DNA of 64,000 bases from an uncultured Actinomycetes bacterium (GCA_963767005.1 CAVYCN010000004.1:96001-160000); one strand, 5' to 3'. Positions 1-64,000 are shown, counted from the first letter of the stretch. The notes: a model not told the origin generated them from the letters alone. Made by a program: numbers and translations.

Positions 1-2812
1 GAGCCGCCTGGAACTCGCGGTTGGCCTGCGCGATCAGGGTGCGGACGCGGCCCGTGACCGGCCCGGTAGGCGTGGTGGGCGTGGTCGACGCCCCGGGCGA
101 GCCGCTGCTCGCCGCGGCCGGCGCGGTGCCGAAGATCTCGGTGAGCGCCGCAGCGAGCGTAGGCTGCATGGCCACGATCTGCTGGCCACCGATCAACGTC
201 ACACCGGCCGACGTGCTCGCCCGGTAGAAGACGACCACGCGCTTGAGCTGGGGGACGGGCGTGACCGACGATTGCAGGTAGAGCGGCTCGACGTAGAGGA
301 GGGAATCCTCGATCGGGATCACGAGCAGGTTGCCGATGATCACGTGCGAGCCCTGCTGGCCCCACAGCGTGAGCTGTTGCGAGACCGTCGGGTCCTGGTT
401 CACGGCCGCCTCGACCTGGGTCGGGCCGTAGACCGTGGCGTTGCTCGGGAACGCGAAGCTGACGGCGCGGCCGTAGTTGGGCGCGTCGGACTGGGCAGCG
501 AGCCAGCCGATCATGTTCGGTCTCCCGTTGGGCACGAACGGCAGGATCTGCACGAACTCGTCGCGGGTCTGCCCGGGCAGCCGCATGATCACGTAATAGG
601 GCTCCATCTGGCCGGTCGGCGCGGAGAGTGAGGTGCCGGTCGGGATCGCCCACTGGTTGTTCTTGCTGTAGAGCACGTTGGGCTGGGTGACGTGGTAGGT
701 CGTGAACATCTGCGACTGCACATTGAAGAGGTCCTGCGGATACCGCACGTGGGCCAGCAGCACCTGGGGCATGCTCGAGAACGGCATGAACATGCCGGGG
801 AAGATCTTCTCGTACGCGCGGATGATGGGGTCGGTGGGATCGGCGACGTAGAACTTCATCGAGCCGTTGAACGCGTCGATCACGACCTTGACGGAGTTGC
901 GGATGTAGTCGATGCCGCCGGTCGGCTGCGAGTACGGGTAGCGGTCGGTCGTCGTGTAGGCGTCGGCGATCCAGTACAGCCGGCCGTTCGCGATCGCCAT
1001 ATAGGGGTCCTGATCGAGCGTCAGGAACGGCGCCGCCGCGTGCAGGCGCTGCACGATGTTGTTGCGCAGGATGATGCGGCTGCCGGGTTCGATCGCGTTG
1101 CTCGTGAAGAAGCGGATCGTGCCGAAGCGCACGGAGAAGGCGAGGCGGTTGAAGAACGAGTTGATGGGGATGCCGCCACTGCCGGTGTAGTGGTAGTTCG
1201 CCGGCCCGTTGGGATAATCGAACTCGGCCGTCTTGGTGTCGACCAGGGTGTAAGTGGTGCCGAGCAGCCCGTAGTAGATGCGCGGCTGGGTGATGGTGAG
1301 GTCGGGTGCGCTCGAGGTCGGGGGCACATCCTGCACAAGGAAATCGGGCGAGCCGTCCGAGGCCACCTGGTTGACCGCCGAGACGACCGCTCCGAAGCCG
1401 TGGGTGTACGTCGTGTGCTGGTTCACCCAGGTCTGCGACTGCGACGGCAGGCCGGCGATGTTCAGCTCGCGCGGCGCCAGCATGGTCTCACGGTACACCC
1501 CGTTCACGTCGTAGCGGTCGATGCTCACGGTGGTGAACTTGTAGTAGGGGCGCAGCTGCTGGAGCTGGCCGTAGCTCGTCAGCAGGGTGTTCTGATCCCA
1601 CAGACGGATGTTGCCGATGGTGCCGCTGTTCGTGACGAGCTTCTGGGTGTTCAGGTCGCCCGTCAGCGGGTACTGGGTCTGCGTTATCCGGTCGAGCCCG
1701 TACGCGGCCCGCGTGGCGGCGATGTTGTAGCCGATGTAGGTGCTCTCCTTGGCCTCCTGGTTGGGGCTCACGATGAGCGACTGGACGACCGCCGGGAAGA
1801 TCACGCGGATCACGATGAGGGCGACGACCCAGCCGCCCAGGCCGTAGAGCGGCCAGCGCCAGCGACGGCGCCAGAAGCCGTTGGCGATGAGCAGCGCACC
1901 GAGCGCCCAGCCGATCACCATCATGACGCGCATGCCGGGCAGCCCGGCGTGAATATCGGTGTAGCCGGCGCCCGCGACGACCCCGCCGCTCGAGAGCAGC
2001 AGGTCCCAGGCCTTGAAGATGTAGCCCGAGCCGGCCAGCGCGATGACGATGCCCAGCAGGACGGACAGGTGCGCCACCGACTGACTGCGCGGCCGCACGA
2101 CGAAGCCGACCGTGCCCTGTCCAGGACCGCGCACGAAGGGGCCGCGGCCGAACGGGCCGCGAGGCGCCTCGGGCTGCTCAGTCGCCGGCGCCGGACGCTG
2201 CTGCGCGAGCACGAGGCCGCCGAGGGCGCCGTGGATGATCACCGCGACGACGAGGCTCGCGATGAGCGCACCCAGCACGAGGCCGTAGACAGCCTCCCAG
2301 GCGGGCAGCGTGAAGACGTAGAAGCCGATGTCGTGGTGGAAGATCGGGTCGCGCGTGCCGAACGGCACGCCGTTCACGGCGCGCTGGAACAGCAGCCAGT
2401 CGGCCGATGCGCCGGCGCCGACGATGATGGCGATGATGGCCGAGAGGATGAGGCCGCCGCGGCGCAGTGCCTGGACGGTGCGCTCGTTGACGTACTCGAC
2501 GACGTCGATACCCTCGAAAGCGCGGTGGCGCGGCGACAGCCGGCGCGCGATCTCGACGTTGCCCCAGAAGATGGCGAAGAAGATGGCGGCGGCGGCCACG
2601 CCGACGATCAGCCGCGACCAGATCTCGCGCCAGAACACCACCCGCAGACCGATCTCGCCGAACCAGAGCCAGTCGGTGTAGGCGAGCAGGTACAACGCGA
2701 ACAGGACCACGGCGAGGATGACGGCCGCGACGACGATGCCGATGAGACGGCCACGATGGTGACCGGCCGGCGTCCCCGGCTGCTTCGCCGGCATGTGGTA
2801 GACCTTGGCCAT
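1..2812 (-). CDS. UPF0182 family membrane protein (3' end runs off the window)
   Basis: Manual minus-strand translation from ATG 2812: MAKVYHMP...LLAYTDWLWFGEIGLRVVFW, later DPIFHHDIGFYVFTLP, GAGYTDIHA, NIRLWD, YIRNSVKVVIDAFNGS, typical of UPF0182. Missing from the ORF track because there is no stop in the window. Confidence 0.9.
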   Translation of the reverse strand, partial: MAKVYHMPAKQPGTPAGHHRGRLIGIVVAAVILAVVLFALYLLAYTDWLWFGEIGLRVVFWREIWSRLIVGVAAAAIFFAIFWGNVEIARRLSPRHRAFEGIDVVEYVNERTVQALRRGGLILSAIIAIIVGAGASADWLLFQRAVNGVPFGTRDPIFHHDIGFYVFTLPAWEAVYGLVLGALIASLVVAVIIHGALGGLVLAQQRPAPATEQPEAPRGPFGRGPFVRGPGQGTVGFVVRPRSQSVAHLSVLLGIVIALAGSGYIFKAWDLLLSSGGVVAGAGYTDIHAGLPGMRVMMVIGWALGALLIANGFWRRRWRWPLYGLGGWVVALIVIRVIFPAVVQSLIVSPNQEAKESTYIGYNIAATRAAYGLDRITQTQYPLTGDLNTQKLVTNSGTIGNIRLWDQNTLLTSYGQLQQLRPYYKFTTVSIDRYDVNGVYRETMLAPRELNIAGLPSQSQTWVNQHTTYTHGFGAVVSAVNQVASDGSPDFLVQDVPPTSSAPDLTITQPRIYYGLLGTTYTLVDTKTAEFDYPNGPANYHYTGSGGIPINSFFNRLAFSVRFGTIRFFTSNAIEPGSRIILRNNIVQRLHAAAPFLTLDQDPYMAIANGRLYWIADAYTTTDRYPYSQPTGGIDYIRNSVKVVIDAFNGSMKFYVADPTDPIIRAYEKIFPGMFMPFSSMPQVLLAHVRYPQDLFNVQSQMFTTYHVTQPNVLYSKNNQWAIPTGTSLSAPTGQMEPYYVIMRLPGQTRDEFVQILPFVPNGRPNMIGWLAAQSDAPNYGRAVSFAFPSNATVYGPTQVEAAVNQDPTVSQQLTLWGQQGSHVIIGNLLVIPIEDSLLYVEPLYLQSSVTPVPQLKRVVVFYRASTSAGVTLIGGQQIVAMQPTLAAALTEIFGTAPAAASSGSPGASTTPTTPTGPVTGRVRTLIAQANREFQAA

Positions 2813-2961
2813 GGCGCCATTATGGCAGATTGCGGGCCGGTCGAAGCCCATTGCAGTCGGACGGCCGCCGAGATGACGGCGGCGGCGGTCGGCTCGGCGC
2901 CCGGCGGCGGCCGCGACGAGAGCGAACCGGCGCTACTCCGCCGGGCGACTTCGTCGTGGGC

Positions 2962-3172
2962 GCTCAGGCGAGCGTGGCTTCGCTGCGCGCCTAGTGCCGA
3001 TGATCGACTGCGTCGTCACCGCTCAGGCGAGCGTGGCTTCGCTGCGCGCCTAGTGCCGATGATCGACTGCGTCGTCACCGCTCAGGGGAGCGTGGCTTCG
3101 CTGCGCGCCTAGTGCCGATGATCGACTGCGTCGTCACCGCTCAGGCGAGCGTGGCTTCGCTGCGCGCCTAGT
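2962..3172. repeat. Tandem repeat, 59-bp unit x ~3.6 (GCTCAGGCGAGCGTGGCTTCGCTGCGCGCCTAGTGCCGATGATCGACTGCGTCGTCACC)
   Basis: Units start at 2962, 3021, 3080 and 3139 (partial); one substitution in unit 3; no spacers. Confidence 0.95.
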
Positions 3173-5255
3173 CGGCGGCGGGTGCGGGACCGGTCAGCGG
3201 GTCCCAGCGCCGCGCCTCGTCGCCCAGGAAGGCGAGAAAGCGATTGACCATGCGCGGATCGAGGCGCCGGCCGGCCGCGGCGCGCAGCGCCCCGGCGCCG
3301 TCGGCGCCGCGCGTGAAGGTGCGCAGCACGGCGAGGGCGCGGGCGACGCGCGGGATGTGGTCGCCGCGCAGCCCCTCCGGGTAGCCCGTGCCGTCCCAGC
3401 GTTCGTTGCCGTACAGCAGGGCATCGACCAGGTGGTCGACCGCCGGCGTCTCTCCGCCGGCGGAGAGCGGCACGGGTCCGCCGCCCGGCCGCTCGTCGCC
3501 GGCGCTCGCGGTCTCGAAGGCCCGCAGCGCCCCGGCCAGGGCGTCGACCTCGCTTGCCGAGAAACCCATGCGCGCGGCGAAGCGCCGGCCGAGACCGGCG
3601 AGCGGCGACTCGCCCGGCGCTGTGGCGCCGCGGCCCTCGTCGCCCGACGTGAACACGCAGTTGCGGCCGCGCGCCTTGGCGCAGAGCAGGGCCGCGTCGG
3701 CCGCTCCCAGGACGCCGTCGGTGTCGGTCGCGTGGCGCGGGAACGAGGCGATGCCGACCGAGATCGTCACCGAGAGGCCGGGCTCGATCGCCGACAGGTC
3801 GGCGACCTGGGCGCGGATGCGCTCGGCCACCCGGCTCGCCTCGTCGACGTCGGCGTGCGGCAGGATCATGGCGAACTCCTCGCCACCGTAGCGGGCCGCG
3901 AAATCGGACTCACGCGAGCAGCTCCGCAGCACCTCGGCCACGTCGCGCAGCACGTCGTCGCCGCGCTGGTGGCCGACCGAGTCGTTGACCGCCTTGAAGC
4001 GGTCGAGGTCCATCATCAGCAGGCAGAACTCGGTGCCGTAGCGCTCGGAGCGCGCGACCTCGAGGCCGAGCGCCTCCTGGAAGCGGCGGTGGTTGTAGAG
4101 GCCGGTGAGACCATCGGTCGAGGCCTGGACCTCCATCTCCTTGTACGAGCGCGCGTTGCGGATGGCGATCGCCGCGAGGTTGGCGAAGAGCTGCACGTTC
4201 TCCATCTCGCGCTGCTCGAACGTGCGCCCGGCCAGGCGATCGACGGCCAGCAGGCCGATCACCGCGCCCATGAAGCGCAGGGGCACGAGCACGGAGGCCT
4301 GCGGCTCGAGGTCTGTGCCGGGCACGAGCACCGCGCGCGGATCGTGGATCATGTCGTTCACGAGCTGCGGCTCGTCGTGACGCACGACCCAGCCGCCGAC
4401 GCCCTGGTCGAGCGGCTGGCGGAAGCGCAGCATCTCGTTCGCCCACTTGTCCTGGGCGAAGATCGTGACGAGCTCGTTGGCGCTCTCGTCGACGAGCGCG
4501 ATGTCGATCGTGTCGTGGTCGACGAGCATCTTGAGGACATCGGCGATCTGGACGAAGACGGCGTTGTGATCGAGTGTCGACAGCAGCGCGCCTGACACGT
4601 CGAGCAGCTCGTGGCGCACCTTGAGCTGCTGCTCGAGCAGGTCGGTAGTGTGCTCGAGCTCCTCGTACTGGCGGGCGCTCTCGACGGCGGCCGCGGCGAA
4701 CGTGGCGAAGACCTCGAGCTCCTTGGCCTGATCGAGCGTCGGCAGCCGGCCGTCGCCGGGGTCGCCCAGGTCGAGGACCCCGATCATGCGGTTGGAGCGA
4801 TCGCGCAGCGGCACGAAGAGTTTGTCGCCGCGCTGCCACGAGCCCACGGGGCGCGGCGACTCGCCGGGAACGGGCGCCGGGAGAGGGAACAGGCGGCGCT
4901 CCTCGTCCGTATACTCGTGCTCGCGATGATCGATGAAGAAGGCGCAGCCGATCTGGTGGCGCTCGGCCAGGAACGGCCCGAAGGCAGCGACCGGCACCGG
5001 CGTGTCGAGGATCGCCTGGTCGCGAGCCTCGTCGCGCCCCACCACGGCGTGCGCGCGGAAGACGTCGCCTTCGGCCGCGTTCAGATAGACGGTGACTTCG
5101 TCGAAACCGAACGTGCGCGCGGCCCCCGTCGCGATGGAGCGCACCACGCCGGAGAGGTCGGGGCTCGATCGCAGCAGGTTGCCGAGCTGCACGAGACTCG
5201 CGAGAAGTCCGTCCACACCGGGATCGGTCGATCGTTCCTTGCTGAAGATGCCCAG
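3168..5255 (-). CDS. GAF-GAF-GGDEF diguanylate cyclase with a truncated, degenerate HD-GYP-like tail
   Basis: DGLTGLYNHR, MMDLDRFKAVND, RYGGEEF; tail ERWDGTGYPEGL without an HD motif. Start uncertain: CTG 5255 behind AAGGGGGG, or GTG 5216. Confidence 0.85.
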   Translation of the reverse strand: MGIFSKERSTDPGVDGLLASLVQLGNLLRSSPDLSGVVRSIATGAARTFGFDEVTVYLNAAEGDVFRAHAVVGRDEARDQAILDTPVPVAAFGPFLAERHQIGCAFFIDHREHEYTDEERRLFPLPAPVPGESPRPVGSWQRGDKLFVPLRDRSNRMIGVLDLGDPGDGRLPTLDQAKELEVFATFAAAAVESARQYEELEHTTDLLEQQLKVRHELLDVSGALLSTLDHNAVFVQIADVLKMLVDHDTIDIALVDESANELVTIFAQDKWANEMLRFRQPLDQGVGGWVVRHDEPQLVNDMIHDPRAVLVPGTDLEPQASVLVPLRFMGAVIGLLAVDRLAGRTFEQREMENVQLFANLAAIAIRNARSYKEMEVQASTDGLTGLYNHRRFQEALGLEVARSERYGTEFCLLMMDLDRFKAVNDSVGHQRGDDVLRDVAEVLRSCSRESDFAARYGGEEFAMILPHADVDEASRVAERIRAQVADLSAIEPGLSVTISVGIASFPRHATDTDGVLGAADAALLCAKARGRNCVFTSGDEGRGATAPGESPLAGLGRRFAARMGFSASEVDALAGALRAFETASAGDERPGGGPVPLSAGGETPAVDHLVDALLYGNERWDGTGYPEGLRGDHIPRVARALAVLRTFTRGADGAGALRAAAGRRLDPRMVNRFLAFLGDEARRWDPLTGPAPAAD

Positions 5256-5442
5256 CGGGTGACCCCCCCTTGCCCGCGCGTCCCACCGTCGCGCACACTG
5301 CGAAGCCGTGCCCGTATAGTAACCCCAGACAGGAGCCCGCGCGGGGGTTCCGGAGGGCCTGCGGGCCGGTATGCGTTGTCCGGGCTGTGCACGCTCGGGC
5401 GGCGGCGGGGTCCGGCCACGGCCGGACCCCGCCGCCGCGCCG

Positions 5443-6271
5443 TCACGCGTCGTAGGGCGGCAGCTTGAGGATGCGGCGCGCCTCGTCGGGCGTGGCGGCG
5501 TCGCGGTCCCACTCCTTCGCAAGACGCGCGACGCGCCCCACGAGCTCGGCGTTCTCCTTGGCGAGGACGCCCTTGTGCAGGAAGATGTTGTCCTCGAAGC
5601 CGAGGCGCACGTTGCCGCCCAGGGCGAGGGCGGTCATGGTTATCGCCATGTGCCAGCGGCCGATGCCGGTGCAGGTCCAGGTCGAGCCCGCGGGCAGCCG
5701 GTCCACCAGGAAGGCGAGGTTGCGCGGCTCGCCGCTCATCGAGCCCGGCACGCCGAGCACGAAGTCCCAGTGGGTGAGCGGCCCGGCCGGGCCGTACTTC
5801 TTGACCAGCTTCAGCGCGTTGTCGATCTGGCCCGCCTCGAAGATCTCGAACTCGGGGCGGACGCCCTTGGCCTGCATGCGCTGGTAGAACTCGCTCATCA
5901 GGGCGGTGTCGTTGAAGAACACGTCGTCGCCGAAGTTGGCCGTGCCGGTGGTCAGCGACGCCATCTCGGGACCGAGCTCGAGCGGCTGCAGGCGCTCGTC
6001 GGCGGTCATGCCCATGGCACCGCCGGTCGAGGTCTGGATGATGATGTCGGTGCGCTTGCGGATCTCCTCGATGGCGGCCGCGAAGACCTCCTTTGCCTGC
6101 GTCGGAGCGCCGGTCGCGTCGCGCACGTGCAGGTGGAACATGGCCGCACCGGCCTCGCGGCAGCGGGACGGCGTCGGCGCCGATCTCGACGGCGCTGACC
6201 GGCAGCGCCGGCTGCGCCTCTTTCGTCGTCTCGGCGCCCACGCCGGCGACGGTGATGATCAGCTTCTCCAT
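5443..6271 (-). pseudogene. kce: 3-keto-5-aminohexanoate cleavage enzyme (BKACE/DUF849) with a single extra base near 6165-6167 (frameshift or sequence error)
   Basis: N-terminus MEKLIITVAGVGAE..EIGADAV (ORF from 6271) continues in another frame as RCREAGAAMFHLHVRD..QTSTGG..RLGFEDN. Removing one C from GTC-C-CGC restores the full ORF. Confidence 0.85.
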
Positions 6272-6351
6272 CGGACCCTCTCTCAGGTCGTCGGTGTGCG
6301 CGCGGCGGCGACGATCCCCTCCACCCGCGCCTCCTCGCGTTCAGGCGGCCG

Positions 6352-7623
6352 CTACCGCTTCCAGGGATGCGACGCGGCCACGCAGGCGAGCGACTCCTCG
6401 ACCACGTCGAGGGCGCGCGTCAGGTCGGCCTCGGTGTGGCGGTAGCAGATGTACCAGTGGTGGTAGGGCTGCACGAACAGGCCGCGCCGGATGCACTGCG
6501 TGTAAAACTCGGTGCGGCGCTCCTTGTAGTGGTCGTCGACGTGGTCGAAGGTGAGGAACGGCATCGGCGGGATCCCGCTCCTGGTGACCGGCACGCCCGA
6601 GGCGTCGACGATCGCGCCGAGCCGCTCGAGGAACCGCGTGCCGCGCTCCCAGATCGCGTCCTGCACCTTCTCGCGCTCGAGGATGTCGAGGCACTTCATG
6701 CTGGCCGCCATCTCGAGGCTGTTGGGGAAGTACGTCGAGCTCAGGAAGGCGTCCTTCACGTAGACGCTCATGACCTCGCGCTTGCCGACCAGGGCGGCGA
6801 TCGAGTAGCCGTTGGCCATCGCCTTGCCGACGGTCGTCAGGTCGGGCGTCACGCCGTAGCGCTCGCTCGCGCCGCCCATCGACACGCGAAAACCGGTACG
6901 GATCTCGTCGAAGGTGAGCACCGCGCCGTTGGCGTGCGTGAGCTCCTTGACGGCCTCGAGATAGCCCGGCGGGGGGGCCATGACGGGCTTGGCCATGGGG
7001 TGTCCGACCGGGGTGACGATGACGCCGGCCACCTTGCCGGGGTTCTCGGCGAAGACGCGCTCGAGATCGGCGATGTCGCCGTACTCGAACTCCTTGGTGA
7101 GCTCCCAGACGGCCTGCGGCACGCCGCCGTGATGCTCGACGCACCAGTCGCCCCAGCCGTGGTAGCCGCAGCGCGCGACGACTTCGCGGCCGGTGAAGGC
7201 GCGCATGGCGCGCACGGCGGCGTTGGTGGCGTCGGAACCGGTCTTCACGAGGATCGTCTGCTCGCCGCAGGGCATGATGTCGGCGAGGCGCTGCTCGAGC
7301 TCGTTCTGCAGCGGCTGCACCAGGCTGAAGCAGAAACCCTTGTCCATCTGTGCCTTGGCGGCGTCGTTGATCTCGGGCTCGACGTAGCCGAGGATGATCG
7401 GCCCGTAGGCGCAGAGCATGTCGATGTACTCGTTGCCGTCGACGTCGAAGATATGGCCGCCCTCGCCGTGAGTGATGAAGACCGGGTATTCGCCGATCAC
7501 GAAGTTGTAGGGCCGGCGGATGCCGCCGACGCCGCCCGGGGTAAGGCGTTGCGCGTCGTCGAGCATCGACATCGACTTCGCGAGGTTCAGCTTGGGCGCG
7601 CTCTGCACGGATCGTGTGGTCAT
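6352..7623 (-). CDS. kat: Class III PLP aminotransferase, likely 3-aminobutyryl-CoA aminotransferase
   Basis: FDEIRTGFR, GKAMANG. From memory, PGGVGGIRRPYNF, FLSSTYFPNS and VQPYHH resemble Cloacimonas Kat rather than HemL. Directly upstream of kce. Confidence 0.75.
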   Translation of the reverse strand: MTTRSVQSAPKLNLAKSMSMLDDAQRLTPGGVGGIRRPYNFVIGEYPVFITHGEGGHIFDVDGNEYIDMLCAYGPIILGYVEPEINDAAKAQMDKGFCFSLVQPLQNELEQRLADIMPCGEQTILVKTGSDATNAAVRAMRAFTGREVVARCGYHGWGDWCVEHHGGVPQAVWELTKEFEYGDIADLERVFAENPGKVAGVIVTPVGHPMAKPVMAPPPGYLEAVKELTHANGAVLTFDEIRTGFRVSMGGASERYGVTPDLTTVGKAMANGYSIAALVGKREVMSVYVKDAFLSSTYFPNSLEMAASMKCLDILEREKVQDAIWERGTRFLERLGAIVDASGVPVTRSGIPPMPFLTFDHVDDHYKERRTEFYTQCIRRGLFVQPYHHWYICYRHTEADLTRALDVVEESLACVAASHPWKR

Positions 7624-7872
7624 GCGTGACTCCTTTTCATGCGAAAGATGCGTCGATTCTATGCCTTCCGCGAGGCCCGGCCGCCGCCCGCCGCGGCCGC
7701 CGCGGCGTTCGGCGGCCGGCCGTGCTGGACATCGCGGCGACCGGGTCGTTTCAGCCGGGGTCGGACAGGCGGCGGCGCAGCGCGGCGCGGCGGCGCAGCG
7801 CGGCGCGGCGCCGCAGGACCGCGGCGGCGCCGTGACCGCCGGGGGCCGGCGGCCGCGATGGACGGCACCGGC

Positions 7873-8808
7873 TCACGCCGGCGCCGTCCCGTCGGCGACC
7901 GCGTCGCGCTCGCCGAAGAGCACGACGAGCAGGCCCGCCAGGATGATGAGCGCGCCGCCCACGATGGTCCAGGTCGCCGGCCGCTGGCCGAGCAGCAGCA
8001 GGGCGTAGAGCGGGGCGCTCACCGGCTCGAGGTAGCCGAGGATCGAGGAGTGCTGCACGCGGATGCGGCTCACGCCCTCGGTCCACAGGGTGTAGGCGAG
8101 GGCCGTGCAGACCAGGCCGAGCAGGACGCCGATCAGCAGGTCGTGGCCGGACAGGGAGCGGCCGGCGCCCACCGTCTGCCACAGCGCGAGCGGCAGCAGG
8201 ACGACGGCGTCGATCACCATCTCGCTGATCACGATGGTGACGGCGCCGACGCCGCGATCGGTCAGGTCCTTGACGACGAGCTGGAAGGTGGCGTAGCCGA
8301 TGCCCGACACCGTGCCGGCCGCGAGACCGACCGTCGATACGCGCACGCCCTGCCCGAGGACGCCCGGCACGAGGATCGTCACGAGGCCGGCGAGGGCGAC
8401 CGCAAGCGCTACGTAGACCAGTGGCTCGGTGCGGACGTGGAGCAGGCGCGGCGCGGCGAGCGCCACGTACACGGGCGCCGCGAACTCGAGGAACATGCCG
8501 ATCGAGACGTTCGTGTCGCGCAGCGCGACGAAGAAGAGTAGCAGCGTGGCCGCGTCGACCAGACCCATGAGGAGCAGGCGCGGCGCGATCCCGGGACGTC
8601 GCACGCCGGCGAGCGGCCGGCGGCGCGCGAAGACGGCGCCCAGCACGACGCCGGCCGTCGCGAAGCGCACCACGAGCAGCGCGCTCTCGGGGGCGGTCGT
8701 CGAGTCGACGAGCGCCCCGATCGCCCCCATGATCAGGTACGACACACCGACCAGAGCGTAGCCGCGCAGGGCGTTGCGACGGGCCGTGACGGCGGTGTCC
8801 GGCGTCAT
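7873..8808 (-). CDS. EamA/DMT family transporter
   Basis: About 10 hydrophobic segments, ILGYLEPVSA motif; ATGA overlap with the upstream gene. Confidence 0.88.
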   Translation of the reverse strand: MTPDTAVTARRNALRGYALVGVSYLIMGAIGALVDSTTAPESALLVVRFATAGVVLGAVFARRRPLAGVRRPGIAPRLLLMGLVDAATLLLFFVALRDTNVSIGMFLEFAAPVYVALAAPRLLHVRTEPLVYVALAVALAGLVTILVPGVLGQGVRVSTVGLAAGTVSGIGYATFQLVVKDLTDRGVGAVTIVISEMVIDAVVLLPLALWQTVGAGRSLSGHDLLIGVLLGLVCTALAYTLWTEGVSRIRVQHSSILGYLEPVSAPLYALLLLGQRPATWTIVGGALIILAGLLVVLFGERDAVADGTAPA

Positions 8809-9731
8809 GGGTCGCCGGCCTCGACCGGCGCGGCCGTAGCGGGAGCGACGTCGCTCTCGCCCGCGCCGAAGCGCACTACGATCACGCCGGCGCCGATGAT
8901 GAGGACGCCGCCGGCGACGGTCCACAGCGACGGCACCTGGCTCAGGAAGACCAGGGCGTAGATGGGCGCGCTCACCGGCTCGACGTAGCCGATGATGCCG
9001 GAGTGCTGCACCTTGATGAAGCGCATGCCGTCCATCACCAGGCTGAAGGCGAGCGCCGTGCAGACGACGCCGAGATAGGCGGCGATGCCGAAGTTGCGCA
9101 GCGTGAAGTCGGCCGCCGGCGTCTGCAGCAGACCCAGCGGCAGCAGCACGGCGGCGGCCAGCACGCTCATCGCGAACACGATGGTCGTGGCGTGGACCTC
9201 GCGGCGCCGGAGCTGTTTGCCGCCGATCAGGTAGATCGAGTACATGACGCCGGCGAGCGTGGCGAAGAAGAGGCCGTAGGGCGTGAGCCGTACGCTTTCG
9301 CCGGTAAGGCCGGGCACCAGGATGAGGGCCATGCCGGCCAGGCCGACGCCGACGGCGGCGTAGACCGCGCCCTCGGTGCGCCCGCCCTCCAGGTGCGGAG
9401 CGACGAAGGCGATGTAGAGCGGCGCCAGGTACGACAGGAAGATGGCGACCGCGACGCCCGTCTGGCGGATGGCGATGAAGTAGCTCACGAGGTTCACCGC
9501 GAGGGCGACGCCCAGGATCAGCAGGCGCACGGTCGTGCCGCGGTCGGCGACCAGAGTGCGAAAGTCGCGACGCACGGCGACGACGACGCCCAGGACGAGG
9601 GCGGCGAACAGCATGCGCACCGCGACGAGCATGACCGAGGGCATGGTCGCGTAGGTCACGAAGACACCGATCGAGCCGTTGATGAGTCCGGCCGTGAGGG
9701 TCTCGCCATAGCCGCGCAGACGGTGGCTCAC
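8805..9731 (-). CDS. EamA/DMT family transporter
   Basis: VSHRLRGY..., IIGYVEPVSA motif; GTGA overlap with the upstream gene. Confidence 0.88.
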   Translation of the reverse strand: MSHRLRGYGETLTAGLINGSIGVFVTYATMPSVMLVAVRMLFAALVLGVVVAVRRDFRTLVADRGTTVRLLILGVALAVNLVSYFIAIRQTGVAVAIFLSYLAPLYIAFVAPHLEGGRTEGAVYAAVGVGLAGMALILVPGLTGESVRLTPYGLFFATLAGVMYSIYLIGGKQLRRREVHATTIVFAMSVLAAAVLLPLGLLQTPAADFTLRNFGIAAYLGVVCTALAFSLVMDGMRFIKVQHSGIIGYVEPVSAPIYALVFLSQVPSLWTVAGGVLIIGAGVIVVRFGAGESDVAPATAAPVEAGDP

Positions 9732-10654
9732 GCCGGCACCTCGGTCTCGGCCCTGCCCAGCGCGATGGCCAGGGCGCCGGCCGCGATAATCAAAGCGCCG
9801 CCGAGCCAGGTTGTGAGCGGCGGCCGCTCGGCGACCAGCAGGAGCGCCCACACCGGTGCCGTGACCGGCTCGAGGTAGCCGAGTATGCCGGCGTGCTCGA
9901 CCGGAACGAAGCGCAGGCCGTCCGTGAACAGGCTGAAGCACAGGGCTGTGTAGACGAGGCCCATCACGGCGACGATGGCCACGTCGCCGCCGGTGAGCCG
10001 GTAGTGGCCGGCGGCCGTCTGCCAGACCGCGATCGGCAGGATCAGCACGACCGAGCACACGCAGTAGAACAGGGTGTACGTGGTGCCGCGGATCCCCTCG
10101 CCCAGACCCTTGACCTGCAGGAGGGCGGCGGCGTAGCAGCCCCCGGCGACGAGGCCGCAGACTATGCCCGGCAGCACGTGCGATGAGCCGGCCAGCGTGA
10201 GCGTCGGCACGACGATCAACGCCATGCCGGCAACGGCGAGGACGATCGCCGCCGTGTCGCTGCGCTCGCGTCTGGTATGCAGCACCCAGGGCGCGACGAT
10301 CACGATGTAGACGGGCGCCATGTACTCGAGGGCGATGCCGATGGCCACGCCGGCCAGGCGGATCGCGGCGAAGTAGAAGAGCATCTCGCAGGCCACCGTG
10401 CAGCCGACCAGCACCAGGCGCCACGGGTGTCCCAAGCGGCGCACCTCGGCGACGCCGCCGGTGAGCAGGAACAGCGGCCCGAGCACGAGGCCGGCGAGCG
10501 CCATGCGCAGCACGAGCAGCAGGCTGGCCGGCGCGTGAGAGATCATGAGGAGCGCACCCGACGTGCCCAGGATCAGGGAGGCGCCGCCGATCTCGGCGTA
10601 GCCGCGCAGGCGGCGGCGCGCGCCGGCCGACAGCGGGACCGAGTCGATGGTCAT
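9728..10654 (-). CDS. EamA/DMT family transporter
   Basis: MTIDSVP..., ILGYLEPVTA motif, paralogous to the two downstream genes. Confidence 0.88.
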   Translation of the reverse strand: MTIDSVPLSAGARRRLRGYAEIGGASLILGTSGALLMISHAPASLLLVLRMALAGLVLGPLFLLTGGVAEVRRLGHPWRLVLVGCTVACEMLFYFAAIRLAGVAIGIALEYMAPVYIVIVAPWVLHTRRERSDTAAIVLAVAGMALIVVPTLTLAGSSHVLPGIVCGLVAGGCYAAALLQVKGLGEGIRGTTYTLFYCVCSVVLILPIAVWQTAAGHYRLTGGDVAIVAVMGLVYTALCFSLFTDGLRFVPVEHAGILGYLEPVTAPVWALLLVAERPPLTTWLGGALIIAAGALAIALGRAETEVPA

Positions 10655-10677
10655 GCGCGACCCCCTACGGCCGGCGG

Positions 10678-12462
10678 TCAGGAGAAGCCGAGCTCGGCGG
10701 TGAAGACCTCGTGGAACTGGCGGTCGGTGGCCAGGTCGAGGAACTCGATGCGGCGCGCGAGCTCGCTCATGGCGCGCCGCTCCTCGACGTCGATGAGCGC
10801 CATCTGCGCGCCCACGCCGGCGGCGTTGCCGACGAAGGCGATGCGCTCGCGCGGCACGTCGGGCAGCAGGCCGATGGCGAGCGCGTTGTCGACGTCGAGC
10901 TCGTTGCCGAAGGCGCCGGCCACCAGGACCTGGTCGAGCCCGGCGGGCTCGAGCCCGGCGTGGGCGAGCAGCAGCCTGCAGCCGCTGGCGATCGCCGCCT
11001 TGGCGAGCTGCAGCGAGCGCACGTCGTGCTGCGTGAAGACGATGTCGCCCTGCGGCCCCGTCGCGAGGACGTATTCGAGGCCCGGCCCGCTGTCGCTCGA
11101 GCGCACGCGGGCGTGCGGCTGCAGGCGACCGCTGGCGTCGACCACGCCGGCCGCCACGAGGCCGGCCAGCAGGTCGACCACGCCGGATCCGCAGATGCCG
11201 AGCGGCTCGCGCCCGCCGATCGCGCGCACGTCGCGCGGCTCGCCGTCGGGGCCCAGCGAGACGCGCTCGATCGCGCCCTCGACGGCCTTCACGCCGCAAC
11301 TGATCTGGTAGCCCTCGAAGGCCGGGCCCGAGGCGCAGCTCGTGACGATCACTCGACCCTCGTGGACCAGGGCGATCTCGGTGTTGGTGCCGATGTCAAT
11401 CGCGAGGCGGGGCGTCGTCGACTGGGCCAGGCGAGTGGCGGCGATCACGGCCAGACAGTCCGAGCCGACGAAGCCGGCGATCGGCGGCGGAAAGTGGACG
11501 CCGCCCTCGGGGTTCATGGCGAAGCCGAGCTCGGCGGCGCGCAGGGTGAGCGGCGCGGCGGTGGCCGGCGCGAAGGGCGCTGCGCCGAGACCGACGGCCG
11601 ACAGCCCCAGGGCCAGATGGTGCATGGCCGTGTTGCCCACGAGGGTCATGTCGTAGAGGTGACGCGGGGCGATCGCCTGGCGTGCGCAGAGCGTCGCGAG
11701 CAGCTTGTTGACGCCACCGCGCGCGGCGCGCCGCAGGTCGTCGAGACGGCCGTCATGGATCGCCTGGGTGAGACGGGTGACGACGTCCTCGCCGAAGCGC
11801 ATCTGCGGGTTCTCGAGCGCCTCCTGGTCGATCTGCCGCCCGCTCTCGAGGTCGAACAGGTAGGCGATGATCTTGGAGGTGCCGACGTCGACGGCCACGC
11901 CGAAGGCGGGGCCGTCGACGTCGGCCGTCTCGACGTCGACCGGGCGGCCTTCGTAGCGCGTCACGACGGCCTGGTAGCCGCCCGCGCGCAGCGTCGCGGG
12001 CAGGGTGCGGGTCACGCCGAGCGGCAGGTCGTAGTCGCCCAGGACGGCGAGCAGCCGCTCGCGGTCGGCGCGCGCGTCGGCGAGCGTCGGCGGCTCGAGG
12101 GTCACGACCTCGCGCGCGACCGCCGGATGCGGCTCGCCGGGGTGCAGGCGCGACGTCGTCAGGATCTGGCGGCGGCCCTGGGTGGCCCGTACCTCGATGC
12201 TCACCCGCTCGGAGAGCGGCACGGTCTGGCAGGCGAGCCGCCAGCCCTGCGCGAGGCGGCTCGCGGGCACCTTGCCGCGCTCGATCTCGGTGGGCTCGCT
12301 GAAGCTGCCGGCGCCGGTGCGCACCAGGCACTTGCCGCACGTGCCGCGGCCGGCGCAGTCGACGGGCACGTCGACGGCGCCGCTCGTGACGACGGCGAGC
12401 AGCGACTCGCCGTCTTCGATCTCGACGGTCACGCCGATGGGCTCGACGAACACCTTGGTCAC
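10678..12462 (-). CDS. ATP-dependent reductive activator of corrinoid proteins (RACo/RamA-like; 2Fe-2S + ASKHA, DUF4445)
   Basis: N-terminal CAGRGTCGKC..RLACQ ferredoxin; AVDVGTS, NPQMRFGEDV, DIGTNTEI, SCASGPAFEG, GICGSG, AGAFGN. Confidence 0.9.
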   Translation of the reverse strand: MTKVFVEPIGVTVEIEDGESLLAVVTSGAVDVPVDCAGRGTCGKCLVRTGAGSFSEPTEIERGKVPASRLAQGWRLACQTVPLSERVSIEVRATQGRRQILTTSRLHPGEPHPAVAREVVTLEPPTLADARADRERLLAVLGDYDLPLGVTRTLPATLRAGGYQAVVTRYEGRPVDVETADVDGPAFGVAVDVGTSKIIAYLFDLESGRQIDQEALENPQMRFGEDVVTRLTQAIHDGRLDDLRRAARGGVNKLLATLCARQAIAPRHLYDMTLVGNTAMHHLALGLSAVGLGAAPFAPATAAPLTLRAAELGFAMNPEGGVHFPPPIAGFVGSDCLAVIAATRLAQSTTPRLAIDIGTNTEIALVHEGRVIVTSCASGPAFEGYQISCGVKAVEGAIERVSLGPDGEPRDVRAIGGREPLGICGSGVVDLLAGLVAAGVVDASGRLQPHARVRSSDSGPGLEYVLATGPQGDIVFTQHDVRSLQLAKAAIASGCRLLLAHAGLEPAGLDQVLVAGAFGNELDVDNALAIGLLPDVPRERIAFVGNAAGVGAQMALIDVEERRAMSELARRIEFLDLATDRQFHEVFTAELGFS

Positions 12463-12571
12463 GTCTGTCTCTCCGGGTCGACGCGGCGGGCGGCGGCCCG
12501 CGGCCGCCGCCCGCCGTCTGCTTGTCTCGGGCGCGCCGGCCGAGCGGCGCAGCCTCGCGGGCTCCTGCGGG

Positions 12572-13858
12572 CTAGTCCTGCATGCGCGCCTTGCGGTCGG
12601 CGATCTTCTTCAGGCGCGCGTCCCAGACCTCGCTGAGCGTCGGGCCGTGATCGTCGTACATGCCGGCCACTCCGAGGCGCTGGCGCTCGGCCGCGCAGTC
12701 GGGGCAGTGGCACTCGGGCTCGACGTAGTCGTCGGGCTCGGTGTACTTGCTGATGACGCCCTCGTAGTTGCGCAGGATCACGTGGCCCGGAGCCTGCGAG
12801 ATCATGTACTGCGGCATGACCGGCGTCTTCCCGCCGCCGCCGACCGCGTCGATGATGTAGGTCGGCACCGCGAAGCCCGAGGTGTGGCCGCGCAGGCTCT
12901 CGGCGATCTCGATGCCCTTGGCCACGCTGGTGCGAAAGTGCGACGTGCCCTCGGCGAGGTCGCACTGGTAGAAGTAGTAGGGCCGCACGCGCGCCATCAC
13001 GAGCTTGTGGACGAGGCGCTTCATGACGTTGGCGCAGTCGTTGACACCGCGCATGAGCACCGTCTGGTTGCCGAGCGGGATGCCGGCGTCGGCCAGCATG
13101 GCGCACGCTCGGATGGAGTCTTCGGTGAACTCCTTGGGATGGTTGAAGTGCGTGTTCAGGAAGAGCGGATGGTACTTCTTGAGCATCGCGCAGAGCTCGG
13201 GGGTCACGCGCTGCGGGCAGACCACCGGTACGCGCGAGCCGATGCGCACGACCTCGACGTGGTCGATCGCGCGCACGCGGGCGATGATCTCCTCGAGCTT
13301 GTCGTCGGCGAGCACGAGCGGATCGCCGCCCGACAGCAGCACGTCGCGCACCTCGGGCGAGCGCTCGATGTACTTGATCGCATTGTCGAGCTCGGCCTGG
13401 GGGACGGCCTGCTCGTGGCTGCCCACGTGGCGCCGCCGGGTGCAGTGCCGGCAGTACATGGAGCACATCTCGGTGACGGTGAACAGCACGCGGTCGGGAT
13501 AGCGATGCGTGATGTGCGGCGTGGGCGAATCGACATCTTCGGAGACGGAGTCCTTGAGGTCTTCGGGGCGCACGACGAGCTCGGCCGACGTCGGCACGGC
13601 CTGCATGCGCACGGGGTCGTGCGGGTCGTCGGGGTCGATCAGCGAGGCGTAGTAGGGCGTGACCGACACGCGGAACTTGCCCATGCAGGCTTCGAGGTCG
13701 GCGCGCTGCTCGGGCGTGAGGTTCAGCACCTGCTCGAAGTCGGCGACCGTGGTCAGCCGGTTGGCCAGCTGCCAGTGGTAGTCGTTCCACTGCGCGTCGG
13801 TCACGTCGTTGAAGCGCGGGATGTCTTTCCAGTGTCGCGGTGTCGTCTGCACGGTCAT
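12572..13858 (-). CDS. kamA: Lysine 2,3-aminomutase (radical SAM)
   Basis: THRYPDRVL, CSMYCRHCTRRR, LSGGDPL, HTSGFAVP, DAVGGGGKTP, LRNYEG, C-terminal CHCPDC; GGAGG RBS before ATG 13858. Confidence 0.95.
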   Translation of the reverse strand: MTVQTTPRHWKDIPRFNDVTDAQWNDYHWQLANRLTTVADFEQVLNLTPEQRADLEACMGKFRVSVTPYYASLIDPDDPHDPVRMQAVPTSAELVVRPEDLKDSVSEDVDSPTPHITHRYPDRVLFTVTEMCSMYCRHCTRRRHVGSHEQAVPQAELDNAIKYIERSPEVRDVLLSGGDPLVLADDKLEEIIARVRAIDHVEVVRIGSRVPVVCPQRVTPELCAMLKKYHPLFLNTHFNHPKEFTEDSIRACAMLADAGIPLGNQTVLMRGVNDCANVMKRLVHKLVMARVRPYYFYQCDLAEGTSHFRTSVAKGIEIAESLRGHTSGFAVPTYIIDAVGGGGKTPVMPQYMISQAPGHVILRNYEGVISKYTEPDDYVEPECHCPDCAAERQRLGVAGMYDDHGPTLSEVWDARLKKIADRKARMQD

Positions 13859-13994
13859 GTCGTCTCCTCCTCGCGGCGCCCCCCCGGCGATCCGCACGTC
13901 GTCTTGCGTCGCCGTCCGGCCCCTGGCGAGAGGGACCGCCCGGCCGCGGCCGCCGCCTGCGCGGTGGCCGCCAGGTGCTGATCAGGTCGCACGA

Positions 13995-15347
13995 TCACAA
14001 CCCCGCCGTTGCGATGATACGCCGAAGCGTCTCCAGCTTCTCCCGGCCGAGTGGCGGCGCCTCGTGGCCGGCGACGAGCTCGCCGGCCAGCGCCGCGGCG
14101 CGCTCGGCCGCGCCGGGCCGGCCCTCGCGGCGCCAGGCCTCGTAGGGACTGCGGTCGAACAGCCGCGGACGCCACACGTCCTTCATGTGACGCCGCGTGT
14201 GGCGCTGGGCGAGGGCGTTGCCGCCGATGCCGACCGCGGCGATCGTGTCGAGCGCCATGGTCTCGTCGTCGACGGCGATGCCGGCGGCGACCGCCGTCAC
14301 GTTCGACCATGTCTCGGCGTCGAGCACGAGCTGGGCCGGTGAATACACCGTGCCGCCGTCGGTGTGGCCGGCGGCGGCCATGAGCGCAGCGCCGCCCAGG
14401 GCGGCGGCGAGCGCGAACGCCGTACCGTCGGCGGCCGACAGCCACTCGTCGGCGGCGGGACGCGTCGGCGGAAAACCGGCCGCGAGCGGCAGGCCGGCGT
14501 AGGCCGCGAGCTGGCAGAGACCGGCGAGCGTGGCGACGCCGGCCGGCCCCAGGCCAAAGCCCGGCGCGTGCTCCTCGACCGCCGCCGGCAGGGCCGGCAC
14601 GATGAAGGCCGAGCCGGGCGCCGCGAGCTGCTGGACGGCGCAGGCGGCCAGGGCCGCGGCGTGCACGGCGACAAGGGCCTCGCCGGGCGTGGCCGGCGGC
14701 TCGTCGAGGACCGGCTGCGCAAAGCAGCCGCACGGCAGACCGGCGCGCGCGCAGGCGAGCAGCGGGTCGAGATCACGCTGCTCGCGGCTGTGCACCACGA
14801 CGCCGAGCGGCGGCGGCGACCCCGGCTCGCGCCCACCGAGCGCCGCCGCGACGGCGATCACCGCGCCGGCCTGGGCCGCGCTCATGGCGCCGCAGACCAG
14901 CACCGGCCTGGCGGTGGCCTCGAGGGCGGCGGGCAGCTCGGCGAGACGGCGCGTCGGCACGCCGACGACGGCGACCTCGGGCAGGGCGTCGGCGAGCAGA
15001 GCGGCCGCGCCGACGTCGGCGGCGGCGGCGGTGGCGGCCATCAGGCCGCCACCGCCGCCGCCGAACGCCACGTCGCGGTCGGGTGTGCGGCCGGGCAGCA
15101 CGAACGACGCGGGCGCGCGGCCGGCGGCCTCGCGCGTGAGGGCGACGGGCAGGCGCGCGCGGCCGGCGGCGCGGTCGACGGTCGCGCCGGCCTGCTCGAG
15201 CAGGGCCAGCGCCGTTTCACCAGCGACTGCCACGCCGTGGCCCTCGAGCAGCTCGAGGGCCGCGTCGTGCAGGGCGGCGGCGTCGGCCAGTGGGGCGTGG
15301 TGCAGCGGCGGGCTCGACGGCGGCTCCGGTGTGGCGGCATCAGGCAT
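13995..15347 (-). CDS. MttB-superfamily methyltransferase, highly degenerate (non-Pyl)
   Basis: LHDAALELLEGHGV N-terminus and DDETMALDTIAAVGIGGNALAQRHT..WRPRLFDR C-terminus conserved; core Ala-rich and eroded. Confidence 0.75.
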   Translation of the reverse strand: MPDAATPEPPSSPPLHHAPLADAAALHDAALELLEGHGVAVAGETALALLEQAGATVDRAAGRARLPVALTREAAGRAPASFVLPGRTPDRDVAFGGGGGGLMAATAAAADVGAAALLADALPEVAVVGVPTRRLAELPAALEATARPVLVCGAMSAAQAGAVIAVAAALGGREPGSPPPLGVVVHSREQRDLDPLLACARAGLPCGCFAQPVLDEPPATPGEALVAVHAAALAACAVQQLAAPGSAFIVPALPAAVEEHAPGFGLGPAGVATLAGLCQLAAYAGLPLAAGFPPTRPAADEWLSAADGTAFALAAALGGAALMAAAGHTDGGTVYSPAQLVLDAETWSNVTAVAAGIAVDDETMALDTIAAVGIGGNALAQRHTRRHMKDVWRPRLFDRSPYEAWRREGRPGAAERAAALAGELVAGHEAPPLGREKLETLRRIIATAGL

Positions 15348-16749
15348 GGACCCTCCTCTCGGCGGCGTGCACGACCTCGGCGGTCGCGCGCCGCGTGGCG
15401 TCGTCGGGCGTGAAGGCCGGCGGCTCGCGTCGCAGGCTCTCCGTGCGAGCGCGCACGCGCTCCTTCAGCGTGGTCGCGCCCTCGGCCCGCCAGTGCTCGA
15501 ACTCGCCGCGCTCGAACAGCGCCGGCGCCCAGACGTCGGCGCCGTGCTCGCGGGTGTGGGCGAGGTCGGCGAAGCTGCCGCCGGGACCGACGGCCGCGAT
15601 CTCGTCGAGCGCGAGCGCGCGGCGGTCCGAACCGACGTCGTGCATGAGCGCGCGGGCGTACGAGACGAGCTCGTGGCCGAGCACGATGGTCTCGAACGAG
15701 CTCTGCCGCCCGGCCTCGAGGTAGCCCACGTCGTGCAGCAGGGTGGCCCGCGACAGGGCGCCCAGCACGGCCGAGATGGCCGCCTCGGCGGCCCACTGCT
15801 CGTCGAGCAGCTTGGCGTCGGACACCGCGGCGTAGGCGAAGCTCGGCAGCCCGTAGAAGTGGCAGAGGTCGCACGCGGCGGCGTTGCCCAGGTAGTGCTC
15901 GGGCGCGCCGAAGGCCTCGATCGCGGTGCGCGGATCAGCGGTGCCGCAGCCGACGCCCAGCACGAAGGGCGCGCCGGGCGCGACGAGCTGGTGCAGGACG
16001 AGCGCCGACAGCACCTCGGCGTTGCCGACCAGCACCGTGCCGGCGACGCTCACCGGCGCGCTCACGCCGGCCACGGGCGCCGGCGCGTACACGAGCGGGA
16101 TGCCTTCGACGGCGCAGGCCTGGATCTGGCGCAGGGCCGCGGCGGTGTGGCCGAGCGGCGGCGCCGAAAGCGCGTAGCAGGCGAAGCTCGCCGGCTCGCC
16201 GGCGAGGCCGGCGAGCTCGCGCATGAGCGGCAGCGAGCCGGCGTCGCGGGCGGTCGCCAGGAGCGGCTTGCGCGTGCCGGAGCACATGGCCGCGAAACGC
16301 GCCACGTCGCCTGTGGCCGCCGGCACGTCGGCCGGCAGGCCCATCGACATGACGAAGTCGATGCCGGGGAGGAGCTCGCAGAGGGCCGCCATGCCCTCGA
16401 CGTCGGCGCTCGTCGCCGGGCGGCGCTCGCCGCTGTCGGGGTCGCACACGTAGGCGCAGTCGGGACCGGTCCCGAACCAGCTCCGGCCGTCGGCCACCTC
16501 GATGCCGCTCGCGGCGGGGTCGCGTGAAGCCACGGTGCAGCGTCGCGGCGCGGCGGCGAGGGCCTCGCCGACGAGCGCCGCCGGCAGGCGCACGCGGTCG
16601 CCGTCGACGAGCGCGCCGGCGCCGGCGAGCAGCGCCCGCGCCGGCTCCCAGGGCATGTCGACGCCGGTCTCCTCGAGCAGGGCGAGGGTCGCCTCGTGGA
16701 CCTGCCAGCAGGCGTCGTCGTCCCAGACCACGAGGCGGGCGCCGGTCAC
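15340..16749 (-). CDS. MttB-superfamily (non-Pyl) corrinoid methyltransferase
   Basis: VHEATLALLEETGV, APVSVAGTVLVGNAEVLS, YGLPSFAYAAVSDAK, LHDVGYLE. Confidence 0.88.
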   Translation of the reverse strand: MTGARLVVWDDDACWQVHEATLALLEETGVDMPWEPARALLAGAGALVDGDRVRLPAALVGEALAAAPRRCTVASRDPAASGIEVADGRSWFGTGPDCAYVCDPDSGERRPATSADVEGMAALCELLPGIDFVMSMGLPADVPAATGDVARFAAMCSGTRKPLLATARDAGSLPLMRELAGLAGEPASFACYALSAPPLGHTAAALRQIQACAVEGIPLVYAPAPVAGVSAPVSVAGTVLVGNAEVLSALVLHQLVAPGAPFVLGVGCGTADPRTAIEAFGAPEHYLGNAAACDLCHFYGLPSFAYAAVSDAKLLDEQWAAEAAISAVLGALSRATLLHDVGYLEAGRQSSFETIVLGHELVSYARALMHDVGSDRRALALDEIAAVGPGGSFADLAHTREHGADVWAPALFERGEFEHWRAEGATTLKERVRARTESLRREPPAFTPDDATRRATAEVVHAAERRVHA

Positions 16750-18209
16750 GGAGCGGCGAGCTCCGCGTCGGCGCGCGCCACGATATGAGCGAGCTCGGCG
16801 GCGACGTCGTCGGGCAGCGGCTCGGGCCGGTGGTTGGCCAGGATGTCGTCGGCCGTCTCGGTCGCCCGCTCAAGGGCGCCCTTGCGGCCACCGGCGACCC
16901 AGACGTCGTAAGGCGTGCGGTCCCAGACCGCCGGGCGCCAGATCTCCTTCATGTGCTGCCGCGTGTGCTTCTCGGCGAGATAGGTGCCGTTGGGACCCAC
17001 CCTGGCGATCAGGTCGACCGCCAGCGTGTCGTCGTCGACGACCACGCCGCCGGCCACCTTCTGCACGATGCGATAGATCTCGGTCTCCATCACCATGTGC
17101 GGGTAGCTCAGGATCTTGGAGCCGTTCAGCAGGCCGCAGCCGTTCATCATGTCGGCGCCGGTCATGACGCTGGCGAAGGTCGACAGGGAGTCGTCGACCG
17201 CGGCCTGCCAGTCGGGCTCCTTGGCGCTCGTCGCCATCGTGCCCATGGCCATCGGCACGCCGTAGAAGTGAGCGAGCTGGGTGGCGCCGGCGGCCAGCAG
17301 GTAGTCCTCGGGGCCGGCCGTGTAGCCGCCGGTCTTCAGGTCCATGCAGCTCGGCGCGCCCGAGAAGAAGGCCGGGCAGCCCGGCCAGGCGAGCTCGAGC
17401 AGGACCACGCCCGACAGCGCCTCGGCGTTCTGCACGACGAGGTTGCCGGCCAGAGTGGCCGGCCCGGTGCCGGCCATCAGCGGCATGGGCATGAAGCCGC
17501 TCGCCAGGCCGTGCTCGGCGGCCACCAGGTTGGCCTCGAGGTTGGGACCGTCGTGGCCGAGGGGGTCGACGGCGCACTGCATGAAGCTGATGATGGGACG
17601 CTTGCGCAGCTCGGCGGTGCCACCGACGATGGCGGCCGCCATCTCGACGAGCAGCCGTGCCGGCCGCTCGCCCACCGTCGTCACGGCCTGGTAGTGCTTC
17701 GTCGTGTTGGTGAGCACGGCCTCGGAGTCGTGCAGCGCCTTGCTCGCCGGCGGCACGTCCTGCGAGGTGACGACCGGACCCCAGTAGTAGCTCACGTCGG
17801 GCAGGGCGTCGACGAAGCGCGCCGAGGTGGCGGCGTCGGCCTTCGTCGAGGGCCGCTTCTCGCCGGTGTGGTGGTCGTAGACGAAGACGCCGCTGCCGTC
17901 GTTGGACAGATAGCAGTGGCGCCGGTCGATCACGAGGTCGCAGGCGGGGTCGCGACCGGCCAGCACATAGCTGTCGGGCACCCGGCTCACGGCGTCCATG
18001 ACGACGGCGCGCGGCAGCCTGACGATCGCGGTCGCCCGGTCGACCCTGCAACCGTTGCTCTCGAGGACGTCGAGCGCCTTGTCGGAAGGGAAGCGCACGC
18101 CGGTCGTCTCGAGCACGTCGAGCGTGGCCTCGTGGATGCGCTCGAGGTCGTCGCTCGACAGGACGTCCCAGCCGAGACGGGGGGTGATGGGATTGATCCG
18201 GGGGCTCAT
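16746..18209 (-). CDS. MttB-superfamily (non-Pyl) corrinoid methyltransferase
   Basis: IHEATLDVLETTGV, PATLAGNLVVQNAEALSG, VGPNGTYLAEKHT. Confidence 0.92.
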   Translation of the reverse strand: MSPRINPITPRLGWDVLSSDDLERIHEATLDVLETTGVRFPSDKALDVLESNGCRVDRATAIVRLPRAVVMDAVSRVPDSYVLAGRDPACDLVIDRRHCYLSNDGSGVFVYDHHTGEKRPSTKADAATSARFVDALPDVSYYWGPVVTSQDVPPASKALHDSEAVLTNTTKHYQAVTTVGERPARLLVEMAAAIVGGTAELRKRPIISFMQCAVDPLGHDGPNLEANLVAAEHGLASGFMPMPLMAGTGPATLAGNLVVQNAEALSGVVLLELAWPGCPAFFSGAPSCMDLKTGGYTAGPEDYLLAAGATQLAHFYGVPMAMGTMATSAKEPDWQAAVDDSLSTFASVMTGADMMNGCGLLNGSKILSYPHMVMETEIYRIVQKVAGGVVVDDDTLAVDLIARVGPNGTYLAEKHTRQHMKEIWRPAVWDRTPYDVWVAGGRKGALERATETADDILANHRPEPLPDDVAAELAHIVARADAELAAP

Positions 18210-18302
18210 GGGCGGCGACCTCGCAGGTTCGCGGAAGGGGCCTGAAGCGTGGGGCGTCGGCCGGTCCGACTAGGCGTGCGACGGCGTCACACGCGCCTAG
18301 GC

Positions 18303-18361
18303 GATGACGACGGAGTCGATCATCGGCACGAGGCGCGCAGCGAAGCCACGCACGCCTGGGC
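18303..18361. repeat. Inverted single copy of the 59-bp repeat unit
   Basis: 54/59 identical to the reverse complement of the 2962 unit (manual alignment). Confidence 0.9.
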
Positions 18362-18511
18362 GGCGACGGCGAGGCCGATCGCCGGCACTACAGGCCGGAC
18401 GTGCGGCAGATGGCGATGATGGAGGCCGCTGGCACCCGCCGAGTCTATCAGACGCCCGCTGGAAGCGGCGACCGGTCGGGACGCGCGGCGCCACTCCGCG
18501 GACCCGGGCCT

Positions 18512-19981
18512 TCAGGCCAGCTCGCGGTCGGCCCGCGTCACGAGCTCGTCGAGGGCGGCGGCGGTGACGGCCGGCAGAGGCTCGGCGTGGTGGCCGGCCA
18601 GGATGCCGGCGGCGATGTCGGCCGCCGCGTCGCGAGCGCCGCGCCGGCCACCGTCGACCCAGGCGTCGTAGGGCGCGCGGTCCCACACCAGGGGGCGCCA
18701 GATCTCGGGCGCGTGGCGCCGGGTGTGGCGGTCGGCGAGGAAGGTGCCGCCGGGGCCGACGCGGTCGATGACGTCGAGGGCGAGCGCCTCGGCGTCGACC
18801 GTGACGCCCTCGGCCAGGCGCCGCACGATGCGGTAGACCTCGGTCTCCATGATCAAATGGGGATACGACAGGGTCCGGGAGCCGTCGAGCAGGCCGCAAC
18901 CGCTCATCATGTCGGCGCCGGCCAGCACCGAAGCCGCGGTCGAGAGGGCGTCGTCGACGGCCGCCTGCCAGCCCGGCTCCTTGGCGCCGGTGGCCATGGT
19001 GCCCATGTTGACCGGCAAGCCGAACGAGCGGCCGAGCTGGGTCGCTGCGGCCGCGAGGACGTCGTCCTCGGGGCCGCCGCCCGTGTACCCGCCGGTGCGC
19101 AGGTCCATGACGCTCGGCGCGCCGGCGAAGAACACCGGCGCGCCGGGGCTTGCGAGCTCGAGCAGCACGAGGTCGGCGAGCACGGTGGCGGCGTTGACCA
19201 CGAGGTTGCCGGCCAGCGTGGCCGGCGCGGTGCCGCAGCCCAGGGTGAGCGAAAGAAAGCCGCAGGGCACGCCGGCGGCGGCGCAGACGAGGCCGGCCTC
19301 GAGGCTCACCGCATCGTTGCCGAGCGGGTCGACCGGGCAGGCGATCAGGCTCACGAGCGGCCGGCGGCGCAACTCGTCGCGGCCGCCGCTCAGGGTGGCG
19401 GCCATCTCGACGAGCAGCCCGGTCGGCCGCTCCCCGACGCAGGTCACCGCCTGGTAGTGCTTGGTCGTGTTGGCGAGCACGGCCGCGGCTTCGTGCAGCG
19501 CGCGCGACGCGACGGGCGCGTCGCCGCCGGCGACGATCGGCCCCCAGCAGAACGCGACCTCGGGCAGCGCGTCACAGAAGCGCGCCGCATCGGCGACGTC
19601 GGCCAGAGTCGAGGGGCGCCGCTCGCCGCTTGCGGGGTCGACGACGGCGACGCCGCTCGCGTCGTTGGACAGGTAGCAGTGACGGCCGTCGAGCGGCAGG
19701 TCGCACGACGGGTCGCGCGCGCAGAGCGTGACGTCGCGGGGCGCGGCCGCGAGGGCCGACTCGACGAGCGGCTGCGGCAGGCGGGCGACCTCACGCCCGC
19801 GATCGACCGCGGCACCGTGCGCCTCGAGGACGTCGAGCGCACGCGCCAGCGGGAAGCGCACGCCGACGTCGGCCAGGACGGTGAAGATCGCCTCGCGCAG
19901 GCGGTCGAGGTCGCCCGCCGACAGGACCTCCCAGCGGCGGGCCGGGGCGATCGGCGCGATTCTGGGCGCGTTGCCGCTCAC
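18512..19981 (-). CDS. MttB-superfamily (non-Pyl) corrinoid methyltransferase, close paralogue of 16746-18209
   Basis: Shared RHCYLSND, NTTKHYQAVT, MGTMAT.AKEP.WQAAVDD.LST, LSYPH. Confidence 0.92.
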   Translation of the reverse strand: MSGNAPRIAPIAPARRWEVLSAGDLDRLREAIFTVLADVGVRFPLARALDVLEAHGAAVDRGREVARLPQPLVESALAAAPRDVTLCARDPSCDLPLDGRHCYLSNDASGVAVVDPASGERRPSTLADVADAARFCDALPEVAFCWGPIVAGGDAPVASRALHEAAAVLANTTKHYQAVTCVGERPTGLLVEMAATLSGGRDELRRRPLVSLIACPVDPLGNDAVSLEAGLVCAAAGVPCGFLSLTLGCGTAPATLAGNLVVNAATVLADLVLLELASPGAPVFFAGAPSVMDLRTGGYTGGGPEDDVLAAAATQLGRSFGLPVNMGTMATGAKEPGWQAAVDDALSTAASVLAGADMMSGCGLLDGSRTLSYPHLIMETEVYRIVRRLAEGVTVDAEALALDVIDRVGPGGTFLADRHTRRHAPEIWRPLVWDRAPYDAWVDGGRRGARDAAADIAAGILAGHHAEPLPAVTAAALDELVTRADRELA

Positions 19982-19982
19982 G

Positions 19983-20903
19983 CTACTGCGCCGGGTACGT
20001 GCCGGCCTTGAGCATGGCGAGCGCCTTCGTGAAGGTCGGCACGCCTGCCGGGCGCACGCTCACGTCGAGACCGTGGTACCAGCGCCGCGACAGGAGGGTG
20101 AGCTCGCCGCTCGCGCGCATGCTCCTGATGGCGCTGTCGAGCAGGGCGATGAGGTCGGCCTGGCCGGGCTGCACGGCGAAGGCCTCGGGCTGGTAGTAGA
20201 AGCCGGCGCCGGCGACCGTCACGGCGACGCCGCCGGCACGCATGGTCGCCGCCGTCGTGTCGGCCGTCATCGCGCCGGCCAGGCTGCCGTTGCCCACGTC
20301 GGCGACGGCGTCGGCGTCGGTCGTGTAGAGCTGGACCTGGACGCCGGTCGCCGCCTCGAGAAAGCGCTGGTAGGTGGTCGCGGCGCTCGCGCCGACGGCC
20401 TTGCCGGACAGTCCGGCCAGGGTCGTGATCGGCGTCGAGCCCGTCCGCACCAGGACCTGGGCCGCACTGTAGGTGTAGGGCGCCGTGAAGGCGAGTCCGC
20501 TCGCCGGCGCCGGGTCAGTGGCGATCGAGCTGATCGCCACGTCGTATTTCGCACCCTTGAGCGCCGCCGGCACGCGCGCCCAGTCGAGCTCGCGGATCTC
20601 GACGTCGACGTCGAGCAAGGTGGCCACCTGCTGCGCCACATCGACGTCGAAGCCGCTCCAGGCGCCCGTGGCGCCGACCGAGCTCTGTGGCGCGAACTCG
20701 GGGTCCTCGCCGACGACGAGGACGCCGCGCGCGGCGATCGTGGCGGCGAGCCCGGTCGGGCGGTGACCGAGGATCTGGGTGAACCGCTGGGCCGGCGTCT
20801 GGGCCGCGGCCTTGACGTGGCCGCCGCAACCCGCGAGGCCGACGACCAGCAGGGCCGCCACGACGGCGACCAGCGTCACGGCCGGCGCGCGGCCCGAGCT
20901 CAC
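19983..20903 (-). CDS. Polar amino acid solute-binding lipoprotein (SBP_bac_3)
   Basis: Lipobox LAGC; GFDVDVA, YDVAISS, FTAPY motifs; GTGA overlap with the upstream gene. Confidence 0.85.
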   Translation of the reverse strand: MSSGRAPAVTLVAVVAALLVVGLAGCGGHVKAAAQTPAQRFTQILGHRPTGLAATIAARGVLVVGEDPEFAPQSSVGATGAWSGFDVDVAQQVATLLDVDVEIRELDWARVPAALKGAKYDVAISSIATDPAPASGLAFTAPYTYSAAQVLVRTGSTPITTLAGLSGKAVGASAATTYQRFLEAATGVQVQLYTTDADAVADVGNGSLAGAMTADTTAATMRAGGVAVTVAGAGFYYQPEAFAVQPGQADLIALLDSAIRSMRASGELTLLSRRWYHGLDVSVRPAGVPTFTKALAMLKAGTYPAQ

Positions 20904-22237
20904 GCGAGGCCCGCCACCAGGCGCCGCAGCTCGGTGTCGAGACCGGGCTCGAGCGGCGGCGGCACATGGCTCGCGAGGATCTCGCGGGCGCGCTCGCGGG
21001 CGGCGGCGCGGGCGTCGTCGCCGAACGCGCGCAGCCCGCCCGCCACCTGCCGGGCCGCGCCGGCGGCGCCGGCCGCCGAGGTCACGGCGGCGGCGCGGGC
21101 TGCCGCCCGCGCCGCCGCCGTGACCTCGGTCCCCAGGACCAGCTCCTCGAACGAGAAGATGCGACCGCCGGCGACCATGCCGACCCCGGCCAGCATGTCG
21201 ACGCCGGCCAGCAGCGACAGGTACGTGGTCGTCACGTCGTCGATCACCGACTGCCAGCCCGGCAGCTTGGCCGCCGAGGCGTTCACGCCGCACTGGGTGG
21301 GCAGCCCGTAGAAGGCGCCGACGTTGCCGACGGCCGCGCCCATGAGCGTGTCCTCGGGCGCGCCGCCCGAGAAGTCGCCGGTGCGCAGGTCCATGACGCT
21401 CGGGATGAAGCAGACGAACACGGGGGCGCCGGGGAAGGCGGCCTGCACGGCGCAGACGCCCGACAGCGCCTCGGCGATGCCGACCACCAGCGAGCCGGCC
21501 ATCGTGATGGGGGTCGTCGAGCCACCTTGTGGCATGGTGACGAAGCCGATCGGCACGCCGGCCTGGGCGAACACCAGGGCGGCGGCGAGCGTGCCGTCGT
21601 CGTGGCCGAGCGGCGTGATCGTGCCGAGCAGGGCCGAGATCGGCGACGCGCGCCGCACGGCGCGCTCGCCGCCGGCGATGGCACGCGCCATCTCGACGGC
21701 GACGCTCGCCTGCTCGGCGTCGACGATGGTCACCGTCTGGGCGTGCTTGCCGGTGTTGGCGAGCACCTCGTAGATCTCATGCAGGCCGCGGCGCTCGACC
21801 GGACGGTCCTGGGCGCTCACCGTCGTCCAGCAGAAGTCGATCTCGTCGAGGGCGTCGACGATACGGGTGACGGCGGCGACGTCGGCGGCCGTGGTCGGCC
21901 GCTTGTCGCCCGTCTCTAAGTCGTAGATGTCGGTGGGGCAGCCGTCGGTCGTGAGCAGCGAGCGCGAGCCGGTGACCAGCGTGCGGTTGGCGCGCGCGCC
22001 CAGCGTCAGCCGCTCGGGCGCCTGGCCGACGAGCGCGCGCACGACGTCGGCCGGGATGCGCACGACCTGGCCCTCGGCCTGCGCGCCGGCCGCGACCAGG
22101 GCCGCCCTCGCCGGCAGGTACGGCACCGCGACGCCGACCGTGGAGAGCACGCGCAGGGCGGCCTCGTCGAGTCGCTCGAGGTCGCGCGCGGTCAGGACCT
22201 GGAGACGCGCCGGCGCGTCGGGTTCGGGCTGTCGCAC
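20900..22237 (-). CDS. MttB-superfamily (non-Pyl) methyltransferase with an altered, shortened C-terminus
   Basis: LDEAALRVLSTVGV, PITMAGSLVVGIAEALSG, MDLRTG; RBS AAGGAAGG before GTG 22237. Confidence 0.88.
   Translation of the reverse strand: MRQPEPDAPARLQVLTARDLERLDEAALRVLSTVGVAVPYLPARAALVAAGAQAEGQVVRIPADVVRALVGQAPERLTLGARANRTLVTGSRSLLTTDGCPTDIYDLETGDKRPTTAADVAAVTRIVDALDEIDFCWTTVSAQDRPVERRGLHEIYEVLANTGKHAQTVTIVDAEQASVAVEMARAIAGGERAVRRASPISALLGTITPLGHDDGTLAAALVFAQAGVPIGFVTMPQGGSTTPITMAGSLVVGIAEALSGVCAVQAAFPGAPVFVCFIPSVMDLRTGDFSGGAPEDTLMGAAVGNVGAFYGLPTQCGVNASAAKLPGWQSVIDDVTTTYLSLLAGVDMLAGVGMVAGGRIFSFEELVLGTEVTAAARAAARAAAVTSAAGAAGAARQVAGGLRAFGDDARAAARERAREILASHVPPPLEPGLDTELRRLVAGLA
21076..21129. 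repeat. Perfect 25-bp inverted repeat with 4-nt loop inside the mttB paralogue
   Basis: CCGAGGTCACGGCGGCGGCGCGGGC-TGCC-GCCCGCGCCGCCGCCGTGACCTCGG. Confidence 0.95.
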
Positions 22238-22316
22238 AGGCACCTTCCTTGTGGCCGTCGTCGATCGGTCGCGCCGCCGGGGCTGGGTCCGGGGCGAAGC
22301 CGCCCCATTCTCGCCT

Positions 22317-22793
22317 TCAGACGGCGATGGCTGCAACCCGCGGCGCGAGCATCGCGCGCAGGTCGGCGCTGCGGATCTTGAGCATCGTGGTCGTGGCGCC
22401 GCCGCCGCAGTAGACGACCGGCGGCTCGAACACGGCCGGGTCGGCGACGACCGGCATGTCCCCGTCGAGGCCGCAGGGCGGCAGCGCGCCCGGCCGGAAG
22501 CCGGTCAGCGACACGACCCGCGGCGCGGCGCAGGGGGCGACGGCGGCGCAGCCGAGCACGGCGGCGAGGCCGTCGGGGTCGACGCGCCGGTCGCCGGGCA
22601 CGAGGCACACCACAGGTCCGCCATCGGTGTCGACCAGGACGGACTTGACGACCTCGCGCGGCGCGACGCCGAGCAGGGCGGCGGCGTGGCGCGCGGTGCT
22701 GGACAGGGCGGGCAGCTGGACGATCTCGTGCGCCACGCCCCGCTCGAGCAGGAAGTTGTGGACGTCGCTGCAGGACCTCAAGGAAACGAGCAC
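22317..22793 (-). CDS. YbaK/EbsC (ProX) aminoacyl-tRNA deacylase family protein
   Basis: VVKSVLV (conserved Lys), TGFRPGALPPCG, VYCGGG. Confidence 0.85.
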   Translation of the reverse strand: MLVSLRSCSDVHNFLLERGVAHEIVQLPALSSTARHAAALLGVAPREVVKSVLVDTDGGPVVCLVPGDRRVDPDGLAAVLGCAAVAPCAAPRVVSLTGFRPGALPPCGLDGDMPVVADPAVFEPPVVYCGGGATTTMLKIRSADLRAMLAPRVAAIAV

Positions 22794-22884
22794 CCCCCCT
22801 CAGGCTGCGGCATCACTCTACCACAGGCGCGGGCGCCGGCCGGCCGCTGTTGCCCGCTGGCCGGCGCCCGCCTACGATGGGTTC

Positions 22885-23577
22885 ATGCGCGAGCGCTCGA
22901 CACGGCAGCGCGTAGGACGGCGGGTCGCGAGCCTGCTACTGGTGGCCGGCGGCATCGTCGTCGCGTTCCCCTTCTGGTCGGCGGCGTACGCTCACTTCCA
23001 GCAGGGCGCCCTGCGCGGCGACTACCGCCGGGCGAGTGCCGCCTTCGTGCTGGGCGAGCAGCGCCAGACAGCGGTGCTCGCTCAGCTCCGCACGCCGCAG
23101 ATGAAGGTGCGCCGCCTGGCCGCCCTGTTCGCCCGCGGCCTCAAGCCTGGCGACCCCATCGGGCGTCTCATCATCCCGCGCCTGGGGATGGACCGCATCG
23201 TCGTGCAGGGCGCGGCCGGCAGCGCCAGCCTCAGTCCGGCCAGCGATACCGCCTACCTGCGCGGGGGCCCCGTGCACTACGGGATCACGCCGCTCCCCGG
23301 GGCCGGAGAGCCCTTCGCGGTGGCGGGACACCGCACGACCTACGGTGCGCCCTTCTACAGCCTGAACGAGCTGCGCCGCGGTGACCGCATCGTGGTGGAC
23401 ACGCCGTACGGACGCTTCACCTACCGCGTGGCGCGGCTGACGACGGTACTGCCGACCGAAGTCGGTGTGCTCTACGACCGCGGCTACGGCCTCGTGCTGA
23501 CCACCTGCACGCCGCCCTACAGCGCGAGCCACCGCCTGGTGGTGTGGGCGAGCGCGGCTGGCTTCCGGCTCAAGTAG
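22885..23577 (+). CDS. Sortase (class E-like)
   Basis: N-terminal TM, AGHRTTYGAPF, LTTCTP..SHR; probably leaderless (TACGAT 6 nt upstream). Confidence 0.9.
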   Translation: MRERSTRQRVGRRVASLLLVAGGIVVAFPFWSAAYAHFQQGALRGDYRRASAAFVLGEQRQTAVLAQLRTPQMKVRRLAALFARGLKPGDPIGRLIIPRLGMDRIVVQGAAGSASLSPASDTAYLRGGPVHYGITPLPGAGEPFAVAGHRTTYGAPFYSLNELRRGDRIVVDTPYGRFTYRVARLTTVLPTEVGVLYDRGYGLVLTTCTPPYSASHRLVVWASAAGFRLK

Positions 23578-23659
23578 GCCGCGCGGTGTCGGAGGTGGCA
23601 GCGGAGACATGGGCCGCGGCTGGGGCCCGTCCCGTCTTGCGCTTTCGCGCCGGCCCGCG

Positions 23660-24892
23660 TCAGGCCGGCAGCGGCGGGCGCTCGGGGCGCGACCCCTCGA
23701 GCGGCGTGACCAGGTAGAGGTCGCCGGGCCGGCCGCCGGCGTGGCTGGCCGGCACGAACACGAGGCCGTCGGCCAGCACCATCGAGCGCAGGATCGCCGA
23801 GCCCTGCGGCCCGGTCGTCGTGAACCGCCAGGCGCCGTCGTCGTCGCGCAGCAGCAGGCAGCGGCGCACCTCGACGCGGTCCCTCGTCGCCCGTACCGGC
23901 TCGACCGCGGCCGCCGTGAGCCAGGGTCGCCAGAGGTCGCTGCGCCCCTGCATCGCCAGGAGCGCTGGCCGGACGTAGAGCTCGAACGACACCATCGCCG
24001 AGACGGGGTTGCCCGGCAGACCAAAGACGAGCCGGCCCTCGCGCACCCCGAAAGCCACCGGCTTGCCCGGCTTGGTCGCGACGCCCCAGAAGCGGCGCTC
24101 GACGCCGAGCTCGTCCTCGACCTGCTTGACGAAATCGAAGTCGCCGACCGACACGCCGCCCGACGTGATCACGACGTCTTCTTCGAGGGCCCGCGCGATG
24201 AGGCGACGGGTCTCGGCGCGATCGTCGGGCGCGATGCCGAGCACGACCGGCTCGCCGCCCGCGGCCAGCACCTGGCCCAGGGCCGTGAACGAGTTGGAGT
24301 TGTGGATCTGGCCCGGCCCCAGGGGCTGCCCGACCGGCACCAGCTCGCTGCCGGTCGCGAGGATCGCCACCCGCGGTCGGCGGACCACATCGACTTGCTC
24401 GAGGCCGACCGACACCAGCATGCCGATCTCGGCCGGGCCGAGCGGCGCGCCACGCGGCACGACGACGTCGCCGCGGCGCACGTCCTCGCCGGCGTGGCGC
24501 ACATTGGCGCCGGCGCGCGGCGCCGTGCGCACGAGCACGCGGCCGTCGCGCTCCTCGATGTGCTCGACCTGCACGACCGTGTCGGCCCCGACGGGCATGG
24601 GTGCCCCGGTCATGATGCGCGCCGCCTGGCCCGGCTCGAGCGGCGCGGTCGCCACCGTGCCGGCCGGGATCTCGGCGACGACGGGGAGCCCCTCACGCCG
24701 CGCGAGCTCGAGGTCGGCCCCGCGGACAGCGAAGCCGTCCATGGCGGAGTTGTCGAACGAGGGGACGTCGGCGGCCGAGACGACGGCGGCGGCGGCGGCG
24801 CGCCCGAGGGCCTCGAGCACCGTCACGCGCTCGGCGCCCAACGGGCGTGCGGCGGCCAGCACCAGATCGATCGCCTCGTTCAGCCTGACCAT
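23660..24892 (-). CDS. moeA: Molybdopterin molybdotransferase MoeA
   Basis: PSFDNSAMDGFA, IMTGAPMP, TGSEL, SGGVSVGDFD, PGKP, GLPGNPVSA; RBS AAGGAGG. Confidence 0.95.
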   Translation of the reverse strand: MVRLNEAIDLVLAAARPLGAERVTVLEALGRAAAAAVVSAADVPSFDNSAMDGFAVRGADLELARREGLPVVAEIPAGTVATAPLEPGQAARIMTGAPMPVGADTVVQVEHIEERDGRVLVRTAPRAGANVRHAGEDVRRGDVVVPRGAPLGPAEIGMLVSVGLEQVDVVRRPRVAILATGSELVPVGQPLGPGQIHNSNSFTALGQVLAAGGEPVVLGIAPDDRAETRRLIARALEEDVVITSGGVSVGDFDFVKQVEDELGVERRFWGVATKPGKPVAFGVREGRLVFGLPGNPVSAMVSFELYVRPALLAMQGRSDLWRPWLTAAAVEPVRATRDRVEVRRCLLLRDDDGAWRFTTTGPQGSAILRSMVLADGLVFVPASHAGGRPGDLYLVTPLEGSRPERPPLPA

Positions 24893-25018
24893 GGCACGGC
24901 CTCCTTGGTCGTCGTCCACACGCAGCCGCCGCGCCCCGCTCCGGTCGCCCGCGCAGGAGCCAAGCCTACAGCAGGCTCCCGCGCCGTGGGCGGGGCGCGC
25001 CCCGCACGGCCGCGCCGC

Positions 25019-25681
25019 CTAGGGCAGCCGAGCGAGGTCGGCGGCCCCGTCGAAGACCATGACGAGCGCCTCGCCGGCGGTGAGCTCGAGGCGGGCGTCA
25101 GGCTCGGCGACGCGGTTGCGCAGCCCGCGGCACACGGTCGCCGGCAGCGGCTCGTCGGTGAGCTCGTACTCGAGCCCGCGCAACGTGAGGACGACCCCCG
25201 CCGAGAGCGCCAGGACGGACACGCGGGCGCCGGCGGCGGCGCCGAGGCGCAGGCGCGCCGGCGCCCGCACGACGGTCGCGGCCAGGCCCGGCGCGGCGAT
25301 GCGCGCGGCCCGGCCGCGCGCGGCCAGGCCGCGCAGCACGCAGACGTGGCCGAGCAGGTGGTCGAGCGCGCCGCCGAGGGCGCCGAGCAGCACGAGCTCG
25401 CCGTCGAAGCGGGTCTCGGCGGCCGCCACGGCGAGCTCGGCGTCGGTTTCGTCCTTGCGCACCGGGTGCTCGAGGACCGTGATGCCGGCCGCCCTGGCCT
25501 CGGCCAGCAGGCCGGCGTCGAGCGAGTCGAAGTCGCCTACCAGCAGGGCGGGCCAGCGACCGTAGCGCCGCAGGAAGGCGTGGCCGCCGTCGGCGGCCAC
25601 GACCGCCTGCGCCGCGTCGACCCGGCGCAGGTACCAGGCGTCGTCCTCATAGTCGCCGTTCAGCAGGACGGCGACGGTCAT
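25019..25681 (-). CDS. thiN: Thiamine diphosphokinase
   Basis: VAADGG, GDFDS, KDETDAELA, GALGG.LDH, GLEYEL; ATGA overlap with thiT. Confidence 0.92.
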   Translation of the reverse strand: MTVAVLLNGDYEDDAWYLRRVDAAQAVVAADGGHAFLRRYGRWPALLVGDFDSLDAGLLAEARAAGITVLEHPVRKDETDAELAVAAAETRFDGELVLLGALGGALDHLLGHVCVLRGLAARGRAARIAAPGLAATVVRAPARLRLGAAAGARVSVLALSAGVVLTLRGLEYELTDEPLPATVCRGLRNRVAEPDARLELTAGEALVMVFDGAADLARLP

Positions 25682-26370
25682 GAGCGGCGAGCCCCGCGCG
25701 CCGCCGTCGCCTCGTCGTAGGCCGTGAGGACGAACACGAGCAGGACGGCCGTGATGATCGCCTCGGGCACGAGGTAGAGCAGGTTGTAGGTGAGCGAGTA
25801 CAGCCAGACGGGCTGGCCGGCCGGCGCGTACGAGGCGAAGTAGATGATGCCGGACAGGTAGTGACACACGAAGCGAGCTCCGGTGCCGACGGCGACGGCG
25901 CCGACGACGAGAGCGAGGAACGGGCGGGTCGCGCCGGGCGACCGCCGCATCCCGCGCCAGGCGGACCGCGCCGGCGATGACGGCAGCGGCACGAGCGCCG
26001 CCAGGCCGAGCGCCCCGAACGCCAGAGGGTAGTCGAGCGCCACCTGGAACGGCTGCACCAGGAAGGCGCCGGGCAACAGGAGCTGGACGAAGCCGTACAC
26101 CACCCCGACCGTGACCGCCGGCACCAGGCCGCGACGCACGGCGATGAACAGGATGGGCAGCATCTCGAGGCTCACCGAGCCGCCCTGGGGCATGACGAAC
26201 AGCTTGACCAGGCCGAGCGCCGCGGCCAGGGCGACGGCGATCGCCATCTCGGCGATGGCTGCCGTGCTCCAGCCGGCCGGGTTGGCGTTGACCCGGCCGG
26301 CCGCACGCCGCGACGCGCTCGCGTCGCCCGCGCCGCGGCTCTCGGCCGCCAGGTGAGGATGTCTCGACAT
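25678..26370 (-). CDS. thiT: ECF-type thiamine transporter S component
   Basis: MPQGGSVSLEMLP, LDYPLAF, CHYLSGIIYFASYAP..YSLTYN; preceded by a TPP riboswitch. Confidence 0.92.
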   Translation of the reverse strand: MSRHPHLAAESRGAGDASASRRAAGRVNANPAGWSTAAIAEMAIAVALAAALGLVKLFVMPQGGSVSLEMLPILFIAVRRGLVPAVTVGVVYGFVQLLLPGAFLVQPFQVALDYPLAFGALGLAALVPLPSSPARSAWRGMRRSPGATRPFLALVVGAVAVGTGARFVCHYLSGIIYFASYAPAGQPVWLYSLTYNLLYLVPEAIITAVLLVFVLTAYDEATAARGARRS

Positions 26371-26503
26371 GGGCCTCCCTTCGCTGGCATTACCCAGCAA
26401 CGTCCGATGGACGCCGCCACCCCTGCCGGGGCGGTCAGGTTCTGCGCGTCGGCGCTAGGAAGCGCCCTCTCAGCCCCTCGTCCAGGAGCTCCGCAGGACA
26501 CCC
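26371..26503 (-). ncRNA. TPP riboswitch, variant with a ~36-nt insertion in J4/5
   Basis: Minus strand: CUGCGGAGCUCC..GGCUGAGAG..CGCAGAACCUGA[insert]CUGGGUAAUGCCAGCGAAGGGAGG-CCC-AUG. -10 box TATGAT at 26508-26513; P1 3' strand overlaps the SD. Confidence 0.9.
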
Positions 26504-26601
26504 CTGCATCATACCCCTTCGAGCCGCTTGTGCGCCGGCCGGCGGCCGGCCGCCGGCCGGCGATCCGTTTCAGACGCTTCGCGGGTGGCGTGAGAGCGCC
26601 C

Positions 26602-26925
26602 TGTGGAATATGTGGATAAGTTCCTTTTCGTCCGCTCGCAGGCTCGGAGCCGGGGTGCACAAACACTTCCCGTCGACGAGTCCCCTTGACAACCTGGTGC
26701 CGGTCGACTCAAGCGGACACACCCGCGATTTCCAGCACATTTATGGTGCACCGCTGGCCGGCGGCGGCGGCCGGCCCACACTGGGAGGCTGCCGGGGCGT
26801 GACGGCGCGGTCGGGCGCGCCACAAGGGCTCGTGAAAGCGTCCTTTCCACAAAAGCTGGTATTTGCGGACGCGGCCGCATTTCCCGGCCGGGGCATTCCA
26901 CAGATGTCGAAAACCCTGTGGACAA
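26602..26925. promoter_or_regulatory. DnaA-box cluster upstream of the dnaA operon
   Basis: Perfect TGTGGATAA 26611-26619; near-consensus boxes TGTGGAATA 26602, CTTTCCACA 26843, CATTCCACA 26894, TGTGGACAA 26917; locally AT-richer. Confidence 0.8.
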
Positions 26926-27002
26926 TCATGCCCGAAGCCCTGCAAACCGGCGTTTCAGACGGCGTTCGGCGCGCGTTCTGCTCTGCTATACTCCAACCCC
27001 CC

Positions 27003-27857
27003 ATGGAGTCGTTCCTCGACAGGCTGCTCGCCGCCGACGCGGCGCCCGCCCCGCGTTTGCCGGCCGGGACGCCGGGCGCCGGCACGGCCCTGGTCGACGC
27101 TGATCCGCCTGCCGCGGCCCCGCCGCCCGACGACGATGCCGCGCCGCGCGGCCCAGGGGCGCCGCGCATCGCCGTCTACGACACGCTCACCAGCCCACCT
27201 CGCGTGGTGAGCGTCGAGGAGCGCGATGTGCCCGCCCTGATCGCGGCCCTCGCCGAGCGCACCTACCACTCCTGCCGCGAGCAGGGCGGCAACGTGCCCT
27301 TCACGGTCATCAACGAGCTCATCGAGAACCTGATCCACGCCTTCTTCCGCGACGTCGTGGTCACCATCCTGGACGGCGGCCGGGTGGTGCGCATCTCCGA
27401 CCACGGCCCGGGCGTCGACGACAAGGAGCGCGCCTTTCTGCCGGGCTTCACGACCGCGAGCGCCGCGCAGCGGCGTTTCATCAGGGGCGTCGGGTCGGGT
27501 CTGCCGATCGCGCGCGAGTCGCTCGGCTTCCTGCGCGGCGCGATCACGGTCGAGGACAACCTCGGCGGCGGCGCCGTGTTCACCGTCAAGATGCCGCAGC
27601 AGGCGGCGCCCGAGGCGGCGCCGGCCGCCGCGCCGGCCGCGCCGCGCCTGTCGACCCGCCAGAAGAAGATCCTCGTCCTGCTCATGGAGCTCAACGTGGC
27701 GGGCCCGAGCGCGCTCGCCAAGGAGCTGCGTGTGGCTCCGGCGACGGCCTATCGTGAGTTGAATTTACTCGAGCAGATGGGCTTGGTACACTCGCGCCGC
27801 GACGGCAAGCGCGCCCTCACCGAAGAGGGCATGAACCTCCTCGAATCGCTCTTCTGA
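27003..27857 (+). CDS. HATPase_c (GHKL) domain + C-terminal winged-helix protein
   Basis: ELIENLIHA (N box), ISDHGPG (G1), GVGSGLPIA (G2), C-terminal LSTRQKKIL..LAKELRVAPATAYREL; extended -10 TG-C-TATACT at 26984-26992. Confidence 0.85.
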   Translation: MESFLDRLLAADAAPAPRLPAGTPGAGTALVDADPPAAAPPPDDDAAPRGPGAPRIAVYDTLTSPPRVVSVEERDVPALIAALAERTYHSCREQGGNVPFTVINELIENLIHAFFRDVVVTILDGGRVVRISDHGPGVDDKERAFLPGFTTASAAQRRFIRGVGSGLPIARESLGFLRGAITVEDNLGGGAVFTVKMPQQAAPEAAPAAAPAAPRLSTRQKKILVLLMELNVAGPSALAKELRVAPATAYRELNLLEQMGLVHSRRDGKRALTEEGMNLLESLF

Positions 27858-27875
27858 CGGCCGGCCGGCACCGGT

Positions 27876-29354
27876 GTGGGGGTCGTCCCGTCCGTCCGCG
27901 CCGGGCACGGCACGGGTGGTAAGCGGGAACGCGACGATGGCGAGGCCGAGATCGACGAACAGCTGACACTCATCTGGAACGAGGCTCGCGACCAGATCCG
28001 GGGCCGCGTCAACGACGCCACCTTCCGCCTCTGGTTCGAGCGCACCGTACCCGTCGCGCTGACCGACGACGCCTTCGTCCTCGGGCTGCCCAACGAGTTC
28101 GCGCGAGACTGGGTCGAGTCGCGCTTCGGCGCGGTCCTGCGCGAGGCGCTGCGGCTGGTCCTGTCGGCCGACGTCGAGGTGCGCCTCGTGGTCGACGAGC
28201 GCGCCGCCGCCCTGGCGACGAGCGGCGCGCCCGACGAGCCCGCGCCGGCGACGCCCGGCCCGGAGCCCGATGAGCCGGCCGCCGTGCCGGCGACGCGGCC
28301 GGGCGACGCGGCGGGCCTCAACCCCCGCTACGTCTTCGACCGCTGGGTCATCGGCCCCCACAACGAGTACGCCACGGCGGTAGCGCGCAGCGTCGCCGAG
28401 TCGCCAGCGGCGGCCTACAACCCGGTCTTCGTCTACGCCGACACCGGCCTCGGCAAGACGCACCTGATCCAGGCGATCGCCCACCAGCTCCTGGTGACCG
28501 AGCCGCGCCGGCGTGTGAAGTACGTGACCTGCGAGCAGTTCATCGACGACTTCATCAGCGGCGTGAGCGAGAAGGGCCGCATCGAGGCCGACCGCTTCAA
28601 GGCGCACTACCGCACGAACGACGTCCTTCTGATCGACGACGTGCAGTTCCTCGCCGGCAAGGAGGGCACCCAGGTCGAGTTCTTCCATACGTTCAACGCG
28701 CTCTACGAAGCCGACCGCCAGATCGTGCTCACCTCCGACCGGCCGCCTCGCGAGCTCGAGGAACTCGACGACCGCCTCCGCTCGCGGTTCGGCCAGGGCG
28801 TGGTCGTCGACATCGGCCGGCCCGACGTCGAGACGCGCATCGCCATCCTGCGTCGCCAGGTCAAGGTCGACGACTTCCGCATCGCCGAGCCCGAGGTGCT
28901 CGACTACATCGCGAGCCGCGTGTCGACCAACATCCGCGAGCTGGTCGGCGCCCTGCGCCGGGTCGTGAGCTACGCCTCGATCACGCGCGGCGACGTGACC
29001 CTCGAGGTGGCCCGCGAGGCGCTCAAGGACATCCTGCCCAAGCCCTACGCGCAGCCGATCACGATCGAGGCGGTGCAGGGCGAGGTCGCCCGCCAGTTCG
29101 GCTGCCACGTGAGCGACCTGCGCGGCGATCGACGCAGCGCCGACGTCGCCTACCCGCGGCACGTCGCGATGTACCTCTGTCGCGAACTCACCGAGGCCTC
29201 GCTGCCGCAGATCGGCGAGCGCTTCGGCGGTCGCGACCACAGCACCGTCCTCTACGCCGTGAACAAGATCGAGCGCCTCATCCAGGACGGCCACGACCGC
29301 CAGCTCCACGACCTCGTCCAGGTCGTCACGCAGCACCTGCGCAGCGAGCGCTGA
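27876..29354 (+). CDS. dnaA: Chromosomal replication initiator DnaA
   Basis: [43 protein letters not shown]; exact start uncertain. Confidence 0.97.
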
Positions 29355-29717
29355 CCGCCTGCGGCGCCGCCCGGCGGCGGCGCTCCCACGACCGTGCGGA
29401 CCGGCCGGCAGCCCCCGCGCCGCTCCTCCACAACGCCCCTCTGCAGACCACTGCCGGCGCCCGTCCCTCAGCCTGTTGACGACCCTCTGGAGGGACGGTG
29501 GAGAATGTCGCACGCGGGGTCCAAACCGGATATGCTTGCCGCCTGCGGAGCCGCTCGCCGGCGGCACGAGGGGGTTTGTCCACACGCTCTCCACACCGCC
29601 GCCACAAGCCTCGCGTCACCGCAGGTGCAGGCAGACAGTCGGTTTCCCACACTGTCAACAGGGCCTACGACCATTACGAAGGTACCTCTACGGAGAGAGA
29701 GATAGTAAGGAGCCGGA
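29355..29717. other. oriC: Replication origin oriC (dnaA-dnaN intergenic) with DnaA boxes and DnaA-trio unwinding element
   Basis: Boxes include TTGTCCACA 29576 and CTCTCCACA 29587; tandem TTTCCCACA-CTGTCAACA 29643-29660 followed by GGGCC and TAC GAC CAT TAC GAA trios, the basal unwinding system layout. Confidence 0.85.
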
Positions 29718-30818
29718 ATGAGATTCGCCTGTGATCGCACGACGCTCGTCGAGAAGCTCAGCATCCTGGCCCGTGGTGTCTCCACGCGCAGCGCGCTGCC
29801 GGTGCTCTCCGGTATCCTGCTCCAGGCCCGCGAAGGCCGGCTCGATCTCTACTCCACCGACATGGAGCTGTCGATCAAGGCGAGCATCCCGACCCAGGTC
29901 GAGACCGACGGCGAAGCCGTCGTGCCGGCCCGGCTGTTCACCGACGTGGTGCGCAACATGGAAGCCGGCGAGGTGCGCGTCGAAGCCGGTGAGGGCGTCG
30001 TCAACATCGCCGCGGGTAAGGCCTCGTTCAGCCTGAACTCGTGGGTCGCGAGCGACTTCCCGCCGACGTCGTCGTTCGACATGGGCGCCGCCTTCTCGGT
30101 CGGCGTCGAGCCGTTCGTCGAGACGCTCGAGAAGGTAGGCCGAGCGGCGTCGCGCGACGAGACGCGGCCGATCCTCACCGGCGTGCTCGTCACGATCGGC
30201 GGCGGCAAGCTCAAGATGGTCGCCACCGACAGCTACCGTCTGAGCGTCAAGGAGACACCGCTCGAGGGCGGTCCGGCGAGCGAGATCCAGGCGATCGTGC
30301 CCGTCAAGGCGCTGGCCGAGGTGCAGCGCCTGGGCGCCGCCAGCGACGGCGCCGACCTGCGCCTCGTGATCACCGAGAACCAGGCGCTGTTCGAGGTCGG
30401 CGACGTGTGGATCGCCACGCGCCTGATCGACGGCCAGTTCCCCAACTACCGGCAACTCCTGCCCGAGAGCTTCGATCACGCGATCGCCCTCGACCGCGCG
30501 GCGCTGCTCGCCGTCACGCGGCGTGTCAGCCTGCTGGCCCAGAAGAACACCCCGCTGCGGCTGCAGTTCAGCGAGGGCAAGCTCACGATCCGCGCGGTCA
30601 CGCAGGACGTCGGCCAGGCCGAAGAGGAGCTCGACGCGCCGTTCAGCGGCGAGGGCTTCGAGATCGGCTTCAACCCGCTGTTCCTGATCGACGGTCTCGA
30701 GGGAGTCAGCGGCGACACGGCGACGCTCAAGTTCATCAACCCGCTCCGGCCCGGGCTCGTCACGGGCGCCGACGAGTCGTTCGTCTACCTCATCATGCCT
30801 ATCCGTCTGAGCAGCTGA
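29718..30818 (+). CDS. dnaN: DNA polymerase III beta sliding clamp
   Basis: STDMELSI, DETRPILTG, VATDSYRL, GQFPNY, IGFNP, LIMPIR; RBS AAGGAG. Confidence 0.97.
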   Translation: MRFACDRTTLVEKLSILARGVSTRSALPVLSGILLQAREGRLDLYSTDMELSIKASIPTQVETDGEAVVPARLFTDVVRNMEAGEVRVEAGEGVVNIAAGKASFSLNSWVASDFPPTSSFDMGAAFSVGVEPFVETLEKVGRAASRDETRPILTGVLVTIGGGKLKMVATDSYRLSVKETPLEGGPASEIQAIVPVKALAEVQRLGAASDGADLRLVITENQALFEVGDVWIATRLIDGQFPNYRQLLPESFDHAIALDRAALLAVTRRVSLLAQKNTPLRLQFSEGKLTIRAVTQDVGQAEEELDAPFSGEGFEIGFNPLFLIDGLEGVSGDTATLKFINPLRPGLVTGADESFVYLIMPIRLSS

Positions 30819-31030
30819 TCGACGTCGCCGTCAGGGGGCCCCTCACGCTGGGGGCGTTCGTCAAGCTGAGCGGCGTCGCCGCGACCGGCGGCGAGGCGAA
30901 GTTCCTCGTGCGCGACGGCGTCGTACGGGTGAACGGCGAGGTCGAGGTGCGGCGCGGCCACCACGTGAGTCCGGGTGACATCGTGGCCGTCGGCGATACG
31001 GAGTATCGCGTGTGTTCGTCTCCCGCCTGA
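30815..31030 (+). CDS. yaaA: S4-like RNA-binding protein YaaA/RlbA
   Basis: LTLGAFVKLSGVAATGGEAK..VRVNGEVEVRRG; conserved position between dnaN and recF; apparent CTG start overlapping the dnaN TGA. Confidence 0.85.
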   Translation: MIDVAVRGPLTLGAFVKLSGVAATGGEAKFLVRDGVVRVNGEVEVRRGHHVSPGDIVAVGDTEYRVCSSPA

Positions 31031-32247
31031 GGCTCGTCAACTTCCGCAGCTACGACGACGTCACGGTCGACTTCGCGCCCGGGCTCAACGTCATCGTGGG
31101 CCGCAACGCGAGCGGCAAGACCAACCTGCTCGAAGGCGCCTGGTTCGCGCTGCGGGCGAGCTCGCCGCGCACCACTCGCGACGACAAGGCGGTGCGCTGG
31201 GGAGCCGGCTACGCGAGGGCTGAGGCGACGATCGCGGCGGGCGCCGACGGCCCGGCTCGCACGCTCACCGTGGCCTACGCGCCGGGCCAGACCAAGCAGG
31301 CGCGCGTCGACGGCGCCGACGTCGCTTCACTCGACGACCTGCGTCGCCACGGCTGGGTCTTCATCTTCGTGCCGGAGAGCCTCCTGCTCGTGAAGGGCAG
31401 CCCGGCGCGCCGCCGGGCCCATCTCGACGCCTTCGGCGCGGCGCTCGACCCCGCCTACGAGGCCGGCCTGCGCGACCTGAACCTCGTGCTCCGGCAGCGC
31501 AACGCGCAGCTCTTTCGGGTGCGCGAAGGCGCGCCGGCCGACACGCTCGACGCCTGGGACCGCCAGCTCGCCAGGGTCGCGTTACCGTTCGCCGCGCGCC
31601 GCGCCGGCGTGGTCGACCGCCTGGCCGCGAGCTTCCGCGAGTTCGCGGCGGCACTCGCGCCCGACGGCGGCGCCTTTTCGCTCACGCTCGCCTCGCAGCT
31701 CGACGACCTGCCGCCGATCGCCGCCGGCGGCGACGCGACCGCCGTGTCCGCGACCGCGGTGCCCGCGATTCCCGCGGGCGCGCGCGAGGCGGCCTTCCTT
31801 GCCGCCCTGCGCGCGCGCCGCGCCGGCGAGGTGGGGCGCGCGACCTCGGCGTACGGCCCGCACCGCGACGACCTGCGGTTCGTCGAGGAGACGAGCGCGC
31901 CGCCCGTGGCGGTGGCCGACGCGGAGGAGCGTTCGCCGGCGGCCGCCGGCGCCGGCCCCGGTGGGCGCGACCTGCGCCTATTCGGCTCGCAGGGCGAGCA
32001 GCGTGCCGCCGTGCTCGCCCTGCTGCTCGCCGAGCGGGCGGTCGCCGCCGACACGACCGGCGACCTCGGCGCTCTCCTCCTCGACGACGTGATGAGCGAG
32101 CTCGACGACGCGCGCCGCCGCCTGCTGGTGCGGACCCTTAGCGCGGACGGCCAGGCGATCATCACGACGACCAACCGTCTGTACTTCACGGCCGGCGAGC
32201 TCGGCCGGGCGCGCGTGATCGAGCTCGGCGGCGAGGAGGCCCTGTAG
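31012..32247 (+). CDS. recF: DNA replication/repair protein RecF
   Basis: NFRSY, GRNASGKTNLLE, GPHRDDL, GSQGEQR, LLLDDVMSELD. Confidence 0.96.
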   Translation: MFVSRLRLVNFRSYDDVTVDFAPGLNVIVGRNASGKTNLLEGAWFALRASSPRTTRDDKAVRWGAGYARAEATIAAGADGPARTLTVAYAPGQTKQARVDGADVASLDDLRRHGWVFIFVPESLLLVKGSPARRRAHLDAFGAALDPAYEAGLRDLNLVLRQRNAQLFRVREGAPADTLDAWDRQLARVALPFAARRAGVVDRLAASFREFAAALAPDGGAFSLTLASQLDDLPPIAAGGDATAVSATAVPAIPAGAREAAFLAALRARRAGEVGRATSAYGPHRDDLRFVEETSAPPVAVADAEERSPAAAGAGPGGRDLRLFGSQGEQRAAVLALLLAERAVAADTTGDLGALLLDDVMSELDDARRRLLVRTLSADGQAIITTTNRLYFTAGELGRARVIELGGEEAL

Positions 32248-32249
32248 GA

Positions 32250-32579
32250 GTGGGCGAGTTCAGCCGTCTGGGCGACATCCTGAACGGCGCGCTGGGCCGG
32301 GTCGCGGGCAGCGACGAGGGTCGGGCCTACCGCGCCTGGACGCGGGCGGCCGGCGGCGACGTGGTCGCCGTCACACGCCCGCGCCGCCTTGCGCGTGGCG
32401 TACTCACCGTCGAATGTGAGTCGTCGATCTGGGCGAACGAGCTGACCTACCTCGCGCCGACGATCCTCGAGCGGCTGCGCGCCGACGACCCCGACACGCC
32501 GATCACGGGCCTGCGGTTCGTCGTCGGCCGTCCGCACCGCAGCCTCGACGAAGACGACGAAGTCGATCGACGGCCCTGA
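32250..32579 (+). CDS. DUF721 / DciA family helicase-loading protein
   Basis: W..AAG, GVLTVECESSIWANELTYL; position between recF and gyrB. Confidence 0.85.
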   Translation: MGEFSRLGDILNGALGRVAGSDEGRAYRAWTRAAGGDVVAVTRPRRLARGVLTVECESSIWANELTYLAPTILERLRADDPDTPITGLRFVVGRPHRSLDEDDEVDRRP

Positions 32580-32784
32580 TGCGGCGGTCACCTCGTCTCC
32601 CGCGGCACACAGGAGGACGAGGGGTCGGCGGCGAAGTGGACGATGATTGGACGAGCGCGCGCGACGGCGCGCCAGGAAGGACGGCGGCGATCTCGGAGAC
32701 AGCCCTGAGAGCTGGCTGCGCCGGACGCGACGCACACGCGCGGCGGAGCGGCGCGTCAACGTCACCCGGGGATCCGCGAAAAGA

Positions 32785-35322
<2,538 letters not shown>

Positions 35323-35471
35323 CGCGATGAGAGAATGCTCGCCTGCCCCGCGGCTGTCGGCTTGGCGCGCCGCTTCCCGACTCGCCTTCGCGCTTACGGC
35401 GGGCGCGCCTTCGCCACCGCGGCGCATCACCACGACGGCCTGTGCCCCACGTCTGCCAAGGCAGATCATCG

Positions 35472-37952
<2,481 letters not shown>

Positions 37953-37998
37953 GCCGCGCGGCGGGCCGCCGGGCGCCGCCATGCTAGAATCGGGCGCC

Positions 37999-39054
37999 GT
38001 GACGAGCGACCCCGACACCCAGCAGGCTCACGCCCCCGCCGCCGGCGCGGCCGTTGAACGCCGGCCGCGCGTCTTCAGCGGCACCCAGCCGACCGGCGCC
38101 CTCCACCTCGGCAACTACCTGGGGGCGCTGCGCAACTACGTCGCCATGCAGGAGACTCACGACTGCGTCTACTGCGTGGTCGACCTGCACGCGATCACGG
38201 TGCGCCAGGCCAAGGCCGATCTGCGGCGCAACACGATCGACGCGGCCAACATGTTCCTGGCCGCCGGCGTCGATCCGCAGCGCTCGATCGTCATCGTGCA
38301 GTCGCACGTGCCGCAGCACAGCGAGCTCGCCTGGATCCTGAACACGGTCGCCTATGTGGGCGAGCTGCGCCGCATGACCCAGTTCAAGGACAAGACGGGG
38401 GGCAGCGAGGCCGAGTCGATCGGCGTGGGCATCTTCGACTATCCCGTGCTGATGGCCGCCGACATCCTGCTCTATCAGGCCGACGCGGTGCCCGTCGGTG
38501 AAGACCAGAAGCAGCACGTCGAGCTCACGCGCGACCTGGCCGAACGTTTCAACAACGCCTTCGGCAAAACGTTCGTGGTGCCCGAGCCGATCATCCCGTC
38601 GGCCGGGGCCCGCATCATGGGCCTCGACGACCCGGCCAGAAAGATGAGCAAGAGTGCCGGCTCGGCCTACAACTACGTCTCGCTGACCGACTCGCCCGAC
38701 GAGATCCGCCGCAAGATCAGGCGCGCCGTGACCGACTCCGGGACCGAGGTGCGCTCGGGTCCCGACAAGCCGGCGCTCACCAACCTGCTCACCATCTACA
38801 GCCTGCTGGCCGGCGAGCCGGTCGAGGCCATCGAGGCCCGCTACGAGGGTCGCGGCTACGCCGACCTCAAGCAGGACCTGGCCGACGTGGTCGTCGACGC
38901 GCTCGCGCCGTTCCAGCGGCGCATGAAGGAGCTCGCCGGCGACAAGGGCTTCACGCTCGACGTGCTGCGCGACGGCGCCGACCGTGCCGAGGCCATCGCC
39001 GCGCGCACCATGCGCAAGGTGCGCGAGCGCATGGGCTTCGTGCCCCGGCCCTGA
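37999..39054 (+). CDS. trpS: Tryptophan--tRNA ligase
   Basis: HLGN, YPVLMAADIL, VPVGEDQ, KMSKS. Confidence 0.96.
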   Translation: MTSDPDTQQAHAPAAGAAVERRPRVFSGTQPTGALHLGNYLGALRNYVAMQETHDCVYCVVDLHAITVRQAKADLRRNTIDAANMFLAAGVDPQRSIVIVQSHVPQHSELAWILNTVAYVGELRRMTQFKDKTGGSEAESIGVGIFDYPVLMAADILLYQADAVPVGEDQKQHVELTRDLAERFNNAFGKTFVVPEPIIPSAGARIMGLDDPARKMSKSAGSAYNYVSLTDSPDEIRRKIRRAVTDSGTEVRSGPDKPALTNLLTIYSLLAGEPVEAIEARYEGRGYADLKQDLADVVVDALAPFQRRMKELAGDKGFTLDVLRDGADRAEAIAARTMRKVRERMGFVPRP

Positions 39055-39102
39055 CGTCCGCCGCCGCGGCCGCGCCGCGGCCTGACGCCCGATCCGCCCT
39101 GC

Positions 39103-39912
39103 TCAGCCGGCCGTCGACGTCGCGTCGTCGGCGCGCGGCGCCTCGCGGGGCAGGGCCGCGGCCCACCGCGCGAAGCGCCAGGGCGTGTAGAGCTCGTAGA
39201 GCAGGCGCCCGGCGTGCGGCGGCCGCTCGTAGTCGTGGGCCGGCAGGGGGCGGGCCGGCTCGGCCCGTCCCCTGCCGGCCAGACGCGCCAGGGTGAGCAG
39301 CGGCAGCAGGGACGGCGCGAGCTGGCTCGCGTTGGCGCGCGCGAGGGCGCGGCGCAGGGCGCGGTCGGCCGCGGTGAGCGTCAGGACGTCGTAGCGTCCC
39401 GGCGCCGTGCCGGCGGCCGGCGCCGGCGCCTGTACGCTGAGGCCGAACGGTCCCCGCCGGTAGAGCGGATACTCGACGACGCGCAGCCCCGGACGCCGGC
39501 GGGCGGCGAGCGCGGCCGCCGCGTTCACGGCGTCGTGGTCGGGATGGCCGCCCTCGTAAGCCGCCACGTAGACCGTCGGCTGCTCCCCCGGGTCGCCGCG
39601 GCCCGCTGCCGGGTCGTGGCCGCCGCCCACGACCTCGTCGACCAGGAGCACGAGTGCGGCGGCGACATCGGCGACGTGCTCGACGGCGTGCTGGTCGGGC
39701 AGGGCGAGGTCGTGTCCGGCGCTGGGCGGCAGACCCAGCGTGCGCAGGGCCCGAGCGCCCTCGGCGATGCGACGCCGGGCGGGCGCCAGGCCACCCGCCG
39801 TCGCCCACAGCAGACGCACGTCGGCACCCGCCGCGAGGGCCCGCCGCAGCCGCCCCGCGCAGAACACCTCGTCGTCGTGATGGGCGAGCAGGAAGAGCGC
39901 CGGCGCCGGCAC
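39103..39912 (-). CDS. PIG-L family N-acetylhexosamine deacetylase
   Basis: AHHDDE and GGHPDH metal motifs. Confidence 0.82.
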   Translation of the reverse strand: MPAPALFLLAHHDDEVFCAGRLRRALAAGADVRLLWATAGGLAPARRRIAEGARALRTLGLPPSAGHDLALPDQHAVEHVADVAAALVLLVDEVVGGGHDPAAGRGDPGEQPTVYVAAYEGGHPDHDAVNAAAALAARRRPGLRVVEYPLYRRGPFGLSVQAPAPAAGTAPGRYDVLTLTAADRALRRALARANASQLAPSLLPLLTLARLAGRGRAEPARPLPAHDYERPPHAGRLLYELYTPWRFARWAAALPREAPRADDATSTAG

Positions 39913-39922
39913 GGCCGGCCTT

Positions 39923-42322
39923 TCAGAGCTCGATCGAGCGGTAGACCTCGCGCATGTGGCTGAAGGTCGCCGGCCAGCTGCGCTGCAGGGCTCGCTCGCG
40001 GGCGAGGAGGCCCATGGTCTGCCGCAGCGACTCGTCGTCGAGCAGGCGCTCGAGGGCTGCGACGAAGCCGACAGCGTCGCCGGGCGGCACGACGAACGCC
40101 GTCTCGTCACGGGCGACGTTCTCGTCGACGCCGATACCGGTCGTCACGACGGCCGGCAGCCCCGACGCCGCCGCCTCGAGCAGGACCTGGCCGAACGTCT
40201 CGGCGCGTCCCGGAAAGACGAAGACGTCGGCCGAGGCGTAGATCGTGGCAAGCTCGTCGCCGGTGCGATAGCCGAGGAACGAGGCGCCCGGCAGCAGCTC
40301 GGCGAGCTGCTCGCGGTAAGGGCCGTCACCGACCAGCACGAGCTGGACATCGTCGCGCTTGCGGCGGAGCTGGTCGTAGACGACGGCGAGGAAGTCGAGA
40401 CCCTTCTCGGGCGACATGCGCCCGACCCACAGCACGACCTTGCGACCGCCTCCCAGCACGCGCCGTACCTCGTCGTTGCGCCGTCCGGGCATGAAGCGGG
40501 TGCTGTCGATGGCTTGGTCCAGGTTGGCGAAGCGGGTCCGCACGCCGTGCGCCGTGAGGTCGTCCTGGACCGCGCGCGACGGGCAGAAGACGATCTGCGC
40601 CTGGTTGTAGAAGCCGCGCACGTAGGTCCAGAGCGACTCGCGCACCACGTGATCGGACGTCAGGAAATAGCCGAGCCGGGGCAAATCGGTGTGGTACGAG
40701 GCGACCAGCGGCAGGCCCAGGGTGCGGGCCAGCAGGACGGCGACCATCCCCATCGGGCCCGGCGTGGCGGCGTGGATGACATCGACCTTGCCCGTCTCGC
40801 ACCAGTGCAGAAGCTGCAGCACCGGCGGCACGAAGAGCGGGAACTCCTCGTAGACGTCGAAGCCGAACCGGTCCAGCGCGCGGAACACCTCGTGCTTCGG
40901 CCGGCTGGCGCGTTCCTGCCCGCAGGAGACCATGGTGAACGGCCAGTCCTGCGCGGTGGCGAAGGCGACGAGCGGCTGCAGCACCGCGGCCACGCCGTTG
41001 ATCTCCTCGATCGTGTCGGTGAACATCGCGACGTGGGGCTCGGCCGGAGCGGGCCACGGGTCGAGCAGTCCCTGCTCGGCAAGCTCGCGGTGCACGTCGC
41101 GGGCGTGGATGCGCTGGCGGGCGAGCGACGTCGCCGCCAGCAGGTACGGCCCAACGACGGTCTGCGCCAAGGCGAGCGTCTTCCAGGTCTCGAGCGCCTC
41201 GCGGGCGAAGCCCTTCTTGCCGTGGAGCTCCTTGAGGCTCTGGCGCACCGTGCGCTCCCAGGTCGCCTCGGCGATCGCCGCGAGGCGCTCGTGGCGCGGC
41301 CCGCCCTCGATCAGGGCGCCGCTGCGGATGACCTCGGAGACGCCGCTCGCGGCCGCCTTGCGCAGGGTCTTCTCGCGGCGCCACGGAGGGTCGATCGCAA
41401 GGCCGACGACGCGCCCGGCAAGCTGCCTGCTGCGCTGGCCCTCGAGGAGCGTCCAGGGGATGCTGGAGCGCATGCCGAGGCGCACGACACCGCGCGCCAG
41501 CCAGTTGCGGCTGTCGTTGTCGCCGCCCTGGACGATCAGGCTGATCGCCGTGTGGGCCGTCTTGGCGGTCGAGCCCTGAGCGCCGCGCAACACGCCCTTG
41601 CGACGCTGCAGCGCGGTGAAGGGCTCGGTCTCGCCCGCGCCCAGCCTGATCTGCGTGTAGGTGCCGCCGATGTCGAGGCCGCCGTGGTCGTCGGAGCCGG
41701 CGACCGTGCGGATGGTCATGCTCGCCGGTTCGCGCCCGTACTTCTCGGCCAAGCGCGGGATGAGCGCCGGCGCGGCAGCCGCGAGCTCGGCGCTCATCTG
41801 GTTCTCGAGCTTGGTCGAGCTGCCGTTGCGTGTCTCCCATAGCGAGAACAGCAGAAGGAGCTGCTCGTAGTGCTCGACGCGCAGGTCGGAGACCACCGAC
41901 ATGGGGTGGGCGAGGGCGTGCGTGAGGCCCTCGCCGCGCAGATAGTCGACGAGCTCGAAGAGGTTGAAGCGCAGCTCCGAGATCGTCCGGTGCTGAGCCT
42001 CGTCGAGGCCCCAGACGAGCACGTGAACGTGGATGGCCTCGGTCGGGAAGTAGGCGCTGACCTCCTCGCCGATCGTGAAATCGGGGTAATCGGTGAGCTC
42101 GAGCGCGCCGCTGACCGAGTCGTGGTCGGTCAGCGTGACGTGCGTCATGCCGCGCGCCTTGGCCTCGCGGTAGACGAGGTGGGGGTCGGTGAAGCACTCA
42201 CGCACGCCGAAGTTGCGTGCCAGGTACAGGTCGGAGCGTGACGAGTAGCGTGAGTGGCAGTGAAGGTCGATCCGGGCGAGTCCCTGCTCGCCCTCGTCGG
42301 GCCGGTGCGCGCTTGCGTCCAT
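39923..42322 (-). CDS. PHP-domain / GT4 glycosyltransferase fusion
   Basis: DLHCHS, TLTDHD, AHP, AGSDDH (PHP); FTDT..INGV, TPGPMG, YHTD, VGRMSPEKG, ETFGQVLLEAAASGLP (GT4). Confidence 0.9.
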   Translation of the reverse strand: MDASAHRPDEGEQGLARIDLHCHSRYSSRSDLYLARNFGVRECFTDPHLVYREAKARGMTHVTLTDHDSVSGALELTDYPDFTIGEEVSAYFPTEAIHVHVLVWGLDEAQHRTISELRFNLFELVDYLRGEGLTHALAHPMSVVSDLRVEHYEQLLLLFSLWETRNGSSTKLENQMSAELAAAAPALIPRLAEKYGREPASMTIRTVAGSDDHGGLDIGGTYTQIRLGAGETEPFTALQRRKGVLRGAQGSTAKTAHTAISLIVQGGDNDSRNWLARGVVRLGMRSSIPWTLLEGQRSRQLAGRVVGLAIDPPWRREKTLRKAAASGVSEVIRSGALIEGGPRHERLAAIAEATWERTVRQSLKELHGKKGFAREALETWKTLALAQTVVGPYLLAATSLARQRIHARDVHRELAEQGLLDPWPAPAEPHVAMFTDTIEEINGVAAVLQPLVAFATAQDWPFTMVSCGQERASRPKHEVFRALDRFGFDVYEEFPLFVPPVLQLLHWCETGKVDVIHAATPGPMGMVAVLLARTLGLPLVASYHTDLPRLGYFLTSDHVVRESLWTYVRGFYNQAQIVFCPSRAVQDDLTAHGVRTRFANLDQAIDSTRFMPGRRNDEVRRVLGGGRKVVLWVGRMSPEKGLDFLAVVYDQLRRKRDDVQLVLVGDGPYREQLAELLPGASFLGYRTGDELATIYASADVFVFPGRAETFGQVLLEAAASGLPAVVTTGIGVDENVARDETAFVVPPGDAVGFVAALERLLDDESLRQTMGLLARERALQRSWPATFSHMREVYRSIEL

Positions 42323-42465
42323 GATCCTCGCGTGTCGATCTGTGGCGGCCGTCCGCGCCCCGGGCGTCGGGGGCCGGCGGGGAGCGAGGCGGCGGCTCAG
42401 GGTACCATAGAATAAACACGAGACCACGTAACCGCGGCGCGCCGGGAGGGCGGCCGCCTGCCCTG

Positions 42466-43125
42466 ATGGACGATGCGATGATCCTCGATGCGACCACCCG
42501 CGAGTACCTGTTCGAGCTGCGCCGGCCGGCCGACCCGCTGGTCGCAGAGATGGAGGCCTTCGCCGCCGAGCACGACGTGCCGATCGTCTCGCGCGAGACG
42601 GCCGTGCTGCTCGGCATGCTGGCGCGAGCCGCTGGCGCGCGCTTCGTGCTCGAGATCGGGCTGGCCATCGGCTACTCGGCGCTGCACATCGCCCGAGCGC
42701 TGCCGCCGTACGGCAAGGTGGTGTCGCTCGAGCGCGACATGCACATGGCGTCGGTGGCTCGGTCCTACCTGAGTCGCGACCCGGCCGGCAAGCGGGTCGA
42801 GATCCTCCTGGGCGACGCGCACGAGACCCTGCCCGACCTGCGCGAGATCTTCGACGTGGTCTTCATCGACGCCGACAAGGCCGGCTATCCCGGCTACCTC
42901 GACCTCGCCCTCGTGCGCCTGCGCAAGACGGGCCTGATCGTCGTCGACAACCTGCTCATGGACGGCGACGTCGCGGTCGGTCGGGGCCGCGGTCACTGGC
43001 AGCAGTCGTCCGTCGACACGGCGCGCGCCCTGAACGAGCGGCTCGCCGGCGACGCGGCCCTCGACTTCGTACTGCTGCCCCTCGGCGACGGCGTGGGCCT
43101 GGTACAGCGGCGCCCGGCGGACTAG
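42466..43125 (+). CDS. O-methyltransferase (COMT/YrrM-like)
   Basis: VLEIGLAIGYSAL, FDVVFIDADK, VVDNLL, LPLGDG. Confidence 0.9.
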   Translation: MDDAMILDATTREYLFELRRPADPLVAEMEAFAAEHDVPIVSRETAVLLGMLARAAGARFVLEIGLAIGYSALHIARALPPYGKVVSLERDMHMASVARSYLSRDPAGKRVEILLGDAHETLPDLREIFDVVFIDADKAGYPGYLDLALVRLRKTGLIVVDNLLMDGDVAVGRGRGHWQQSSVDTARALNERLAGDAALDFVLLPLGDGVGLVQRRPAD

Positions 43126-43154
43126 GCGCGCGACAGCGCGGCGCCAGACGATAG

Positions 43155-43210
43155 ACTAGGCGCAACGAAGTCACGCCGGCCTGAGCGGCAGCGACGAAGT
43201 CGGCTGGCGG
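43155..43210. repeat. Degenerate inverted copy of the 59-bp repeat family
   Basis: ACTAGGCGCAACGAAGTCACGCCGGCCTGAGCGGCAGCGACGAAGTCGGCTGGCGG aligns to the reverse complement of about 2938-2995. Confidence 0.7.
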
Positions 43211-43254
43211 ACGAGCGAGACACCGGCCGGCCGGCCGGTGGCCAGGGAGGACGC

Positions 43255-43656
43255 ATGATCTCAGCCGAAACCATGAAGTGGCGCCTTCAGGAGGGCAAGC
43301 TCACGGATTTCGAGCTGGTCCTGTGGAAGGGCGCCGGCCGCGTGGTGAGCGCCGGCGACCGCCTCGTCTTGCAGGTGCGCGGCGAGCGGGCCGACTATAC
43401 CTGGGAGCGCGTGCGCGACACCTGGTGCCGCCTGCAGGACAACCACGCCCTCACCGTCGACGAGCTCGGCGGCCGCCACGACGCGGTCGGCCTCGTCTCG
43501 CTGTTCGCGGCGCTCGGCGGGGACGAGGTCGAGGTCGACGCCGCCGCGGGCGCGCTGCACCTGCCGCGCGCGGCGGGCAGGCCGGTCCGGCCCGACCCCG
43601 GCGCGCTGCAGCCGGCCGAATGGGCCGAGCCGCGACGTCGGGACGATACGCGGTAG
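43255..43656 (+). CDS. Hypothetical protein (133 aa)
   Basis: GGAGG RBS, GC3-rich codons, protein-like composition; no motif recognised. Confidence 0.7.
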   Translation: MISAETMKWRLQEGKLTDFELVLWKGAGRVVSAGDRLVLQVRGERADYTWERVRDTWCRLQDNHALTVDELGGRHDAVGLVSLFAALGGDEVEVDAAAGALHLPRAAGRPVRPDPGALQPAEWAEPRRRDDTR

Positions 43657-43716
43657 CGCCGCGAACGTGGTGCGGTCGCGCGCCGTCGCTGCGGTCCACG
43701 AGCCGGGAGCAAGCCG

Positions 43717-44670
43717 ATGACCCCGCTGCCCGCGGGCTACGCCGTGCGCCCCCCGACGCCGGCCGACGTCGCGGCCGGGCAACGCATGCTCGACGAGATC
43801 GAGACGGCGGAATGCGGCGAGCCGCGTCGCCACGACAACCGGCTCGACGTCGACTTCAGCGACCCGCGGCTCGACCTCGAGCGCAGCGGCTGGCTCGTGA
43901 CCGCGCCGCCGGGCGCGGCCGCGCCGCTCGCCGGCCTGGCCCTCGTGTGGGACCCGCGGGCGACCGGCGAGATCATCGTCGACCACTACGTCCATCCGGA
44001 GCACTCCGGCCGCGGGGTCTCCGACGCCCTGCTCGACCTGGTCGAAGCGCGCGCCGCCGAGCTCGCCGCGGCCACGCCGTCCGACCCGCCCCCCGCCCTG
44101 ATGCTCTGGACGAGCCCGGGCAGCGAATGCCACGACTGTGTGCTCGCCCGCGGCTACGCCGTGGTGCGCGAGACCCACGAGATGCGCATCGACCTCCCCG
44201 GCGAGCCGCCCGCGCTCGCCTGGCCGGCCGGCATCGAGGCGCGCCCGTTCGTCCGCGACCGCGACGAGCAGGCCGTGTACGCGGCCGACGAAGAGGCCTT
44301 CGCCGAGCACTTCCTGTTCGTGGCGAAGCCCTTCGAGGAATGGCGCCGCCGGCACGTGGAGGTGCCCGACTTCGACCCGGACCTCTGGCTGGTCGCCTGG
44401 GAAGGCGACGACGTGGCCGGCTTTCTCTCGGGTACGGTGGCCGACGACGGCGGCATGGTGGACGTCCTCGCGGTGCGGCGGCCCTGGCGCTGTCGGGGCC
44501 TAGGGCAGGCGCTGCTCACCGAGGGGCTGCGGACGTTCGCGCGGCGCGGCGCGACGCCGGTCCGCTTGTACGTCGACGCCCAGAACGCGACGGGCGCCGT
44601 GGCCCTCTATGAGCGCGTCGGCATGCACGTGGAGCGCCGCTTCGAGGTGCTGAGCAGGCCCGTCCACTGA
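43717..44670 (+). CDS. Tandem GNAT acetyltransferase
   Basis: VHPEHSGRGV and VRRPWRCRGLG motif A twice; NATGAVALYERVGM. Confidence 0.9.
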   Translation: MTPLPAGYAVRPPTPADVAAGQRMLDEIETAECGEPRRHDNRLDVDFSDPRLDLERSGWLVTAPPGAAAPLAGLALVWDPRATGEIIVDHYVHPEHSGRGVSDALLDLVEARAAELAAATPSDPPPALMLWTSPGSECHDCVLARGYAVVRETHEMRIDLPGEPPALAWPAGIEARPFVRDRDEQAVYAADEEAFAEHFLFVAKPFEEWRRRHVEVPDFDPDLWLVAWEGDDVAGFLSGTVADDGGMVDVLAVRRPWRCRGLGQALLTEGLRTFARRGATPVRLYVDAQNATGAVALYERVGMHVERRFEVLSRPVH

Positions 44671-44727
44671 CCACGGCTCGTCGGGCTCGCGGCCGGTGTC
44701 GCGGACAGGGCGAACGCAGCATGAGAC

Positions 44728-44769
44728 GCGACGGGGCGGGGGGGCCGGCAGGCTCCCCCGCCCCGTCGC
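44728..44769. terminator. GC-rich hairpin between convergent genes
   Basis: GCGACGGGGCGGGGG...CCCCCGCCCCGTCGC. Confidence 0.65.
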
Positions 44770-44797
44770 CTGCTGGAGCGTGACTTTCGTCGCGCGC

Positions 44798-46036
44798 CTA
44801 GTTGATCCGCGTCTCGATCCGCCTGGTGACCGGCATCTCGCGACGGCCCATCTCGGCGATGAAGAAGTCGCGCGCGCCGCGGTCGAGCAGCTCGGGGGCG
44901 ATCACGCCAGGCTGGTCGACCTTGCCCTCGACGATCATCTCGGCGTAGATCGCGGCCGGGGTCGAGGTGCCATACGACACCGACGTGGCGCCCGGGATGA
45001 GCTGGTTGACACGCTTGATATCGGGGCCGATCACGGTGTGGTTGATGGTCGCCGGCTTGCCGTCCTTCTCGCCGATGCAGTCCACGAGCTGGACACCGAC
45101 GTCGAAGATGTCGCCGGCGAGCGCCATGCGGGCGAGCTCTTCGGCCGGCGGGTTGGGCGCCAGCGTGGCGACGTAGACGTCGATCGGCCGCACCTTGCTA
45201 CCGTCCTTGAGCGTGACCGGCTGCTTGCTCGTCATGCCGCTGCCCACGAAGGCGGCGTCGGCGTCGATCGCAGCCTCTTCGGTGCCCATCTTGAAGTCGA
45301 CGTAGCGCAGGCCCTTGTCGCCGAACTTCTTCGGCAGCAGGCGCGGCAGCGTGGTGACCTCTTCGTGGTCGTGGCAGATGCACGGCCCCAGGCCGAACGG
45401 CTCGGGGAACTGGTAGAACTCCTTGCGGCCAAAGATCTCGACGCGCTTGAACTCGCCGTCCTCGTAGAGCAGCGGCGGCTGGGCGCAATCAGTGTAGTAG
45501 GTCTCCTGCGACCACACCTGGAGCGGCACCGGGCTGTCGAACAGGGCGTAGTCCTTGATGCGGATCTCGAAGCACTTGTCGAGGTCTTCGTAGCCGTTGG
45601 CCGCGAAGGTGTTCGTGACGCCCGGGTCCATGCCGCAGCTCTGCAGCGCGGTGAGGCCGGCCTTACGGAACTCGGGGTCGAGCGCCGACTGCTCGAGCCA
45701 GGCCTCGTCGATCGTCTGCGTCGGTGTCTGCCCCGAGGCCATGTCGAGGTAGTTCACGCCGGCTTTGAGGCAGGCGTGGAGGAGGGCCATGTTGAAGGTC
45801 GGCACGACGGCGTTGACGAGCAGCTTGGCGCCCTCGGCGGCCTTCGCGACGGCATCGGCGTCGGAGGCGTCGATGAAGATCGCCTTCGCCTTGCCGTTGC
45901 CGACCTGGCCGGCCACGAAGCGGGCCCGGGCCTCGTCGTAGTCGGCCACGACGATCTCGGAGACGGCCGGATTACGGCCGAGGTTCCAGGTCAGGACCTG
46001 GCCCTGCATGCCTGCTCCCACGATGAGAACCCTCAT
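44798..46036 (-). CDS. Saccharopine dehydrogenase family protein (carboxynorspermidine synthase / lysine 6-dehydrogenase-like)
   Basis: MRVLIVGAGMQG, VNYLDMA, CGMDPGVTN, HEEV; RBS GAGGAGGG. Confidence 0.88.
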   Translation of the reverse strand: MRVLIVGAGMQGQVLTWNLGRNPAVSEIVVADYDEARARFVAGQVGNGKAKAIFIDASDADAVAKAAEGAKLLVNAVVPTFNMALLHACLKAGVNYLDMASGQTPTQTIDEAWLEQSALDPEFRKAGLTALQSCGMDPGVTNTFAANGYEDLDKCFEIRIKDYALFDSPVPLQVWSQETYYTDCAQPPLLYEDGEFKRVEIFGRKEFYQFPEPFGLGPCICHDHEEVTTLPRLLPKKFGDKGLRYVDFKMGTEEAAIDADAAFVGSGMTSKQPVTLKDGSKVRPIDVYVATLAPNPPAEELARMALAGDIFDVGVQLVDCIGEKDGKPATINHTVIGPDIKRVNQLIPGATSVSYGTSTPAAIYAEMIVEGKVDQPGVIAPELLDRGARDFFIAEMGRREMPVTRRIETRIN

Positions 46037-46348
46037 GTTATCCCTCCTCTCGGCCCCGACCTCGTCGGCGGCTGGGCCGAGAGGATGTGTGCGGGACCGG
46101 ATCCTTGAGCCGCCTCCGTGGGGAGAGACGGGGCACCACGGTGGTGTGACTCGAGATTCTCTCAGACGCCCCGCCGCCGCGCCACTACCGCCGCGGTCCA
46201 AGCGGCGCGGGCCAGCGGGCCGCGGCGTCCAGTACGCGGGGCGCTCGCGCGCGGCGCCGGGCTCGCGGCGCTCGACGCGGCGCCCGGCGGACGGGTACAA
46301 CTAACGAGCCCGCACCGGTCGGGAGGACGCATGGCAAAGGAGGCACGC

Positions 46349-46720
46349 GTGCATGAGCTCGGCATCACCCAGGGCATCGTCGATCGCGCCCGCGAGGCCG
46401 CGGAGCAGGCCGGGGCGGCGCGGGTGACCGATCTGTTCCTGACGATCACGCCGGCCGCCGACTTCCAGCCGGACTCGATCGAGATGTACTACGAGATGCT
46501 GACCGACGAGGACGAGCTGCTGAAGGGCGCCACGCTGCACTTCACGACGGCGCCGGTCGCGGCCACCTGCCTCGCCTGCGGCCAGGCCTTCACAGCCGAC
46601 ACGGCCGAGCCGGTCTGCCCCACGTGCGCCTCACGGCAGGTGAGTTACGACCCGCACGAGCTCATGATCCAGCTCACCGATGTCGGCATCGACGACGACT
46701 CCGGGGGCGGATCCGACTGA
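46349..46720 (+). CDS. hypA: Nickel metallochaperone HypA
   Basis: (M)HELGI N-terminus, CLACG..CPTC zinc site; AAGGAGG before GTG. Confidence 0.88.
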   Translation: MHELGITQGIVDRAREAAEQAGAARVTDLFLTITPAADFQPDSIEMYYEMLTDEDELLKGATLHFTTAPVAATCLACGQAFTADTAEPVCPTCASRQVSYDPHELMIQLTDVGIDDDSGGGSD

Positions 46721-46761
46721 CCCCGTGCGCCCGGGCCGCGGATCGCCCCCCCGCCGCCGCG

Positions 46762-47751
46762 CTAGGAGGACCGCGCGGACGCGCCCAGCCGGTCCGGGTC
46801 GGCCGCCAGAAAGTACGAGCGCTGCGGCTCCAGGCCGAGCACCGCCTCGGCACGCGCCAGGGGGCGGGCGGCGGCCGTCAGGGCCGCGAAGGCGGCCTTG
46901 CCGGCCGCCGCCCGCCCGGGCGCGCGCCGAGCAGTCAGGTTGAGCCGCTGCTTCTGCAGGCCGGGGAGCAGCGAGGCCGACCAGAAGGCGGGGCTGTGGC
47001 GGCGCGAATAGGGCTCGACCGCGGCGATCCGCAGGCCCGCGCGGCGCGCCGTCTCGGCGAACGTGCCCGGCTCGAAATGGTAAAGGTGTCGCGGCAGGTC
47101 GAGCCCGATCCAGCGCGACCCGAAGAGGCGCGCCTGGGGGGCGTCGCGGCGCGGCAGGAACAGCACGGCCACGAGGCCGCCGGGGGCGAGCAGCTCGCGC
47201 GCGCGCGCGAGTGCCGCGAGCGGGTCGTGGAAGTGCTCGAGCGCGGCCGCGAACACGATGGCGTCGAAGGTCTGCCCGGCGAGGTCCGCCTGGTCGAAGG
47301 TCGCCGCCTGCACGTCGAGCGCGCGCCGCGAGCGGGCGATGGCGGCGCTGCGCGCCGACGGCTCCACGCCGCTCACCCGCCACTCGTCGGCGCGCAGCGC
47401 CTCGAGCAACTCGCCGCTGCCGCAGCCCACGTCGAGGAGGCGTCCGCGGGCCGGCCGCAGCCCGGCGAGCCAGCCCACGACCTCACCGAACTGGCGCCGC
47501 CGCCAGGCGTCCTCGAGACGCAGCGCCACGCCGCCGCCGTCGCGCGCCGTGTGGTAGTCGTCGGGGTAGTAGGCGGCCATCTCGGCCGGAGTGGGCCGGG
47601 GGTCCACATACGCGAGGCCGCACCCGCGGCAGCGCACGACGGCGAAGCTCTCCGGCGCGCCGGCGTGCCGGGCCGCCGCGAGCCGGTCGGGCGCGCTGCG
47701 CACGAGCTCGGGGTCGGCGCGACCACACAGCAGGCAGGGCACCGTCTCCAC
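46762..47751 (-). CDS. Class I SAM-dependent methyltransferase with N-terminal zinc ribbon
   Basis: CLLCG..CRGCG, LLDVGCGSG, LEHFHDP, PRHLYHF. Confidence 0.88.
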   Translation of the reverse strand: METVPCLLCGRADPELVRSAPDRLAAARHAGAPESFAVVRCRGCGLAYVDPRPTPAEMAAYYPDDYHTARDGGGVALRLEDAWRRRQFGEVVGWLAGLRPARGRLLDVGCGSGELLEALRADEWRVSGVEPSARSAAIARSRRALDVQAATFDQADLAGQTFDAIVFAAALEHFHDPLAALARARELLAPGGLVAVLFLPRRDAPQARLFGSRWIGLDLPRHLYHFEPGTFAETARRAGLRIAAVEPYSRRHSPAFWSASLLPGLQKQRLNLTARRAPGRAAAGKAAFAALTAAARPLARAEAVLGLEPQRSYFLAADPDRLGASARSS

Positions 47752-47867
47752 GAGCAAACGCTCCTTCGTCCGTTCGGGTGGCAGCCGCTAGGATAGCATC
47801 GGCCGCCGCGGTCACCTGGGCGGCGACCATCCAGCTTGGTCGGGTGCCGCGGCCGTCGCGGGGCCGC

Positions 47868-48446
47868 TCAGCGTTGCCGCCCGGCCTCCCGTTCGCGGCG
47901 CGCACCGACGAGGCGCGCGAAGACGGCGGCGAGCACGGCGATCTCGGCGTCGGTCAGGGGCGCGAAGAACGTGTTCTCGACGTAGTCGCGCAGGGCGTCC
48001 TGGGCGCCGGCGGTGGCGCGCACGCCGGCCGCCGTCAGCGTGACGTTCGTGGCGCGACCGTCACGGGGGCACGGCGTGCGTGTGACGTAGGCGTGCCGTT
48101 CGAGGATGTCGACGATGCGCGAGATTCGGCCCATGCTCAGGCCCATGGCCGTGGCGAGGGCCGTCTGGCGCAGGGTACGCTCGTCGGCGGTGACCAGGCG
48201 CCCCATCAGGCCCAGCATGCTCACGCTGAGGTCGCCGTAGGCGGCGAGCTCGCGTTCACCCTCGCGGCGCAGACGACCGGCCAGCTCGAGCAGGCCCTCC
48301 CAGGCGGCGGCGCGCTCGGGCGACCAGTCGCCGGCCCGCTCGCCCAACATGAAACGGGCGCGTGCCACGACGGCTGCCATCGGGTCGGGGCCGCCGGCCG
48401 GACGCCTCTCGGCATCCGGCGGCCCCGACCCGGGTCGGGAGCTCAT
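47868..48446 (-). CDS. MarR family transcriptional regulator
   Basis: LATAMGLSMGRISRIVDILERHAYVTRTPCPRDGRATNVTLTAAG. Confidence 0.88.
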   Translation of the reverse strand: MSSRPGSGPPDAERRPAGGPDPMAAVVARARFMLGERAGDWSPERAAAWEGLLELAGRLRREGERELAAYGDLSVSMLGLMGRLVTADERTLRQTALATAMGLSMGRISRIVDILERHAYVTRTPCPRDGRATNVTLTAAGVRATAGAQDALRDYVENTFFAPLTDAEIAVLAAVFARLVGARREREAGRQR

Positions 48447-48448
48447 CG

Positions 48449-49072
48449 TCAGGCCGAGACCCTGACGGCGCTGGCGAAGCCGGTCTGGAGCGGCTGCTGC
48501 AGCGCGATGTGCAGGTAGCCGAGCGCCTCGACCTCGCGAGCGCGGCGCAGCGGCCCGGCATCGATGGCGCGCAGGCCACCGGCCTCCACGAGACTCGCGA
48601 CGGCGGCCTTGGCCTGCTCGTCGTCGCCGGCGAGGAACACGTCGAGCGGCTGGCCGGCGACGACGCCGCTCACCAGCGTGCCGGCGAAGGTCGTGTTGAA
48701 CGCCTTGATGACTTTTGCCGCGGGCTGCGCCGCGGCGATCTCCTGGGCCGCCGAGCCGGCCGCGGGGTGGATCGGCTCGAAGGTGGTGAAATCGAGGGGG
48801 TTCGTGATGTCGATCACGATCCGGCCGGCGAGCTCGCCGCCGTAGCGGCCGAGCACGTCGCTCAGGGCGGGATAGGGCACCGCCAGCACGATGGCGTCGC
48901 CCGCGAGCGCATCGCCGTAGTTGCCGACCCGGGTGGCGCCGCCAAGCTCGCCGGCGAGGGCGGTCGCCTTGGCCGGGTCGCGGTCGAGCAGGGTGACGGT
49001 GTTGCCGCCGGCGAGCGCGCGTGTAGCAATGCCGCGCGCCATGTTGCCGGCGCCGATGATCGTGACGTTCAT
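48449..49072 (-). CDS. NADPH-dependent F420 reductase family oxidoreductase
   Basis: IIGAGNMARG, LAVPY, IDITNP, VIKAFNTTFA, IDAGPL. Confidence 0.9.
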   Translation of the reverse strand: MNVTIIGAGNMARGIATRALAGGNTVTLLDRDPAKATALAGELGGATRVGNYGDALAGDAIVLAVPYPALSDVLGRYGGELAGRIVIDITNPLDFTTFEPIHPAAGSAAQEIAAAQPAAKVIKAFNTTFAGTLVSGVVAGQPLDVFLAGDDEQAKAAVASLVEAGGLRAIDAGPLRRAREVEALGYLHIALQQPLQTGFASAVRVSA

Positions 49073-49128
49073 GAGGTCCTCCGCGGGCGAGTGGTCGTGA
49101 CTCTCTCGCTGGAAGGGTAGCCAAAAGC

Positions 49129-49140
49129 TTGCCATAGCAA
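49129..49140. promoter_or_regulatory. Palindromic operator candidate (MarR-type)
   Basis: TTGC-CATA-GCAA in an AT-rich patch upstream of the F420 reductase-marR pair. Confidence 0.45.
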
Positions 49141-49388
49141 ACATATCGCGTCTCAGCATCTCACGTGCGGCGTGGGCCGTCGGGCGCGGCTCGTCGCGTT
49201 GTCCGGCGAGCGAAGCGTGGGCCGCGACGGCGGCAGGATGCCGTCGGCGTGCTTCTCAAGTACCATCGGGGGTGCGGCATCCGTCGCCCACGGACGGGGC
49301 TCGAGTGGACCGGCCTGCCGCATGTCGCCGAGAGATGGGCGTCACCCGGCGGCCGGCCGAGGCGTGGACACGAAAGGAGTGGGGCCTA

Positions 49389-50858
49389 GTGAAACGGAAC
49401 CTGCAGGCCGGGGTGAGGCGCAACGCCGCCCTGCGCCTCGAGGTCTTCACCGACGCCGACCTCGACGACATCCACCGCGCGACGCTCGAGGTGCTCGAGC
49501 GCACCGGTGTGTTCGTCGAGAGCGACGAGGCGCTCGACGTCTTCTCCGACGGCGGCTGCCGGATCGATCGCGAAGCCCGGATCGTGAAGATCCCGCCCTA
49601 TATCGTCGAGGACGCGATCCGCTCGGCGCCGGCCACGGTGCGGCTGTGCGGCCGCGTGCCCGAGAACGACGTGGTGCTCGAAGGCGGCCGCGTCGGCTTC
49701 ACCAACTTCAGCGCCGGCATCATGGTGATCGACCCCCGTACCGACGAGTATCGCCAGTCGACGGTCCAGGACGTTGCCGACCTGGCGCGCATGACCGACT
49801 ACCTGAGTGAGATCGACACCTACGAGCACTCGGTCGAAGGGCGCGACGGGCCCGAGGAGACGCTCGCCGTGCGCGACACCGCGGTCGCCCTCAAGAACAC
49901 GACCAAGTGCGTCGGCACCGGCGCCCTGTCGACCTACGACGTCGACGCCATCGTGCGCATGGGCGCGGCCGTCGCCGGCGGCGAGGACGAACTGCGCGAG
50001 CGGCCGCTCGTCTACTTCTGCGAGTGCCCCGTCAGCCCGCTCAAGATCACGCGCGACGCCGCCGAGGTGATCATGGGCGCGGCCCGCCACGGCATCCCCA
50101 ACAACGTGATCTCGATGGCGATGTCGGGTGCGTCGTCGCCGGTCACGCTGGCCGGCACGCTCGTCACCCACAACTGCGAGGTGCTGGCCAGCATCACGCT
50201 CGCCCAGCTCACGGAGCGCGGCGCGCCCAGCATCTACGGCTCGTCGACGACCGCGATCGACCTGCGCCTCGCGGCGGCGTCGGTGGGCTCTCCCGAGCTG
50301 GGACTGCTCAGCGCCGGCGTGGCTCAGCTCGCCCAGCGATACCTGCTGCCGAGCTTCGTGGCGGGGTTGTAGGCGGATTCCAAGCTCAGTGACATCCAGG
50401 CCGGTCACGAGAAGACACTGACCGCCCTCATGGCGGCGTTGGCAGGGGCCAACCTGATCTATGGGGCGGGGATGACCGAGTCGGGAGTCACTTTCGATTA
50501 CGCGCAGTACGTGCTCGACAACGATATGGCGCGCATGGTCAAGCACACCGTGCAGGGCATCCCGGTGAGCGACGAGAACCTCGACCTCGCCGACATCCAC
50601 GCCGTCGGCTCGTTCGGCGACTATCTGTCGCTCGACTCGACGCTGCGCCACATGCGCGAGCTCTCCACGCCGCGCTTCATGGACCGCCGCGTGCGCGAGG
50701 ACTGGAAGGCGATGGGTGCCAAAGACGCCTACACGGCCGCCAAGGAAGCCGCCGTGCAGATCCTCGAGGAGCACCACCCCGAGCCGCTGGCCGGCGACGT
50801 CGCCGGCCAGGTCGACGCCGTGTTGCACGACGCCGAGGTGCGCGCCGGGATCGCCTGA
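49389..50858 (+). CDS. mttB: Pyrrolysine-containing trimethylamine:corrinoid methyltransferase (in-frame TAG at 50370-50372, codon 328; 489 aa with read-through)
   Basis: RBS AAAGGAG + GTG. ORFs 49272-50372 and 50430-50858 are in the same frame, joined as [42 protein letters not shown], the Pyl-site context of methanogen MttB. Confidence 0.92.
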
Positions 50859-50866
50859 GGTTCGAG

Positions 50867-51400
50867 ATGACCACCACGTCCGGCTGGACCATCGAGGAGC
50901 TGGCGCCGTCGGCTCCCGGTCCGTTCACCGACGCCGACCTCGACCCGCTCGAGCCCCTCTGGCGCTCGCTCATGGACCGCCATCGCGCGGCCTGGGAAGG
51001 CGTTGCCGTGCGGAGCTACGACGACTCGTGGCCGCGGCGCCGGGCCCAGTATCGCCGGTGGCTGCGCGAGCCCGGCTCCTTCGCGCTCGTCGCGCGACGC
51101 GGCCACCGGCTGCTCGGCTACGCCGTCGTCGGCATCGAAGAGGGCGACGAGACGTACGCGACGGGAGAGCGCCAGGCCGAGATCCACACGCTGGCCGTGC
51201 TGCCCGGGGAGCGCGACCACGGCCTCGGCGCGGCCCTTGTCGACGTGCTCGAGCGGCGCCTGCTGGCCGACGGCGTGACCGACGTCTTCGTCGGGACCAT
51301 GGCCGGCAACGACGCCGCGCAACGCTTCTACGAGCGGCGCGGCTACGCGCCCTTCGTGCACATCAGCCACCGCAGGCTGACCACCGACGTTCCGCGCTGA
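50867..51400 (+). CDS. GNAT acetyltransferase
   Basis: LAVLPGERDHGLG, NDAAQRFYERRGY. Confidence 0.9.
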   Translation: MTTTSGWTIEELAPSAPGPFTDADLDPLEPLWRSLMDRHRAAWEGVAVRSYDDSWPRRRAQYRRWLREPGSFALVARRGHRLLGYAVVGIEEGDETYATGERQAEIHTLAVLPGERDHGLGAALVDVLERRLLADGVTDVFVGTMAGNDAAQRFYERRGYAPFVHISHRRLTTDVPR

Positions 51401-51635
51401 TGTCGTCGCGGGTCGGCTGTGCAGGGGAGCGCAGCGCCGCGCGGCGACGTCGTGGGGAGTGGGGTGGTGGACCTTAGTGGACAACTCTCGAACCTGCCCG
51501 ATGTGCTCCGAGGTCTGCTGGAGGCCCTATCGGATCCGTGACCGCGGACTCCAGAGAACTCGGACGCAAGGTCAAACCCGTGGCCCAGCCGCTCTGCAAA
51601 CTCCCGTGTGGCTGGGACCTGGGTGTCGGCACCAC

Positions 51636-51684
51636 TTGCCAATCGGACTTGCGGTCCGTATATTGCAATCGGACTGCCAGTCCA
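51636..51684 (+). promoter_or_regulatory. Sigma70-type promoter overlapped by two TetR-type operators
   Basis: TTGCCA-17nt-TATATT; AATCGGACTTGCGGTCCG and AATCGGACTGCCAGTCC palindromes. Confidence 0.7.
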
Positions 51685-51707
51685 TCTCTTGTCACGGAGA
51701 AGAATCG

Positions 51708-52115
51708 ATGAACGCAACCCGCCCCGCCCATGTCTTCCAGAAGGCCTTATCCGCCATGCAGTCCGGCGACGTGCAGGCCTGGCTGGATCTATGCACCGAC
51801 GACGTCGTCTTCGAGTTTCCCTTCGCCCCTCCGGGGCGGCCCAGCAAGGTTGAGGGTAAGCAGGCGCTTGGGGAGTACCTCACGGCCGGACCGTCACGCG
51901 TTGAGTTCGATCGGCTGAACAATCTGGAGACGCACCAGACGCTGAATCCTGACGTTGCGATCTTCGAGATGACCGCAACTGGCAGGGTCAAGGACACCGG
52001 CGAACCCTACGAGATGTCCTACGTCGTCGTGCTCACCGTGCGCGACGGCCGCATTGCGCACTATCGCGACTACTGGAACCCGCTCAAGTCCCTCCACTTC
52101 GAGACGCAGGCATAG
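51708..52115 (+). CDS. SnoaL/NTF2-like protein
   Basis: DDVVFEFPFAP, VRDGRIAHYRDYWNP; GGAG RBS. Confidence 0.88.
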   Translation: MNATRPAHVFQKALSAMQSGDVQAWLDLCTDDVVFEFPFAPPGRPSKVEGKQALGEYLTAGPSRVEFDRLNNLETHQTLNPDVAIFEMTATGRVKDTGEPYEMSYVVVLTVRDGRIAHYRDYWNPLKSLHFETQA

Positions 52116-52121
52116 CAGCCG

Positions 52122-52976
52122 ATGCCGTCAAACCAGCCTTACGGACGAGTCCTCGTCACCGGCGCGAGCGGGAATACCGGCAGCCGATTGGCCGCCCAGC
52201 TTGCGGCGCGAGGCATTGCGGTGACCGCGGCCAACCGCTCCGGAACCGGGCCGCGCGGAACGCTCGTGACGCGGTTCGACTGGTACGATGCCGGCACTCA
52301 TCCCGGCGCGCTCACCGGCGTCGAGCGCATGTACCTCGTCCCGCCGAGTCGCGACGCCGACCCGCAGGCGGTCATGCTGCCCTTCCTCGAACGCGCGCGC
52401 AACGCGGGCGTCCGACGGGTGGTACTGCTCAGTAACTCTGTCGTGCCCGCCGGTGGCCCGGGCCCGGGGGTCGTACACGTAGCCGTCGCCGAGATGTTCG
52501 ACGAATGGGCAGTCCTGCGCCCGAGCTGGTTCATGCAGAACGTCACTGGCAACCACCCCCACGCCCAGAGCATCCGCGCCGACTCCGTCATCCGGACGGC
52601 GACCGGCAGCGGACGCGTCGGCTTCGTCGATGCCGGCGACATCGCCCGCGTCGGCGTCGAAGCGCTACTCTCCCCTAGCGCGCCAAACGCCGACCTGATC
52701 CTGACCGGGCCTGAGGCCCTGAGTTACGACCAAGTCGCCACGATCCTGAGTGAGGCCAGCGGGGGGACGATCATGCACGTGCACGTAGACGCCGAGGAGT
52801 TACGCTCCATCTACGAAGCCACTGGACTGCCCTCAGCCGCCGCCCGGTTCCTGGCCGCCATGGACACCGCGATCGCCTCCGGGATCGAGGACCGGACCAC
52901 GGATACCGTCGAGCGTGTGACCGGCACCGCGCCTCGTTCGTTCCGAGAGTTTGCCGCCGCCGAGTTTCGGACGTGA
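52122..52976 (+). CDS. NmrA-like NAD(P)H-binding protein
   Basis: VLVTGASGNTG, LRPSWFMQN, FVDAGDIA, LTGPEALS. Confidence 0.9.
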   Translation: MPSNQPYGRVLVTGASGNTGSRLAAQLAARGIAVTAANRSGTGPRGTLVTRFDWYDAGTHPGALTGVERMYLVPPSRDADPQAVMLPFLERARNAGVRRVVLLSNSVVPAGGPGPGVVHVAVAEMFDEWAVLRPSWFMQNVTGNHPHAQSIRADSVIRTATGSGRVGFVDAGDIARVGVEALLSPSAPNADLILTGPEALSYDQVATILSEASGGTIMHVHVDAEELRSIYEATGLPSAAARFLAAMDTAIASGIEDRTTDTVERVTGTAPRSFREFAAAEFRT

Positions 52977-53065
52977 CGCAGCGGAGCGTGCGTCCCCACG
53001 TACTCCTCGACCCAGGACCGATACGAGTCCAGTAGCGCTGAGCCCACGAGACGCGAGGAACGAAG

Positions 53066-53695
53066 ATGACCATCAAGGAACGAGCTGACGCGGCACGCAA
53101 CCGGCGGACGATCCTCAACGCCGCTTCCGCCCTGTTCGCGACGACCTCCGATCCCCTGGCGGTCACGATGGATGATGTCGCGGCTGCGGCCGGCGTGGGC
53201 AAGGGCACCGTGTTCCGTCGTTACGGCGATCGGGCCGGGCTGCTGCGCGCGGTCTTCGAGACCCGGATGGCCGCGCTGACCGAGGCCATCGCCACAGGTC
53301 CACCGCCGCTGGGTCCGGCCACGCCGGCGCGCGCGCGCATTGCTGCCGTCCACGACGCCATAGTCGAGGCCAAGCTGGAGAACCGGCAGATCACGCTCGC
53401 GCTCGAGCAGATCGAGCGGCGTCCCTCCCGCAACTCCTTCTTCGACACGCCGAACTACAAGAACGCCCATGCCTTGTTCTGCGAGCTGCTCGTCGACATC
53501 ATGGGCGCCGAGCGCGCGAGCTGGACTGCCCATGCGCTGCTCTCCCTTGCGCGCATCGACCTGATCGAGCACATGGTCTCTGCAGAAGGCTGGACCGACC
53601 TGCAGGTACGGCGTCAAATCGGCAACCTCGTCGAGCAGATCCTCGGACGTGATACCGAGCAACTCGGTCCCCGCGCGGTCAGCCGAGAGTCTTAA
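53066..53695 (+). CDS. TetR family transcriptional regulator
   Basis: RADAARNRRTILNAA, MDDVAAAAGVGKGTVFRRY. Confidence 0.92.
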   Translation: MTIKERADAARNRRTILNAASALFATTSDPLAVTMDDVAAAAGVGKGTVFRRYGDRAGLLRAVFETRMAALTEAIATGPPPLGPATPARARIAAVHDAIVEAKLENRQITLALEQIERRPSRNSFFDTPNYKNAHALFCELLVDIMGAERASWTAHALLSLARIDLIEHMVSAEGWTDLQVRRQIGNLVEQILGRDTEQLGPRAVSRES

Positions 53696-54028
53696 CACCG
53701 TCCAAGACGTGGTGCGTTGGGCGGGGGCATAGCGAACGCCCCGAAAGTGACCCGGGCGCGCGTGAACGGCCCGCTCTCGAACCTTCCGGCGTTCGCTGTC
53801 GCTTTCTCGATCGATGACATCGCGCCCATGGTGCGCAACAAGGAAATGCGAGTACACATCTGGTAGCAGCGGAGAGTCACGAGGAGAGGCCGTCAGTGCG
53901 ATCCTGGAGACGAGACCCCGGGTCACGGGGCGGCAGACGTTGCGCAGACATCACGATGACGGACAGAGATGGCGATCTGCCGCGCTGATGTCGCACACTT
54001 CTGGTCACTCGACGAAAGGAAGCTCCTC

Positions 54029-55040
54029 ATGCGCGCACGGCGACTCGGCTCCAGCGGACCTCGCGTCTCCGCCCTCGGCCTCGGCTGTATGGGGATGTCC
54101 GGAGTCTACGGCCCTGCCGACGAGACCGAGAGCATCGCCACCATCCACGCCGCCCTCGACGCCGGTGTCACCCTGCTCGACACCGGCGACCTCTACGGCA
54201 TGGGCCACAACGAGCTGCTCATCGGCCGGGCGCTTCGGGGCCGGGGCAGAGGCGAGGTGACGATCAGCGTCAAGTTCGGTGCGCAGCGTGACCCGGACGG
54301 CGGCTGGCTCGGCTACGACGCCCGTCCGGCCGCGGTCAAGACGGCCCTTGCCTACACGCTGCGCCGGCTCGGCAGCGACTACGTCGGCGTCTATCGGCCA
54401 GCGCGGCTCGACCCCGCGGTGCCGATCGAGGACACTGTCGGCGCGATCGCCGAGCTGGTGCAGGCCGGCCACGTGCGCCGCGTGGGGCTCTCCGAGGTCG
54501 GCGTCGACACCATCCGGCGCGCTCACGCCGTGCACCCGATCAGCGACCTGCAGATCGAGTCCTCGCTGGTCTCTCGCGGCATCGAAGAGGAGATCCTGCC
54601 CACGTGCCGGGAGCTGGGCATCGCCGTCACCGCCTACGGCGTGCTGTCGCGTGGGCTGCTCAGCAGCGCCTGGTCGGCCGGTCACGAGATGGCCGGCGGC
54701 GACATGCGGGCGCACATGCCGCGCTTCCAGGGCGAGAACCTGACCCGCAACCTGGCCCTGGTCGAACAGCTGCAGAGCGTCGCCGAGCAGATGGGCGCGA
54801 GCGCGGCACAGGTGGCGATCGCCTGGGTGTCGTCCCGCGGCGAAGGACATCGTCCCGCTGGTCGGCGCACGGCGTCGGGAGCAGCTGGCTGAGGCCCTGC
54901 CGGCTCTCGACCTCGTGCTGTCGGCCGCGCAGCTGGCCCGGGTCGAGGCCGCCGCGCCGGCAGGCGCCGTCGCCGGTGAGCGCTACGCGCCCGCGCAGAT
55001 GGCGACGCTCGACAGCGAGCGCCCGGCGACGGGAAAGTGA
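54029..55040 (+). pseudogene. Aldo/keto reductase with a single extra base near 54842-54846 (frameshift or sequence error)
   Basis: LGLGCMGMS, LDTGDLYG, ISVKFG; after AWVSSRGE the conserved DIVPLVGARRREQL..GERY continues in the +1 frame (GGC GAA G GAC) to TGA 55040. Confidence 0.85.
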
Positions 55041-55187
55041 CACAGGCGACGGCGCTCGGCTCGGGGCAGCTCGTCGCAGCGGTCGGATAGGACTGGGCTG
55101 TCGCGAGAGGGCTGTGAGCGATCGGATAGGCGACCGGACAGCAGAAGGTGTCGATTTACAGGGATTACGTTGTGATTGTGACAACGA

Positions 55188-55263
55188 TGGTGGAGCATAG
55201 CGGAATCGAACCGCTGACCTCCTGGGTGCGATCCAGGCGCTCTCCCAGCTGAGCTAATGCCCC
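55188..55263 (-). tRNA. tRNA-Ala (anticodon CGC)
   Basis: GGGGCATTAGCTCAGCTGGGAGAGCGCCTGGATCGCACCCAGGAGGTCAGCGGTTCGATTCCGCTATGCTCCACCA; G3:U70 pair, encoded CCA. Confidence 0.97.
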
Positions 55264-55448
55264 ACGCAAGGCGGCCGCGCGGTCGCCGCGACGACCACCG
55301 CGCGTCCCCGTTTGTACCCGATTCCGTCGGAGTCGGCAAGTTCGCGGCGCGTCGGGCGGGGTGTTCCCGCGCCGCCGCGTCGGCATAGACTAGCCGCACG
55401 GCGGACGAGCGACCGGTCGCAAGGGGCCGGCGGGAGGGCGACGTTCAG

Positions 55449-56528
55449 ATGGATCCGAGCAAGGTGCGCGAGGCGTTCGAGGGCGGCGCCGCCAAGGCGG
55501 CGCCGCGCTCCGGCGCCCCGCGGGTCGTGGCCCCCATCCTGCACGGTGACGTGCCGACCTTCGCCGAGGCGCCGCCCGCCCGCGTCGTCGCCGACCTGCA
55601 GGGGGCGGGCGCGGCTGTGCTGGGTATCCCCTTCGAGGGCATCGCGCGGCTCGACCCGGTCACCCTGGGTCCGCCCGGCTGCGCGGCGGCGCCGGACGGC
55701 TCGATCTACTACCGCAGTGGCGCCGACGCCGGCCCCGACGCCATCCGTCGGCACTCGATCTTCTACTCGCTGCGCCACGGGCGCGGCTACCTGCCCGAGG
55801 CCGACCCCGGCCTCGTCGTGCTCGACCACCTGCGGCTCGTCGACTACGGCGACGTAGCCGCCGTGCCGGGCGACGTCGCGGAGACGTTCCTGCGGGCGCA
55901 CGACAGGCTCGCCGACATCCTCGCCGCCGGCGCGGTGCCGATCGTGCTCGGCGGCGACCACTCAATCCCTATCCCGGTGCTGCAGGTGCTCGCCGGCAAG
56001 CTCAACGGCAAGCTCGGCATCGTCGTCTTCGACGCGCACTTCGACATGAGCTACGAGCCCAAGTACGAGGCCGGCTCGCAGTGGGCGCGGGCCTTCGAGC
56101 TGGGCGTGGTCGAGCCGGCCAACTTCGTGCAGATCGGGCTGCGCGGCGGCCGCGGCTCGCTGTCCGACCGCGTCGTCGCCGACGAGCTCGGCAGCCGCTA
56201 CTTCACGATGGCCGACGTCGACGAGCTCGGTATCGTCGCGGTGGCCCAGGAGGCGCTCGAGGCCGCGACGGCCGGCACCGAGGCGATGTACGTGTCGCTC
56301 GACGTCGACGCCGTCGATCCCGCCTACGGCGGTCAGAAGCACCCCGATCCGGGCGGCCTGTCGGCCCGCGAGCTGCTGCGCGCGCTGCGCCTGCTGTCGC
56401 GCGGGCCGGTCGCGGGCTTCGACGTCTGCGGCCTCGCCCCGCGCTACGACCTGCAGGGCCACCTCAGCCAGCTCGCCGCTCGGGCGGCGCTCGAGGTCGT
56501 CGCCGGCATCGCCGTCCAGCGCCCCTAG
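55449..56528 (+). CDS. Agmatinase/arginase (ureohydrolase) family protein
   Basis: GPDAIR, GGDHS, DAHFD, SLDVDAVDP, PGGLS. Confidence 0.9.
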   Translation: MDPSKVREAFEGGAAKAAPRSGAPRVVAPILHGDVPTFAEAPPARVVADLQGAGAAVLGIPFEGIARLDPVTLGPPGCAAAPDGSIYYRSGADAGPDAIRRHSIFYSLRHGRGYLPEADPGLVVLDHLRLVDYGDVAAVPGDVAETFLRAHDRLADILAAGAVPIVLGGDHSIPIPVLQVLAGKLNGKLGIVVFDAHFDMSYEPKYEAGSQWARAFELGVVEPANFVQIGLRGGRGSLSDRVVADELGSRYFTMADVDELGIVAVAQEALEAATAGTEAMYVSLDVDAVDPAYGGQKHPDPGGLSARELLRALRLLSRGPVAGFDVCGLAPRYDLQGHLSQLAARAALEVVAGIAVQRP

Positions 56529-56797
56529 CGGCCGCTGCGCCCCGTCGCCCGCCGAGGCGACGCCGGCGCGCTCCACAGGCCGTTTTCGTCGCCTCGCGCG
56601 GCGACGGTTTCGCACCCCTCGCTCAGGCTCTCCAGGAGCTCTCTCAGGCTCGCGCCGGGGGCTCTTTCGGGCCTTCGGGCGTTGCCACGTTGGCGACATA
56701 GACAGGCGTCCTATGTCACCCCCCCGGGGGGCTGGCGATGTCAGCTCCCGAAGGATCGAAAGGGGTCGAGATGCAGACCATCGAGGGGAGGACGGCG

Positions 56798-56971
56798 ATG
56801 ACGCGTAAGGAGAAGGCCGAGGTCGTCGATCGCATGCTCGACCGGTACCACCACCTCGGCACACTGCTCGTCGGCGACGACGAGAGCTTGTGCCGTCTGC
56901 TCACCACGCTCGAGATCGGGGCCGAGGACCGCGAGATCGGCGACTACCTCACGTCGTTTCTCGTCGTCTAG
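56798..56971 (+). CDS. Small hypothetical protein (57 aa)
   Basis: GGAGG RBS 6 nt before ATG, GC3-rich codons; alternative ATG at 56771. Confidence 0.6.
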   Translation: MTRKEKAEVVDRMLDRYHHLGTLLVGDDESLCRLLTTLEIGAEDREIGDYLTSFLVV

Positions 56972-59900
56972 AAGGGCTCGCCTCTGAGGCGCGGCGTCCG
57001 GTCCGGGGGGGCCGTTCGTCGCGCCTCGCCGCAGCCGCGCCCGGTCGTGCCTCGCTCGCTTCCTCGGCAGCCGCGCCCGGTCGTGCCTCGCTCGCTTCCT
57101 CGGCAGCCGCGCCCGGTGAGAAGCGGGCCACCCGGTCGCGGCCCGCGCGCTTGGCCATGTGCATCGCCCAGCGCGCCTTGTCGATGAGCTCGTCCTTGCG
57201 GCTCGCGTCGGCCGGGTACGACGCGAGGCCGACGCTCACGGTGAGCGGTGTGTCCTGACCGGGCAGCAGCGGCGCGGCGGCGACCTCGCGACGCAGGCGC
57301 TCGGCCACCTCGATAGCGGCGTCGGCGTCGGTGTCGATCAGGATGACGGCGAACTCCTCGCCGCCGAACCGCGCGGCGAGGTCGATGTGCCTGATGCAAC
57401 CGTCGATCACGCGCGCGACGCCGCGCAGCGCGTCGTCGCCCAGGTGGTGGCCGTGGCGCTCGTTGAAGTCGGTGAAACGGTCGAGGCCGCAGAAGAGCAG
57501 CGACACCGGCCGCCCGGTGTCGCCGGCGCGGCCGGCCTCTTCGGCGAGGCGCTCGTGCAGGTAGCGGTGGTTGTACAGGCCGGTGAGGCCGTCGGTGATG
57601 GCGTCGAGCTCGGTGCGGTCGGGGCGCGTGACCGCCGCGGCGAACACCGACGCGAAGGCCTGGGCGACGTCGCTGCGCAGGCCGCGCAGCTCCAGGCCGC
57701 TCACGCCGGCCGGCGCGACGTCGACCTCGACCACCGCCACGATCCGGCCCTGGCCGTCCCTGACCCGGGCGAGCCCGCACACCCAGACGCCCCACTGGTC
57801 GATGTAGAGGACGTTCACGTCGGGCGAGTCGCCGGCGAGCGTCTCGACCAGCTCGTCGTCGGCGAAGATCGCGCTGCCGGCGGGGGAGTGCTGCGTCGGG
57901 TCCTCCTCGGCGTCGAGGATGATGGCGCACTTCCCCTCGTCGTCGCGGACGACGGTGGTGATGAAGCGCACGCCGGGGTGCTCGTCGCGCAGCGCGCGCA
58001 AGGCGGCGGTGAGACGCGCGTAGTCGGGCGCGCCCTCGTCCCTCGAGGCGGCGAGCGCGACGTGCGCGTCGGCGTCGAGCGCCGCGGCTGCTGCCGCGGC
58101 GATCTCGCGCGCCTGGGAGCGCTGATCCTGCAGCCGCGCCAGCACGCGCTTGAAGGCGTCGACCATCGCGGGGTCGAACTGCGAGCCGCTGCAGCGGTCG
58201 AGCTCGGCGAGGGCCTCGTGGTAGCGCAGCGCCTGACGGTAGGGGCGCCGGAACGACATGGCGTCGTAGGAGTCGGCCACGCACATGGCGCGCGCCACGA
58301 GGGGGATCGCCTCGCCCGCCAGACCGTCGGGGTAGCCCGAGCCGTCCCAGTGCTCGTGGTGGTGGCGCACGCCGAGCACGAGCTCGTCGGTAAAGAGCGG
58401 ACGCAGGATATCGGCCGAGAAGATGGGGTGCTGCCGCATGAGCGTCCACTCGTGCGGGTTGAGGCCGCTCGGCTTGAGCAGCACGCGGTCGGGCACGCCG
58501 ATCTTGCCGATGTCGTGCAGGTAGGCGGTCTCCTCGACCTGACGGGTGGTCTCCTCGGACCAGCCCAGCTCGTGCCCCAGGAGCACCGTGTAGGCGCCCA
58601 CGCGCGCCGCATGCCCGAGGGTGTAGTAGTCCTTGGCGTTCAGGGCCGACGTCAGGGCCTTGAGGTTGCCGATGTGCAGGAGCTTGATCTCATCGTAGAG
58701 CCGGGCGTTGTTGATGGCGAGCGACAGGTGGGTGCCCACCCGTTCGAGCAGGTGACGGTCGACGCCGGCGAAGACGCGTTCGTCCGGACCCGAGAGCGAC
58801 AGCACGCCGATGAGGCGGTCGTCGCGCAGCAGCGCGATGCTCGCCCCGGCGCGCGGGCCGTCGGCCGACGGCAGCAGCGGCATCGTGCCGGTGGCGTGGA
58901 TCGCGACGCGCTCGCGGCGGATCGCCGCGAGCGCGTCGCGATCGCGCGGCGAGGCGTCGCGCGACCCGAGTCGCTCTGCCGGGTCGGACGAGTAGATGAG
59001 GTCGAGGTCGTGGTCGTCGCCGGCGAGCGCGAGGTCGGCGCGCTCGAAAGCGATGAGCGGCCGCAGCTCGTCGACGGTGGCCGCGGCGATCTCGGTGAGC
59101 TCGAGGCTCGAAGCGGTCCGGCGGGCGATGGCGTTCAGCAGCTCGGTCTCGCGCCGGCGCAGCTGCACAGCCTCGAAGAGGTTGGCGTTGTCGATGGCGA
59201 GGGCCGCCGCCCGGCAGACCGCCTCGGCGGTGGCCACCGTGCCCGCCGAGAAGCTCCGGGCGCGGGGGTCGAGCAGGTCGACGACCCCGATGACGCGGTC
59301 CTTGGCGACGAGCGGCACGAGGAGCTCGGCCTGATAGCCGTACGTCCGCAGCTCGGCGATCTCGATGGGCCCGCGGCGCGGGTCGTCGAGCGAGGTGAGC
59401 TGCACCGTCTCGCGACGCGACACCGCCAGCGCGACGGCGGGCCAGTCGGTCAGCGCGTGCGTGCTGCCGATCCACGCGGCGACCGGCTCGCCGCGCTTGA
59501 CGCTCGCCGCGCAGACGAGCTCGTCGCCCGAGACGAGGTGGATGTCGCACGACGGCACGGTGGTCACCTCGCAGAGTCGATCGGCCGTCGACTGGAGGAT
59601 GTCGGGCAGCTCGAGCGTCGCCGAGAGGCGCAGGCTCGCGTCCGACACCAGGGCGAGCCGCCGGCTGCTCTCGTCGAGCTGCCGGTAGAGGATCGCGTTG
59701 ACCATGGCCTGGGCGGCGATCTGGGCGAGGCCGTGCAGGAGCCGCACCTGGGCGAAGTCGCGGGCCTGGCGGTCGTAGAGGGCGACCAGGCCGACGACGT
59801 CCCCCCGGGCGATGAGCGGCAGGTAGATGCTCGCGCGGTGTCCGGCGGCCAGGGCCCGGGCGCGTTCCTCGGGCCCGAGGTCGGGGTCGACACTGACGTC

Positions 59901-61442
59901 GCGCATGGCGACGGGCTCGCGCAGGCGCACGACGCGGGCGGCGGCGCTGTCGGCGGCGAGCGGCCGGCGTTCTCCGCTCCGCTCCTCGCAGGCGTGCTCG
60001 CGGCCCATGCAGATGTGGACCATGAGCTCGTCGCCTTCGAGGCCCGTGATCTCGCACTCGTCGGCGCCGGTCAGGTCCCTCATGCGCGACGCGGCCGAGC
60101 TCAGCACCTCGTCGAGCTCGAGCGACGCGCCGAACTCGAGGCCCGAGTCGACGAGCTCGCGCAGCTCGCGGTTGCTCTGCTCCACGGCGTCGAGCAGGCG
60201 CGCCTTGCCGAGCGCGGCCGCCAGGAGCTGGCCCACGGTCTGCAGGAAGTCGCTGTACTGCGTGTAGTCGTTGGGCTCGTCGTCGTAGATGTCGAGCAGC
60301 CCATAGACGACGCCGTCGACCACGAGCGGCAGCGACAGGTTGCTGCGAAAGCCCCACTGCTCGAAGATGTCGCGCTCGTCGGGGTCGATCGCGGGGTCGT
60401 CGGGGGAGGCGATGATGCGGATCCGCTGCGACTCGATCGCCTCTTTGGCGCCGACGAAGCTGTCGAGCCGCAGGCTGTGGCCCACCGCCTCGTCGTCGAA
60501 GCCGTTCCGGTCGTAGCTGACCCGCGACAGCAGGCGGTCCCCTTCGAGCGTGAACACGTCGCAGTCGGCGACGTCGAGCACCTCGACCAGGCGCCGCGCG
60601 GCGGCGCGCAGGAGCGCGGTCAGGTCGTCGGCGCGGGTCACGAGCGCGCCGAACTCGACGAGCTCGTGCAGGATGACGTTGCGCTGGCGGACCTCGTCGA
60701 ACAGGACGGCCGTATCGAGCGCCCGCCCGGCCACGTGCGCGAGGCCCTCGATCAGCTCGAGGTGCTCGTGGAAGTCGCGTGGTACGTAGTCGGACAGCTC
60801 GAGGATGCCGATCACGGCGTCGCGCGCGACCAGCGGGGCGCTGAGCTGGGACTGGTAGCCCCATTTCTCGAGCGACGCCCGGCCGCCGGCCGTGAGCACC
60901 GGGTCGTCGAGGCTCGCGGCCAGGGCGATCCTGCGCGTTTCGACGGCGAGGGCGGTGCACGGAAAGTCGCGCACATCCAGGGTCGTGCCCTCCCACGAGC
61001 CGTCGAAGGCGCCGTGATCGTAGCTGACGAGGGCACGGATGCGTTCCCCTTCGACCGCGTAGATGTCGGCGACCGGCGTGTGGGTCAGGCGGGCCAGACG
61101 GCGGGCGACGCGCTCGAGGACGTCGCGCGTCGACAGCCGAGCCACGTCCTCGCCGGCCTCGACGATGAGCTCGAGATCGTGGTTGCGGGCCTGCAGAGCG
61201 GCGACGGTCGACGCCTCGGCGCCGTCGCTCGCGGCGGGTCGGGCGCGCTCGCCGGTCTCACGCAGGAGCGCCTCGATGTCGACTCGTCGAAAGCGGCGGT
61301 GGCCGCCGGCGCTGCGGTAGCAGACGACCCTGCCGGCGTCGCTCCAGCGCCGTAGCGTGTTGATGCTGACCCCGAGCAGCTCGGCCGCTGGACCGAGCCG
61401 CAGCCAGCGCCGTTCGGTCGTCGGCGTCGAAGCGCTCCCCAT
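56949..61442 (-). CDS. MerR/excisionase-type HTH + multiple GAF + HD-GYP + GGDEF protein
   Basis: AAELLGVSINTLRRW..GGHRRF; repeated GAFs; LHDIGK..HHEHWDGSGYP; DGLTGLYNHR..RFGGEEF; extended -10 TG-TG-TAGAAT upstream. Confidence 0.9.
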   Translation of the reverse strand: MGSASTPTTERRWLRLGPAAELLGVSINTLRRWSDAGRVVCYRSAGGHRRFRRVDIEALLRETGERARPAASDGAEASTVAALQARNHDLELIVEAGEDVARLSTRDVLERVARRLARLTHTPVADIYAVEGERIRALVSYDHGAFDGSWEGTTLDVRDFPCTALAVETRRIALAASLDDPVLTAGGRASLEKWGYQSQLSAPLVARDAVIGILELSDYVPRDFHEHLELIEGLAHVAGRALDTAVLFDEVRQRNVILHELVEFGALVTRADDLTALLRAAARRLVEVLDVADCDVFTLEGDRLLSRVSYDRNGFDDEAVGHSLRLDSFVGAKEAIESQRIRIIASPDDPAIDPDERDIFEQWGFRSNLSLPLVVDGVVYGLLDIYDDEPNDYTQYSDFLQTVGQLLAAALGKARLLDAVEQSNRELRELVDSGLEFGASLELDEVLSSAASRMRDLTGADECEITGLEGDELMVHICMGREHACEERSGERRPLAADSAAARVVRLREPVAMRDVSVDPDLGPEERARALAAGHRASIYLPLIARGDVVGLVALYDRQARDFAQVRLLHGLAQIAAQAMVNAILYRQLDESSRRLALVSDASLRLSATLELPDILQSTADRLCEVTTVPSCDIHLVSGDELVCAASVKRGEPVAAWIGSTHALTDWPAVALAVSRRETVQLTSLDDPRRGPIEIAELRTYGYQAELLVPLVAKDRVIGVVDLLDPRARSFSAGTVATAEAVCRAAALAIDNANLFEAVQLRRRETELLNAIARRTASSLELTEIAAATVDELRPLIAFERADLALAGDDHDLDLIYSSDPAERLGSRDASPRDRDALAAIRRERVAIHATGTMPLLPSADGPRAGASIALLRDDRLIGVLSLSGPDERVFAGVDRHLLERVGTHLSLAINNARLYDEIKLLHIGNLKALTSALNAKDYYTLGHAARVGAYTVLLGHELGWSEETTRQVEETAYLHDIGKIGVPDRVLLKPSGLNPHEWTLMRQHPIFSADILRPLFTDELVLGVRHHHEHWDGSGYPDGLAGEAIPLVARAMCVADSYDAMSFRRPYRQALRYHEALAELDRCSGSQFDPAMVDAFKRVLARLQDQRSQAREIAAAAAAALDADAHVALAASRDEGAPDYARLTAALRALRDEHPGVRFITTVVRDDEGKCAIILDAEEDPTQHSPAGSAIFADDELVETLAGDSPDVNVLYIDQWGVWVCGLARVRDGQGRIVAVVEVDVAPAGVSGLELRGLRSDVAQAFASVFAAAVTRPDRTELDAITDGLTGLYNHRYLHERLAEEAGRAGDTGRPVSLLFCGLDRFTDFNERHGHHLGDDALRGVARVIDGCIRHIDLAARFGGEEFAVILIDTDADAAIEVAERLRREVAAAPLLPGQDTPLTVSVGLASYPADASRKDELIDKARWAMHMAKRAGRDRVARFSPGAAAEEASEARPGAAAEEASEARPGAAAARRDERPPRTGRRASEASPSRRRETT
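57031..57117. repeat. 36-bp tandem repeat x2.4 in the C-terminal tail (PGAAAEEASEAR)
   Basis: GCAGCCGCGCCCGGTCGTGCCTCGCTCGCTTCCTCG repeated. Confidence 0.9.
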
Positions 61443-61667
61443 TGCACCTGTCCTCGTCGGCTCTTCGCCTGAAAACTTGACTAATTCTACACAGGGAGCC
61501 GGCGAAGGCACGCCCGATACGGGCCAAGGGGCATCACGGCGGACACCGCACGCTCACGCACCCCGACGGTGTGTCTTACGGAGCCACGACGAGCCCGCGC
61601 GCGCCGAGCTTGCGCGGACCGTGCACGACGAGCGCGCGCCGAGTCCCGCCCGCCGGGCCCCGTGCCG

Positions 61668-62741
61668 CTACCGGACCGCGGCGCGCGGCGTGGCGTCGAT
61701 CAGACGCGCGATGTCGTGGAAGACGGCCCCGGCCGGGCTCGAGGGATCGAGCGCCGGCGGCGCGCCGGCGTCGCCCGCGCTGCGGGTGCTCTCGTCGAGG
61801 GGGATGCGGCCGAGCAGCCTCGCGCCGGTGGCGCGCGCGATCTCCGAGGCGCCGCCCTGGCCGAAGATGTAATGCTTGGCGCCGCACGACGGACAGATGA
61901 AGTACGCCATGTTCTCGACGACCCCGATGACGCGGTGCCCGGTGAGGCCGGCCATCTTCGCGGCCTTGGCGGCGATCTTGGCGGCCGCCTCCTGGGGCGT
62001 GGTCACGACGACGATCTCCGCGGCGGGCAGCATCTGGGCGACGGTGAGAGCGATGTCGCCGGTCCCGGGCGGGAGGTCGATCAGCAGGTAGTCGGGACTG
62101 CCCCATAGCACGTCGCCGAGGAACTGCTCCATCGCGCGGCCGAGCATGGGTCCGCGCCAGACGACCGGCTCGTCGTCCTGCAGGAAGAAGCCCATCGAGA
62201 CGAGCGACACGCCGTGGCGCTCGGGCGGCACGAGCTTGCCGTCGTGCGACTCCGGCGCCACGTGCGCCATGCCGAACATGAGGGGGATGGTGGGGCCGTA
62301 GACGTCGGCGTCGATCAGGCCCACGGCGTGGCCGTGCATGGCCAGGGCGACGGCGATGTTCGCCGTGACGGTCGACTTGCCGACGCCGCCCTTGCCGCTC
62401 GCGATGGCGATCACGCGCGTCGCCGAGCCCGGACCGAACGGTGTCCTGGGCGCCTCGGGGCCTGCCTGCAGACCGGCCGCCAGGCGCTCGCACTCCTCAG
62501 GGGACATCGCGTCCATGACGACCTCGACGCGACGCGGGCCGGCGACCGCCGCGAGGGCCTGCTCCGCCTCGCCCTGGATGCGCCCCTTGAGGGGGCAGGC
62601 CGCGGTCGTGAGCACCAGGCGGACGGCGAGCACGTCGTCGGCGATTTCGATGTCACGCACCATGCCGAGCTCCACCACACTGCGGCGCAGCTCGGGGTCC
62701 TGCACGGTGGAGAGGGCGGTGAGGACGTCGTCGTTGTTCAC
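61668..62741 (-). CDS. mrp: Mrp/NBP35 (ApbC) Fe-S cluster carrier ATPase
   Basis: VQDPEL..TTAACP, SGKGGVGKST, DADVYGP, WRGPM, DLPPGTGD, ENMAYFICPSCG. Confidence 0.95.
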   Translation of the reverse strand: MNNDDVLTALSTVQDPELRRSVVELGMVRDIEIADDVLAVRLVLTTAACPLKGRIQGEAEQALAAVAGPRRVEVVMDAMSPEECERLAAGLQAGPEAPRTPFGPGSATRVIAIASGKGGVGKSTVTANIAVALAMHGHAVGLIDADVYGPTIPLMFGMAHVAPESHDGKLVPPERHGVSLVSMGFFLQDDEPVVWRGPMLGRAMEQFLGDVLWGSPDYLLIDLPPGTGDIALTVAQMLPAAEIVVVTTPQEAAAKIAAKAAKMAGLTGHRVIGVVENMAYFICPSCGAKHYIFGQGGASEIARATGARLLGRIPLDESTRSAGDAGAPPALDPSSPAGAVFHDIARLIDATPRAAVR

Positions 62742-63027
62742 ATGCGCTCCCGGGACGAGGGTGGGCACGAGTCGGCCGTGCGAGTCTAGCCCGCGACGCC
62801 ACGACGCGGCAACGTGGGCGGCGGCGGCGCTGCGGTGTGGCGACGGGCGCTCGGCGGCCGCGGCTCGCCGTGTACTTACCACTCTAGCGAGCGGGGCAAG
62901 CCTCGGAAACCCCCACGTCCGTTGGCGCGAAGGTGGCTGCATCAGTCGGCAGGGCGCAAGCCCTGCGCGACCCGCGACGCAGAGGTGAAGAGGCGGCACG
63001 CGGGCGGGGGACGGAGGACAGCGACGC

Positions 63028-63043
63028 CGTTTCACGTGAAACA
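63028..63043. promoter_or_regulatory. parS: parS centromere-like site
   Basis: CGTTTCACGTGAAACA, matching the GTTTCACGTGAAAC consensus; intergenic and about 33 kb from oriC. Confidence 0.85.
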
Positions 63044-63120
63044 GCGCTGTCCGTGAGCGGCAACATGATCGCACGAAGCGTGCGCCGTCTCGGGCCGGAG
63101 GGCCGGGCCGGGCCGGCGCC

Positions 63121-63161
63121 AAAAGAGAAGGGGCGAGCCGCGGCGCGGCTCGCCCCTTCTC
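63121..63161 (-). terminator. Intrinsic terminator downstream of kdd
   Basis: 17-bp stem GAGAAGGGGCGAGCCGC/GCGGCTCGCCCCTTCTC followed by TTTT on the minus strand. Confidence 0.8.
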
Positions 63162-63185
63162 GGGACCTGCGAGTGCGAGCGCGGC

Positions 63186-64000
63186 TTACGCCAGGTCGCT
63201 CGCCTTCATGTTGACGGGCTCCGGGTTGCCGGCGCCGGTCGCGTAGGTGGCCTTGAAGATGTCCATGAGCATGGGGCTCTCGCGCACGACCTCGAGCGAG
63301 ATCACGGCGTGGTCCTTGGTGTAGCCGTTGCCGATGATCATCGTCGTGTCGGCGCCGATGCCCTCGGCGCCGAGGGCGGCCGACGTGAAGCTCGTCGCCA
63401 TCGAGAAGAAGTACACCAGGCCGTCGTCCTTGGTCGCGAGGATCGACGCCATCTCGGTGTTGGGGATGTCGACGCAGTTGATCGTGAGATCGGCCATCTC
63501 GCCGTTCGTCGCCTTGCTGACCTCGTTGTAGACGAAGAGCTGGTCGGTGGCCGAGCCCTGGATCACGACGTCGGCGAAGCCCGACTTCTCGAGGCGTTTC
63601 TTACCGGCGTCGCCGTGTACCAGGCAGATGACCTTGCCGGTCGGCTTGACGCGCTTCTTGGCCTCGTAGGCGCACAGCAGGCCGCTCTTGCCGCCGGCGC
63701 CGATGATGAACACGGTCTGGCCGGGCTTGCTCAGCTTGGCCGCCTGCGCGGGTGCGCCGGCGACGTCGAGGATGGCGAGCGCCAGCGCCTCGTCCATGTC
63801 CTTCGGGATCTTCGAGTAGATGCCGGTCTCGAAGAGGATCGCCTGGGCCTTGACCTTGACCTGGCAGGTGTCCTTGTTGACCGAGATGACCTCGTCGACC
63901 TTGAGCGGGGTGAGCGACAGCGACACCAGCGTGGCGATGCGATCGCCGACCTTGAGGTCGCGGTCCTTGAGCTTGGGGCCGATCTCCTTGACAGTGCCCA
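63186..64000 (-). CDS. kdd: L-erythro-3,5-diaminohexanoate dehydrogenase (5' end outside the window)
   Basis: IATLVSLSLTPL, LDVAGAPAQ, IGAGGKSGLLC, YFFSMATSF..AALGAEG, IGNGY. Confidence 0.9.
   Translation of the reverse strand, partial: GTVKEIGPKLKDRDLKVGDRIATLVSLSLTPLKVDEVISVNKDTCQVKVKAQAILFETGIYSKIPKDMDEALALAILDVAGAPAQAAKLSKPGQTVFIIGAGGKSGLLCAYEAKKRVKPTGKVICLVHGDAGKKRLEKSGFADVVIQGSATDQLFVYNEVSKATNGEMADLTINCVDIPNTEMASILATKDDGLVYFFSMATSFTSAALGAEGIGADTTMIIGNGYTKDHAVISLEVVRESPMLMDIFKATYATGAGNPEPVNMKASDLA

Follow-up and report, generated by a model that had tools for sequence, protein, structure and literature searches.

We analysed a 64,000-nucleotide window from the genome of an uncultured, actinobacterial Thermoleophilia MAG (G000), whose lifestyle is anaerobic. 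An earlier note on this window had named a minus-strand block, ybaK-mttB1-SBP-mttB2-mttB3-mttB4-mttB5-kamA-RACo-eamA x3-kat-kce, and every one of these genes was found, on that strand and in that order:

22317..22793, minus: ybaK/EbsC-like tRNA-editing domain gene (PF04073, 1.9e-26; TIGR00011 under cut-off)
20900..22237, minus: mttB1 (PF06253), most likely starting at GTG 22237; pocket signature Asp, Trp, Gln, Glu-Asp, Arg; no C-terminal dimerisation/corrinoid-docking loop
19983..20903, minus: family-3 (polar amino acid) solute-binding protein, SBP (PF00497)
18512..19981, minus: mttB2, complete non-Pyl MttB, 61% identical to MttB3; pocket signature shared with MttB1 and MttB3
16746..18209, minus: mttB3, complete non-Pyl MttB; orthologues adjoin kamA in Bacillota and Chloroflexota
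15340..16749, minus: mttB4, non-Pyl MttB of a separate clade, missing from many relatives' clusters
13995..15347, minus: mttB5, directly upstream of kamA; pocket motifs decayed, dimerisation/docking loop conserved
12572..13858, minus: kamA, lysine 2,3-aminomutase (TIGR03820, 588.8 bits, cut-off 525.4; PDB 2A5H, E 8e-170)
10678..12462, minus: RACo, reductive activator of corrinoid proteins (PF14574/17651/17650/00111)
9728..10654, minus: eamA1, EamA-type transporter (PF00892)
8805..9731, minus: eamA2, EamA-type transporter (PF00892)
7873..8808, minus: eamA3, EamA-type transporter (PF00892)
6352..7623, minus: kat, class III aminotransferase, HemL-like, likely a 3-aminobutyryl-CoA aminotransferase
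5443..6271, minus: kce (BKACE gene), starting at 6271 rather than 6141; frameshifted
49335-50858, plus: sixth mttB, pyrrolysine-type
63186..64000, minus: kdd, 3,5-diaminohexanoate dehydrogenase, running past the window's end

The five MttB paralogues of the block are non-Pyl, as had been claimed: all match PF06253 (156.6 to 311.6 bits; cut-off 25), have no in-frame TAG, and score 174 to 462 against TIGR02369, the model for Pyl-type MttB, below its cut-off of 525; in alignment the Pyl334 position is Ala in MttB3. The frequent overlaps that had been noted are also present (mttB1/SBP, 4 nt; mttB3/4, 4 nt; mttB4/5, 8 nt), eamA1/2 and eamA2/3 each overlap by 4 nt, and longer gaps separate mttB2 from mttB3 (302 nt) and eamA3 from kat (249 nt). 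Scans of the block gave 0 promoter-like sites, with nothing above shuffles, and 3 terminator-like sites against 2.4 expected, again not above shuffles; an Rfam scan found PYLIS_3, one tRNA, and nothing else. None of the public sequencing runs searched for this strain's DNA held half of its words (best share, 0.13), and no RNA runs were among the listed sequencing-run matches. The ybaK-like gene is patchy among relatives and probably lies outside the pathway. G000 has about 38 mttB genes, and a run of five is unremarkable by count alone; it is conservation beside kamA that makes this run remarkable.

Lysine fermentation genes and corrinoid partners

G000 has one kamA copy. Functional roles are attached in KamA to the radical-SAM cysteines and to Arg134, Asp293, Asp330, and Lys337. 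All of these have retained equivalents in the 2A5H alignment; near the site, Pro332 is changed slightly, to Val or Ile, in Thermoleophilia. The kat product has "3-aminobutyryl-CoA aminotransferase" as its top Atlas match (0.99, versus 0.98 for HemL-type clusters) and shares 66% identity with a gene from a Bacillota kamA-kdd-(dehydrogenase-like gene)-kat-kce run. A Kat orthologue would be expected to share over about 60% identity with the Cloacimonas enzyme, a different reference from this Bacillota gene. Compared with three aligned relatives in which kce is intact, the gene here carries one extra base near 6160-6170, and an intact orthologue scores 378.4 against the NF052387 cut-off of 382.

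The earlier note had placed kamDE and any corrinoid protein outside the window. Both were indeed found there, but the second lysine locus begins inside it with kdd: thiolase-kamE-kamD-kamB lies within 5.3 kb past the window's end, and NF052381, NF052384, NF052385, and NF052386 are all above cut-off for the kdd/kamE/kamD/kamB stretch. Two queries for kal gave no match in G000. Judged by homology, the gene set of the Kat variant appears complete (kamA, kamDE, kdd, kce, and a likely kat, with kal not found). A distance of about 41 kb or more separates kamDE and kdd from the kamA, kat, and kce of the block, an arrangement that would suit a scheme in which trimethyllysine is processed directly by KamA, the aminotransferase, and the BKACE enzyme, with no KamDE step, to gamma-butyrobetainyl-CoA, and the MttBs demethylate the betaine as MtyB does; the Pro332 change could be read the same way. 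We consider this scheme very improbable, given that kamDE, kdd, and kamB are present and kamD occurs in 46 of 50 genomes of the family, that intact orthologues score at the cut-off set for Kce, that the aminotransferase resembles Kat, and that the MttBs lack the Arg kept by MtyB.

The genome search proposed earlier for corrinoid proteins, kamDE, and a methyl-THF methyltransferase located all of them: G000 has 16 B12-binding_2 matches and one match that is 44% identical to a methyl-THF methyltransferase, and RACo is its only PF14574 match. By the same kind of evidence, the genome encodes a corrinoid protein, a second methyltransferase, and an activator, the parts of a corrinoid-dependent system. 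FTHFS and MTHFR are encoded as well; acetogenesis via the full Wood-Ljungdahl pathway was not adopted, there being no CdhC match in G000.

Conservation of the mttB-kamA linkage

The neighborhood with kam genes, whose conservation the earlier note had put forward as a check, is indeed conserved: each of the 49 Thermoleophilia-type loci of relatives that could be scored has kamA downstream of mttB3, no more than 6 kb away. Within the family this synteny is partly inheritance, because the flanking moeA, sortase, and GGDEF genes, near dnaA, are syntenic too. Many relatives also have a corrinoid gene inside the block. The MttB1/2/3 subclade adjoins lysine fermentation genes in Bacillota and Chloroflexota as well, in other gene orders. 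The Bacillota order is NhaC-GNAT-kamA-mttB3-corrinoid-mttB' (closest G000 match of MttB', 35%), with kamA in 11 of the 21 loci of that branch and most of the rest ending early. Further loci read kdd-kal-kce-thiolase...kamA-mttB3 (L178), corrinoid-mttB'-methyl-THF methyltransferase-kamA-mttB3-corrinoid (L179), corrinoid-mttB3-mttB' about 4 kb from kce-kal-kamE-kamD (L180), and, from Chloroflexota, corrinoid-mttB3-mttB'-kamA-eamA (L151). A locus titled Desulfovibrio (L089) was not taken as a further phylum; its genome falls in the GTDB class of the Bacillota locus L088, and the two were counted as one lineage. Osmolyte synthesis by AblAB was likewise rejected for the Bacillota GNAT-kamA pair, whose GNAT proteins are 157 to 182 aa long with no NCBIfam match at 1e-30 or 1e-45. 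In one Bacillota class, kamD occurs in 15 of 18 genomes with MttB3 versus 22 of 110 without, counts in which related genomes are not independent.

Two controls lacked the association: no kamA adjoins the sister mttB_88a clade (4/4 loci), and no mttB lies within about 90 kb of the G000 ornithine fermentation locus. Twenty kamA loci of the Bacillota class, mostly from genomes without MttB3, were meant as a negative control but turned out not to be negative, with MttB' directly after kamA in 10, which makes MttB' the commoner neighbor of kamA in this class; seven of these have a Pyl dimethylamine methyltransferase and a corrinoid gene upstream. One relative (G018) lacks MttB altogether but retains SBP-racemase-kamA-RACo-eamA-kce, so the RACo-kamA link is independent of MttB.

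That retention is among the observations expected if the block were a general hub of the methylamine methyltransferase network, with the lysine genes its neighbors by inheritance or shared regulation and no substrate in common. A single RACo must serve some 38 MttBs, Pyl-type mttB/mtbB and corrinoid genes are inserted into relatives' islands, and kamA is missing from most Chloroflexota-type loci (nearby in 3 of 32, and in 2 of the 10 flanked by 3 kb or more on each side). Such a hub nevertheless seems to us unlikely, since lysine genes accompany this MttB subclade in three phyla and at least four gene orders, a single clade of MttB-linked KamA proteins was rejected (AU p 0.024, with 26 of 52 sequences used), and no mttB has been drawn to the ornithine locus.

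Pockets and predicted pairing of the MttB paralogues

Arg312, the carboxylate-binding residue, is conserved in the characterized MtcB, MtpB, MtyB, and MthB according to the text of PMC13080624. It is present in none of our five paralogues (Gln, Asn, Ala, Phe, and Ala in MttB1 to MttB5). In sequence alignments, MtgB Tyr97/Arg312/His348/Phe356 correspond to Gly/Ala/Asn/Ser in MttB3, and MttB4 keeps only the His. All aligned members of the MttB1/2/3 subclade instead have Asp104, Trp143, Gln174, Glu301, and Asp302, and all except two have Lys/Arg365; the pocket Asp aligns one residue before MtgB Tyr97. These pockets, as read from their residues, are not betaine-type.

With Arg312 absent, one would not expect the substrate to have an acidic group close to the N-methyl, and this would also fit some other basic methylated amine: an N-alpha-substituted or beta-amino lysine derivative, or a methylated polyamine, guanidine, or ornithine, whose products join lysine or amine catabolism. 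The solute-binding proteins bear on this. Import by the block's own SBP, as first envisaged, is doubtful in G000, whose protein lacks the carboxylate-binding Arg and whose locus is missing the second SBP, permease, and ATPase added in relatives' loci. In family-3 proteins, the usual Asp binds the substrate's alpha-amino group. Relatives' SBP keeps the carboxylate Arg and has Ala, Asp, or Ser (mostly Ala) at the alpha-amino site, and in the SBP2 type the usual Asp is never in register there, a site that would suit a plain alpha-amino acid poorly. Larger islands add genes for an agmatine-type deiminase and a carbamoyltransferase, together with an isochorismatase-family amidase, a further class III aminotransferase, and an Orr-like racemase; a sister MttB pair in G000 adjoins a DokD/LysA-like decarboxylase, and an amidinotransferase/deiminase-family gene occurs at one locus of the Bacillota branch. 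The distribution of these extras is patchy, however, with kamA the constant neighbor, G024 has a minimal cluster that contains none of them, and the carboxylate Arg kept in relatives' SBP favors an amino acid over a polyamine. We give the other-amine reading a minor but real share of probability.

MttB1 and MttB5 show complementary losses. The loop that serves dimerisation and corrinoid docking in MttB-MttC work (PMC9842639) is absent from MttB1 alone among 37 MttBs of G000, and its motifs are absent from 25 of 25 MttB1 orthologues; MttB5, conversely, is best conserved in the loop region (0.78 to 0.80, versus 0.62 to 0.68 in the barrel). An AlphaFold model, made for MttB1 alone of the five (pLDDT 72.7), has the MttB/MtgB TIM-barrel fold (TM 0.80 to 0.82 against 2QNE, 9YCE, and 7XCL; 0.81 to 0.82 for 2QNE and 9YCE). 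The two genes occur jointly in 43 of 50 family genomes, are both absent from 3, and occur singly in 4 fragmented drafts. The pair is kept without mttB2/3 in two relatives (G024 and G584), and the cluster of one relative of 100% completeness retains mttB1 and mttB5 only. From these complementary losses and this joint occurrence, even without mttB2/3/4, we predict that MttB1 is a catalytic subunit and MttB5 its non-catalytic docking partner, working only as a pair. No MttB heterodimer was described in the literature searched, where coverage of subscription papers was limited.

Proposed methyl-lysine demethylation and known systems

We favor, with slightly better than even confidence, a block that strips N-methyl groups from a methylated lysine or close derivative onto a corrinoid protein, the freed lysine being fermented by the Kat route; methyl-lysine itself is suggested by gene context, at about the same level. 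Uptake would be by the amino acid ABC transporter carried in relatives' block or by the EamA proteins. Demethylation would fall to the predicted MttB1:MttB5 heterodimer, MttB1 supplying the substrate barrel and MttB5 the dimer-holding, corrinoid-docking loop, while MttB2, MttB3, and MttB4 would be dispensable additions that may serve other methylation states. By analogy with MtgB/MtgC/MtgA, the methyl group would pass via a corrinoid protein encoded elsewhere to tetrahydrofolate, and RACo would restore Co(I). Lysine would then be converted to beta-lysine by KamA and onward by KamDE, Kdd, Kce, Kat, and thiolase, a known pathway whose genes are present. Both KamA and KamDE hold their substrate through a PLP aldimine formed with its amine; a methylated amine would therefore need to be freed beforehand. 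The stepwise version of the earlier note, with different paralogues removing successive methyl groups, finds no support in that form: the MttB5 pocket is decayed, MttB4 falls in a different clade and is frequently missing, and one paralogue per methylation state is the weaker idea because the complete relative's cluster keeps only MttB1 and MttB5.

Methylated lysines arise from protein turnover. More tentatively, and at somewhat under even probability, the new subclade may be an anaerobic demethylase of free N-methyl-lysines from methylated proteins, coupled to lysine fermentation across three or more phyla, with the Thermoleophilia core enzyme the first heterodimeric MttB (a loop-less catalytic and a dead docking subunit). 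If so, non-pyrrolysine MttB chemistry would widen beyond quaternary amines to take in tertiary and secondary ones. Neither a methyl-lysine demethylation-fermentation pathway nor any anaerobic route for methylated lysines was found described in the literature searched, again with limited subscription coverage. Thousands of non-Pyl MttBs lack a known substrate, an obstacle to reading them in metagenomes according to PMC13080624; here a defined subclade has a pocket signature and a specific candidate substrate. In a wetland study, Actinobacteriota including genus RBG-16-64-13 are reported among the most active bacterial methylotrophs (PMC10805028). The MttB1/MttB5 split would show cleanly how the tasks of a homodimeric enzyme can be shared out between two genes, and it predicts that paralogues expressed singly would be misread as inactive.

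In fold and lack of pyrrolysine, the paralogues resemble MtgB of Desulfitobacterium hafniense (with MtgC, MtgA, and a RamA-like activator) and MtpB, MtcB, MtyB, and MthB of Eubacterium limosum (with MtqC, MtqA, and RamQ), systems that likewise combine numerous paralogues with a single activator and a single methyl-THF methyltransferase per genome. Unlike them, they carry an acidic pocket signature in place of the MtgB residues, and their genes are tied to lysine fermentation. The solved MtgB and MttB are homo-oligomers, whereas here the dimerisation loop is missing from one paralogue and the pocket from another; compared with MttB-MttC of Methanosarcina barkeri (PDB 7XCL/7XCN; PMC9842639), Pyl334 is absent, and barrel and loop functions appear split between mttB1 and mttB5. 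The lysine genes match the Kat variant (PMC3149608) in their full set, with kat a likely member, in kal not being found, and in the HemL-like aminotransferase beside kce, but differ from it in occupying two loci, one joined to the methyltransferase block, and in the frameshift of kce in this assembly.

Gene order and its conservation in the family

ORF listing, translation and family scans of the window bore out the gene run described in the earlier note: ybaK-mttB1-SBP-mttB2-mttB3-mttB4-mttB5-kamA-RACo-eamA x3-class III aminotransferase-kce, all on the minus strand (SBP, solute-binding protein). All five mttB genes lack an in-frame TAG and are non-Pyl, as had been stated. kce starts at 6271, and alignment with three relatives shows a single surplus base in it near 6160-6170 (a fourth row was a different gene and was left out). 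Another mttB in the host genome (G000; 3.4 Mb, 19 contigs, rated 100% complete), at G000:C19:116184-117418, is split over two frames and is a second possible single-base assembly error comparable to that in kce. At 27876-37952, the window also holds dnaA, dnaN, and recF, then two long ORFs resembling, by eye, gyrB and gyrA, which puts the cluster at a distance of ~5 kb from the probable origin of replication.

The cluster is real and conserved. The proposed linkage to kam genes recurs in relatives, with kamA at most 6 kb downstream of mttB3 in 49 of 49 scored loci (loci found via MttB3 were scored if they included kamA or had a flank of 4.5 kb or more, and shorter ones were left aside). Across 50 family genomes, mttB3 occurs in 39, kamD in 46, and mttB1 in 45. 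kamA is present in 20 of 24 same-family genomes, and weak matches appear in only 2 of 16 genomes from other families of the class. Many relatives' clusters further include a corrinoid gene, a Pyl-type mttB or mtbB, a racemase, a second SBP, a permease, and an ATPase. Synteny extends to the moeA, sortase, and GGDEF genes on the flanks, and inheritance therefore accounts for part of the conservation. One relative, G018, lacks MttB yet keeps SBP-racemase-kamA-RACo-eamA-kce, and its RACo may serve another client, possibly unrelated to MttB. At this locus (L016, G018:C4:82500-102400, in a 1.9-Mb genome), RACo sits directly behind kamA, and the stretch has no kat match. One same-genus genome has a 3-hydroxyacyl-CoA dehydrogenase gene inserted between kat and kce (L006, 12740-13741), and apparently the same insert occurs in a second (L003, near 2-352).

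Substrate pockets and a predicted MttB1-MttB5 pair

At the positions of the betaine-type pocket of MtgB (Tyr97, Arg312, His348, Phe356), MttB3 aligns Gly, Ala, Asn, and Ser, and all five MttBs lack an equivalent of Arg312. Instead, MttB1, MttB2, MttB3, and their Bacillota and Chloroflexota relatives (17, 29, 45 of 78, 20, and 31 sequences, respectively) share Asp104, Trp143, Gln174, Glu301, and Asp302 and nearly always have Lys or Arg at 365 (MttB3 numbering). Such a pocket, acidic and with its basic residue displaced, would suit a long basic amino acid. MttB4 falls in a different clade.

In the portion of PMC9842639 consulted, the MttB C-terminal loop (396-452) has two roles, dimer formation and docking of the corrinoid protein on behalf of the partner subunit. 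MttB1 retains the pocket signature but has 24 residues at the place of the loop, versus 50 to 56 in the other 36 MttBs extracted from the host genome; the loop motifs are missing in all 25 distinct MttB1 orthologues, and 20 of these fit every one of the four strict pocket patterns. In MttB5 the pocket motifs are gone, yet no part of the protein is better conserved than the loop region. Scored by place and by eye, the two genes occur together in 43 of 50 genomes, with neither in 3 and a single one in 4, all drafts (370 to 590 and 290 contigs). A contiguous minimal run, mttB1-SBP-permease-ATPase-mttB5-kamA-RACo-kat-kce, is found in G024, a 100% complete relative, where it joins two contigs overlapping by ~60 identical bases; the block in another relative, G584, likewise lacks mttB2 and mttB3. 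Since the losses are complementary and the genes occur jointly even where the block lacks mttB2 and mttB3, the partner of MttB5 is probably MttB1, a prediction drawn from sequence.

The window's SBP lacks the Arg with which family-3 proteins bind carboxylate, and in the relatives' second SBP this Arg is kept in most copies while Ala replaces the usual alpha-amino-binding Asp; we take these residue roles from LAO-binding protein. Without this Asp, the second SBP could accommodate a ligand that is N-alpha-substituted or a beta-amino compound.

Corrinoid and lysine systems of the host genome

PF06253 has 41 matches in the host genome, equal to ~38 genes, of which 7 contain a single in-frame TAG; PylS is encoded, and there are several mtbB matches besides. 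One pyrrolysine-type gene lies in the window:

49335-50858, plus strand: sixth mttB, pyrrolysine-type, with one in-frame TAG (50370-50372), then an Rfam PYLIS_3 match (50370-50469)

Components that the earlier note expected outside the window were found there: 16 B12-binding_2 matches for corrinoid proteins, one gene with 44% identity to methyl-THF:corrinoid methyltransferase, and kamE and kamD, which stand in the series thiolase, kamE, kamD, kamB following a kdd that begins within the window's last 815 bases. FTHFS and MTHFR are present, CdhC has no match in the genome, and RACo is a single copy, the cluster's own. Two queries found no kal in the genome. For the class III aminotransferase, the Atlas cluster ranked first (0.99) carries the name 3-aminobutyryl-CoA aminotransferase, against 0.98 for HemL-type clusters, and the protein is 66% identical to the product of a Bacillota gene located between kdd and kce.

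A second MttB-basic-amino-acid module is present at G000:C2:47844-53708 (L228), where two MttBs, sister group of MttB1/2/3/5, have a racemase-like gene and a DokD/LysA-like decarboxylase as neighbors; L090 is similarly arranged. An ornithine-fermentation locus, ord-ortB-oraE (fused, 854 aa)-Or-4, lies at G000:C2:206689-221284 (L229) with an Orr-like racemase close by. Genes of the saccharopine dehydrogenase family turn up repeatedly in the vicinity of MttB or lysine genes (window 44798-46009, minus strand; L088, 1625-2815; L211).

Other phyla and known systems

The closest relatives of MttB3 outside Thermoleophilia (53%) show the order NhaC-GNAT-kamA-mttB3-corrinoid-mttB', mttB' being another clade that adjoins kamA in Bacillota; kamA occurs in 11 of 21 loci of this branch, most of the others being short. 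Three further Bacillota genomes, from a sample of 401, carry kdd-kal-kce-thiolase...kamA-mttB3, corrinoid-mttB'-methyltransferase II-kamA-mttB3-corrinoid, and corrinoid-mttB3-mttB' near kce-kal-kamE-kamD. In the Bacillota class, kamD is found in 15 of 18 genomes with MttB3 versus 22 of 110 without, the kin being non-independent. A third branch includes L151 (protein clusters named Thermoflexia/Anaerolineae; corrinoid-mttB3-mttB'-kamA-eamA) and the similar L170 and L154, and only 3 of its 32 loci have kamA (2 of the 10 with at least 3 kb on each side); other neighbors are peptide transporters, peptidases, and oxidoreductases. When MttB-linked KamA was forced into one clade, the resulting tree was rejected (AU P = 0.024; fast search on 26 of 52 sequences), suggesting multiple origins or losses.

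As controls, four sister-clade loci lack kamA and adjoin Pyl methylamine methyltransferases, and no mttB lies near the host's ornithine-fermentation locus. Among 20 further kamA loci, 10 have MttB' directly downstream, and 7 of these are preceded by mtbB and a corrinoid gene; thus two MttB clades accompany kamA, and the window shares only one. In seven loci from the Bacillota class of G041 (L215, L220-L224, L226), a Pyl dimethylamine methyltransferase and corrinoid gene precede NhaC-GNAT-kamA-mttB', suggesting that dimethylamine is released or used near lysine catabolism. Two kamA copies ~4-5 kb apart surround a sigma-54 regulator in L187, L190, and L195; the second adjoins mttB3, and active-site motifs are similar in both. 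In L181-L184, a sigma-54 regulator is followed by Pyl mtbB, Pyl mttB, and a sister-clade non-Pyl MttB in one group; the non-Pyl MttB is a candidate methylamine-stage enzyme.

The literature searched yielded no relevant description of MttB with trimethyllysine or related term combinations. Wetland Actinobacteriota express Pyl and non-Pyl mttB (PMC10805028), and the word lysine is absent from the part of that article consulted. MtyB is weak on a secondary amine and inactive on the tertiary product, according to the excerpt of PMC8604678 used here, and complete demethylation of trimethyllysine would therefore require new chemistry. The lysine genes, aminotransferase included, fit the Kat route as laid out in the consulted section of PMC3149608, and we narrowly favor the reading that the corrinoid methyltransferase system has, in this cluster, a new substrate branch that would supply Kat-type lysine fermentation and would center on a predicted split enzyme.
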